DNA of 64,000 nt, from the NCBI GenBank assembly GCA_904063045.1, contig CAJFCJ010000013.1, forward strand, positions 1 to 64,000. The letters run 5' to 3'. The notes beneath the pieces were generated by a model that had not been told where the DNA came from, made no database searches, and saw only the letters and a program-made list of their open reading frames with translations. This document shows positions 1-64,000 of the stretch, piece after piece. Numbering within the stretch: position 1 is the first letter of the stretch; every line of letters begins with the position of its first letter. A program made the position numbers and the translations under genes. This DNA comes from Dimorphilus gyrociliatus. Lineage: Eukaryota > Animalia > Annelida.

Positions 1-845
1 TTTTTTTTTTAAAAACACTAAATAAAAATTTCTTTTAGTAGAAAAGTTTTTTCTTTTAAGATTTATATTAATTAAATTAATTTAGTTTATATAAATAAAA
101 GAAAGCTTTTCTTTTTAAACTATGAAAATGGCGACTGGTGGCCATTTTTATATACTGTATAAAAAAGAGATTCACATGTATGTAAACTGAGTATTAATTG
201 AAAAATACGCTAAGTTAGTACTTCTTTTACAAAGTAAGAAAATATTCCAACATAACATATTATTATTGGCCTAAGACGATAAGAAAAGAGAACGGAGAGA
301 GAGAGAGACACATACACACACAGTTAGAACATTCTCTGCTTTCCTATAAGTCGGGCAAAAAAAGTAGGCTTTTATTCTTTTTACTTTAAAGAGCAAAGAC
401 AAACGATTCGTATTTATCAAAGTGAATATAATATCTTCCTCTAGCCCTTCAGCCGTTCCTCAGGTTAATGTTATAATCTATTCTCAAATTTTAAAAAAAT
501 CCTCTCTTCTCTAAAGAAATAAAATAACATTGATGTAAGCCTAGAAACGAAAGGCCATCTACCGGTAAGAAGAATAAATGAAGAAGAAACGTTCTTAATT
601 CTATATTAAGAACATAATATAGCTTTCAAATTAAATATTATATATATAAATACATTTATACATATATATATCTTATATGTATTATTTTGGATATATAGAT
701 ACTGTATATATATATATATTAGTATATATATTAATATACTAATACATATATAAATTGTACTTTATAATTATTTATTCATTTTTCTGTTGAGTTTTTTATA
801 TTTGATTATTCGTTTTCTATTTTTACTATTTAAAAGAACAGGGAA

Positions 846-2256
846 ATGAAGGAACCCCTTAAAAAAGTTATTGATGAGGAAGAATTTCTATTTTACCAAA
901 ATTGTACTTATCGTAAAGGGTACGAATGGCGAACAAAATCATCTTGGTGGTGTACTAGAGAAAACTGTTTTGGACGTCTTATGACTAAACAAAAAGGCGA
1001 AAAATTTTACATTTTCAGCTTGACTAATCATAATCATAGTATTGATGGAGAGATAACAATCTATTCGTTCCATAAGCGAAGAAGAACGATTTGCACTCTT
1101 GCACAACTATGTAAAGAAATTATTAATGAAGTTAGATACGGTATATATAATGTTTTTTCATTTTTTTTATCTTCCAGTCCTTCTTCTTCTTTCTCTTATC
1201 CTTTTTAATATTCTTACGTGCTATGTTTATATTTGTCTTTTAGGACGTCTTTACGAATTACCAGACAGCTGTCGCAGATGTTCTATCCTACCTTTCATTC
1301 CAAGGAGAATAGGGAATTTTCCTTCTTCTATAAATGAAAAGTTCAAGTGTTTTGTCCTATATAGCCACTCTGATTTTATGGTTTTGGGTAAGAGCTTAGA
1401 ATACTTGAGTACTCCAACTACTCTTCTTATGAATACTTCGGTCAAATATAAAACCAGACATTTTCCTGTAATTTTAAGAATTTATGGAATATTTAAAGGA
1501 GTCTGTATTCCGGTCATCTACTGCCTTATTAGAGAAAAAATTCGACATATCTATAGCCTTATTATATATACACTTAGAGTTCTTCTATTTGGTAATAATT
1601 TACGGCTAGAACCGCAGAAGATTATTGTCGACTATAAAGACGAGCTTATACTTGAGCTAATGAAACAGTTCCCGAAAGCGGTTATTAGAGGTTCATTTTA
1701 TAATCACCTAAATCAAGTTTGGAGGGCCGTGAAAGCTTGTGGTGCCTTGCGATCTTACTGCAGTTCAAAAACGGCAAAATCAGTAATAAGACGTCTTGCT
1801 TGCCTATCTATCTTACCAGTTGTATCAATTAAGCCCTCTTTCTTGGAATTGGAAAAAGAGGTATCACCCGAAAATTATCCAGAAGTTAATCTATTGTTAA
1901 AATACTATAAAACGAAATGGTTGGAGGGTTGTATACCATTAATTAACTGGAATGCTTCTCAAGAAGATTTCTTAATTAATGGAGCGGTGGAGATATACTT
2001 TGAAAAGATAGATGAAGGATATGGGATTAACTATTTCAATATAGATCGTCTGATATCGACTTTAGGAAGAATATGTGAAAAAACTTATTCCTGCACTGCC
2101 CAACCCGATCCACCAAATGTCGATACAATTGATAGACATGAACACATTGGAATGGAAGTGGAAAATTTAAAAGAAGAATTTAAAAGTGGTTTGACAAATT
2201 CTAAAGAATTTCTTTACAAAGTATCTCGCTTTATCCACCGTTCTTTATTGATTTAA
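846..2256 (+). CDS. FLYWCH zinc finger + MULE (Mutator-like) transposase-derived protein, 2 exons (846-1140, 1244-2256), ~435 aa; an upstream exon is possible
   Basis: Exon 1 has the FLYWCH pattern (FYQNCTY..WWCTRENC.GRL..NHNH). GT at 1141 and AG at 1242-43 join the two track ORFs in frame (phase 1). Exon 2 follows the MULE layout: IPVIYCLI..K..Y, IIVDYK, FPKAVIRGSFYN..QVWR, INGAVE. Confidence 0.8.
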
Positions 2257-2381
2257 TTAGATTTATCTATAGGAAAATTTTTTAAGTGCTATCCTACTAA
2301 TTCTTAATTAGTGTTGAATATTCGTACTATTATGAATCTTTTTTCCTCTACTAATCTTCCCGCCTATCTTTCTCTGTCGTC

Positions 2382-2384
<3 letters not shown>

Positions 2385-2440
<56 letters not shown>
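2385..2440. repeat. (CT)28 microsatellite
   Basis: Perfect dinucleotide run read directly. Confidence 0.95.
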
Positions 2441-2443
<3 letters not shown>

Positions 2444-2762
2444 TCTCTACCCTCTAATTAATATACCAATTGATTAGCATTAGTATTTCTTTACAAGCTC
2501 CAACTCCATGATTTGTTTTCTATTATATAGCTTTTTTCGGACTTTTTAGAAATATCTCATTTATACTTAATTAATATTAAAAATATTCGTTTATTCCTTA
2601 ATAGTTATTGAAAATAAAATGGGAAAAAGAAAATAAAAATACAGAAAAAAAAGAAAAGAAAAGCTAAATAATCATTTCCTTATAACGCGGTTTTGTTAGG
2701 TTAGAGCAAACGAGGGAATATTAAACCACAAACCATTGTTTCTAAAAAAGATATCATATTTT

Positions 2763-2774
2763 AGTCACGTGACT
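2763..2774. promoter_or_regulatory. Palindromic E-box AGTCACGTGACT (CLEAR/USF-type)
   Basis: Perfect 12-bp palindrome containing GTCACGTGAC; function not demonstrable. Confidence 0.3.
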
Positions 2775-3359
2775 TATTAAAACAAATAATAGAGACACTT
2801 GTAAGTATACATAATGCTAAAGATTACAAACAAACAAATAAAAGCAGAAGAGAATTTAAAAAAAGCAAAAAGCAAAAGAGAAGGAAAATACATTTTTTTT
2901 ACTTTGGTTATTCTTATACTATCGCAAAAAGACCTCTCGGTTATAACATTTTTATTAAATTTATGTAGAAATTTTGTCGATATGGACGTATATTTTGGAT
3001 ATAATTAGGGACACAATTTCATAGAGATTAACAATATCTTCCCAACGATAGAACTTCAAGGAAACAATCACTTAATAGTATAAATGAATTTCCAGATTCT
3101 CAGTAATTAATTTCTGGTAAATATGCATGATATATAGATAACATGGATGTTTGAATTAGTGGGCGGCCAGACTAGAAACAAGATTAGGAATTTTTTTATA
3201 GAATAAAGGTATAAAATTAAAAATAATTTAATAGACTAATATTCAATTAATTAGCGAATGTTATCAATTAGGATGTAAATTTGTTAGCTAATTAGGGAAC
3301 CGGTTGCATAAAGAATATTCTGCATGCAAAACTGTTTGTAAATGAGTTTAATTTGCTTT

Positions 3360-3393
<34 letters not shown>

Positions 3394-4470
3394 GAAATGA
3401 CAGGGGTTTCTTGTTAAGTTAGAATATAAATTTAGTTTCTTGGTAAAGAAACATTCCAAAGAGAAACTAAACAGTCAAGTTTTTTCCAGTTCACGTGCAA
3501 CAGAGCAGAAATGCGCAAACAAGAACTATCAAAGATTCGCATTAGAGATGATGAAGGAGCTAATCAATATGCTGACCGCGTAGTTTTACTGTCTGAGAAA
3601 GGCGTACCCAGTTTATACGTACTATAGTCAATCGGATGTAAAAATTGGTTAGGAAAAAAATGGACTTTTAGATAAACCAGTTGTTAGTGTGAACGACCTC
3701 TAAGATATGAACTAATACCTTTGTATCTTTTAGCGTGCTAAGGTTTTTGGCTATCTTAAATTTCATGGCGATAATCCATTATTTATAATCTAGTGGCATG
3801 CTCCAGTTTAGAATGAGATGATCAAGTCGTATTCTGGTAGAGACTATTGCCAGATCGGATACGTCTGATGCTTTGCGTAATTTACAGAAACGAAAATCGA
3901 TTTGACGCCTTAATTGATTTAGGCAGTGACAAACCACTCATTCTTAATTAGTTTGCAAATGACCCCTCCAATGACGTGATCGTACAATATAAATACGCTG
4001 CATGTTATGCTAATTAATTATAAACTATGGAAAATGGACTTGTTAAGCCAACCGCCTAGCGGTTTGAATAATTCTCCTCAGTAGCAGCGTCTACGCCATC
4101 TAGTAGTATAACATCTTGACTGAATTTTAAAGAGATATTAAGCCGATGGGCAATAGAGTGGCCATCTATAGGATTTATCTTTCTTATCGCCATCTTCAAT
4201 TCTCTAGCTTCCTTATTTGAATCACACAAAAAAGCTATCTACTTGACTGATTAAAATATATTTTTAAACTTTTGCGTATTTGAAATCTAGGCCCAGAGAA
4301 AAGCATAAATGTAAAAACATAGTAAAAGAAAAACAAGAAAGAAACAAACCGATCGTCACTGGAATTAGTAATTAAAAATGGCGGATATAAGATATATATT
4401 ACAATCCGCCATATTTAAAATTTATTATAAATACAAAATAGAAGATGGATGGAAAGGGGAGCAGCTCAAC

Positions 4471-4518
4471 AGCCAATCACGGAACGCTAAATTTTACGAT
4501 GATTATGTATTGACGTCA
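4471..4518 (+). promoter_or_regulatory. CCAAT box (AGCCAATCAC, 4471-4480) + CRE (TGACGTCA, 4511-4518) upstream of TMEM86 copy A
   Basis: Both motifs recur in the same order and with similar spacing upstream of copy B. Confidence 0.65.
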
Positions 4519-4610
4519 TAGTAAATAACACCGTATTATCTTGCAACAGACAATTTTACGGATAGTCACTTATTTTCCGATCAGAAAAGGCGAACAATAA
4601 AACGGTTGGA

Positions 4611-5992
4611 ATGGCGACTGCAAAACCCTTGACACCACTGAAACCAACTACAGTTGTAAGTCAAAATATAATGATGTACAAGTATTTTATTTGTCAAATA
4701 ACGGAAACGAAAGCACGTGTCCTTATAAATATAATAATTAGAGAAAGGCAGAAAACATTCGTTTTTCAACATAAACACAACATTTCAAACTTTTTCATTA
4801 GATTTTACTTTGATAATTTCTGTAGTTCTGTTTTAAAAAGATTTTTTTAAAAAAAAAAACAAAAGGATGAGGGAGGAGAGAGGAAAAAAGAAACGAAATG
4901 GATTTGATACATTATTAGCTTTTTCGGCTGTTGTTTATATTGTTTTTCATAGAATTTTTACAGATTTATTCGATTTATAGAGTATGCTATTACTATTAAT
5001 CTCTCTCCCGCTACCTCTCCCTCCCTCCTTTCTTCTTTCTCTGTTTGTTTGTTTATTTAAAAAAAAAGTAAATTGATTAATATTTCATTTGTTTTTTCTT
5101 TGATTTAGCTGAAGAGCGTTGGACCAAAACTGGTACCTTTCTTTAAAACCGTTACAATATATTTTGTCCTCTATGGCAAAGAGTCAACAATGGATTCTAT
5201 TTTCTATTGCGTCATTAAAATTCTACCTATAATCTCCTTGATGATCTTTGTTCTACTACACGGCATGAATTTCTCTGAGGCTTACGTTTATTCAAGAAGA
5301 ATTTTAATAGGCCTACTCTTCTCAGCATTTGGAGATGCATTTATGGTTTGGAAAAAAAATGGGTATTTCATACCAGCTGTTGGAATGTTTGCAATTGCTC
5401 AACTCCTATATGCGAGAGCTTTTGGCTTTAGAGATTTAAAGATTAAACATGGTGTCTGTTGCGGTAGCTTGTGTTCTGTTATGTTCCTCTTCCTTCTTCC
5501 AGTTTTAGAGGTACTATCGACTATTAGCTTTTCTATATATAGTAGATTTCTGTTTCGTTTCCTCTTATTACCAAAAGCATCTTTCTCTCCCTTGTTAAAT
5601 CAACATTTTTTCAGGGCAAAATGGTTTGGATAGGAATGACATATTGCGCATTAATTTGCGGTATGTTATGGAGAGCGGTGGCTAGAGTTCAGCTCTTTAA
5701 TGATTTATGGACGTGGACAAAATTGTGCAGTTGCGGTGGCGCCATCTTCTTTGTTATTTCAGACTACATAATATGTTTAGATAAATTCCTCGCTCCCGTT
5801 CCCTATGCACATCAATTAATAATGTCAACCTACTATACCGCTCAGTTGGGTATAACGCTAAGTGTCATTGATTCCCAAGCCGATATCGTCATTGAACAGA
5901 GTTTAAAGGAAACTGAAAACTGGAAAACACAACGAATTGAAAAAGGTTCTTTTGAAGAGAAAGTCGATAAAAACTGCAAAAAAACAAATTAA
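4611..5992 (+). CDS. TMEM86: Lysoplasmalogenase TMEM86/YhhN family, copy A, 3 exons (4611-4655, 5109-5510, 5615-5992), 274 aa
   Basis: LKSVGPKLVPFFKTVTIYFVL, KILPI, GLLFSAFGDA, WTWT, FFVISD, LIMSTYYTAQ match TMEM86A. Both introns are GT-AG, phase 0. Confidence 0.93.
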
Positions 5993-8900
5993 ACTCTTAC
6001 AAACAAACAACAGCATTAACTGCAAAAAGAGTAGGGGATGGTTGGGCGGGGGCGGGGAGGGTTCCTTGTAAGCTGTTTTCGAATTTGAAGGATATTGTTC
6101 ATTTGTTTATTTTGGGCATAACTAATCCAGTTTCTTCCTTTCCTAGATATATGAAAAATATGAAAAAAAACAAAAAAAAGAAGAGCTAATAAGCTATATT
6201 AATCAAGCTTGTTTCGTTTTTAAATATATATATATATATATATATACATATATACAGTATATGTATATAACAACAACTATGGGATAAAGAGAGTAAGAAA
6301 GAGATTAGCGGCACTTATACTTCCATAAATAAGTGGGCTATTAGATTTTCTCTTCCTATCCAACAATCAAGATTGAAAATACTTTTACATTGTACACTAT
6401 TTTTAGTAATTTTTATTCAGGAAGAAGATAATTATATAATCATCGAAATGCATTAGAATCTCTAGATAAAAGATAGTGAAATCCGTGGAAAAAAACAAAA
6501 AGTCAGATCTTTCTCCTATTTCCTTTTTATTTTTTATTATTTATATATATATATTGTTTTGTATATCATTATATTTGTATATATATATATATATATATAT
6601 ATATGTTTTGATTTATTAATAAACGTATCTAACATTGGCTTTTACTTGAAAATAATCAAGAGATTTATTTATCTTTTTCCCGCCAAGAATTTCAGATTTC
6701 TAGGAATTTGTGTGTATATTGAACAACTTGTTACTGAAAATGAAAGAAGTATGAATAAGTAATAAAAATTTTTTAAAAAAAAAATATTGCTATATTTCAA
6801 GGTCAACTTAAAAAATGTATGTTTGTTGTATGCATGCTTTTACTATTATATTATGACCATTTTATTATATATACAAGGCTGGCTGTTTGTCATTCAAATA
6901 AAAAATGGCAATGGCATTTTTATATATAAAAAAAAAATACTAAATGAATACTAATTTTCAGTTAAGTTCGCGTATAGCATTTTTCAACTAAACTAGATAT
7001 AAAGTGAAACGTGTGAATTGCTTTGGGCGTTGTTCAATGCCTTTTTTTTTTTTTAAAAGTTTTTGTCCTTTGCTTTCTTATTCTCAAAAAAATTATTAAT
7101 CATTATTCTTCTTTTTCATCCTCTTCTTAAATTTGAACTAATCAGTTTTGATATTTAACAGTCAATTTCAACAAAACATGGCCTTATCTATTCAATAACA
7201 TCATCTACTAAAACCATCAAACCGTATCCGCCTCTCTTTTCTCAATTAAATGTTGTTTATATAGAATAGTTCCATTGCGAATAAAAATATAACTTTGTAT
7301 CAGCTTTTTTAATGAGACCTATGAGCAAATTTTTACAAGAATATTTCATATTCAAATGAATAAGGATATCCGCAAATGCTGCATTTTAACCTCCAAAGAA
7401 AAACAATTAAATTTATTTACATATGAATTGAGTTTAATAATAAAAAAATATCATCTTTTTATGAATGAGAAAGAATAATGATAACCTTAGAGATTTCAAC
7501 CGATGTATGTTGATGAAGAATTTAATTTAATATAAAAAGCTATTTATTTATTTATTAAATCACGATTATACTGAAATTATAAAAGTTCGTATATATTTCA
7601 TCTTTCATTTGAAAAAATTGAAAACCCTAATGTTCTATTTTTAACTTCCACTCTTTAGATATAAACAATGTAATTATATTGAAGGATTGAGTAAATGAGT
7701 GAGCGAGAGAGAAATCTGATTTGCTGCTCTCTTTCCTCATTACAATTCATTTTATTTAACTCTATTTTAAGAGAAAAGCATGAGATGATTTTTCCTTTTG
7801 CTTTGTTTATGCTAAGAGGGAACTGTTTTCCTTTATCAAAGGATTATTTTGCTAAACTTATCGAAAATATACCTTATCACCCTTTCTCCTTCTCCACCTC
7901 TTGAAAGAGTACACAAAAAGAGATAATTAATGGCATTGTTAGTTTTTTTTTATATTCAAAGTATCCCTCTCATTATTAAAGTTATTTCGAGTTTGTACTG
8001 CATTTTTTGAAGCAAGTAAAAACAATTTTATTTCAGAATACTACAAGAAATCAGGAACAGAACGACCGATAATGATTTTACTTTGGTTTTTATAGTCATT
8101 TGTACACAATCGTCCATAGTCAAGGGCGGTAAATCTGAACAGGGCGCCACCTAACAATTCTTAATGATAGCCTTTCGCTTCTCTTTGGGAAAATTGCCGT
8201 TTAAACGCCTCTAAATCCTTTCGTAAGTTTGGTTTATTTCGTGGACGCGAGAATACCAGAGGAGAGAGAAAGAGAGAAAAGGGGAAGGGAGAAGGGAGGG
8301 GTAAAATATTACCTAAGTGATTATTACCTTTAACATTACATTGATAAAGTTTAGGTATATATAAAAAATAAATAAATGCTGAAATTGCATTCTCACTTAC
8401 TTGATTAATATTATAAAATAAACAGTGCTATACTATATATCGAAGACAAAGATACGTTTTAGCATAAATCCGCTTCGGAGAAGGAAAATGAGAAAGAATG
8501 GTTGCATGTAATGAGATCTTTCCGTTGAAATAGAGGATAGTTTCTGTAATAAATGATAATAAATACCTTTGCTCTTGTAAAAACAAGAAGAAAATGATAA
8601 CAATAAGGAGAGAAACAAAACAGTTATGATTTTTTTTTATTGTTTACGAACAAAAACTTAGACAATAGATTTTTTTATACTGAATTATTTAGAAGTTATC
8701 AATAACATTACTTTTTCCATTGATTTAGCAATTAACTCCTACACATTTATTTAGTTTAGTAATATTTTTGTATTGATATATGAACATGTTGTGTATTTAA
8801 TAGCTATGCAGTGGATATTCATAAAATTTGCATCTAAAATGTAAAAATGACTTATGTAAACGAATATACAAATATATGCTATATATATAAAGGAGATGTA

Positions 8901-9127
8901 TGAGCAAATGACTTAGTAAGTAGTCAGAATGAGAGAGACAGAGACGGAGACAGAGACACCAAGAGAGAGTATATGGCATTGATAATGTCTATATTTTCAT
9001 GTCATTCTCAGTCCACGTAAGGCACTTACCTGGAAGTTTTGTTAATTATTTTTTATTTATTTCTTTGACTTTCTGTTTTAGGTTTTTTATATTAAACGTT
9101 AAACAAAAAACCTGATCAAATTCAACA

Positions 9128-9644
9128 ATGTCGCTGTACATCGAGATGGATGTGGAATCTATGAACCACGCCCAGTTCATAAAGGAGCAATTTGGTATTA
9201 ATACTTTTTTAATAAATATACATATACAGAATTAAATAAAATTATATATAAAAATTTTAACAAAGTATCGCTTTTACCTTTCAAAAAGCTTTTGGGGCAG
9301 CTTTCGATAATGGAGTTCTAAATAGGGAATTTCCTATCTACGTATTAAACTACGGAAACAGATATTCTGTTGGTGCCGATGTTCAGCCTTGCCATGAGAG
9401 GATTCTCAGGAATATCTTTCGTCGACTTGTTGATAGATACAATCATTTTAATATTGAAGTTATTTTTAAAGTGCCAGAGAACTATTATAAAACCGTTTTA
9501 GACCTTACAACTTGGTTTCATAGATTTTTTGGTGTGAAAATATGCCTAGAAGATTCAGAAACTAGCGTTCAATTAGTTGGACCAGCTGATAATATTGATA
9601 CAATGATAAGTTTAATGAAAGAAGAAATATTTAAACGAAAATAA
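9128..9644 (+). CDS. Degenerate tandem-KH-like family member 1, exons 9128-9194 and 9289 (or 9301)-9644, ~140 aa; absent from the ORF track
   Basis: Exon 1 MSLYIEMDVESMNHAQFIKEQF + phase-1 intron. Exon 2 is open, and FRRLVDRY..FKVPENYYKTVLDLTTWFHRFFGVKI..VQLVGP..IDTMISLMK aligns by eye with the 20847 gene. Confidence 0.75.
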
Positions 9645-12600
9645 AGTATATACTGTACATAAAAAAGAATTTGGTCTTTTCCTTGTCTTTCTTTAAAATC
9701 TTCCATGTTCAAATATCAAAGTGTAAATTCAACTTATACAATCTATCTGTCGAAGAGAGAAATATCTAGCAGGATTTTTTATTCTTTCTTTTTTGTATCT
9801 TTTTCAATGTGAGATAATATTTAATTTCTAACTGCTTTTCCTTTCTAAGCAAAGTAATTCTAATGAATAGAAAAACAATTTATGGCAGTGTAACTTCAAT
9901 ATTTACAAAAAATAACTAGGTTAACGTATTTACTTACGACTAAATTCATTTGTAGAATTTAGAATTATTAAACTTATGAATTTACATATGCTGCCATCTT
10001 CTGGAGAGTGGTTATCAAATCTATTCGTTTTTCTTATTAATACAGGTTGATTAAAATTATATTTAATTGGATAAAATTGGACTGAATATGATTAATAGTA
10101 AAGTCATTGTTATATGTTCTTACTGGAAATTTCCAACAGCTTTTATTTTTAAAATGTACATATCTAACTTCCGGCAGAATAATTATCTTCTCTTCTTTAA
10201 TCAAATGCACAAGCTTTTTTATTTAATCAATTTTTAACTACTTGTACAATTATTACAAAATTTGTCTCTTAAGATAGTCCTTTTGCAGAGAAAAAGAAAA
10301 CTCTCCTTTTGATTGAAAGAAACTTCACTCACGTTTATGTTGGAATAACCTTTAAAGACAAAAGTAAGAATTATATAGTAGAACATAGAGTATATAAAAA
10401 GAAACGCAAAAAAAACTGAAAAGAAAGAGAGAAATAGGGATTAAGGGAAAAGAAATAAAATGTAAGTAAATTACGCAATGCATCGAAATAGTATCTTTTT
10501 TTGCCTTCCATTTCTAGATGGACAGTATAAATTCATTAAAAATAGCAAAAAGAAGGATTATAGATAATATATATATATATATATATATAATATAACACCG
10601 ATATACATAACTTATACACTATATATTTTTATCATTCATCGTTGCCTATTGTGATAAAAGCAACTTCCATGGTCGAAAAAACTTCATTCGCATTCAACTC
10701 GTATTCTTTTTTATAACCTATAAAAAGTAATTTTTCTAACGTTGGAATAGTAAGCACCTAAAAAGATACAGTGTAAAAAAAAACAATCACTCTCTTTTTT
10801 TCATCATTAGAATAAGGAGTCATCTTCTTTTTAATGCTAACAATCCCCCAAAAATACTGTAAATCAATACTAAAGGATACCTTACATTATTGTCGATTAT
10901 CATCTCATCCGATTACAACCTTAATGTTCGTTCACTTCCTAATTTCTATACTATCCTTCTCCAAACTCATGATTTGCAACAACAACAAAATAATATTAAC
11001 AAAATAGACAATACCACGTTTGTCGTTATATCGTTTAATTTACATAAATGATTTATATCTTTTGTTGTTTTCCAAAGTCTTTTTTGGCGAGTAAAGTATG
11101 TTTGTATAGTTCCTTTTGTTACCAGTATAAATATTCATATATGTAAGTATGCAAGAGCGTTTACCTGTTGAAAGTATACAATTAAAACAATGAGAGGTTA
11201 ATCGCTTTCTCTTTAATTTCAGGGCAATTAGGTAAAAAAAACAGAAAAAATAACCTACCTGAAATTTATCTGAAAGAGTACGATCATTTAAGCGTCATCA
11301 CTTTCCAGAAAGCGGAATTCGCTAATTATATCCCAGAGGTCAAAGGTATTTCAACTGTCGGCTCTAATAAATTTTAAGCGTAGACAAATGTCTAAGAAAT
11401 GAGCTCTTTAACTTGGAAAATTCTCTTATCTATCATTAGTTAAGATATATAACAGCACTATTTACCATTTTCGTTTTTCTGTTTAACTAACATGTCAAAA
11501 TAAAGAAGAATTTATAGAATTTTCCTCATTTTTCAAAATACAAAAATTACATTTATCTTCTTTACCCTTCTTTTAGCTATTCGTCATATTTATACCCTTA
11601 AAGCTCAAATAGCATTCGTCAGCCTCCTATTCGTACAACACATTTCAAACTGTCCAAATGAAAATGAGAAACCACTCCATGTTGTTATATCTTATTGAAT
11701 AACAACAGAGCAAATATCATTTGTCTCTAACGGAAATCAGTCCCTTTTATTCTATTTCAATAGACAATAAACGAAATACAAAAGTATTATATAAAGTCTC
11801 TTTATTTTAAGGAAAGGTAAAACGCTTTTATCTGCATTTAATCTGTCCATTTCGCCTAAATCCTACAACAGGGAAATTTTACAGTTTTCTTTTATTTTCT
11901 TTTATATTTTAAATATACTTTTTTAGTCAATTCTACAGCTTTCATTACAGTTTGAAATGCGATATATAATTATATTATTATTAATATAATACAACTGCAC
12001 TCTGCTTTTTTAAGTTGTCTAGTTATAATTTAATTTAAGGCTTTGAAAATTGAATATAATATAGGCTTTTACCTAAAAATAGAAAAATTATGCGTAGAAA
12101 TGAAAGATTCGACTGACGGATAGGACAAATCGATAAGAAATTCTCTTTCTTTTCCCATTTAAGGTTGCATAATTCTAGATTGAAGTTTATAGGTTTGATT
12201 TTAATATATGATAATGTAAGCTAAATCAGAAGGGACAAAAGCTTAATTAAATATCTGTAAAAAAAAAAACTCATTATATACTCCATGATTGTTTCCATTT
12301 TTCTTTTTGTATTTAGAAGCCTTTAAACTTTGAGAGATGGGAATAACAATGTTCAGTCTTCAATTATTGAAAAAAAAGATTGACCATTGTTATTCTAACT
12401 CACAAGTTATAAGCATTCTTTATATTCATTTTTCCTTTTTAAGAAAATTCTGAAAATAAACATTATTTCCTTTTATTTGAATGTATTAAGCTACATATAT
12501 AAGATTAAAAGTGAGGATGTTGGCTGGAAGGCGACAATTGAACTATCCGCCTCAAAACGTTCTATTTCGAGTTGTTCTTTTCTTTTGGAAAAAAACACAA

Positions 12601-14132
12601 GATTTCGTATACGAGTATTTCATATGGAACGTTAGGTTAAATTGAAAATGATAAAGTAAAAAAATTGTATGCTTTTATCTATATATAGGTATATATATAT
12701 ATATATATTGGAAAAGAAGGTTTCTTTTTTTTCTTTGTTTTTTTAGAAAAAAGAACATAGAATTTTTCCAGAAAATCTAAAAATAAGAAAATAAGAATTT
12801 TGTAAAAAGAGAAAACAAGGAAAAAAAGTAAAAAAAAAGTATTCAAAGTCTTGAAATGATATCCAAATTGTACCTCAGTTCTGAGCTTGAAGCGGGCGGA
12901 GCTTTAACTGAATCTGCTATATTATCGTTATACTTTCTAATCATCTACCGCCAGAGGGCACTCTTGTAATTTTCAAACTATGATTTATTACTTTTATTTT
13001 CTTTGTACGTGTATATATAATACATTTTACAAGGTTTATGCTAATAAACCATAGGTTTTTAACTACTCCCCTTAAGTTAATAAAATTCAATAAGCTTCTC
13101 TAGCGCATGCGTACTGATTCTTAATGTCAATTGCGAAATATAGAAAAAAAACATATTTAAACATTAATTCTAAAAGAATAAAATTAAAAATATTAAAGTA
13201 AATTTCAGCATCTCTCTAAATGTAGAAAATATAAAAACAAAGTGTAACGTTCTGTAGTGCAATACACTTTTGAGGCAATGCTCTAAAGGGAAACGATATC
13301 TCTCATTTCTCACCGTCTTTTCTATACGATACGATAATACTTTCTGAGATAAAGAGAACTTATTAAATAGTGCTATAAATGTTTTAACCTTGATATGTCC
13401 TAAGTGTATAAAAAAATTGAAATAGTTTACAATTATACATAAGTATATAGAGTAAAAATCTGACACCCCCCTCCCTCCTTCTCCCTCCTCCCCTAACACC
13501 CTAGCCCATCAATCCTTTCGTTTCTCTCAAATTACAGTTATTAAATAATACTCAACACCTCCATTGCCAAACTCCGCGCATAAAAAAGAATATTCCGTTT
13601 TGAAGAGAATATACTCTTTAAGTAAATCACCACAGTAACCGTAATTAGCGTAAGCTTATTAATAATAAAACTAATTTGATATTTACATGTTAAAAATAGA
13701 ATAAAAGAATTAGAATAGAATATACTCAAAAAAAAGGGAAAAAGAATATTCCTTCCCTCCACCCCTACACCATTTCTCAATACCCGTAATTTAAACTTCG
13801 GTTGTACTACTTTGCGTTGTTGGGAAGACTTTTTTTTTAAACAAAAAATTAAACGCTTTTCTTCGACTAAACGTCATCCGCCGTATTAAAAAAATTGTTC
13901 ATCTTTTTTTTTTAATTATTTATATAAATAAGTCTTTTAAATTTTTTCTATTATTCTAATAAGCTTTCCTTGAAATTTCAAATTAATAGGAAAATTGGGT
14001 ATGGTCACGTGATTGTAAAAAATTGGCGCCAATTAAATAGCAAACAGGCCTAGTCTTTCGGAATACCCGCAAGTGCAGAAAGTATTAAATCTGCTTTAGA
14101 GAATTCAAGCTGTTTGCTGTAAATTTACTACA

Positions 14133-14949
14133 ATGTCCAGCCATTCTATTGATTACATTCATTTAGATCTGAGTGACGAGGAGAACATGGTTAGTTGCAA
14201 AACAGTTGAAAAAGGACTTTTATTTATATTTTTCAACGAGTTAAATATGGCGGCAATCCCCGTCCGAAAATTTAAGTAACTTTTTTATTAAACCCAAGCC
14301 TATCTATTTTGCAGGAGCCCGAATTGATTCCCTTAGTAGAAATCAAAGTACCCAGTAATGAGCATGCTGATTACATCATGAGTAGATGGGGTAAATCAAA
14401 TGTTTCCATTATTTATTTTTTCATCCGGCCATATAACTTGAAATATCTATTTACCCATATCTCTCTTCCATAGTAACGCTATCTAATGAGGATCATGGGA
14501 CAGTCTACCGCAAGATTCACATAGAAATCGGAGAAAAGGGTGGAAAGTCAACGATCCGTTCAAAAATGGTGAACAAATATTCGAAACCGTGGTTCGTCCA
14601 TATTGTCCACTTTTTTGTTGACGAATACAACTTTATTGATGCAAAGGAGCTTGTCTATCCTATTGGAAAGTCTTTCTACAATTTAATCTGCATGTATACT
14701 GAATCGATGGAAAATGAGTTCAACGTTCGTATTGTAAAAAACAATCTCACCCAAAGCGACGTAACTATCAAGGGTAAGGACCAGAATATTTCAAATGCTT
14801 GCAGAAAAATCAACAATATTATCGAAGAGTATCTGAATATTCAAATTGATCTGGAGAAGGAGCGTATGAATCATCTGGAAGACATTCTTCGCGAAAGAAC
14901 CAGCGTGCTTTTTCAAGCAACTTTTGCTGTTGATGCTTTCTGCGATTGA
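14133..14949 (+). CDS. Degenerate tandem-KH-like family member 2, exons 14133-14189, 14315-14390, 14474-14949, 202 aa
   Basis: In-frame GT-AG splicing; VEIKVPSNEHADYIMSRW + phase-1 intron; C-terminal FNVRIV..DVTIKGKDQNISNACRKINNII. Confidence 0.75.
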
Positions 14950-15435
14950 AAGTTTAAATGCAAAGAGAAGATGATGATGATGACAATGATGATTATGATG
15001 ATGACGATAATGATGGTGATGGTAATCATATGAAGAATAAGGAATTTTAGTTCTAGAACTTTAGCTTTTGTAGTTTTTTCTATATGCATATCTACATTCG
15101 TATTCTATTCTATTTATATACAAGTATTTAACGTGTGCATATCTCTATGTATTCGTCTATTTAGTATTTATTATATCTTAGCTTCTATACTATCATTTGC
15201 TTAATAAACTATTTGTAACGTCTAAATGTATTAGCGTAATATAAGGTGTTGGTGCTCTTTGATGAAGCTATCATATTATACTACGTAATTTAAGAGTTTT
15301 TTTTTACATTCTCTTCTGACTTTAGTTCACTTCGAAACTAGTAACCAGTTGAAGAACAACATCTTTTTCATTTATCCTTTAGACGCTATCATTCTTTTTC
15401 CATCTTTTTCGTCAGCGGCTGAACGTCTAACGATT

Positions 15436-15934
15436 ATGAGTCAAGAAGTAATTGTGCCTTTATTATCGCTCGATCATGCCATTTTCTTAAAGGACCAAAT
15501 TGGTAAGAACTAAACTTATAGTTAAACATTTTTTCCTTCTAAAGACTTTACTCTGTAAATGGTTTATATACATTTTTGTTGTTTTAGGTACTTTTAAACC
15601 GACCGTTGAAGATGTTCATGTCGTCTCTCAAACTCTACAGATGAAATGCGAACAGGATCAAGTTTCTGAATTATATTCTTTTATTCGGGATAAGAATTCT
15701 GTTTACATAAACAATGGGCAGTTTAGACGGTATTACCGACTAATACCAAGTTGCATTGATAGAGTCGTCTCTAAATTAGGTATCATAGGAACTCTTTCCG
15801 GAGCAACGCTTACTGTAAATCAAACTGGCTTTCTTGATGTTGTCGGAACTTGGAAAGAGACTCAAGAAGCTATCTGGCTCTGTAATGAAGCGTCTATTAC
15901 AGGCATAAAAGAAATATGTTCCTATCGCGGATAA
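15436..15934 (+). CDS. Degenerate tandem-KH-like family member 3, exons 15436-15502 and 15588-15934, 137 aa
   Basis: VIVPLLSLDHAIFLKDQI + phase-1 intron; RLIPSCIDRVV..SGATLTV..FLDVVGTWKETQEAI. Confidence 0.72.
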
Positions 15935-17643
15935 GCTTGTAACGGCAAATCTGTTTTGTTTTGTTTGGTATTTGTATTTCTTTTAAAAGAAAAATCTGAA
16001 AATTCGTTAACATCTATTTTCAATCGAGTCAATAACAACAAAAAACTCCTTCTCATTGTACAATGTATCCTTGGAATTGTTTTATTACTATTGTTTGTAT
16101 TGTTTGTCTCTTCTTTTCCATACATGTTATACCTATGATCTAAACATTCCTACAGATAAAGAAAGTTGTTCGAAAAAATACTTTAATAATATATATAAAT
16201 ATATATATATACAGTATATATAAATATACTTTTATTTATACAGTATATATAAAGAGAAAGAGTAGAGACGCTTATGATTACCTGGAAGTAGGTGGGGAAT
16301 GACATATAAACATCCATCTCTCGCTCTCCCACTAATATATATGTATATGTTTGTAAATTAATTAAATATCAACATTTCCCATAACTAAGAAGATTAATTA
16401 AGCTTCGCTGGACGTCTAATAGTCTTAGAATACCTAATTAAAACTATACATTCACTATACAGTATATACAGTACAACCTCATTCATCAATTTTGTAAAAT
16501 GATACTGATAAGCGTAATTTTTTCCTCTACAGGCCAATTTTAAGCAATTTAAATCAATGTTATATAATAATTAATGTTTTAAATATATTTATAGATTATT
16601 AAATACTTTTTATTCTAAAAATAGACATTTATTTAAATAATTTATGCATGGATTTTCTACAGGTTTTTTTTTTTAATCGATGAAAGAAGTATACACAAAA
16701 AAATTACGTATTCCTTTACATAATTAAACCAAAATGTTCTATTTAAAATGGGAAAAAAATGCCAAACCGAAGCAAATTTTTTCTAGGCCTACTTTAGTAA
16801 ATTGATGTAAATAAGCAAAAAAAGAGAAGAAGTAAAAACTTCTAGTAAAAATTTCTAATGTTTGTTGTTATTATTTTTATTTATTCTTTACTTTCGGCAA
16901 AATAATTAAAGATTGTTTGTTTGTCTTTTTTTTGAACGTATTATAGTCAGAAATTGTAGTAGTTTGCAAAAACACAAAAAATAAGAATTATGGACAAACT
17001 GAACAGTTCAAACCAAACAAAAAAAATATTACACACAATATAGTTTGTCTCAAACTTTTTTGTTTTTGTTCGTTTATGTTACGTTTGACGTGTTAACTTT
17101 ATATTTAAACTTTTAAACGAAAAAAAAAATTTCATTAGAAAAAGGAGTAATTATTTTTTTTTTTTTATCATTTTGTTACATTTGGCAGACTAACTAACCA
17201 ATCAACTATTTTATTGTATTTTTTTCTTTCCTTCCTTCTTTGTTTAAAGAAGAATTCACTGCTTTTGTTCCTATTATTATTTCCTTTTTTTGGTCTTATT
17301 TTTCACACTCTCCTCACAAGTAGGCGTATGTTATACATGGATGAGTTCAGCCTGTGCACAAGACATTATAAATATTATACATATATATATATATATGTCT
17401 TGTGCATATATTCATACAACCCACATAAGTACAGCCATACCCACACAAAGCCAATGTCTCCATTCATTAACGAAAAAAAAAAGAAGGCATTCACCTCAGT
17501 TTCTGAATGTCGAATGCTGGCGAAGTGAGAGAGAGACTTGAGATCAAGATTCAAATAAAATTAAAAAAAAACGACTTGAGAGAAATGATTGAGTAACGTT
17601 TGTTTTTTTTCTCCCAACTTCTTAGGCAATAGATAAGACTTTA

Positions 17644-18192
17644 CTATAATAATTCTTTCTTAATTAATTCACGAATGGCGTCGACAGCTTGTACTACTCG
17701 ATGTTCTTGGCCTTTAACGCCTATTAGTGGCGATGTATATCTTCGTCTAATAATCAACTTAACCGAACATTTTAACTTGATTTCTTTAATCATTGGAAAC
17801 AATCTTTCAAAAATCTCTCTTGGAACTTGAACAACTTTACCAATTAATTCCGATTCATACATATCTATGGCCATTTTAATAACGGTACAGTACTGTTCAA
17901 GCTGATAGTATAGGACTTGGGCGTAGACAGTAAATTTGTCCCCCTCCATTCCCTGCCGAATATCAAATTCACGACTTAAGGTCCATGAGCCGATTTTCTT
18001 CCCCTGGGCTATCAACAAAATGTAAAACATCTTAATACAATTATCATATATTAAAATATAATGTATATAGTATATGTATTATATAGATCACTTACCGAAT
18101 TGATTCAGGAGAAAGTTGGCGTGGTCCTCTGTATCTACCTTAGCCGTGACCTTGAAAAAGAATACCGAGAAACCATTTTCAATATCAAGCAT
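17644..18192 (-). CDS. Degenerate tandem-KH-like family member 4, exons 18192-18096 and 18008-17644, 153 aa
   Basis: AKVDTEDHANFLLNQF + phase-1 intron (gtaagt); VVQVPREIFERLFPMIKEIKLKCSVKL..IGVKGQEHRVVQAVDAIRELI. Confidence 0.78.
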
Positions 18193-20846
18193 AGTGATGC
18201 AAGGACCTGTGGCAAAAAAGTGAATAAGACAAGACTTGTATAATAGATTTATATACTGTATACGTTTTAAATTATCCTATATCAATAGACTGGTATTAGT
18301 AATAAAAAAAAAAACCTAACTAAGCAATAGGGATTTAAAAAACTAACTTACCCAGTCAGTGAGATGAACTATTCTAATTAAATTTATGTAGTAATCTTCA
18401 CGCTTCTAATTATTCGAATCAATTCTACCAGACAGTACTGATACAGGTAGGTAAAATCTATCAGATTTCTTTCTTTTACTGTCAAGATGTCTAACGGGGA
18501 GCGAAAAGATTCTCTTTTTAACCCAAAAAAATGAACCAAAAACCAATACTTTCTTCTTATGTTGAAAGAAAAATATCGATGGAATTTTTACCAAAATAAT
18601 AGAAAATATTGCAGTGGCGTTTAAGAATAGTTCACCTCACAACTTCTCACCAACAACGGCACATAATCTTTCTGGTTCGATGTTGACAGCTTTTATACTA
18701 ATTGCGTTCAAGTGGATCATTTTTTTTTGTTTCTTTTTTAGAAGACGAGTAGATTCAAAAATATTTTCTGCGGGCGGGGCGGGGGTGTTTTTTTTTTGAA
18801 GTTCACCTACGCCCCCCTCCCTCCCTCCCTCCCCTCCTTTATAATTAGCTTTATTAAAGATATTAATATATATTTTATAATTGATTGAAAATCGTAACAA
18901 TTGTGCTTTACTAGTATCTTATTGCTTACCGTTAATGATTTTAATCTGGACTAAGCATTAAGGCTTTTTTTAGAGTAAAACTAGTTAATATTTTCATTTC
19001 CTTGCCCCCTTGTTTTTAATAATTTCCAGTTAAATCTGCCTTTGTAAAAAAAAAATAAGAAAAAAACGTCTAAAACGATCTCAGCAAAAACATGTTTTTC
19101 AATTTGGTGAGCATAATGTTTAAGTTATGATAACATCCCTTTAACATTATAATTGGACAAGTAAAGGTAAAACAAAAAATGTCCCTATTACTAAATTGAG
19201 TAAAAATAATAATAAAAAATTAACAGGTTGTTTATGCTATTTTAAAAATTCAAATGTCCTAAAAGAGTTTTGAGTTTTTTTTTAAAAAGAAAAAATAAAT
19301 ATTTAATAACTTTTTTTTTTTTTTAAATATAACAGAACAAACTTTTAACAAAAAAAAATATAACCTAATGGCCTATTGAATAAACGTGAAGGTTATATCT
19401 CTAAAGTTACATTTGTCAAACTTTTCAATTCTAATTTTATGCGTTTGCTCCATATAAAAAAAAAATAATGAATGGAAGATAAAGAAGAACAAAAAGATTT
19501 AAAGATGTTACTAGAAGTAGAAAATTAATAGAAACAGTAATAATAACGAATATAAATAATCGTTTTGAAAATTAGACAAATTGTAAATACATTAATATAA
19601 TGTCTGGTATGAATATTTAAAAACTAACAAATGATAATGATAATGATAATGAGATGATGATATATATTTTAGAATAAATTACGTTCCTTTTGTTAAAAAG
19701 ATTGATATTGAAAAAAAAAAAAACTAGCCGACCTCTGGCATCTTCTGTCATAATGTTTTTTAAGTGTAAATAATACATTAAATCAGCGTATTAATAAATG
19801 ATCTTGCTCCTATTCTTCTTTTCCATTTATTTTAGTCTTGAAAAAACCCGTAATTCTATCTTCCACCTTAATACATAGTCTGTGCCAGAAGTTTTACATA
19901 CAATGGTTGAAATAAAACCTTCGTATCTCTCTTCTTTTTAACGGAGAAGTTTTATCAAGCATACAGACTTAGCGGTAAATACAGTACATACTGTGTATAA
20001 TATATATATATACTGTATATATTCGTATTATTTCAAACATGAACATTTTTCCAAGATTGTGTTGAACATTTAGGGAAGCGCCATCTTTGAGATAAAAATT
20101 CTTTATCAGGGAAAAAAAAAGGACCGATTTGTAAATCTTTCCTATTTGCGTGTTGAATAATCTGTTATCGCCCATATCGTATACATTTGGAAGATAAAGC
20201 TGAATAAGCAATAATATAATAATAAAAAAACATAAAAGAATAAAGTTATCCGTATAATTAAGTTCGTAATCGTACTAGATTATTTAGCCTACTACACATA
20301 AGCGAGAGGAACATTTTGTATCCATTTAAAAAAAAGCCTAGCCGGAAATATACTACATGCATATAATCTATCTAGAATAATATCAGTTAATCTGTTAAAA
20401 ATGAATATTGAGGTTGAAGAATTAAAGTAGAAACGTAAAAAATGTATATACTTTATACTTTATATATACTAATATATATGTAGAGAGAGAGAGATAGATG
20501 GATAGATAAAAGTGTGTATATGTATGTGTGTATACGTACAAACACTTCTTGACTAATCGTTTGTACTTCGATCGAATTCGTACAGGCCAAATCGAATTTT
20601 ACTACTTTGGATTTGTTTCATTTAGGTTATTTTCAACCTTAATATTGCGCGTAACGGATAATCTTGTACGTTTTTATTCCTTCATTTATTTCTTATTTTT
20701 ACTTATTTACTATTATATTCTATTTTTTCTCTCTTTCTTTCTTTCTATAATTATTTCTCTATCTTTCTCTCTCTCTCTCTCTCTTTCTTATTAATTTCCA
20801 TTTTTCATTTTCATTTTTTCAAGGAGATTAACCGATCAAAGATTGA

Positions 20847-21373
20847 ATGATGCTGAAATGCGTTAGAATATCTATTCCTTCTACGGAACACGCTAGCTAT
20901 ATCCAAAAAATATTGGGTAATGATTATTAATTTGTCTTTCCTTATTTTCTCTTTTATTATCATTATTATTATTATTATCTATTTATCTATCTCTTTCATT
21001 TTTTAATTATTCCCTTTTAGGAGAGGGTATCAATTTGAGTGGTGTGACGACTTGCGGAGTTTACAAGTCGTATATAGGATATTTTAAGAATGAGCTTTCC
21101 CTTTTTTCGTACGTTGATGAGGAGATTGAAGATATTTTCAGGTCAACTGTTCATAGGCTAGTAGCCAAGTTTGACGAACGTAATATTGAATATGTTGGTA
21201 ATATACCATCTTCGCACATCACTACCGTTTTGGATGTTTGCTTATGGTTCACTAAATACGGAGTAAAATTTTCCCCAATGCCGGATATGGACAAGCTATA
21301 CATTGAAGGGCCAGAGGAGATTGTTCAAATTTTGAATTCCATAATAAAACGTGGAATTGTTGGCGAAGATTAG
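20847..21373 (+). CDS. Degenerate tandem-KH-like family member 5, exons 20847-20916 and 21021-21373, 140 aa
   Basis: VRISIPSTEHASYIQKIL + phase-1 intron; GNIPSSHITTVLDVCLWFTKYGVKF..LYIEGPEEIVQILNSII. Confidence 0.78.
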
Positions 21374-22026
21374 GTAGTTGACAAACGGAAAAGAGTTAAA
21401 AAGAGCCATATTTTTTTCACATTTATTTACATAATCCTATATAGTCTGCGTACCTGTGTATCGTCATAATAGCCTAATTATCTGCCTGACGACTTTGAAT
21501 TATTATTCTTTCATGATAATAATACACGTTATCGTTCATTATGATTAAATGCTTGAAAAAAAGTTTCTTAGAATGTTTTTTCCCGTAAAATCTTCCAATG
21601 ATGTTTTCGGAATCATGACGATATTGCAACCCCAAGCGCCCCCTATCGATTCATCTTCGATAAGCTTGTTTGTTCGAACCAGTAAAAAGAGGACGAAAAC
21701 GTCAAAAGTCATAAACATGCTCATCGCTTTTTAAGTTGGATACGTGGAGGAAAGCGTTATTTGTGGTCATTATTAAAAAATTGATGATAGGCTAAAGAGG
21801 CAGTTGTTTTAGACCAATTAGGTCTATGAACAACTCTAATAAATAGCGGGCGAGGAACGTTCATCGTCACTCTACCCAACAGTGTGGTTTAGTCATCTAC
21901 TAAATAACACTGATAGACTCGTAGAAGACTGGTTGGGCATTCCGAATATCCGAATTATAAAACTCTTATTATTCGTTCGATTTGCGGTTGTTTGGTCAGA
22001 AGTTGATCTTTTTTTTCTATTTTAAT

Positions 22027-22489
22027 ATGGAAGCTAGTTGGGTTAAAGGAGGAGAGACGTTCGGAGATGGTTGCTACGACTGGGAGACGTACGAATTATT
22101 GGTTAGCGAATTGCTTAAAGTGAAGGATGTTTCTTTTCCTCTGTTTTGTTTGTTCCATCGTCATTACCAAAGGGGTAAGGAAATACTTAACGATTTGGCT
22201 AAAGATTACGCAGTCTGGTCGGCTAAGAACCATAGGACCAACAAGTTAAAGATTCAAGATCTCCATTTAAAGATATCCCGTGCCCAAGCTGATGTTTTGT
22301 TTATGATACGACGTAGAATTAGATATGCTAAGAAAAATATGGTAAGTTTCATAATTACGTAAACAATTTGTTATGTTTAATCTAATTTTTATTTTTGTTA
22401 AAACACAGCGAATGTACGAAACTATGTACCAGAGTGGATTCTATACTGAATTCAAAAGACCGGAGAAGAAAACTAGCGAAGACGCCTAA
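22027..22489 (+). CDS. Orphan helical protein, possibly Occludin/ELL-like domain, exons 22027-22341 and 22409-22489, 131 aa
   Basis: Open frame with elevated GC and a phase-0 gtaagt..cag intron; by-eye similarity to the ELL C-terminal domain. Confidence 0.6.
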
Positions 22490-23307
22490 AAGGCTCTTGC
22501 TTATTCTTGCCGCTCTCTCTCTCTCTATCTCTCTATATATATATCTCTCTACAAATAACAGATTTTATATCTCTTTTTGTTGAGTTTTGTCTTATTAGTA
22601 TATGTAGTTTTTGACTTTTGGAAAGATATATATTTATTTGCTTTTTAGAGGGATCATTTTTTTCGTGAAGTTATATTTATTTTTTGCTACGTCGTATTAT
22701 AAACATTACAAAAAGCAATTATAAACTTATATATATATATATAAGAGGTTTAATTTGGTTAAGCAATGCAAAAGTATTTTTTTTTGTGGAAGACTTTTAT
22801 GTAATGCGAACTGTAAAAAAAAAAAACAAAAAACAAAAAACAAAAAAAAAACACCATTGTTCTTTTTTTTTTTTTTCTTGTGTGAAATATATATATATAT
22901 ATATAATAAAAAGTTCTAAGGAGAGGACTAAATAATGCTAATAATCTAGTCTTTATTTTCTTAAACAAAGTCCAGTTTTTTTAGGAAATATTGCGCATTT
23001 TGTTTGTTTGTTTTGTTTGCTAATAATTATTATGGGGGTATCTGCAACCAGACGGCGACATAGTTAGATGACCTTGACACGCTGTTTACATTTTGCCCCC
23101 AGGACAAGGTTGTAATTGGTTAGCTGATGGCTTTTAGTGAGTGCACTACTCAATCTCATTTTACCAGATAGACAACGTGGTGTTCAAGTATAGGTAAGTT
23201 TTATAATATAACTTATTACTTTATTATAATTTAGATAGAAAAAATAGGCTATTCTTTTAAAGACTTTAAAACTTATCTTTCCGTTCAGTTTTCTTTTTAG
23301 TTCAACA

Positions 23308-24354
23308 ATGAATACTGTAAATTTCATTCCAACTCCATACATTCCCGAAAAGAGTCGCATTGTTTGTCAGGTCGTTTACGAAAGTTGTGCAGATTATATT
23401 ATTCGCAAATTCGGTAAGTGTTTTTTTTTCCATAAGCCTAAGGTAAAATTTAATAGGCCAATTTTCTATTGCGTCTGCATGCACACGTGCGCATGTTCGT
23501 ACGTAAAGCGCCTTGTTAAAAATTAACTATAATGTATATTATTTTTATGGACACTAGACGAAGAAGTAATTGTCGAAGGAGTCCAGTTAAGTCGAACAAT
23601 GCCCATTGAAAAAATTAAAAAGGGGACTGATAATATTCATGTTATTCTTTATTTGCGACAAGAAGCTATTCCTACATATCAGAATGTTTTATTGACCTTG
23701 ATGACAGACTTTAATAAATGTATTGTTACCCGTGCTCTTATTACAAAAAAGAGCATTATGGGAATCGTCCATCCAAAGTTTGAAAAAGTTATGCTGAAAT
23801 ACAAAGTGATGTTCGATGTTAGACGATATACAACTCATTATCGCATTGAAATAAAAGGAGCCAGAGGAAAGGTGCGTACGGCAATTAGATATCTTGTTGG
23901 ACTTGCAGAAGCCTGTTGCATTAAGACGAAGAACGTTATGGTCCCTGAACCAGTACCTGGCGAGCCAGCTATGAATATTGAAAATGACACGCTATCTGAT
24001 CTAGACGAGTCCGAGAAGGAGGATATCAGGAAAGGTATTGAAAATAACCCGCGAACGAAACTTGCAGAAATGGAATTGAAAGCTCAAAGGAAATATCTGT
24101 TGAAATTAAAACTTGAAGAAATGAAACAGCGAAAAGCAATTGCTCGGTTCCGAGGACAACGAATCAAGAGATTACGAAGAAAGTGTTATTTTAAAGGAAA
24201 AAGGAACATTCCAAAACCATTGACCAAAGTTGACAGTGAAGCTGACAATGAAGCCGACGATGAAGCTGAAGATGATGATGAAGATGTTCATGAAATTATA
24301 GTTATTTCCGATGATGAAGACCAGGAAGTAGTTGAAGTTTTTAGTTCCGACTAA
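23308..24354 (+). CDS. Degenerate tandem-KH-like family member 6 with basic + acidic/SIM-like tail, exons 23308-23413 and 23558-24354, 300 aa
   Basis: VYESCADYIIRKF + phase-1 intron (gtaagt); YKVMFDV..RIEIKGARGKVRTAIRYL; tail RIKRLRRK..EIIVISDDED. Confidence 0.78.
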
Positions 24355-24756
24355 GGAGATAAAAATGTTATTAAGTCGTTAAATATCAAGAATAGAAAAG
24401 GAAAGTTTTTGTTTGTTGACCCTTATGATAAAAAATAAAATACAGTTATTTAAACTGATTAATGAGAATTTTATTGCAAACTAGTTAGTCCATCTTTAAA
24501 GATATCTATTTTCTCTCTTCATGACAAAACAATAGCTTTTTTTCAAAATATGAACTTTGTTTTCATAGGCTGATACTTTTTTTTCTAAATTTTCAATACT
24601 ATTTTCTTTTCTCTTTCTTCATTCTCTATCTGTATCTCTTCTCTTTCACTCCGCTAAGTACATATAATATATATTTTCCTTTTGTCTATTCTCTAGTATA
24701 TGTAACAGTTGTGTGATGTTTTTTATTCATCACTGTTAAAAACAAGTAATTAGTTA

Positions 24757-24782
24757 AGAGAGAGAGAGAGAGAGAGAGAGAG
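24757..24782. repeat. (AG)n microsatellite
   Basis: Read directly. Confidence 0.9.
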
Positions 24783-25460
24783 GCTTCCAACTTGAAAATA
24801 TGTCCTAATTAATATTCAATTATTAAAAGGTAAGATACTAAAAGTTTTAATTAATGCTAAAGCCAGAAAGAAGGTATTAAGTTAGAAATTCTTGGAAGAA
24901 CTGTCCGCTCATTTTCAACAAAATGTGCCAATTAATAAAAGAATAAACAACAATTACAGAGATAGATGTACGAAAATACCTTTCCTGAAAGCAAAAAGCA
25001 TAATAAGATTGTTTTTTTCATCATTAAAAATGTCCTATAAAATAACCTGGATTTGGAATGATCTCTGAAACAACACCCCAATTCTATATATAATAAGTGA
25101 TACTCTTCGACGTCTTTTGTTACTTTTTTAAAGTTACTAAATCTTTAACACATTAAGAAAAAAAAATTAAAAGAAGTAAAAAATTAAAACAACATAAGAT
25201 AACGCAACATATGGCAAACATATTAAGTTTGTTTGTCTTTTTTTTTTCTTTTTATATATCAAAATCTTCTTTATCGTATTCTATTTCTTAAAAAAGAAGA
25301 AGAAGAAAAAGAAATTGAAAATGAATTACAAACGACAAATATTAATTCAATTTTCTATTTTTGATCTTTCTAATCAGTTATCATCTTTTAACATAGGCGT
25401 ATAATTTAAAATATGAATCAATTATGCGTTTTTTGATAAGATTTTATCAGATTAAAACAA

Positions 25461-26498
25461 ATGTTGAATTTACATTTAAGGATATTAGATAGTTTTTTAG
25501 CTATTTGTGTATTCTTTCCATTTACGATATTCTATTGGCGTGGAATATGGGATATATTAGGATACTATTTGCTAAGAAGCAATAAGGTTCGCGGAATATG
25601 GATATTGGTTGGAGTTGGATTAAGCTTAACCTATTCTCTATATTTTATCTTCGCCTATTTTATTGATAAAAGGTTAACTTTAGTATCACAAAAATGGCTT
25701 AAAATACTTATTACTAGATTGAGTTTAGTCGTTTACGGATTTCTCTACATATCTGTATGGAGGGGTTTTTGGGAATTGTATAATCACTACATCGGCACAA
25801 GTGTAAAGGAAGGTGTTATTTCTTTTCTATCGAGCATTCTAGTTCTTAGTTTGCTAAAATGTACACGAACTTTAATGTGGCCGCCCATGAATATCGCTGT
25901 TGACCTTAGAGAAGATGTTATTCGGCCTTGCTGTAGGTTTGCTACAAACCCAAAAAATAGAATAAAATTTATGTTTGACGCATTTTTCACGCAAATATTT
26001 ATTCAACCTTTAGCGATTTTTTGCTGGAGATCAGGATTCAACATACTCGATAATACAATATACAAATCAGATAAATTCAAATCGGATATTGTATCTCTAA
26101 TAGTAGGCTTTTCAGGATGTTCATTCCTTCTACTGTGCCAGTATCCTCTATCTAGAATTTCCATCAGACTAGAGGGCAATAGATTATTAAAGATAATTTA
26201 CGAAGATATCGTTCACATAATCGCATTTGTTCCACTTTTGTTTCTCTATCGAGGTCTGTGGAATTTGAATGAGGAGTACATGATCAAAGACAAAAAAATT
26301 GGGGGCTGGGTCAATCACAGCATTGGCTTAACAATGCTGCTTATTTTACAGATCTATAGCACTTTAGTTGGGCCAGGGTGTATTGTAGATGGTCAAGAAT
26401 CGGATGGAAGGGCCATTTTTTCGATTCGCTACACAAGAGCATTTGAAGACTTGAAGGTAAATATTACAAAAAATTTGGGTAGCTTTGTTTTTATGTAA
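25461..26498 (+). CDS. fusl: Fuseless-like multi-pass membrane protein (~345 aa; the C-terminus may be spliced at the GT near 26457)
   Basis: LDSFLAICVFFP..FYWRGIW, VWRGFW, FCWRSGF, LYRGLWNL: the repeated WRG.W motifs of the Fuseless family in an internally duplicated transmembrane architecture. Confidence 0.8.
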   Translation: MLNLHLRILDSFLAICVFFPFTIFYWRGIWDILGYYLLRSNKVRGIWILVGVGLSLTYSLYFIFAYFIDKRLTLVSQKWLKILITRLSLVVYGFLYISVWRGFWELYNHYIGTSVKEGVISFLSSILVLSLLKCTRTLMWPPMNIAVDLREDVIRPCCRFATNPKNRIKFMFDAFFTQIFIQPLAIFCWRSGFNILDNTIYKSDKFKSDIVSLIVGFSGCSFLLLCQYPLSRISIRLEGNRLLKIIYEDIVHIIAFVPLLFLYRGLWNLNEEYMIKDKKIGGWVNHSIGLTMLLILQIYSTLVGPGCIVDGQESDGRAIFSIRYTRAFEDLKVNITKNLGSFVFM

Positions 26499-27139
26499 AA
26501 TCTTATCGCACAAAAAAATACTGATCAGCCAGATGGTCTTTCAAAAAAAAAAAGCGTAATCCTTACACAGAATTAGTTCATCCAATTGAAAAATTTTACC
26601 CGTTTACTATCTTTTAACAGAAAAATAAAAAAAATCTGACTTCTAAGGAGAGCACAACTATCCCGACAGTTAGTGATGGAAAAATGATTATGAACACTTT
26701 TTAAAGTTAAAATTCTCTTCGAAATACAATATAAGCATCAATTCTTTTAAATAAAAATATATTTTTAAATCCAGAATATCATGTTTTATTTCATTGTACA
26801 AAATAATTTTAGAACTGCAAAGACAGAGAGGAAAAATTTAAATTCAAACCTGATTCAGTCACATTAATTTCAATGATACCATTCTCCCAATTTCAATTGC
26901 TAGTTTGAATCAGCCACTGGCCATTGAAATTTTTCGAGTGTCTGAATCCAATGCTGATTCAATCGGAGAAGCATCACTATTTCTTGAAATAGTTGAATTT
27001 TTTATTCCAATCACAATTACAAGCGTTTTAATCATAAAAGCTGTCCCACAATTCAGATGCTTCAATGTCGCATCTCAAGTTTTATCAATATTATAATCAT
27101 TAATTCGAAAGCTATTTTTGATGGCTGTATCAGGACTTT

Positions 27140-29109
27140 TCATTCTTCGTCCAACAATTCATATTCAATAGCACTGTCTTCACTGTCTGAAAGCATTTGT
27201 ATATTGAAACCTTGCAATTTTATCCGCTGTATTGGCACTAGTGAGACTTTAGATTGCAATGGAGATTCATCCAGTTTACAATGAGTACCATTAGGCGGTG
27301 ATTTTTTATTTTGATTTTTTGATTCCTTTATTTTAGTGTCTCTATTTTCTGTCTCTGCTTCTAGCACTACCCCATAATCATCGATCATGTTACTATAAGT
27401 AGCACTAAGTGGGCTATAATTTGAACTTTCTGTTTTAGCAGCTTTTGCAGCAGAAGACCATTTTGTTAAATTTTCCATAGCTCTGAACTCTCTGTCTGTG
27501 TCTGATTCTATATCTTGGTCAGTACTTGAACGATCAATTAAATTTTCATGAACATTAAAAGTCGTATTACCAGAGCCAGTTCTATTGGTATCAGCATCTG
27601 AATAAGTATCTGAATGTGAATAGTCATCATTCAAATTTGAATTGCTTCCAAAAGCGTTATCCGCTTGCGTATTTCTTTGCGAACTTTTCGGTTTTGCGTT
27701 TGAAAAAGTATTGATTTCAAACTTATCAATTCCAAATTTGTTGGACCTGTCCGAAATTTTACCATCATTGGTCTCGTTTTGAGAATCCAAATCGCTTGTC
27801 ATCTCATAATATACCTATTTAAAATTTATTTTGAAATTAATCAAATCAAATTTTTAATTTGATATAAATATAACTTACTTTCGGACATGGAACGTTCCAA
27901 GTCATGTATTTCGAAGAAGAATCCGAGTCGTCACAATCGTCTGCATTGTCTGCTTGCTCATTCGTTTCGGACAAAACCGGCTTTGCATTTGTCAATCGAG
28001 ATATCGTTTTAATTAGCTTTTCGTTATTGGTTTTGCTAAACCAGGTATCTTCTTCAGTTGATGTATAGGGACTTTTATTTTCCTGTAAGAGTCAAATAAT
28101 GGTTAATGATATCTTTAAATATACTTTTGATTTTGAATAAATATAGCTAATAGGGGAATGTAAAATATTAACACTCAGATAAGAAGGTTGAGGCATTGGA
28201 GCAGCGTTCGAATTTGAATCAGCAGGAGAGTTTAACGTTTCATTTTGAGAATACAAGTCTGAAGTATTGTCTAACTCTAAAATAGAGCAGGAGAATGGGT
28301 CAGATCCGGCATTTAAATGAATATCTGCATTCGCTATGACTTCAGATTTTGAAATAGAGGCAACGTTTGAATCAGTGTTCAAGAGTAAATTGGATTCTGA
28401 ATTATTGTCCTCTTTCGCGCCAAGCTCAGCATTTCCAAAGCTAGATATATTTTCCTCTGAACTTTCAACGTCACTTGTTCCATTTGGAGAAAAAATGTTG
28501 TTTGTAATGTTCATTTCCTGTGAAAACAATTTTTGATTTAGTTTAGCATGTACTTTATAAAAAACAGCTTAAAGATAATTTTAATGTAGAACTTACTCTG
28601 GCAATTATCTCAAAAGACTTAAACCTGTCGTCTACAGTTCGTGGTCCATTTCTTTTAGCTTCAGCTAATTTTTCCCTTTCCTCTCTTAACGTTTCAAGAT
28701 TAATAGTCAACGGAGTAAAGATATCGTCAACGCTATTATCTTCTTCTGGATTCTCATTAGAAAATATTGACTCTTCGGGTAGATTTAACTTGTCGTCATT
28801 GTCTTGTAGAATTTCCTTACCAAACCACTTTAGATCATCTTTTCCCAAAGTAAACAATTTATTTTTCTTACCATCTGGTTTACAAAGTAATTTCATAGCT
28901 CCAAGACTATCAGTCAATGTGTCGATAAGAGATTGGGAAGAGGTGTTTATACTTTTTCGAGAGTTTTCTCCTTCTTCGTCTTTCAGGTTCCAATTAAGTG
29001 ACGGTAGTAGAACATCTGACGGGAATTTTTTAACCACTGGTTCGTTTTTCTCAGATGGTTCAGAATTATTTGACGGCAAATCTTCCGGTGTATTTTTGCA
29101 TGAAGCCAT
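27140..29109 (-). CDS. Large S/N/D/E-rich, probably disordered protein; exons 29109-28597, 28517-28125, 28082-27879, 27814-27140 (~594 aa from this Met; may extend upstream)
   Basis: Three track ORFs plus one unlisted exon join through phase-0 GT-AG introns. One intron (28083-28124) is only 42 nt, so that junction is uncertain. Confidence 0.65.
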
Positions 29110-30566
29110 AATGACGCTTCAATTTAAGATATGAAGAAATAGTTATTGAAACTTTTAGTTTTTAGTTTAGTTATATATATATATATATTATTATATAAAG
29201 TATATATGTGTATAAATATTTCAATTTTCAAAAAACATACTTACAATTTCAGCGAAAGGACGTTGTTTACCAACCGAGTTCCAAAAAGCAAATAAACAAT
29301 ACAGTTAATGCTAAACCCTATTTGTACTTTTGGGTAAATTCTTGATAACTACTCAATAATTTAGTATTAAATAATAGGCCTTTATCTAATTTTTCCAAAT
29401 AATAATTATTAAATTCATTTTTTTCCTGCATAAAAAACAGTAAAAACTTAAATTTTACAGTTTTACTCAACAATGAGAGTAGGCTTTGCTATGCGAAAAA
29501 GTTTGGACTGTTTCCCTTATCTCTTAGAGTATTCTCTTGAATACCTAATCCCAATTCTACATTCGTTTTTACAGTCATTTGAACATCAGACGCTTTGAAA
29601 CATAAGCCGAGATAGATCAATTTTAGCTGATTAATTTAAATCTTCTTTCTCAATCATTCGCGGAAAAAAGTAAAGCTTTAAAAAATTCTTCATAAGCAAG
29701 CACGTGGTTTTGATATATACAGTACACTCCTCTTGTCCAAATTTTAATTCATTTCAAAGCTAAATTTGTTTCAACCTATGTATTTTATATTTGTGAATCA
29801 AACTGATTATCTAATAGTAGATCTGATTGAGATTTTTTGCATTTCAAACAACATTTTCATAAATACTCGCTTTATCGCTCTTTTAAAAATTAAGTATTTT
29901 AATTTCTTATTATATTATTGATCACACCATTGAAAATTAATTTTAATAGTTTAGATATTAAGTAATACAAAATTAAGTGAAGAAAACGTAAATTTGCAGA
30001 TAGTATGCTTCACACTGCATATCGGCCATTGTTATTTGGGAAAGACACACTGGTTTTAACTTTTTCCATTTGCGTTAACATACCGTACACGCAGATATCA
30101 ACAAAAAATTCTATTAAAAAATTTCAACCTCACTATCTTTAATTGGCTAGAAGTTCGCTGAAAACATCCAAGAAGAAATATTCTTTTGATTGATTCTTAA
30201 TTATATACAACGATGAATTGATTCTAAACCGTGCAAGGGAAATTCTCATAAGAAAAGCTTTAGATAAAACTTTCCAGATTATCATGGAAATATGAGAAAG
30301 TTTCAACTTATTCATAATCAGAGTAATGTAAACAAAAAGATTATAATTTGAAACCAATTCAATCGATCTCATCGACTTGTGTAAAAATTTTTGGTAACGA
30401 TAAACTGCAAATGCAAGATAATCGAACGTAAAAAGAAAATGAGAAGAGAAAAATAGAAGAGACAGCCTCATATTAATATCTTAATGATATTTGTTTATAT
30501 TGATTAAATATAATTTACGTGATTGTTGTAGAAAAATGAGACAAATTTGATTTAAATGACAGTTTA

Positions 30567-31114
30567 TTAATCTTCGACGCGATCAGTTCGATTAGCTTTC
30601 ATATCCTGATTGATCAAAGTTCGAATATAGTTAGCAGCTTTTTGAGTTTGATCCTTCTCGCCCTCTATATAAAATTTATTGTCTTTCATCAAATCAAATG
30701 GTGTTACTTGAACTGCATACTTCTTCTCGACCAAGACGAGATTATCCAAAACAAACTTGAAGTAGTTCATTGGAACGTAAATAAGCTTATTACCGCCTTC
30801 CAGTTCTCGAAAGCGTTTAACTATTTCTATTATTTGATTCTTAAATTTTTGTAATTCTCCCATATCTAATTCGGCCGCTATCGCGTATCGCCCATCCAAA
30901 AGTACTTTAAACAAGTCAACTTGAATGCTCAGGCCTAAATCGCTAACCCAACTACCATCGCCTAAAATGAAGTTGTATCAGTATTAATATGTAGCTTTTT
31001 TGCTGAAGTTAGCATATTTTACTTACTAGTTTGTTCCAATATGAAGTCAACAATCTCCTCCAATGGAAACACAATATAAATCATCGGTTTCGAAATGATA
31101 ATTCGAAGATCCAT
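30567..31114 (-). CDS. Degenerate tandem-KH-like family member 7, exons 31114-31027 and 30961-30567, 160 aa
   Basis: IYIVFPLEEIVDFILEQT + phase-1 intron (gtaagt); LIYVPMNYFKFVLDNLVLVEKKYAVQV..FYIEGEKDQTQKAANYIRTLI. Confidence 0.78.
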
Positions 31115-31890
31115 AATAAGTACCACGTAGGAGCTTTGGAACACAACCAGAAACTCTTTCAACTGAATAAGTTGAAAGTCTATGACTATGTGAGTAACAT
31201 TACTATACTAACGTTTTAATGCTAAAACTAGAATGGAATAGGTGTCCCCATTTATTTAGATATATTAAAATACTCAATATAACTAATAATACCTATTTCA
31301 AACAAGTCATTTTATTCACCCATTTCATAAATAGCAATTTTTTTAAAGTTCCTTATTCTTTGTGTAGCTAAATTTCTCTTGATTTATAAATATTCACTCT
31401 GCATTCTTTACAAAGGTCTTCTGGGAATATTGCTGTTTTTATATCACATATCACGTGCTAAGATGAGTAGGGTTGAATGAAGCCAATGAAAAATATGTTA
31501 CATTTAAAAAAAATTCAATCTGAACCCCCTTAAACTGTATCCGAAAAGGTTAGATAGAGCATATCATGATAAGGTCCAAAAACAGTTAAGAATAATCTAG
31601 TGCGAACTAACATTTATGCTCATGGAATACATTATTGAACGATGTCACCCGAGAGTTGTAATTAAACAATATCAACTAAGTATCTTCAATCACTCAATGC
31701 TGCTTTAAAAAATAGTAGTTACAATAGAAATATGCAAAGTGTATTTGGATAAATTCCAGTCGTTTAAATTCTTTACTTCATACATACACATAATAGAAAT
31801 GCAAAAATTTTCCATTACCAAAGTAACTACTTATTTAGTGAAGTATACGTATATTACATAGATGAACAATAAGTCAATGTTAACTTATCA

Positions 31891-32953
31891 TTAAATTTCC
31901 AAATTTTCCGAGACCTTATCTTCTTCTGTTACGTCTTCTGGGAGCCACTCTGGCTTGCCACATAGGGGGTGGTCTTTGTTCCGTTCCATCATCTTTATCA
32001 ACGAAATATAGTTAGTGGAACTGTGGGATTTGATATTATAACAAAAAATTTCCTTACCAGGTGAGTCAATCAGTGCAAGTACTAAACCGACAAGACAAGA
32101 ATAATATGAGCCTATGATTAGTTTATGATTTATGGTAGCAGGGCTGATAAATTTATAAAAGTTGAAGAAAAAGTCGCATATTATGCAAAAAAGACTCGTA
32201 ATGCATATAAGAAAATTGCTCCATTTCCATTTATGATTGAAATCACGAAAACTAATGCCAGCTTTGAAGAGGACTGCCCCAATTAGAGAACAATAGATCA
32301 CTCCAATGGATATAATTTTTGTCTGTTGATTAAACGAAAGGTCTTTTCTTTAGCAATAAATACGTACCCGTTACAATAACCTAACCTTAACAAGGGGATA
32401 AAAAGTTATGAATATCGCCGAAAAGATCATTATGCCACTGAGAGAATTTTTCCATCCTCGACTTTTATAAATGAGGGCCTTACTAAAACTGCAGAAAGAC
32501 ACCCCAAAAAGAAACATACCAAAAACAATACCGTTGATATTATTCAAATCGTAGCACGATTCCCCTACAACAGTACATAAGATGCCTTGTAAAATACATT
32601 TAGTATAACAGTAGCTGTCCATGTAGTTGATTTTCTTCGCTGGTAAAATGAGGGCTAGAATGCAAATTGGAATTACATTCAATTTTCCAGGAAGTATGCT
32701 TTTGAACTGTTCACTTTTGGCAGTCGTGAAAATGAAGTAGATAGTCATAACTTTAAAAAGAGGAGACATGCCGAACTCAGATAATCTTTGAACCTAAAAA
32801 GTATTAAAAACAGTTTCATCAAAATTTTAAAAGAAGTTTTTGGTCGCGAGCGTTATTTATCAGAATTTGGAAATTTCCAAAGAATAATTCTAAAAAACAA
32901 CTGAATAAACTCACTGGAGCTGGCCGTCTTCGAATACTTCGTACTCTTGGCAT
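31891..32953 (-). CDS. Highly divergent TMEM86/YhhN paralog (copy C), exons 32953-32915, 32793-32386, 32322-31891, 292 aa
   Basis: Same two phase-0 intron positions as copies A and B. SPLFKVMTIYFIF ~ VPFFKTVTIYFVL; GILCTVVGES ~ GLLFSAFGDA; FCIICD ~ FFVISD; HKLIIGSYY..LALIDS ~ HQLIMSTYY..LSVIDS. Confidence 0.8.
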
Positions 32954-33851
32954 AATTCTCAGTAATTACTTTTGAAATAGTCAAAAGATATGAAAAGCCT
33001 GAAAAGAAAAATGGTTTTTTAGAGTTATAAATACTGAAAAATAGTTACATGAAGTTTCTTGATCGTTGATTGGCGGAAATTTGAAACTTTTTATAGCCTA
33101 CTAGGCAAACAATTAAATATGGCGTCTGTTAAATTTGAGGGACGTCCATTTTTAATTAATTTACTAGTATATAGCTATCCATTGAAATATAGAGTAGTGT
33201 TGAAACTTGTGTTTCTAATATCGAACATTCCCTCAAACATATCCTCAAACTCGAAGAACTATCTCTCAAAAAGTAAAAAAATAGACACAGTCTCAAAAGG
33301 AAATCATCGCTTACATAAAGAAAAGTTATAAAAAGTAAGTAGAATTATGCAATATTAAAAACAAATGAAAAAAAACTGATAACAATAGGAAAAGATTATT
33401 CGAATGTTTAAATATCGGTATCATAAAGAAAAAATATAGGTAGCAAATAGAGTTTATTTTAATATTAGAAGTAAATCTATAAGAAGTCCGTTCTCGCTTT
33501 GTGAAAACTGAAGTTATACTGTGTGGATTAGTTTATTAAATTTTTCAAATACTGATATTTATAACAGAAATAGAGCCATATATTAACTGAAATTCCCTCG
33601 AGTTATCTTCTAGTTGTTAAGTTTGGAAGAAAAAATAGAATATTAATAAAAAGACCCTAATTATTTTTGTACAAGCGAAATCATGAACTATCTTTTTTGG
33701 CACATTTCCATGCTAATAGCTATTCATCAATTTATGTTTTTTTTTATCTGGTATTACATGAATTATTTTGTATAGTGAACTGTCATTTTAATACGTTGTT
33801 TAGGAGGCCTAAATCCTATTAAGCAACTGCTCTATACAAGTAAAAACAACG

Positions 33852-33852
<1 letters not shown>

Positions 33853-33883
<31 letters not shown>

Positions 33884-33960
33884 TGTATAATACTAATATA
33901 TATACTGTACATACTGTATATATACATACTGTATATATACATACTGTATATATACATACT
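33853..33960. repeat. (TA)n followed by a 15-bp tandem repeat ATACTGTATATATAC x~3.3 (33911-33960)
   Basis: Read directly. Confidence 0.9.
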
Positions 33961-36762
33961 CTATAAATATATTTTATTGTTGTTTACTATCATATTGAGG
34001 AGAAAAATTTTATATAAGAAAATATTTAAAAGATAAAATAATGCATGTTAATCGAAATTCTATAAAGATAAGATTCAATGCCAAAATATTCTGCTAACTT
34101 ATTACATTACGTTTTAACAGTCAATCCAGAATCTTCACTATATAAGCTTAAGTCAATAATCTATCATCAAAATTAAAATGTAAACGGATAAACTGATTAT
34201 CGTTTCTTTAAGATTTTAAACTTCTGTTATATTCGGCTATTTTCTTCAGAATTTAATGAATATATTTTCTATTGCTTTGTTTATTGGATGAAGACACCAA
34301 GCAGTTCTACATGAATTTAGCAATGAACACTGTGATTATTTTACCGCTCTGAGGCTAACAAACTTTTCATTGATGGATTGATTACTAAAGTTTCAAGTCA
34401 AAATGCATCGAAAAATTTTTCATCAAAAGACTTACCTCCAGATAAAGTGTTTTGAACTGGTTGAAAGAAAACAGGAAAATTAAAGATAAAAAGATTGGAG
34501 ATTGGGTGAAGAAGTTATAAACTGAGTTAAAGCTACGTCTAAGAAGAAGAAACTGGCTAATTTACAAAGAACCTTACAAAAAAGAAACTAAAAACTCTCT
34601 ATATACACTTACCTGTGGATGATCCATTCTTTGTAATAAGAGGAATATTAACGGAATCCTATTTCGTTTATACTTTTTATGAAAGCAAGAAAGTTTCAAA
34701 GTTTTTGGAAGTCATTCCCTCATATACCTAGACTCATGTGTGACCTAATATGAATTGCATTATAGATTATTGTATGATATTAGATACTGGAAAAATTGAC
34801 AGGATGATAAAAGACGGTTCGTAAACGTTACTTAAGATTGCTGATGAAATTTACTTTAAAATTGATCCGTCTTCACAGAAATCAGTTTAAAAATTAAAAT
34901 ACAGATTATTGTAATCAGTTGCCGACGAAAAAATAGAAAATATATATAAATCAAATCTGTTGAGATACTGTACTTTATAACGTTCTGATTGGTTCATTGT
35001 TTAAAGTAATTTTAGCAAAAAATCTTTGCAAAATGAAAGTGCTAAAATAAAAATAATGTTCACGGATATAATATTGAAATTATTTAAGGATACTTTAAGG
35101 TTGAAAAATATTCGTCTTGAGATTAAGTGGAAAGTCATTAATATATTTCGTCCATAGCAGAGAACATTTAAAGAGTTAATTATAAGTTTCCAAATTCATT
35201 GAAACCACTTAATTAATATGCTTTATTACACTATTAAGTATAATTAATTTTTATATTTTCATAAAATTATTATAATTTATTGTATTTAGCCAGATATTTG
35301 AAATTATTTACATGAAAAGATGTGAAATATCATTCTGAAGATGTAAAAAGGATAATTCAGCGGAATGCTAAAATATTGAGTAAAAAGAAGAAACACTTAT
35401 CTTGACTGAAGCTCAATAAATAGCATTACTTTGATAACCGTGTGTTTAATTGAGTATTTACAAGCAAGTTCCTATCCTCACTATCTTGTCAATGAATAAT
35501 TTACGTTTTTATTTGAATAGGAAGAGGAAAAAATTAACTGTGAGAAGAAACAACAATTATAATAATTCATTAGCTTTATATTTGTACTAAAATTGTTTAT
35601 TTTTGTGTATATGTTGTTATTCTTCTCCTTTTGGAATTTATGAATAAAAATTCCTTCAGTAGAGAAGATTTATTTAATACTCCTAATAAAGAGATTCAGT
35701 GACGGTTATGTAAAAATTACTTTATGTCAGTCTGATGATTGAGAATATGTTGATCATTTAAAATTAGATCTTAATATTGTGAATGTCTAGCATAGTGATA
35801 AGCTTCATAAAATGAATCGAGTTTTTCCTTTACAAAAGAATAGGTCATTGCTAAAAAATAGTCATCGTTTATCTTATTGTAGTGGACAAAACTCTTAGAA
35901 AAGAAGCTTTAAAAAAATCTTTAAATCGGCGAAGAAACGATAGACGAACATAAAATAAAAACCATTCTTCGAAAAACTCAAATTTAAATTCTATCACAAG
36001 AGAATTATGAATAATTAAAAAATATGTACTTTAGATATTCAGTAAGATGAGATATAAACGTCTAATTAATCTTGGAATAAAGAACGGTAGAGAGGATAGA
36101 TTTATGTACCGAGAATATTTCAGAATGTGTAGCGTTTTTTTTTAGAAAAGAGTTTCTTTTATAAAAAAGAACATTCTCTTTCAGAATAAACTCAAGGTTA
36201 GTAGTTTGGAGATTTTCTTGTTTTTAAAAGTTGCTTGAAAATTTTTAACGCTTATATTAGTCAGATTTTAATCTACAAATAACGAACAAAACAACAGTCT
36301 AAATTCTTTGCATAATAGCTTAGTCCTTGGTCTTTGATTGCTGATTAATGTTGTGAAAATAAAAAAAAACATATTTTTTATGTTTTAATTGTTTCGAGGG
36401 TGTAACCATGGAGGTCTAATGAATATTTCGCGTCGTTTAACGACCTTGAACTCATCCAAAAAACTTTCACACAGAACTCTATTACATTATCTAGCAGGTA
36501 GGGAAGTATTGCTTTTTCTATTAAGACTTACAATTTTAATGCTTTTTCGAAGAAAAGTTAATAATTTTGCATACTAGTTTAATTCTCTGCCTTTAATTAT
36601 GATGTTCCATTTGGAATAAATTGCTTTTTTTTATTTTATTCTATATTATCGAGCACTTCCCTCGTTCAGTAATTAATAAAAGACAAGTAATTTCGATTTA
36701 TTTTAAACAGTTTATAGAAAAGGTATAAAAAAAAAGAAAAACCTTAAAACAAAAAGAAAATT

Positions 36763-37334
36763 ATGGCTTATGTAAGAAGAAGAATGCATTACACTGAACA
36801 AAGATATACTACAAATGAGGAAATAGAAGCTGCCTACGTGGCTGACCATTGGCACAGCGACCCCGGAAAATTTGGTAATTAATTTATAATTTAAGAAAAA
36901 TTTAAAATATGTCTCTTTCTATATATGAATTTATCAACGTTCCACATTAAAATGTTTTAGGATTTGCGGTTATTAGCGATCGGCTTCGTCAAATGGAGGT
37001 TTACAACGACTGCAATCTTGTTATTGGTGAAGTTCCAGAAGATCTGATTGAGGCTTTTTACGTTTATGCTGATAGACTGAAGATGCATTTCTCATTTTAT
37101 CAAACGATTACGGTCTACTGCGTGCCACAAGGAACGTTGCCGTTTGTTATGAGAGAAGAACCAGCTATAAGGCAATTTCTCAATGTTTCAATTGAAGTTG
37201 TCAATCCCTGTGTTTTCAGTCGCGTTTTATTACGGGGAACTTTACGTAATATTAAAAAATCGATCGCTCATATCGAAATTATACTATTTCAAGTTTGGAA
37301 ATCAAAGAGCATTTATCCAAATTTCTTCATCTAG
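36763..37334 (+). CDS. Degenerate tandem-KH-like family member 8, exons 36763-36874 and 36961-37334, 161 aa
   Basis: Phase-1 intron after exon 1; YCVPQGTLPFVM..LNVSI..RVLLRGTLRNIKKSIAHIEIIL is clearly paralogous to the 47632 gene (YYLPMGTLDAVM..FHVSI..RVILFGHKHNIKKAISHIEGII). Confidence 0.78.
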
Positions 37335-37636
37335 CGCCATCTTGTGATTGGATTGAATATTAAAGTTTAGGCATGCTTTCATAAAAATAAGCGGTTGAAT
37401 TAATAACTATTTGATATATTATCTTGTGCATTATATTAATCTTTTTCGTTAGTCTGATAATTCGTACAAATATTTTGTTTCTTATGAACGTTATTTGTGT
37501 TTTCTAAGATATCGTATATAAAATGGGAATGGGGTATTGTAATAAAAATCTTTGCGGGCTTATTACGAATAGAATTGTCTATAGAATTGCATGCACTATC
37601 GAAATCCTGAAAATTATCTTGATATTTCTGTAAATT

Positions 37637-38548
37637 ATGGAAGAAAATTTTGACCTATTAAACAGACAGATTAAAGTTAATTTCAATTTGCTTCAACAGG
37701 TGTCTCAGCATGTAGTTTTTGAAATGTACTCAAGAAAGCTTTAAAAGAAGAGCCGATTTTGCTGCAATTTACTTCTGCTGTTGGAATGGCCGGGTAAGTA
37801 CTAGTAAAATTTTTTTATATTATAAATAGTAATTTTATATTCTTAATTTTCAACTTCTTTTCTCCAACCAGACCAATCCAGAATATTCCAGATAGCAAAA
37901 CAACAACTGTTTAGTTTGAGCATGCTTGCCCCCACAGTTCGTCTCAGCCAATATAACTACAATTTCCTGACGGTTTAGGCAAAATTCCTTCGTTTTATAG
38001 GTAAGTTGTGTTTCGTTGAATGTTTTTGCATACTAATGTATTTACTTTTTGTTTATTTTTTTCCCCTTTTAGACGTAGTCTTACATCAAACTCTGAGTGA
38101 GTATTGTTAATTTTTCACTATTCATATTTGTTTACTAATGGTATATTAATTTCTTTATTACAGGCACAAACCTTCCGATTAACACTACTGTATAAATCGT
38201 AAAATTATCAACTGAAACAATGACTAGCGGCAGACTCCAACATTCTGTTAAATATTCGTTTTGCAGGTATGTAGTTTCAACATAGAAAAAGAGATTGTAC
38301 TTTTTATACGTCTACTTTGAATTATTCTAGTTTACCTGACGGACTGGAGTGAACGAAAGTGTGGTTGGACAAGAGGGCAAAATTAAAGAGTTGCTGTTTT
38401 ATACATTATCTGGCATAATGTAAGATAATTTTTCGCATGTTAAAACTGTTTTTAACATGTTTTATTGTTTAAAATTAGGAAAAGATGCTATCGTAAGTGA
38501 ATGGGACGGGGAAGAGTCTTCCTCGGAAGAGATTTCAGCAGACTGACG
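37637..38548 (+). pseudogene. Six-exon spliced unit with no intact ORF (pseudogene or lncRNA)
   Basis: Donors at 37794, 38001, 38097, 38267 and 38420, each paired with a polypyrimidine acceptor. One frame carried through all junctions contains six internal stops. Confidence 0.45.
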
Positions 38549-39336
38549 CATAGATATTTTAAGGTTGTAAAAAATATAAGAGATTTTTTTTAAAACTTCA
38601 TTATATTTTGTTTTCTGCGTACAGAAATTAATTTTTATCAACTATGAATAATTACCGAAAAACTAGCACGAATATTCAAACATGACAAGCAAATATACAA
38701 CGAGACGGTTAAGAAATAGTTTTTAATTATGTGTATCTATGCGTTTCTTATGATAAAAATTTTTTAAACAAGTTTCACTTGATCTGTGGCGTTTAATTTT
38801 TTTAAATGGTTGTGAATGTTTGTGTTGAGAAATTTTAAAATTATCATTTACTTGACTTTTAATTAAAAAACGCCGCATAAAAACGTAATTTCGTTTTTTT
38901 AATTTTTAATACAAGAAAAAAAAACAAACAAATTCGTTTTTATCATTATCATTAGACAGGTTGAGGGCAATCGGCTAGTTTTTCATACGAATCATACATA
39001 TAATTAGTTAAAGATAGATGAAAAGACTCGATTAAACACTTACGTTTTTTATTTCTTCGACTCTTTGTACTTGAGGGAAAAAATTGGCAGGTTGCAATGG
39101 TGATAGACGGCTTTTACTCTGAATCTGTACCTTATTAATATTCATATGACGGCGTCTACCAATCGTCGTCGATGTTGGGTGTCAACGTCGCTTTTATCTT
39201 ATTTCATTTCGCAGAATAAATACGTTCGAGGAGGACAATCAGTCGACAGTAAGTCATTTTACGTGTTTCCTTAAATGCGTATCTGCTTGCGTTATTCTTA
39301 CGAAAGCGTCCACCTTGCATTAGATTTGAAGACATC

Positions 39337-40308
39337 ATGATTATCAGTATTCCGTATATTGGCCGTTTTCCCGTTCTGAGAGGAATGAAGACTTTTTTCG
39401 TGTTGACTTTCTTCTCGCTACCCCTACTGATAGGCAACCGCAACAAATTCGAGAACAATAAAGATTCTTTGCGTGAGTTTGTCTTTTGCTTTATTACATA
39501 GATTATAGAAAAATTGTTACTTTTGGCAGTCGCTCAGCAAGCATCGTTGAAATTTTACGCGGCACGGATTGGTATTAGCTCTGAGAAGATTAAAAATCTG
39601 AGAAAATCTGGGGTAAGTAAAGTTTATCTAATAAACTGAAAAGAGAATTCTGACTGGGAGACTCCCTTTGTTTTCATTCTATTGATCCTTTATGTATTGG
39701 GCTTAAGCCTAAAATTGTTACATTTAGACGCCCGCGGTCCCTCGACGTTCTTATTTTACTAAACATTTCATTATGATTCACGAATAGATTCTAGCTTTAT
39801 ATGATAATTATTCATTAAATCTTGTTAGAAAAGAGGACTCTGTTACATTTTTGTGCAGCAAAGAAGAATCGTCCTTAAATTTTTGTTATAATAAGAATTC
39901 TTTACAATTTATTTATTTACTTATGCAGATAATAGAATCGATGAAAACGGTTTTGACCACGCCTTTAAACTCATTCCTAGAGATTGTGGATGAAACTCAA
40001 GCTCTCCTAATCGTAGATCACGCTGAACTGTATGCCTTTCTGGTAATTATTACTCTATAATATCTGCTGATATATCGTTAATTTCAACATCAATATCATT
40101 TTTTCAGTATTTGGACGTTCTCTCATCTCCCGACTACGAATCGAACCACGACGATTCTGTTTCCGAAAAGGAAATTAGGAAATCGGATGGAAGTAAAACC
40201 AGCCTCAAAAGACAGATCAGACTAAAAAACTGGTGGAGAAAGAGAAGACAACGGAGAGCTAGAATTCTCCATTTGAATCGTATGAAGAAAATCTTTCGTG
40301 TAGACTAA
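39337..40308 (+). CDS. SAM-like domain + acidic + basic tail protein, paralog 1; exons 39337 (or 39385)-39472, 39530-39612, 39929-40042, 40108-40308
   Basis: Internal exons of 83 and 114 nt match paralog 2 in size and phase; AQQASLKFYAARIGISSEKIKNLRKSG|IIESMKTV. Confidence 0.75.
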
Positions 40309-40885
40309 TCGTTTAGATTCTTTATGTGTTTTACGTATCCTTATGATACTTACGATATTTATTATACTCTCACCTTCTCTTTCAATCTTTCTTAGATGCT
40401 TGCAACTATTCGCCTATTCAATTTTACATTTTCGTCTTTGGCTTTGTACTGTAGATTTTTAGAAATACAACCTTAGCTTTTGCAAACTCAATCCTCGTCT
40501 TGTCATTAATTATCTTTATCTAATTTATCTTATCTTTCTCTTTTCAAGAAGAAAGATAGATAATATCTTCTCCCTTTAGAAATGCAATAGGAGTATAAAT
40601 AAAATTGTTCAATTTTTTTTGTCCTTGTCCAGGCAATACTGGTGAAAGCGATTAAATCTACGTGTTTTTGAGTACTTAAGAAAGTCCTTGATTGCAGAGA
40701 AAATGAGTTAGATATGAACAAGGCATATGAAAGATATCATATATTTTGTCTTAATAAGGGAACATTCATACGAATAATAGATATATGCAAACATAAATAT
40801 ACAATATACATTTTCAATGGTAATGATTTTAGAAGCGAAAACGATGCAATAAGCACATGACTTTGTACACGCTATTCAATGTTCT

Positions 40886-41317
40886 TTAGATTTCCTTAGA
40901 TCGGAGATATTCCAAGTCTTCATTTATCTGCTGACACATCTCATCCGTAAGGCTGGAACAAATGCAGTCATAATTATCTGGTAGGGTATTATAGGGTGGT
41001 TCTGATGAACTTTTCAGTGACCAAAGTATTTGAATAACAATCCATTTTCTATTCAGTTCGGATAAAGATATTCCATCGGAAAAAGTAACAAAGTCTTCTA
41101 GGTCGTCTGGCGGCATCAGAAGATTATCCAAGTCTATAGGAAACAATTCAAAATGAAATATAAGAACATCTTCATTGGAGAATAGTAAATCTATGAACTC
41201 CTGCTCATCGTCAAGGCAGTCCAAAAGTGGAAAGAATTCTAAGATTTTATTGTCCATTATCTCTAAACGGTCATCGGCCATTTCACTAACGTTGAATCTA
41301 TCAAAGTTCGAGCTCAT
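40886..41317 (-). CDS. Orphan, strongly acidic single-exon protein (143 aa from ATG 41317)
   Basis: Uninterrupted ORF in AT-rich surroundings; 33 D/E versus 8 K/R by hand count. Confidence 0.55.
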   Translation of the reverse strand: MSSNFDRFNVSEMADDRLEIMDNKILEFFPLLDCLDDEQEFIDLLFSNEDVLIFHFELFPIDLDNLLMPPDDLEDFVTFSDGISLSELNRKWIVIQILWSLKSSSEPPYNTLPDNYDCICSSLTDEMCQQINEDLEYLRSKEI

Positions 41318-42496
41318 CTTTACTTTTCGGCCCAATATATAGAGACTGCTAATGCTCACAAAAGAATGATAAAAAAAAACCCAGACTAAAAAATGAACAA
41401 TGATCAAGTCCGTCCAGACAAAAAAAACTTAAATAGAAGCAAAAAACCAGGTTTGCTTCTACTTGTGGTATTTTTTTAGTACTTTTTCTATTTTAATCCC
41501 TTAGCTGACTCGAAAATAAAACATCATACAACATTTATATTTTATATACCGTTTTATTTTAAATCTTTCTCTTGTTCTTTTATATTATTTTGCTTAAAGT
41601 CTATAATCTAATGCTTTTAATTAGCATTGTTATAATTATTTATGAATTCTTTTTATTATAGGTGGCAAAAAACTAGGCAATTTTTTTACTACTAATAATA
41701 ACAATAATAATAATAATAATAGCAATAAACAAAAAATGATAATTTAAACCCATTTAAAAGACATTTTTATTTTATTTTTTGCAGAAAAGTAAGGTAAAGT
41801 CAGTATTGAAAGTATGAAAATGTAAATAAGCTAAAAATATAAAGAAAAATCATTTATACGTTAGAATAATTTTTTAAGAACATTTTAGCCGCTTTTTTTC
41901 TCTCTCAAAAGCTTTATAAAAACTTGAAAATTTTTTTTACCAATCGATAACTTTCGAATAAATCTTCAATTTTTTCTAGTTAATTTTAAGGCGTTTTTAA
42001 TTATTAAAAATTTGGATATTTCCCTCTAATATTCTTTTTCGAACACCGGAACTAGAATATAGTATTAATGTTTGACGGTGTGTGATGATTTTTAAGGAAT
42101 CGCTAAATTATGACACTATGACGTAATTAATCTATTGTTTTACGATTACTTTCTTAAAATCTCAAAAAAAAATAAAATGGCGGAATTTACAACCAAGATG
42201 GTTAGTTAGAAATACCCAGTTAATGCTATCAAGAGTAAATTAGTATAGAAAAGGAATTGCAAAAAGAGATTAAATCTCGATTAATGACTATTGAGCGAAA
42301 ATGCAAAGTGTATGCATAATTAATGGTAAGTCTAAGTAATATGCATTTATTATTAGAAACTTTAGTATTTTTCAAAATAACAGAATGATAAAAGAAATAA
42401 GCAACAAAATGTAAAAAGAACTATCATTTTGGTGATGAAGAAAGAGACAATGAGAGAACTCGTTAAGTATGCAAATTATTCTTTTGACTGAAATTA

Positions 42497-43130
42497 TTAA
42501 CATCGGCATTCTTCGGTTAATTTGTGAAATGAGTCTACTTGTTCTATATGAATAGTTGTATTAATTCTAAAGTTGTTTTCAAACCCGAAAACATTTCTTT
42601 GTTTGAAGTAATCAAAGCTCAAACAACAAGAGACTTACCTATTGAAAAAATTCTTGTTACATAAATGATGACTTTATCGAAGGACTACACCTATCATTCC
42701 CATCGGAGGGTAAATGTTATAATGCCGCTAATTTATCACCTATTAGTATCGTATTGAATGTAACAAGAATTTCCTAGCAACCAGTGATCAATCATTTTTT
42801 CTTTTTTTTTTTGTAGCTTTATATTAATTATTATTTGTTCTTTCCAGTCATTTGTACGTATTTATTTTTCTGAATATCAAAATATCTGTCTATCTAAAAT
42901 TTTTAACCTCGTTAAAATCGAATTTCAACTGTAAAAATTAAGAGACGCCTATTGGCTACCAATGTATTAAATATTCTAAGCAGACTTCAATAGAAAGCTA
43001 GCGTGCTCTTCGCTTAGCGGCTGGTTTTATACCAATCACGGCGCTTTATTCGGCCATCCAATGAAATACCATCCTCGTTTATTCGAAAGTGATTAAACGT
43101 TTTCATGTTCGAAATTTGTGAAAATGACAT
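42497..43130 (-). pseudogene. Pseudogene of the KH-like family (47632/36763 subfamily)
   Basis: INEDG..IKRRDWYK ~ IEPDG..LKRNDWFR; after a frameshift PLSEEHASFL; then IYPPMGMIGVVL ~ YYLPMGTLDAVM and VFGFENN..IHIEQV ~ LFGHKHN..SHIEGI. Several in-frame stops. Confidence 0.65.
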
Positions 43131-43587
43131 ATTTTTTTTCTCTATAATAGAGTTAAAATTCCCTCTAGCTATAGTTATCCATTTTAGTAGATATTTAAAC
43201 AATTTATCGTAGCCATCTCAAGGTAACTAAAGCTTTTTTTGCACTCGAAAGTAACAGTTTCTTCCTTTGATCCTCCCTCACACTTTTTTTTCGTTTACAT
43301 CTTTAATCAATTTATATAGTGCAAACACTCAAATAATCTACTGTATATCAAAAGCAATGCTGTATAAAGTGTTTTCGATTACCTTAGTAAAATGTTTATT
43401 AGGTAAACTTTTAGAATACTAATACTTTAATTTACTCTAATGACAACAGTAAAATTATAATAAAAAGACTAAAGTTTACTTTAAAAGACTACTAAGTTTA
43501 TCTAAAGACGAAAATACAAAAATAGAGAAACCGAATTTTTTAATGAGTGATATATTTGAACATCGGGATCCCTGATAAGTAGAACAA

Positions 43588-44517
43588 TTAAGACTGAAGT
43601 TGCTCGCTCGCTTCAATGAGTCTTCTACCTCTCTCTAAGCATTCCAAAATTTTTATGCGAAGTAGCCTCCTCTCTCTAGATTTCAACCATTTTTTAAGCT
43701 TTTTTCTCTTGAGGAGCCGACGACTTTTTCTAACTGGGCGGTATTTGCTCATATCTTGATTGATTTCCTCAAGAAAATCATCATCCGAGTCCGAGAGTAG
43801 ATGAAGATTCTGTAAATGGATGGTTAACTAATAATTTACACTAAAAAAAAAATACAACCTGTACTGAATACTCTTCAGCGTGATCTTTAAGAAGATGTAC
43901 GATTTTTTCATTTAGAAAATTAGTAAAATCATGAATGCTCGTTGTTCGAACAGACTTCATACTGTCGAAAATCTGTGCAATGTAACAAACTTCGATTAGA
44001 ATCTTACATAATATTGCCCTAGGAACGGAAGGTGTCGTCATATCGGCAAAGGATTTAAGTAAGACCGATATTTCATCAAAGTAAATGGCGGAACTTTACC
44101 GCTGTTTCGTGATGAAGTATTAAAAGGACGACGCCCCGAAATTGTATAGTAATTTAACTGCTAAAAAAAGGTTAATTAAGGAATGTAACCATTTTATAGG
44201 TTCCAGTTTCCGATTTTTTATGGCTAATAGCCAGATGAAACAGAAATCGTAACGCTTATAAAAAATTATTATAAAAAATTGTAAATTATCAAAGTAATTA
44301 AAAAGTATACACTTCTTTACAGATGTTTGATTTATAATTACCCCTTCATTTTCTAGTTCTCGGATGGTTTGATTACTAATTCCGATTGATCTCGAAAAAG
44401 AATATAGAGATGATCTTTGAGCATCTAACATGAAATAAAAAAGAGATTTATGTGTTTAAGTTCTTGTGTTTTTCCTAACTTACCCAACGATTCCTTGTCC
44501 GTATTCGTTGTATTCAT
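43588..44517 (-). CDS. SAM-like domain + acidic + basic tail protein, paralog 2; exons 44517-44484, 44424-44342, 43972-43859, 43809-43588, 150 aa
   Basis: In-frame GT-AG splicing; SLYSFSRSIGISNQTIRELENEG|IFDSMKSVRTTSIHDF; tail LLSDSDDD..LKRKKLKKWLKSRERRLLR. Confidence 0.78.
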
Positions 44518-46358
44518 TTTGCAAATTTATCTTTATTAAAAGCAGTATGAATTGAGTTTTCGATAGCGAAATCCTTTCTATTCCTGATATTGAATAAGAA
44601 TGCTATTAAATGTAATAATTAAAGCGCCAGATGTATAAAGCTCTGCGATTGGTAGAAGCAAGCGACTTATTAATATTCATAAAGTAGACGACTAAGCTAA
44701 TTGAAAATAGTTACTAATTTGTAGCCTTGGCAACAAGCCTCTGCTTTGTGTTAGAAGCAAAGATTTCATATATTATATAGTGTTAAATTTAGTTTAGTGC
44801 TCTTTCTAGTGTAGTTTTTCTGAGAATCATAATGTAAATATTGCCAAAAAGAGCATACACGATAGTTTGGTCAAAGCTTAAAATGGAAAGTCTCAAACAG
44901 AACAGGTGTCGATTATTGCTTGGACGTTAATAGGATTAACTGGTACAACTAATCGATCATTTTATCTTCAATATGTTCACATTAGAAGAATACTTCTGGC
45001 AGATATTGCAGAATAGCTTTCCCATATTTTTTTGACTTTGGGTAGTACTGTCATTTAAAGAAAAAAACAATAGAAACGTAAATGGTTGGGACCATCTAAA
45101 ATAAGAAAGTAAAAAAAAAAATATCTAATATAAAGTATATCTAACATTTTTAATTCTATATAAACAATTATTTTATAATGAAATAAAATCACGTTGGGAG
45201 ATAACTCAATTTCTATGTACAGTTGATATGTTTTAGTTAAAAGAAACACTTAAAAAATTTTAATTTAAATATACAGAGTAATGTTTAGTCTGTTCGGCAA
45301 TAGTAGTTAATGTATATTTATTGCTTAAGATATTTGATGCTACTCAACGAATTAAGTATATGTTATGAATAAAGATCAAATTGTTTTCAATATTATAGTT
45401 GTTCTATGAATAAAGAAATAAATTCATAATAAAATTAACATGCTGTATAAATTATATAGTATATTGAATGTACGAATTCACTATATAAAGCTACATAGCC
45501 TTTAAACCTAACTGAATATTTTATCTATGATGGCGTTCGGATTCTATTCGTAGACAGAAATTCTTGCTTTGATTCTAAAATTCCCCTGTGGGAGTGACTT
45601 TCCACCTCTTTAGCCTTTTCATAACAATCAAAAAAAGTTAAAAAGTTGTGGTGAAAATAAACAAAATTTTACGCCTGAGTATCTGGATATAGAAGTATCG
45701 AAATCTTTCTCCTTGAAGTTACCTTTATAACCTACTCCTTCTTTTAAGATTTTAAACGTTTATTTATTATTTTTAAAAATTAAAATAAAAACAATAAGCA
45801 AGATAGAAATAAAAATTAATTTTAAAAAAAATTTTTAAATAATGGACGTTATATTTTTTTGTTGTCCCACACTTTTGCTTAAACTTTTCTTATTATCCTA
45901 TTTTGTGTTGTTTTAGATGTTCTAAAGATACTTGGAATGTATTATATTGTGTATAAAGTATATGCCATTTATTACCTGCATCATAAAAGAATCTACTAAA
46001 TAAAAATATATTTACCTACTCTACAAAATCTAGAGATATCCAAAACCTAAATGAGCATTGATAGTCGTAGAATCAAAGCCAACTAATACGAAATACAAGA
46101 TCTTTTTTAATAGCAAAAGAGTTTATTTAGAATAATAAGAAAAGTATCACAGGAAATAATTATCAAAGCATTGTTTAAATGAGAAATATTTAATTAAATA
46201 ATTGAAAGATTTATGCCAACCCCATTCTGAAATTAAGTAATTAATATGTTCATTAAACGCAAAACATTTGAAGAAAAACGGTTATAGCCTGTTAGATTGT
46301 AATTTTCAATTCAATTCCACCATTAAGTTCCACGAGAAAATCCAAAGTTGAGAATTTC

Positions 46359-47632
46359 CTACTTGCGATGTTGATATTGACGTTGAACACGCTGTTGTTG
46401 TTTTATTTGTGGTTGCTGTTTTTGCTGTTGTTGTATTTGCGGTTGCTGTTGCTGTTGTTGAAGGTGCAATTGCGATTGCGGATGAGCTATACAAAATTGT
46501 TGCTGATGCAAAAATTGATGATGCTGATGCCATTGGACTTGTTGAATTTGCATCGCCTGAAGTTGTTGCGGTTGTAGCTGAATTTGTGGATATTGCTGTG
46601 GTTGTAGCTGACCTTGTTGAATTTGTTGCATTTGCTGTTGTTGCATTTGCTGTTGCTGCATTTGCTGTTGTTGCATTTGCTGTTGTTGCATTTGCTGTTG
46701 CTGCATTTGCTGTTGTTGAATTTGCTGTTGTTGCAATTTCTGCTGTTGCAGTTGAATGTGTTGCTGTTTTATTTGTTCACGCTGTTGCTGCTGATGCTGT
46801 AACTGCTGACGATATTGCTGTTGTTGTTGCAGCAGCTGACGTAACAATTGCTGTTGCTCTTGCAGTTGCAAGCGTTGCTTCTCTTGTTGATCCTGTTCAG
46901 ATTGTTGTGGCTGTTGCTGTTGCTGATTTCCCTGTTGGTTTTGCTTTAATTGTTGTAAACGCTGTTCATATTGTTGTTGTTGCTGCAATTGGCGTATTTC
47001 AAGCTTATTTTGATATAGATATTGGTGCTGGTTTGCATAGCTAAATCTGATCTTGTTGTTCTTTTTCCTCAGAAGTTCGCAAATGATTCCTTCAATATGA
47101 GAGATTGCTTTTTTAATGTTGTGTTTGTGTCCAAATAGAATTACTCGATTAGAATTTAGCATATGAGCCAATCTTATCGATACATGAAACTTATAGTTTA
47201 TATAAGTGACGTCTGACATAACAGCATCTAGCGTACCCATTGGCAGATAATAAGTTGTTTCGATTCTCTCGTCGGCAAAACATAGAACCAAATGTTGTAT
47301 GTACTGTTCAAATTCAGGTATCAAAAATCTTGGACAGTAGCCACCAATCCAAACCAGTCCATGAGCTTGGTAAGTAGATATTTTCATACTTCGTAAAGCT
47401 TCTAGAACTTCGAATGGTAAATCTTCGGCTGAAATTCATTAAATAGTACTACGAAGAATAAAATATTTAGTTACGTTTACTTACGATAACTTGTATAAGG
47501 AACAGACCATGCGAAGTGACAATAATCGGCATAGTCTAGAGTAGGAACGGGAACACGATGAAATCTGAACCAATCATTTCGCTTAAGTTTAGTAATACTT
47601 CCATCGGGTTCTATGTACCAAAAATATTCCAT
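46359..47632 (-). CDS. Degenerate tandem-KH-like family member 9 with a long polyQ C-terminus, exons 47632-47485 and 47428-46359, 405 aa
   Basis: RVPVPTLDYADYC..+ phase-1 intron (gtaagt); KH-like core paralogous to the 36763 gene; ~230-aa Q-rich tail. Confidence 0.8.
46620..46740 (-). repeat. Coding 15-bp tandem repeat (MQQQQ units) inside the polyQ tract
   Basis: Repeated TTTGCTGTTGTTGCA-type units on the plus strand. Confidence 0.9.
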
Positions 47633-50006
47633 TTTAAGTAGTTCAAGTAGATTAATGTAGATAAATCAGCGAAAGTCGATAATTTGTCTTTTTGAGCAGA
47701 GCTCCTTTCCTCCAAGACCAAGTTTAATTTCTGACAAGAAACGCCCAGTTTAAATACTTTTCCGAAGTAAAAAAATATACTCAAAGTAGGCTGATTGGCA
47801 TTAATGAGAAATCTTTCAAAAAGATATTGAACTTAGGATAATAACGATAAAAATTATGTCAGAAGAACCGCTTTTTCTCAACTAAGACATGGGGGGTTTT
47901 CTTGTTCTTCTAAAACTATTAAATTATGAAATATTTCATATTTTTAAATTATATATACTACTCATTCAAGCCTATGGAAACTCTCATTAACTTAAAAACA
48001 ACCAATTAAACATTCTCAAAAGTTGTTTTTATGTAATTTTATTAGTGAGAGTTTTATTAATAATCTTACGTGTTCGCTTAAGTTTAACTGAAAATCTCAG
48101 GCCTATAGTTGAGATGATCTGATTTTATGAGATAGGGCAGCGAATGGGAAATAGATAAATGATAAATGATTTATAATTTAAAATTTCTTAAGTAGTGTTA
48201 TTTTGAAAAAAGAAATTAGAAAACTTTTAAATTAAAGATATTCATTGAGTAGTTTTATGATTATTTTTATATATTGTAAAATATATTTTTATTAATAAAG
48301 ATTCTATTTTCTTATAAATGTCAGACATAGAGATGATAATATCTTTTTCCCCATAATGAATTAGTCATTATAAAGAAGATTAGATAGTAATTTATCAATT
48401 AGATATGTGAATAATGGGTAAAATATCATTCTCGAATTTCCTTTTCATTAACGGATAAAGTAGATTTAGTTTAGAGAAACCCCTAAGTCTAATTGATGGT
48501 CAATAATTCTTATAATGCAGCTTTGCTGATAATAATTTTTTATTTAAAAGTGGACCTATATTTCTTCAGCTGATTCTTTTTTTTTTATTACTATACATAA
48601 TACTTTATAATTATTATTATTAATTGCTGAGTTACTTTCGTACATATATCAAATAATTTATTACTTATTTATTCACCAAATTAAATAGTTTTCCGTTAAG
48701 TTTGTACTGCTTATTTACTCAATCATGAGTTTTTCTTATACTGTTTACGTTCTTATTTAATCAAAAAATATGACAAACTAACTAAATTTTCTACTTAAAA
48801 TGCTTATGAATGCGAGATGATTTTTCCTATTTTCTATTAAACAATCTCTCTCTCTTCTGTCTTTTTTTAGTTATTTTAATAGATGTATATAATGAACATA
48901 AAAAAGCAGCCATCTTGCTCGCCGTTTTTAAAAACTACTCGACTTTCAAGCAACGACTCAATTCAATTAATGAAAAACAAAAAGATGTAATAAAAAAACG
49001 GTTTGTATTCTTTTCCTATAAAGGTGTTAATAAATATAAAATAATCTATAGATTATATATTTAATCAAGCGATATTGAAAACATGTCTATAAGCTACTGC
49101 CATCTATCGGTTCTGATCGTTTGATGAAAAAAAAACCATTTTCATTGATGTCCAATATAAGATAAAGAAACTTAATATTTCGACGATAATATCATATTAG
49201 CATATTATTAATTTATTATTCCATTATATACATATATATATATATATATATAAGATTAAGGAAGAGGATAAAAACAGATCTTGAAAATTCGAAAGGATGT
49301 AAAGTGTTTCTCCCTTTTTTTTCTTTCTTTTTTTTTTACATAATTCCACCAATTCATTATTAAATAAAATTTCTAATATCCAACTATTCGATTAATCTAA
49401 ATAATGAATTTTATAAGTAATTTCCTGTCCTGTTTCATTGACATCAAATTTCTCACAACGCCTAGATATAAATTATCCTATTGTATTTTTTTTGTGATTT
49501 TACTAAGATTGGCTTTATCAAAGTTTCCCGTTAATCGACTTTCCCTTTTCTTAGAATTGAGGGTATCCTAGAATAATATAGCTGAATAAGTTGATTTTTT
49601 TTTCGTAAGACTCTTTTCAACGTGTTTTGAATTGTTTATTTTCGGAGTGAGACTGAAGGTCGATGTATCAATACTTTTAGACATCTTTTTTATTAAATAT
49701 ATACAGTATAAATATATATATTATATGATAAATGCGGTACAGTATTATATATATGAGATATTTTATATCGTTCTGCTTAAACAAAACCAATTCATTTTCT
49801 AACTTATTTATGCAGAAGTATAAAAAGGCACCAGTTTGTTTTTTTAAGAAAATAAGGGACTTCCTCCCTAAAAATAAGACAACAACCTAGAGCAAAATAA
49901 TAATAAAAAAAACAGATATGATATCAAGTGCTTTTCCAATAAAAAGCCATGTTTTAACTTTTTAACCCAATCCTGTCAAAAAAAAATGCTGTATAGAGTA
50001 GTTTTC

Positions 50007-51152
50007 TTATTGAGTCTTCTTATCGAATTTTTCAGTTTCTTTCAAGCTCTGTTCGATAACAATTTCTGCTTGGGAATCAATGACGCTTAAAGCTATACCC
50101 AACTGGGCTATGTAATAGGTTGCCATTATTAATTGATGGGCGTAGGGAACTGGAATTCGGAATTTATCGATACACAATATATAATCAGATATGACAAAAA
50201 AGATAGCGCCACCACAGCTGCATAATTTGGTCCAAGTCCAGAGGTCGTTGAAGAGTTGAACTCTAGCTATTGCCCGCCAGAGCATACAACCGATTAAGAT
50301 ACAGTAAACTATTCCTATAGGTAGCATTGTACCCTGGAGAAAAAAGATCAATATTATATATAGTAGAAGAGATAAGTTTGCCAAAGTATCTTACATTTAA
50401 GCCTGGCAAAAGGAAAAGAAACATAATTGAGAAGAGGACGGTACAAAAAATTCCATGCTTAATTTTTAGATCGTAGAAGCCGAATGCAGTGGCATATAGG
50501 AATTGAGCCAAGGCAAACATAACCACTCCGTGAATAAAATAACTGCTCTTCCAAACCAAGAGAGCGTCACCAAGAGCTGAGAAGATTAATCCAATCAGAA
50601 TTCTCCTTGAATAAACATAAGCTTCCGAAAAGTTCATTCCATGAAGTAGGACAAAAATCATTAAAGAGATTATTGGTAGAATTTTGACAATACAATAGAA
50701 AACCGAATCCAAGTGAGGTTCATTTCCATAAAGTACAAAAAATATTGTAACCGTTTTAAAGAAGGGTACTAATTTAGGTCCAACGCTCTTTAGCTGTAAA
50801 GTAGAAAAGAAAAATAACAATAACATTAATTAATACGCTTTAGAAAAAGAATAAAAAACGGTGGTTAATCTTTAAATTGGGAAGAAAAATATGAACATAA
50901 CCCTGTTTATCTTTTGCATTTTAATATAACAATAATTTTTAACAGTTTCAGCTCTCTGAATTCTTTTCAAAAGAAAAAAAACCACATATGCGCCGGTAGA
51001 ATTTATACATGTGTTCACTATTCAAATTTCGATTAATGCTTTAAATTCACTCCAATAAAATTGGGTTAATCACGATAACAAAATTTTATTTCCTGTTTTA
51101 TACTTACTACAGCTGAAGGTTTCAAAGGTGGTAAAGGCTTTGTAGTCGCCAT
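50007..51152 (-). CDS. TMEM86: Lysoplasmalogenase TMEM86/YhhN family, copy B, 3 exons (51152-51108, 50793-50395, 50333-50007), 256 aa
   Basis: Same motifs and intron positions as copy A; roughly 80-85% amino-acid identity by eye. Confidence 0.93.
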
Positions 51153-51221
51153 GAATTGTTTTTTTTTAAATTTTGGATACTGATCGTAGTTTTTTTGTAT
51201 TTTATGAGTTTTGAATTGTTA

Positions 51222-51275
51222 TGACGTCAACAGCGTGTGTTGTAGTATAAAGTAAAGTGTATGAGGTGATTGGCT
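51222..51275 (-). promoter_or_regulatory. CCAAT box (AGCCAATCAC, 51275-51266) + CRE (TGACGTCA, 51229-51222) upstream of TMEM86 copy B
   Basis: Identical 10-mer and 8-mer to the copy A upstream region, while the flanks are unalignable by eye. Confidence 0.65.
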
Positions 51276-53961
51276 CTTCGATTTGGCCTCAATGCTGACC
51301 TTGCGGAATCGAATTTTTGTCAGGAAGAATATAAAAATGGCAGTTAGTTTTAGGAATTTAATGGGAGCCATTTTGAAAAGGGAGCAAAGACACAGAGTCT
51401 TAACTGTTTTTTTGCACTATACAAATAACAAATATCCCTGGTGGCTTTTAATCATAGGTCTTTGTTCAGAGGACGGGGATTAATCGTTAAAATCAATCAA
51501 TACTTGTCAAAGAAAATTCCCAAAAAAAATTTTTTCTTGTCTCAGCTAACAAATATGGTAAAAAATTCATTCTGACTTTGGTTAATCAGCAATCCCAAAA
51601 GTCTAACAACCCCTATCATCATATGTAACTTTGTTTAAAGAAAATTATAGTGGATAATCTGCTATAATAAATAATAATAACAATAATAATAGTAAAAAAT
51701 CAATATATAAATAATCCTTGGAATCATTCTCTATAGAAAATAAGAACGAAAACTGAAAATAAAAAAAGAACGAAAGAATGAAAGAATAGGAAACAACGTT
51801 CGAGAGAAAAACGGCAGAAACAATAGAATATTAATTACTTTCTGTTATAGTATTCAGAACATATAAATGATCTATTGAAAAGGATAATGAACAACAAAAA
51901 CCGGCTAATTGTGCACAAATTATTGTAACATTTCCAGCCTTTGCAAATTGCATCTGTGTCATTCCGATTGTTACGACTGCTGCATATAGATTTAATTATA
52001 TAGATGAAGGCTGAATAACTTATGTAAGAGATTCTATATTTTCACATAGCATGCATACATGAGTATACTTAGAGGCTGACAAACATGCCTAAAATCTCTT
52101 TGATAAACGATATTGTTGTAATCTTGGAGATGAAAGGAGTTATTTTCTATTTTTTTCTTCCTTTACGACTCTTCTCTGTCTTTGTTCAATTATTCGAAAC
52201 TATTTAATAATCAGAGCGGAAGGGTTTTGAAAGCCGTTTTAAAATGTGACAGACTTTTTTTAGAATTGTAACAGTTTTGATGTATTTATATATGTATATA
52301 TTTAATGCAAGTAGAATAACTATATAAGAACCCGACAAAGTATAAATTGAAAACGAAAACTGGGTATCCAATATTTTATCACATTTCATTGGGAAATCCA
52401 ATTTTTTCGTCATTTCCAATGATTTTATTTTTATTAAATACTAATAAAATCCATTGATTGGAAAAAATAGGATATCCAATATCAATAAAAAGAGAAATAA
52501 ATTGTATTGAATGTGGTTCCATCTATCGGAATAATTGACAACTAATTCGAAGCATATACTCAGCTTGCATATATTTTTAATATACTGTACATACAGTATA
52601 AATATACGTCGTAAGTAAAATAATATAAATTCTGCTAATGTTAAAGTATCTTCATCGAGAGAATAAAAGTAATAGAAGGTGGATATCTTTCCAAACTGTA
52701 ATAACAATTAAACGAGGATGGATGTTAATAAAAATTAATGATCTATTGCATTTTTCCCCCCTCCTTCAGCTTGATATATATTTCAGTATTAATTTTAGGG
52801 TTATTAATAGAGAATTGAAGTGGAAAATAATAAATAAAATATTTAACCCTTTATTAGAGATCTGAATTTTTTTCTCTTTTTGCTATTTTGGGGCCATTTA
52901 ATTTCTCTCTAATCATATTTTCTCTATATTTATAATAATAATAATAATAATAATAATAATCGTATATGATCAATCTTTTACGAAATTAACTCAAGCTTGT
53001 TGACGCCTAATTCAGAATCATTTGATTATTGAAGCTTTTTCCTCAGAATTCTCATCTTTCTTGTCATTTTTTTTTCATGTTCATTTCGAATTTTTGACTT
53101 ATCTGATTCGTCGATGGAATTCCTTAAAGGATTTATCTTGATATTTTTTTCAGAATTCGTATAAGAAATTTATCTAACTGCAAGGAAATCTTATGAGAGA
53201 GAATAGTGATGACGATATATAAAAAAGGAATAGCATCGAAAATATTTACTATGTAAATGTTACAATAAAAAGAAAGGAAGAGGGAGAGATAGAGAATGTG
53301 TGGAGAGGGGAAGGGGAGTAGAGAGTTAATTCTTTCATAAACTTATAATACACTCACTAGAATAACGGGGGTCTCATAATAACTAATCAAGGAAATGTGT
53401 CATTCTAATCAATTGAAAAAATATACAAATCAATACTAATTATACAACAATTTGAATAGGAGAGAGCTGACTTTTCAATTAAGATTTTCTTTACACTCAT
53501 TGTGAAATTGATGATTGATATTGAACCAAAATCGAAACTCGAACTTTTTAAGTAGTCTTTAACCACTTCCTTATTATTTTTTATTTAAAAAATATACCTT
53601 TCTAAGATAGATGGCGACAGTGTTAAATAACATATACAAGTCTGTTATACTTGAATAAATATTACATACTAAATATATATATATATATAAAATCTACAAA
53701 TAGAATGACAAGCTCGAATGGTTAAAATATCCGATATGCTACAAAAGTAGTGAGCTTTTTACAATCCTGCGTGTATAGAAGTTTATTCAATTCTATATTT
53801 TAGACCATATAAAGGACCCAATTACTTATTTATTTGTAAAAATGTGAAATTTTCTCCACAATCAAATAGGAATAGAAATACATTTAGCTTATTGGAATTA
53901 TATGCTCAATTCTCTTCTGCAATGAAGCTATAGATGATTCAGAAGGAGAGAGACAGAGACA

Positions 53962-53962
53962 A

Positions 53963-54028
<66 letters not shown>
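53962..54028. repeat. Compound (CA)n(TA)n(GA)n(GACA)n microsatellite
   Basis: Read directly. Confidence 0.9.
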
Positions 54029-55347
54029 GCAGGAAAAAAAAAAGAATCTCTACAAGATAAAATCGACAAAGGTTACAATCCCTTCTTTTTATTTATTATA
54101 TCGCTAAATAGATAAGAAAGCACGTTCTGTTATCGTTTTTTTAAGGCGGGATTTTCTTCAAGTAGGGAAGAAATCAGTTTCTGATTAAATTGTACAACAT
54201 ATTTATATAGCATAAATTAAAATAAAACTATAATATTAATAAAGTTAATATTATAGAAAGTAAAACAAGTCAATGTTGGTAGATTTAAAGGAGACATGTA
54301 AAGAAAAAAAAAGTAATAAAATCAATATTAAATAAAAGGTAGAAAAGTTACTATTTTTAAAAGAGGAATTAATATAAACAATTAAAAACAAAAGGTTGAC
54401 TTAATAAATTATAAAACTTTTGTTACTTTTTGTTTTTTTTAAAAAAAAATTTCTTTCTTTTTTTTTTTTAAAGATTTTTGAAAGGAAATATCTAATAGTT
54501 AAAAATAGACTGTTTTCTATTTTCCCTTAATTGTTTGAATTTACTGCGAATAGTCTTATTAAAATAATCGAGTGTGCTCTAGTTATTGTACTGTACAACA
54601 GATATACAGTATATACAATATATAAAAGTTTTAAGCCTATTTTCGCGCCCACGTAACTATACAATGAAAATAAACTAATAACTACAAATTGTTTTTTGGA
54701 TTAATTACTTTCTCTCTCTTTTTTTTAGTTTTGTTTACTTTTGTACAATGACAGAGAGAGAGAGAGAGAGATAGATTGAGAGATATTATTAATACGAATA
54801 TACTGTATATACATTGTATGAAAATAAACTTGAATATTGTTTGTATATCTTGTATGTTCAGAATACTTTGGAATGAGTGAAGAATGTCTCAATAGTGATA
54901 GATGATGAGAAAAGGCACATATTTCTATTGTAGTCACGTTTGAAGATAGATGAATAGTAAAATTACCATGCCTACGGTATTCTTGCATGTTATCTTATCG
55001 ATGTAATAGACCTACTGAAGTTTCTGGAATTTTAATAACAATACTTGAATTTGAAGCGGCAAATAAACACGTGGTTCTAATGATAGATATAGCAAATACG
55101 TGAACTAATTTATAACTTTTCAAAATGTCGAATAATAAGAATATAATATTCTCCATTTTGTTATTACAATTGAGTACAGTTCTAACTGACAACTCAAATA
55201 CGACCAATGGAAGAGAGACTGACAGGTTGAATCTCAACCAATCAGCTTGCCGCTTATAAATTGAGTATTGAACGAACTCGGTTGCACTTGAGAAAGGTGT
55301 ATTATCGGCAACTTTTTGATCTGTGAAACAGAATTTTGTGTCGAAGA

Positions 55348-58300
55348 ATGGCCAACCCAAGGGAATCCATGTTGTTGACAGAAGATAAGTTGGAAGAATT
55401 AAGAAACGCCTTTCAGACGGTTAGTATTATGAACCGGATTTTAAATTCCCGTAATAGAATAACAGAAAAAAGGCGTGTTATGTTGTTCTTTTCTTTCAAC
55501 ATTTCGGAAATCCGTATAAAATTTCATCAAAATATATTAAAGATTCTTAGAAATATCTCACTTTGCATGAATCAATTTTTATTTTTATCGTACATTACTA
55601 AATAAAATATAGCAATGTAATTTAACAATACTAAGTTCTATATTGAAAAATAAAAAAATCGTCTAGATTTTCTTACAGTCTTGTAGACTGTTCATTTGTA
55701 TAGAAACTATTAAATGGAAAAGAATTAAATATAATTATGATTTTCGATTTACCGATTAAAATACTTCCATTTTGAAATCGCAGCTGCTGTCGAATTTCCA
55801 CAAAAAATTTTTATAATAATAAAAAATAATAGTTGACAGATTTTTAACTTTATATAACATATATTCAAATATATTATATATATACATGTATGTATGTATA
55901 TATGTTATTTATAATTACATTATATGTATAGGCACATTATGTGTATATGTATAGTATATTATAGAATGATTCATCGTAACTTATAGATACTGTATATAGA
56001 TAATTAAATTCATCGGATGAATAAGATATATGTAGGATTTTTATCTATTTACTATTTTGGATGAAAAATTTCTAATGATGATTCATAACAATCACTTAAG
56101 CTTATATGGTAATGCTTAAGAATACACTGATTCACGGAAGAAGAAATTGCTAACTAGTCACGACTTACTACTAGATTTCTACTAATAAAATTAAAAACTT
56201 GCAATTTCCAAGATGTTAATGTAATTCATTGGGTTATAGCATCTCTTACAGAGAAAAATCATTAGAAATATATATATATATATTTAATGTATAAAGAAAA
56301 AGAAACAAGAAACTCTTGTCTATCATTTTGAATTTCATTTTCTTTATCATGCCAAATAGTGAGATAGTAAATTTTTGATTATTTAATTAACAGTAATACA
56401 AATGTGTTTGAGTAATTTTCCATCAATTTTGTAGCTAATTGCTAAAGCTATTCAATTCGTGTAAACATATATATATATATTTATGTTTATATATATACAT
56501 ATATATTTCTACAAAGCCGATATCTAGAACTGAGCTATCATTCTGTTTGCCTTTATAGATAGTATATATTTAGAATAATTACTACTAATATTGTTGAACA
56601 ATATTTCTATTTATCATTTAATGTGCAAATTTAACTTGTACTTGTAATCATATTAAATACTATAAATACCTATATACTTATATGCTTATATGCATGTCTA
56701 TCAAGTTTGATAATTTATTTTTTAATACAAGAATTTAAAGAATCAAAAAAATATTTTAAAATTAACAAGAAATTTAGTGTATATTTAAGGAATAATCAAT
56801 GTCTTTTTTTTTTTTTCCAACAGATCGATTTAGATGGAAGTGGCCATATAACAGTAATGGAACTAGGTGATGCATTGAAAGTTTGTGGTTTTACTTTACC
56901 TGGCCATGAAATTCGCGATCTAATACAAAGATATGATACAAATATCAAAGACGGAAAAATAGATTTTATGGAATTTCAACAGGTATAATATTTAAACTAG
57001 TTTCTATTAATGCTTTTATATATTTATATGTCGGGGCAAATTCAATTCTTTATCAAGATTAAACTTTCTAAATATTCATAAGATTAAATTTGTAATTTAA
57101 GTCTTATCAGAGAACTACGTCTCAATTTTAACTGTTCCATAATACGAGAGAAAAATTTTGATAAAGTACTGAATTTTGGCAAACTACAGGCATAAGCTTA
57201 TTTCTCTTTTTACTTTCTATTATTTAATATTTTAGTATATTATATGCTACCTTTCATAAACAAGGAAGTAACATTATGGAGCCGCAACTGAAAGTAGAAA
57301 GTGAATAGAATTAGAAAATTATTATAAAAAGATTATAAACATAAAAAACATTATAAACTCTCGTTTCATCTTTAAAAATTATAACAAAAATAAGATGGAT
57401 TCAGGTAGATTTGTTTTAAAAAAAAATCCCCTCCTCCTTTAAAAAAAAAATATATCCAATATTTTTAATGCTCTATTGTTACCCTTAAAATGTGAATAGT
57501 CGTTGATTTCAACTACTAGTGTTTACTTGTGTGTGTGTTTGTGTTTGTTTGTCTTTCTTTTTTTTGTTTTGTAATATTTTCAACTAAAAAGAAAAAGAGT
57601 AAAAAATATCTTCTAATAGCACGGACAATTTGATGTGTATTTTATTCCTTTATTTACTGTCACAAATAGAGATAGTTACGGAAGTAATTGTATTTTTTGC
57701 CCCCTTTTCACTTTTCTCCTTTTTTATTTGTTTATTTATTTCAAAACAAAATGATATCGATTGAACTCTTTAGGTTTGTATTTTAGTCTAATACAAAAGT
57801 ATAAAATTGAACTAATGAATGTTTAATTTTAGAATGAGATTTCTTTTACTATATATATTTATATTTATACGCGTAAATACCTTATAAATATTTGCTTTTT
57901 GATATGACAGCTATATGGTGATGTTAAAGCCAAGTACGATATTGGCCACACCTACAAGAAAAACGTTGCTAAAGCTACTAACGTTGTCACCCATGGAGGT
58001 ACGTCAATGGCATCATCGGTGGGAACCACTCATACTGTGAAAATAGAAGAACAAATGGCCTTTTCCAAATGGATCAATAGGTAGCATTATCGTTTATTGT
58101 TAAGAATTTTATTTTATACATTTAAATGTCAAATCATAATTATAGTTGTAGATTCATTAGGAGCCGTTATTAGATTAATAAGTAATAGATGATTATATAT
58201 ATTTATATATATCATTTAAAGTCTTGAGCACATTTGTTGTTAATGTCTTCAAATGTCGTTTATATTCAGCTGAAAAAATTGATAAAGTTTATAAAAAGAA

Positions 58301-60761
58301 TTTTTTTATGATTTATATTACGTTTATGGTGCACTTGTAGACTGTATGATTATTTGAATATTTCTTTTATGTTTATATTAACCACAAAACATATATTAAT
58401 ATAAAATTTATAAATTTCCTATTTTTATATTAAAACACAGCAACCTAGCTTCTGATGGCGATTGTCGAAATATATTACCGTTGAATGCCGAAGGAAATGA
58501 TCTTTATCATAAGTGCAGTGATGGGATTTTATTATGGTAAAAAGAAATTCTTTTAGTATTTATAACAAACAAACAAAAATACAAATTTTTCACTTTTAAT
58601 GTTTTTTTAAATATATAAATTTTTATACAGCAAATTAATTAATAAAGCTCAGCCAGGCACTATTGATGAAAGGGTAATGAATAAGGGAGCTAAATTATCG
58701 CTTTTCTCTAAAATGGAAAATTTAACATTGGCTCTTAAATCTGCACAATCAATTGGATGCAACATTGTGAATATTGGTTCGGATGATTTACATAAGGGTG
58801 CTCCTCATCTGGTTTTAGGCCTTTTATGGCAAATTATCAGAGTAAATTGCTTTTTTTTTTTAATTTATGTTTAATTATCGATTTGCATAGTTAAACGCCT
58901 GAAAAAGGCTTATATATACAGTATATATATTTATATATGTATATATATTTATGTATTATTTTTCACGTACAGATTGGTTTATTGGCTGATATCAATTTAC
59001 ACGACAATCCTGGACTTATACATTTATTGAATGAAGGTGAAACAATCGAGGAATTAATGAGACTATCACCAGAGGAAATATTAATTCGATGGGTTAATTA
59101 TCATTTGGCTAATTCCGACGCTAACCGAGCAAATGAGAATGTCCGCATAAACAACTTTGGAAGGGATATTGAAAATTCTATTGCCTATTACTATTTGATT
59201 CAGCAAATTGCACCAGCCGATACCAGAATTGATATTTCTGGTAAATCAGTAAGTAGTAGTTTAGAGATATAAATACATGTATATATTCAGTAATTGTATA
59301 TGTGTATGATTGAAATTCTTTTAACCGGCGACGTTTATGTCGATATGTTTCGATCAACATTGAGCTTAACCGATATTGAGTTTAACTGACAGTGCATCAG
59401 CCAAAATACCTTCTATATAGCAAAATTTCTTATTATCTTTTAATCAAAAATTGTACCCGATATAATGTTTGATGAAAGTTCTTTGAGGATTAATGCTGAT
59501 CGAAAGGTTATCGACAAATGATACTGTCGTATTCAAAATATTGTACATATATATTAATTTTTTTTTATCCTATTTGAAACCTAAAGGATGGAAATTTAGA
59601 GCATAGAGCGGAAAACATGTTACAGCAAGCCGAGAGAATCAATTGTAGAGCTTTCGTTCGTCCCTTGGACGTAGTAAAGGGAAACACAAAATTGAATATG
59701 GCTTTTGTTGCAAATTTATTCAACAATCATCCAGCCCTGGATAAGGTCACTGATAACGACCTCCTCGAGCAAATTGTCGACGAAACTAGGGAGGAGAAGA
59801 TGTATCGTAATTGGATGAATTCCTTGGGCGTTCGTCCCTTTGTTAATCATCTTTATTCCGATTTGAAGGACGCTCTTGTATATTTTCAACTTTTTGAAAA
59901 GATAAAGCCCGGTTCAGTCGACTATAGTCGTATTCCAAGTAATTTCAGTAAGCTAAAACAAAAGAGAATGATTGAAGAACTACGTAAGTTTTTAATGTGG
60001 TATTTTTTAAAAAAAAAACACACTTAACGTTTTATTTTAATATCTCCTCCAAACAGAAAATTGTAATTATGCCGTCGAATTGGGAAAGCAATTTAGATTT
60101 TCATTAGTTGGAATAGACGGTAGTAATCTAGCTCACGCTTCCGAGCATAAGAGCTATGCTCTTTGTATGTATTTACTTATAATTTTTCCCTATTCCTTTG
60201 ATAAGTTTTTTTTTCCGATTTCTTACAGCTCTAATTTGGCAACTAATGAAAGCTTATACGCTAAGCGTGTTATCTAAATTAAGTGGTACTGATAAACCGC
60301 TGGCAGAGAGCGCTATAGTTAGTTGGGCCAACCAAAAATTATCCAAAAAAGGCAAGACTTTCTCCGGTTTCGGTGACCAGAGATTAAGCGACGGAGTTAT
60401 TGTTATCGACGTGATTGATTCTATCCAGTCAAACATAGTCAACTACAGTCTAGTAAAGCAAGGTTCTGGTGAGGAGGTAAGACTAAAGGCTTAATTTAAT
60501 TTCCTTAGAAGAGAAAAACAAAATCTATTCACTTGAAAACTATTATAGTTTTAGAGTAAAGAGTAATCAATTATTTTTTTTTCTTAGGAAAAAACAAGCA
60601 ATGCTAAATTAGCTATTTCTTGGGCAAGAAAAATGGGTGCTGGCGTCTATGCTCTACCGGAAGATATAGTAGAAGTTAAACAAAAGATGGTTATGACCAT
60701 ATTCGCATGTCTAATGGCTGCCGAATTAGAGAATGAACAGAAAAAATCTACACAGTCTTAA
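55348..60761 (+). CDS. Fim: Plastin/fimbrin (2 EF-hands + 4 CH domains), 10 exons: 55348-55419, 56824-56982, 57911-58080, 58441-58536, 58631-58841, 58973-59248, 59587-59983, 60057-60164, 60229-60476, 60588-60761; 636 aa
   Basis: EF-hand [12 protein letters not shown]; GTTHTV..EE..AFSKWIN; [17 protein letters not shown]; [16 protein letters not shown]; [15 protein letters not shown]; NFNNHPAL-type LFNNHPAL; [17 protein letters not shown]; [22 protein letters not shown]. All junctions are in phase. Confidence 0.96.
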
Positions 60762-62159
60762 AAACGATCATTTTTTTTTTATCTGATTTCATCTTTTATT
60801 TTTGTTTATATATTTTTATTTCTTATATTTTTCCGCTTTTTAAAAACTTTAATAATTAGTTACTTAAATGGAATAATTAAGTAAGCAAGTTAATATGGCT
60901 GTTACAGCCACAAGTTGTACCTTTGAGAGAAAATTTTACATAATCTAAAATATTTTTTCCACTAATAATCACGTACAGTTTGGATTATTACAACGTTCTT
61001 TCGTATCTCAAAAAAAAAAAAAAACAAAAAAGACGGTTAATTAAATTTAAAGCCTTTTACTTTAACATTTTATTGAACAACGAAACTGTCCTGCAATAAA
61101 TGATAAATAAGGCATCAGAGCGAGTGTGATATGTTCTGATTAATTTCTTGTATTTTTATGTTTACATGTTTATACATAATGGTTCGATGCATAGTAGTTT
61201 TCTTTTATTTGATTCCATGAATAATAAGAAAGGGAACACTGATGATTGACGTTTATTTTATTCTGGCATTTTACCTAATTGTTTTGTCGTTGCAAGTCTA
61301 GTAGTGTTATTGACATATATATCGTGTGTATTTGGTATATATGTTTCATTTTATAACTAATTGTGTTTCTTTCTTTGCGGACGATAGATGTTTTTATTAA
61401 AGAAAATGTTTTTTTTTTTTAAAATATATTACGATCATCGAATAAAAAAACTTAATGACACAAAAAAGGATTTTTTTAACACTTGCCAAATATTTGCTGC
61501 ATAATTTATTTTTTACTAACTTATGTATAATTTATAAATGTTTCGTATAGCTGAGACACTGACGTGCAGAAATTCTCTACGATATGTACAATTTATGACT
61601 CGTTCGTCTTACACATCTATACAATACTTATACAAATACATAAGTATATTCAATTTTTTGATTTTGTCAGCCAACTATTCGGTGAACAATGTAAAATTAA
61701 AAAAAAAAATTCGCCTTTTAGCAGTATATTATATATATAATGAATTTTTTTTGCACGCGGCGATTATAATTAAGCATAATTAGCAAATAAATTGTTTGTA
61801 AAAAGTAAAAAAAAATGACAGAAAAAAAATTAAACAAGAGGTATTTTGTCAATATAAATATCTTCCCCTTTCCATCTATCTATTATCTTATCTTTAGCTC
61901 TCAGATTTCTTAATAGATGGCGAGAATTCAAATTCGTGTACATGCATACATGGCACGCATGAACTAAATTGATTTAAAAAAAAAATATTAATAAACATAT
62001 ATAAACGTACAAACAAACAAACAAACGATACATTAATTTTTGGCAACTGAAATTGACTCATGACTAAAGAAAAATGAATAATAAATAGAGCTTGTAATAA
62101 CAAGACTAAATCAAAATATATATATATTTAAATAAGTAAATTTAAACACACATGTATAA

Positions 62160-62160
<1 letters not shown>

Positions 62161-62200
<40 letters not shown>
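62161..62200. repeat. (TA)20 microsatellite (a second, similar run at ~62479-62522)
   Basis: Read directly. Confidence 0.9.
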
Positions 62201-62208
<8 letters not shown>

Positions 62209-62476
62209 GTATTTCTCTTTTTGCTTCAAAAAACGAGTGCACGCCGAAAATATTCTTTTTTTTTAGTAGAAAAGGAAAAAAAGAGAAGAGAAAAAAATTT
62301 CAATCTAAATCCGTTCAACGAGTAACTTGACAAGAGCAATACCGGAAAGTTAATTACTTTATAGGAAAAAAGATTCCAAAGGGAGATTGAAAAAATCGTC
62401 CAAATCAATATCATTTTGCGACAGGTTTTCATCTCTCTCTTTGCTTTTTTCAAATTGATTAAGCTTTCAAAAAGAA

Positions 62477-62524
<48 letters not shown>

Positions 62525-63138
62525 TATATATATACATATATACAAAATGAATGATGTGTATGTACGTATATATATTTATACATATTGCTAAATTTGTGCG
62601 ATTTTTTTCTCCTATAATCAGTGTTCACTATCGCCCCTTTTAGCGCGTCTGGATGGGGAATTAGACGCAGAAACCGAAGGACTTTGGCTATCTTTCGCCT
62701 TCAATTTCTTTCTCCAAGATGGTGCCCTTTTCAGTTTCGCGTCTCCCTTCTGTTTGAAAAAAAATAAACAATAAAATTATTCATTTTCCGTAAAACAATA
62801 AAATAGAAAAAAAACTCAAAAATTAAATGAAATAAAAATATTAGAAATAAAAAATATACATAACTTTTCTTTTAAAAAAAAAATATATATTTAAAACTAG
62901 TTTGTCAATTCTAAGAGTTATTGAGATAGCATGTTAACAAGTGTATACAACGTCATTGCCTATGAAATCGTTAAAAATGTGTATACTTTCAAGTATAAAA
63001 AATAAACTACATAAACTGTAATACAACATGCATCTAAAACGAAGTCGTATATTTGCACAAACATTTCCGCCCAAGTGTCTACTATTGAACGAGCTACACA
63101 TGGCTCCATCAATCATCCATAACCAAACGAAAGTCGAA

Positions 63139-64000
63139 ATGACAAGAAGGCTTTATAAATACATTCTACTTGCAATCGTATCGGTTGTGTTTGTTATTAT
63201 ATGGAGGAATTCAAGTTCATCATCTCTACAAAGGGAGAGTAATAAATGGGCTTCACATAAACGTAAGAATAGCCATTTAAAAAAGGATTTTCAACCGAAA
63301 AGGACAAGCTACTATTATACTTGGCAATCTCAAAATGGTTTACCGTTTTCCATACGCTCCAATAGCGTTACTTTAAATTATTTGGGATTTCATAGTAAAA
63401 TCTACATTAAAGAATCACAAGCGCAGTCAATACGACCAACAGTAATCTTAGGCGGAGTTATTAACAAGTTCATACAAATAAAGTCTACAATAGCGTCTAT
63501 ACAGAAGCAACTGCCTCTCAATAGGATAGTAGTTTACGACATATCTCTTACTCCTTATCAGAGGAATTCGGTAAGTCAGCCACCGTATCCTTATCGCATT
63601 CTTGTCTGAAATTGTACATATTTACGATACCTTTCTCTCTAAAGATTTGACTTTTTATACAAATAAAATATTTATTCTCTAGCTCAAGAACTTGTGCAAT
63701 GTCGGAATTCGAGGTTTTCAAAAACGGTTTATCAATCCAAGGCGAGTTCGCTTTAAACACACTTGGAGGCCACTACTTTTACAAGTAAATAACAAATATA
63801 CATAATACTATAGTCTTGTCTTTTTTTCTCTCCTCTACAATACAGGAGGGGATAGGGAAAAGTACAATTTAGGTCATATTTATATAATTTATAATGAAAC
63901 CAACAGATGGCAGTGATTGAATTTGGCTCTATTCTCTGGCTGGAGCCGGGAGACGATCTACATATAACAGAAAATATATGGCAAACAACGATCGCTTCAG
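63139..64000 (+). CDS. Type II membrane protein, DUF1647/glycosyltransferase-like, 5' partial; exons 63139-63570, 63683-63784, 63907 to window end
   Basis: N-terminal signal anchor (YKYILLAIVSVVFVIIW); IASIQKQLP..IVVYDISLT..Q..L..LCNV..R.F..HTWRPLLLQ..VIEFGSILWL follows the DUF1647 pattern; phase-0 junctions. Confidence 0.65.

Follow-up and report, generated by a model that had tools for sequence, protein, structure and literature searches.

KH domains are generally taken to bind RNA, and canonical tandem KH arrangements, such as those of vigilin/HDLBP, MEX3, Nova-1 (KH1-KH2), IMP1 (KH3-KH4), KSRP and FUBP1, are pieces of long multi-domain proteins. Two KH modules also make up the small proteins Krr1 and Pno1/Dim2, in which the first KH has no GxxG and serves protein binding; these are encoded by universally conserved single-copy eukaryotic genes and their KH2 is canonical. 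The eutherian KHDC1/DPPA5/KHDC3L (FILIA)/OOEP genes are clustered and lineage-restricted, and encode small proteins with a single atypical KH plus extensions. Tandem GxxG-less KH-like modules occur in the PARP14/DTX3L/RBM43 arrays. Finally, the extended di-KH of N4BP1/KHNYN/NYNRIN pairs type I KH folds whose GxxG is degenerate or missing. The GxxG-less di-KH unit of N4BP1 binds proteins rather than RNA (PMC13586276), and in KHNYN an elongated alpha-1 replaces the GxxG of KH1 and the di-KH unit binds proteins, not RNA (bioRxiv 10.1101/2021.12.22.473955).

Here we analysed a window of 64,000 nucleotides at the start of scaffold CAJFCJ010000013.1 of Dimorphilus gyrociliatus, a miniature marine annelid. 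Nine di-KH-like genes (g1-g9) lie on both strands within 38.5 kb and encode small intracellular proteins with a core of 137-161 aa, extended by tails in three members. They form a previously undescribed, lineage-restricted branch of the well-known KH fold.

Nine spliced and transcribed genes

An ATG stands at each of the nine gene starts proposed in an earlier note on this DNA. As that note had claimed, a short 5' coding exon precedes a phase-1 intron in every gene, and all nine splices give a frame that is open through to the stop. These introns are 56-144 nt long with canonical GT..AG ends. The features are as follows.

g1 (DgyrCDS9224): 9128..9644, + strand; 140 aa; exons 9128-9194 and 9289-9644; 94-nt phase-1 intron
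g2: 14133..14949, + strand; 202 aa; exons 14133-14189, 14315-14390 and 14474-14949
g3 (inside DgyrCDS9226): 15436..15934, + strand; 137 aa; exons 15436-15502 and 15588-15934; 85-nt phase-1 intron
g4 (DgyrCDS9227): 17644..18192, - strand; 153 aa; coding exons 18192-18096 and 18008-17644; 87-nt phase-1 intron
g4 non-coding 5' exon: 18352..18635, - strand; intron 18207-18351; from an X1 RNA contig
g5: 20847..21373, + strand; 140 aa; exons 20847-20916 and 21021-21373; 104-nt phase-1 intron
g6 (DgyrCDS9231): 23308..24354, + strand; 300 aa; exons 23308-23413 and 23558-24354; 144-nt phase-1 intron
g7 (DgyrCDS9234): 30567..31114, - strand; 160 aa; exons 31114-31027 and 30961-30567; 65-nt phase-1 intron
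g8 (DgyrCDS9235): 36763..37334, + strand; 161 aa; exons 36763-36874 and 36961-37334; 86-nt phase-1 intron
g9: 46359..47632, - strand; 405 aa; exons 47632-47485 and 47428-46359; 56-nt phase-1 intron

The phase-1 intron lies just past helix 1 in all nine genes. The shared architecture described earlier holds in this respect, but not to the residue, since the intron of g8 and g9 sits 6-8 residues deeper in the loop than that of g1-g7. In g2 the family intron (83 nt) is preceded by an extra phase-0 intron of 125 nt. The exon-1 motifs quoted in the earlier note and its last-exon pattern (V/I-P, helix, strand, x-G, amphipathic helix) are both present in the sequence. The pseudogene that it counted in addition was not found: neither HMM nor low-stringency tblastn searches detected a pseudogene or a tenth copy in the window, and off-locus matches all had E>0.5.

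Our models of g1, g4, g7 and g8 agree by sequence with GenBank DgyrCDS9224, 9227, 9234 and 9235 (proteins P0006, P0007, P0005 and P0155, respectively; the g1 sequence is identical), and the g6 model equals DgyrCDS9231 (P0174) in length. The g3 junction is contained in GenBank protein P0158 (DgyrCDS9226). Transcript evidence came from the RNA contigs of one mixed transcriptome run, X1. The junction check suggested by the earlier note succeeded for two genes, as X1 contigs splice out 18009-18095 of g4 and 20917-21020 of g5 (GT..AG) exactly; a contig piece of g6 terminates at the donor 23412/13. The X1 word depth was ~260 for g4 and ~1,600 for g5. The joint of the non-coding 5' exon of g4 was placed at 18204/18350 in the contig (+2 fits equally well), with CT..AC ends, and an in-frame stop lies upstream of the ATG at 18192.

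A related species retains the exon structure of g1, g2, g3, g4, g8 and g9. The g1 orthologue likewise has two exons, and the g3 orthologue keeps the phase-1 intron and has stops just 5' of its ATG. The g4 junction is kept in a contiguous ORF on a contig of a relative (P0175/L009), which we read as a spliced transcript, and for g8 a relative's read-through ORF (P0156) terminates just beyond the equivalent donor. The nine genes are real, spliced and transcribed.

Family coherence and KH homology by sequence

Leave-one-out HMMs were searched against 1,437 six-frame ORFs. The left-out last exon was the top non-training match for eight of the nine genes (E 6.5e-15 for g1, 1.3e-13 for g7, 1.2e-12 for g9, 7.8e-10 for g2, 1.1e-9 for g4, 2e-7 for g6, 6.3e-7 for g5 and 1.3e-6 for g8). 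Pairwise BLASTP connected g1-g5, g1-g4, g1-g2, g1-g7, g5-g7, g7-g9, g8-g9 and g4-g6 at 25-54 bits, g8 being the nearest paralogue of g9 (54 bits), and paralogues are 9-30% identical. The outlier is g3, which was not recovered by sequence (leave-one-out HMM E=22; hhalign probability 1%). Its ESM Atlas model, of medium confidence, matches tandem-KH proteins with TM 0.52-0.55 over 110-121 residues, and only gene structure, the N-terminal motif and this predicted di-KH-like fold place g3 in the family.

When the family profile was searched against 1.84 billion (1.84e9) representative proteins at E<=1e-3, 151 matches were obtained. The matches outside the family, which reach E 2e-15, were multi-KH proteins, and Pfam KH_1 was present in 17 of the 18 that we checked. 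Several of the alignments, such as that of profile 20-120 with P0017, cover both modules. The D. gyrociliatus members all fall below every Pfam threshold; the g2 orthologue P0013 is above the KH_1 gathering score (22.0 vs 21.5 bits). The V/I-P that ends beta-1 and the x-G that ends beta-prime agree with KH sequence signatures, and by sequence profile the family belongs to the KH superfamily (Pfam PF00013 clan). No sequence similarity was detectable between module 1 and module 2. The sole invariant column of the family is a structural glycine, and no surface basic residue is conserved family-wide.

Predicted fold

AlphaFold was applied to g1 among the nine members, giving models of pLDDT 80-81; an ESM model of g8 was poor (pLDDT 0.52). 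The full-length g1 model (pLDDT 80) consists of two beta-alpha-beta-beta-alpha modules. The elements of module 2 are E78-83, H86-103, E106-109, E115-120 and H122-139, and module 1 has a like order. This is the topology of type I KH domains, though alpha-1 and alpha-2 appear as a single DSSP helix.

With VIA-align, module 2 superposed on solved KH domains of KSRP, PNPase, Nova-1, IMP1, MEX-3C and vigilin with Z 8-9.5 and rmsd 1.2-2.0 A over 59-66 of ~65 residues. The whole g1 model aligned with tandem KH pairs over 125-131 of its 140 residues (TM 0.61-0.66), and the AFDB matches include pairs from MEX3, vigilin, TDRKH and DTX3L. Module 1 alone matched a KH_1 protein with TM 0.73, and its fold also resembles generic beta-alpha-beta-beta-alpha domains (Secretin_N, Pcc1, MscS). 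Foldseek E-values against PDB were 0.007-0.1. The proposal that structure prediction would reveal a type I KH-like tandem was borne out by KH_1 profile matches, AlphaFold, Foldseek, VIA-align and ESM Atlas alike, and these models support the view that each protein is a tandem of two type-I KH-fold modules.

Loss of the GxxG loop, charge and appendages

The family had been called GxxG-less. This is correct for the helix-helix junction in both modules of g1, g2 and g4-g9, but in g3 a GIIG, lacking the customary basic residues, stands inside that helical stretch. Other G-x-x-G strings lie in beta hairpins, except in g5 (C-terminal helix) and g8 (loop at the splice junction). Where module 2 would have its GxxG, alpha-1 and alpha-2 read as a single helix of ~18 residues; the corresponding part of module 1 is a shorter helix and then a loop. 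Five of the nine cores are acidic (pI 4.9-6.0), and those of g4, g6 and g9 are basic (pI 8.3-9.6).

Some members carry appendages. The N-terminus of g2 contains a SIM-like motif, IHLDLSDEENM, which is identical in the relative despite differing flanks. The tail of g6 is basic and acidic and its C-terminal end is SIM-like (IIVISDDED); the g6 orthologue is highly divergent, yet its C-terminus retains an acidic run followed by EVIVIS. These hydrophobic-acidic motifs, kept in both orthologues, were identified by pattern match alone. In g9 the di-KH-like core is followed by a glutamine-rich tail of ~220 aa, and the orthologous ORF is without it.

Comparison with known KH systems

Canonical tandem KH proteins share the module fold and a similar two-module arrangement with the worm family, and profile similarity is detectable, with the V/I-P and x-G signatures retained. 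The worm proteins differ in being stand-alone proteins of 140-160 aa and in that most of their cores are acidic.

The best functional analogy is the di-KH of N4BP1/KHNYN/NYNRIN, which likewise pairs type I KH folds with GxxG degenerate or missing, a likeness that is not proof of kinship. The worm proteins lack its C-terminal three-helix extension, the NYN/PIN nuclease and the CUBAN domain; they end 0-20 residues past module 2 or carry low-complexity tails. Scanning 19 family sequences with the Pfam KH_N4BP1 models gave one weak match (KH_N4BP1_2nd, E 0.15, in one orthologue). We see no evidence for common descent with N4BP1/KHNYN/NYNRIN beyond the KH superfamily.

Resemblance to the PARP14/DTX3L type is weak, sub-threshold and structural only. 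Residues 409-513 of mouse DTX3L aligned with the model over 108 residues (rmsd 4.2 A, TM 0.56), and Foldseek matched a PARP14 cluster with E 7e-4. KH_PARP14_8 was the Pfam family matched by the largest number of members (3 of 19), all below threshold (best E 0.021, ~15 bits vs a cut-off of 27). The worm proteins are without RRM, macro, WWE, PARP and RING-DTC domains.

Like the KHDC1/DPPA5/KHDC3L/OOEP genes, the worm genes are clustered and lineage-restricted and encode small atypical-KH proteins, but these have two modules rather than one. A chain of the mouse oocyte cytoplasmic lattice (9xrl_AH) matches module 2 with Z 7.2. Pfam MOEP19 (PF16005) had no match at E<=1 among the 19 family sequences and the last-exon ORFs, and any resemblance would be convergent. 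We found no specific kinship with KHDC1/DPPA5/OOEP, nor with N4BP1/KHNYN. Chains of pre-ribosome structures also match module 2 (Z 7.1-7.7); 4qmf and 9g25 are titled Krr1, and we take the remaining ones to be Krr1/Pno1-type. In conservation, copy number and KH2 the worm family is unlike Krr1 and Pno1/Dim2, and the family profile search did not retrieve them. Some atypical KH domains do bind nucleic acid, an observation that runs against a simple adaptor view.

Possible function

We consider it probable that the locus encodes a lineage-limited di-KH family in which the GxxG loop has been replaced and which likely provides protein-interaction or oligomerisation surfaces, not canonical ssRNA binders. 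With the canonical clamp for RNA lost and acidic cores in five members, the modules would most likely serve as protein-interaction surfaces, and an adaptor role appears likeliest, by analogy and from the loss of one motif. Appendages peculiar to single paralogues, namely the SIM-like motifs in g2 and g6 and the polyQ tail in g9, could direct such a scaffold to different partners.

One possible alternative, which we regard as unlikely, is that nucleic-acid binding has been retained, either through a non-canonical surface or in the basic g4, g6 and g9, possibly in hetero-oligomers whose acidic members regulate the basic ones. In its favour, the family has the fold and descent of RNA-binding KH domains, three cores are basic, and nucleic-acid binding is reported for the atypical KH of FILIA/KHDC3 and for the KH-like region of DTX3L. 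The missing GxxG loop in both modules, the predominance of acidic cores and the lack of a basic surface residue conserved throughout the family argue against it.

Going beyond the adaptor reading, the nine paralogues might form a dinophilid-specific, hetero-oligomeric, non-RNA-binding scaffold, such as a lattice or condensate of the germline or early embryo, or a SUMO-dependent nuclear body to which the SIM-like motifs of g2/g6 and the polyQ tail of g9 would recruit; we regard this as speculative and rather improbable. If it were true, the cluster would be the invertebrate counterpart, reached by convergence, of the eutherian KHDC3L/OOEP genes, and clustered degenerate KH modules would be a material from which lineage-specific scaffolds of the cell are repeatedly built.

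It is very improbable that the KH likeness is itself convergent and that the modules are generic beta-alpha-beta-beta-alpha domains, of the ring-building or ferredoxin-like kind, rather than KH by descent. DSSP shows one helix where KH has two, the fold matches include Secretin N-domains, Pcc1, engineered ferredoxin folds and ACT-like domains, and the Foldseek E-values against PDB are modest. Against this, the profile matches are specific, with KH_1 in 17 of the 18 checked, and one orthologue exceeds the cut-off curated for KH_1, the V/I-P and x-G positions agree with KH signatures, and the top structural matches are all true KH domains.

Conservation and selection

Family-level matches among the 1.84 billion representatives were confined to D. 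gyrociliatus and orthologues from close relatives, in keeping with the suggestion that the family is lineage-restricted. By sequence it comprises D. gyrociliatus and two close relatives, synteny is conserved and frames are intact in the three lineages. All nine genes are older than the split from the two related lineages. Short proteins, with no above-threshold Pfam domain and found in three close lineages only, might suggest annotation noise or functionless decaying relics, but spliced transcripts at high word depth, intact frames, conserved synteny and purifying selection effectively refute this reading.

The earlier note had described the family as rapidly diversifying. This is supported in part: the identity of the paralogues is low, the rates of the orthologues are very uneven and purifying selection acts throughout. 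Orthologue identity is 95% for g8 (dN 0.03), 91% for g3, 82% for g1, 74% for g5, 53-64% for g2, g4, g7 and g9 (g7 53-59%, g9 58%) and ~20-50% for g6; the comparison standard, the neighbouring Fuseless gene, which the syntenic g7 orthologue adjoins, is at 73%. In every gene pN is far below pS, and for g4, the single unsaturated comparison, dN/dS is ~0.07. All nine genes are under purifying selection at very different rates, and positive selection is not demonstrated.

An expressed and conserved cluster in which both modules are without the RNA clamp is a clean natural case of KH fold reuse, and the retention of a nine-gene expansion points to a lineage-specific need. An HMM from the family alignment would name genes that are now nameless, because no D. 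gyrociliatus member passes Pfam. The spread of rates within the family, from g8 to g6, offers a compact system for the diversification of degenerate KH surfaces.

Gene models and transcripts

The nine clustered genes (g1 to g9, in window order) encode expressed, conserved, stand-alone proteins with a di-KH fold and no GxxG clamp. We rebuilt their models from splice-site context. All nine start positions carry an ATG, and the phase-1 splice that the earlier note had proposed held in every gene: the short 5′ coding exon breaks off after the first base of a codon, and the frame is then open to the stop. The window, which is the first 64 kb of the D. gyrociliatus scaffold CAJFCJ010000013.1 (assembly GCA_904063045.1) and shares the coordinates of that record, is AT-rich (GC 0.24–0.34) with short GT..AG introns. 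The donors of the nine genes read x/GTAAGT, GTAAT or similar, and the phase-1 introns (56–144 nt) have a pyrimidine-rich stretch before the terminal AG, the g1 acceptor (CAAAAAG) being weaker than those of the other members. An additional upstream exon is present in g2, set off by a phase-0 intron of 125 nt. The products have 137–161 residues except for g2 (202 aa), g6 (300 aa, with a charged tail) and g9 (405 aa, with a glutamine-rich tail).

Contigs of the sequencing run X1 behave like a transcriptome. One of them skips the g4 intron 18009–18095 exactly and also lacks a second g4 intron, 18207–18351, in the non-coding 5′ part; the g4 ATG at 18192 has an in-frame stop upstream of it within this spliced 5′ UTR. 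The g5 intron is skipped by another X1 contig at a word depth of ~1,600, and a third breaks off at the g6 donor. The models of g1, g4, g7 and g8 are identical to the GenBank proteins DgyrCDS9224, 9227, 9234 and 9235, respectively, DgyrCDS9231 equals the g6 model in length, and the g3 junction is present within DgyrCDS9226. A lookup of the exact products of g1, g7 and g8 returned no transcript contigs, the GenBank genome record being the sole match, and the gene identifiers and "Dgyr" prefixes, sought for stage or tissue expression, did not occur in the supplements of PMC7854359 and PMC9977687.

The GenBank version of g3, DgyrCDS9226, carries an extra acidic N-terminal exon (MQREDDDDD...; 14959–15435, +) that starts ~10 nt past the g2 stop. 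In a related species the g3 ATG is immediately preceded by stop codons; the extra exon is probably either an artefact of annotation or specific to the species. Elsewhere, one X1 RNA contig (21020–22652, +) extends from g5 exon 2, past its stop, into the next gene, which has an ORF at 21982–22362 without a Pfam match and an intron at 22341–22407 that is also spliced in a contig of the coral metatranscriptome X6. The joint contig could reflect overlapping UTRs or read-through transcription between the neighbours.

Membership of the family

Pairwise identity among the nine products is only 9–30%. BLASTP linked g8 to g9 (54 bits) and g1 to g5 (53), g4 (38) and g2 (32), and more weakly g1 to g7 (30), g7 to g9 (28.5), g5 to g7 (28) and g4 to g6 (25). 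We built HMMs from eight members at a time and ran each against the window's 1,437 six-frame ORFs. Training sequences aside, the top match was the withheld last exon for g1, g2 and g4–g9 (E 6.5e-15 to 1.3e-6), so that a single shared family stands for eight of the nine genes; for g3 it does not stand by sequence (E=22), and hhalign of g3 against the family aligned only a 17-residue N-terminal motif with a probability of 1%. What ties g3 to the others is its position in the cluster, a shared two-exon structure in which the phase-1 intron follows the same helix, and its ESM Atlas model, to which tandem-KH proteins are closest in structure (TM 0.52–0.55 over 110–121 residues). The phase-1 intron occupies the same alignment column in g1–g7; in g8 and g9 it is placed 6–8 residues deeper into the loop.

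The pseudogene that had been claimed in addition was not recovered: neither the family HMM, run on the 1,437 six-frame ORFs, nor tblastn at word size 2 revealed a pseudogene or a tenth copy in the window, with nothing below E 0.5. The best candidate for an extra copy, 38465–38641 (−), was rejected as it has no family features.

Assignment to the KH fold

The KH-like reading is supported by two lines of evidence, profile matches to KH_1 proteins and a predicted structure that superposes on solved KH domains. A profile made from the last exons of all nine genes, scored against 1.84 billion representative proteins, had 151 matches at E<=1e-3. The top eleven small proteins are family members or orthologues; nearly all other matches are long proteins with 3–9 matched stretches each. 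KH_1 was found in 17 of 18 long matches scanned with Pfam, many of them vigilin-like arrays of 5–14 domains, and the exception, a SEA-domain protein, was matched in the region of module 1 (the first of the two KH-like units) only. Several alignments cover both modules, for example profile positions 20–120 on the multi-KH protein P0017. The D. gyrociliatus members themselves fall below every Pfam cut-off, the best being KH_1, KH_BICC1 and KH_PARP14_8 at E 0.01–0.05; the g2 orthologue of a relative passes for KH_1 (22.0 bits versus a gathering score of 21.5). Against PDB sequences the profile gave KH matches below threshold only (E 0.06–0.9), and a homologue search with the family alignment returned family members alone.

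AlphaFold2 predicted the g1 last exon with a pLDDT of 81 and full-length g1, from a 19-row alignment, with a pLDDT of 80 and a pTM of 0.56. The full-length model has the order E3–9, H12–23, E39–43, E48–54, H56–75 in module 1 and E78–83, H86–103, E106–109, E115–120, H122–139 in module 2. Module 2 superposes on KSRP KH3, human PNPase, Nova-1, IMP1, MEX-3C, vigilin KH13 and FMRP with Z 8–9.5 and rmsd 1.2–2.0 Å over 59–66 residues. The two-module model aligns to tandem KH pairs of the ESM Atlas over 125–131 of 140 residues (TM by query 0.61–0.66) and to AlphaFold DB pairs of MEX3, vigilin, TDRKH and DTX3L. Module 1 alone reached TM 0.73 to a KH_1 protein, and Secretin_N, Pcc1 and MscS domains match it nearly as well. 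Because of these non-KH matches, and because hhalign gave no signal between the two modules (probability 0.2–0.3%), module 1 is assigned to KH at the level of fold only, and a tandem duplication within the protein lacks sequence support. For g8 the ESM prediction is of poor quality (pLDDT 0.52), yet all ten of its neighbour families bear KH_1.

Conservation and selection

Other genes within or near the cluster are listed here.

Genes neighbouring the cluster
5190–5992 (+), TMEM86/YhhN-type membrane-protein paralogue 1, upstream of g1 on the same strand
25461–26498, Fuseless homologue (Pfam E 3e-51), between g6 and g7
31891–32769 (−), TMEM86/YhhN-type membrane-protein paralogue 2, upstream of g7 on the same strand
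50007–50826 (−), TMEM86/YhhN-type membrane-protein paralogue 3, upstream of g9 on the same strand
56707–60494 (+), plastin/fimbrin-like gene (EF-hand and calponin-homology ORF fragments), downstream of the cluster

In one relative (relative 1; genomic contigs of SRR23372228/29/31) every one of the nine genes has an orthologue, and gene order is conserved: g4, g5, the gene that follows g5, g6, Fuseless, g7, g8, g9, with g1 and g2 on a separate contig. In a third lineage (SRR31837527; relative 2), g4 is a contiguous ORF on a contig that we read as a spliced transcript. The nine duplications are thus older than these splits. Orthologue identity is high for g8 (95%), g3 (91%), g1 (82%) and g5 (74%), compared with 73% for Fuseless, and lower for g4 (64%), g2 (62%), g7 and g9 (58–59%) and g6 (~20–50%). 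Synonymous sites have reached saturation in the comparison of D. gyrociliatus with relative 1 (pS 0.66–0.95; 0.40 for g1), so that only pN and dN can be compared; dN is 0.03–0.48 in the family and 0.167 for Fuseless. The only unsaturated comparison, g4 between relatives 1 and 2, gave dN 0.065, dS 0.91 and dN/dS ~0.07. Judged from these sequences, the family is old relative to the species compared and under purifying selection. Of the "rapidly diversifying" family that had been suggested, the very uneven rates across members remain; positive selection finds no support.

Sequence matches at family level were confined to these lineages in all libraries searched, the 1.84 billion representatives included. 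Foldseek gave two leads: DgyrCDS14239 (UniProt A0A7I8WD30; 138 aa), elsewhere in the D. gyrociliatus genome, whose alignment with the g1 model runs from end to end (E 5e-5, 17% identity), and T1FG92, a 169-aa KH protein of the leech Helobdella. By predicted structure, both may be distant members that sequence searches missed.

The pairing of TMEM86 and KH-like genes is also present in the relative. TMEM86 copies 1 and 3 share 70% DNA identity, confined to the coding region, and the pairs may be the trace of a segmental duplication of a two-gene unit.

Loss of the GxxG loop and presumed mode of action

The junction of alpha-1 and alpha-2 in module 2 reads, for example, ENYYKTVLDLTTWFHRFFG. The description "GxxG-less" applies to g1, g2 and g4–g9, which have no G-x-x-G there, but not literally to g3, where that helical segment contains GIIG, without the usual basic residues. 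A few G-x-x-G strings occur elsewhere in the family, mostly within beta hairpins. Two signatures are retained: beta-1 ends in V/I-P and beta-prime in x-G, whose glycine is the sole invariant alignment column. Fold and profile place the family in the type I KH superfamily, though without that superfamily's functional hallmark.

It is not a member of three known atypical groups: the Pfam models of MOEP19 (KHDC1/OOEP), N4BP1/KHNYN and PARP14/DTX3L are unmatched, and the accessory domains of PARP14/DTX3L are absent. In looks, ordinary KH pairs are nearest; in presumed working, the nearest would be the di-KH unit of N4BP1/KHNYN. KH domains without GxxG do not bind nucleic acid canonically, and the GxxG-less tandem KH units of N4BP1 (PMC13586276) and KHNYN (bioRxiv 10.1101/2021.12.22.473955) are protein-interaction modules. 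By analogy, we infer that the worm proteins are most likely protein-binding or oligomerising adaptors, which their tails would recruit to different partners. Non-canonical RNA binding is a live alternative, above all for the basic members: the core pI is 8.3–9.6 in g4, g6 and g9, 7.0 in g8 and 4.9–6.0 in g1, g2, g3, g5 and g7.

Among the appendages, the N-terminal motif IHLDLSDEENM of g2 is identical in the relative while the preceding residues differ. The g6 C-terminus combines a basic stretch with an acidic tail in which IIVISDDED occurs; the KH region of its orthologue is barely alignable, and the end still has six aspartates followed by EVIVIS. A hydrophobic core beside acidic or serine residues is the SUMO-interaction pattern, and these g2 and g6 motifs are putative examples of it. 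The ~220 glutamine-rich residues of the g9 tail are absent from the ORF of its orthologue, which ends soon after the KH core, so this tail may be a recent expansion. The tail (46359–47020, −) contains a (QQQQM)n repeat run, with long spurious ORFs on the opposite strand.

Other observations in the window

At 19240–20040 the depth of DNA runs rises ~10-fold and loose ends are numerous, pointing to a dispersed repeat. In one contig of run X7, 13 G>A changes relative to the window cluster at 19335–19447, a one-directional mutation pattern. Near-identical D. gyrociliatus transcripts (0–2 mismatches per contig) from 17640–22505 occur in X6; that coral sample or aquarium thus contained the worm or a strain very close to it.
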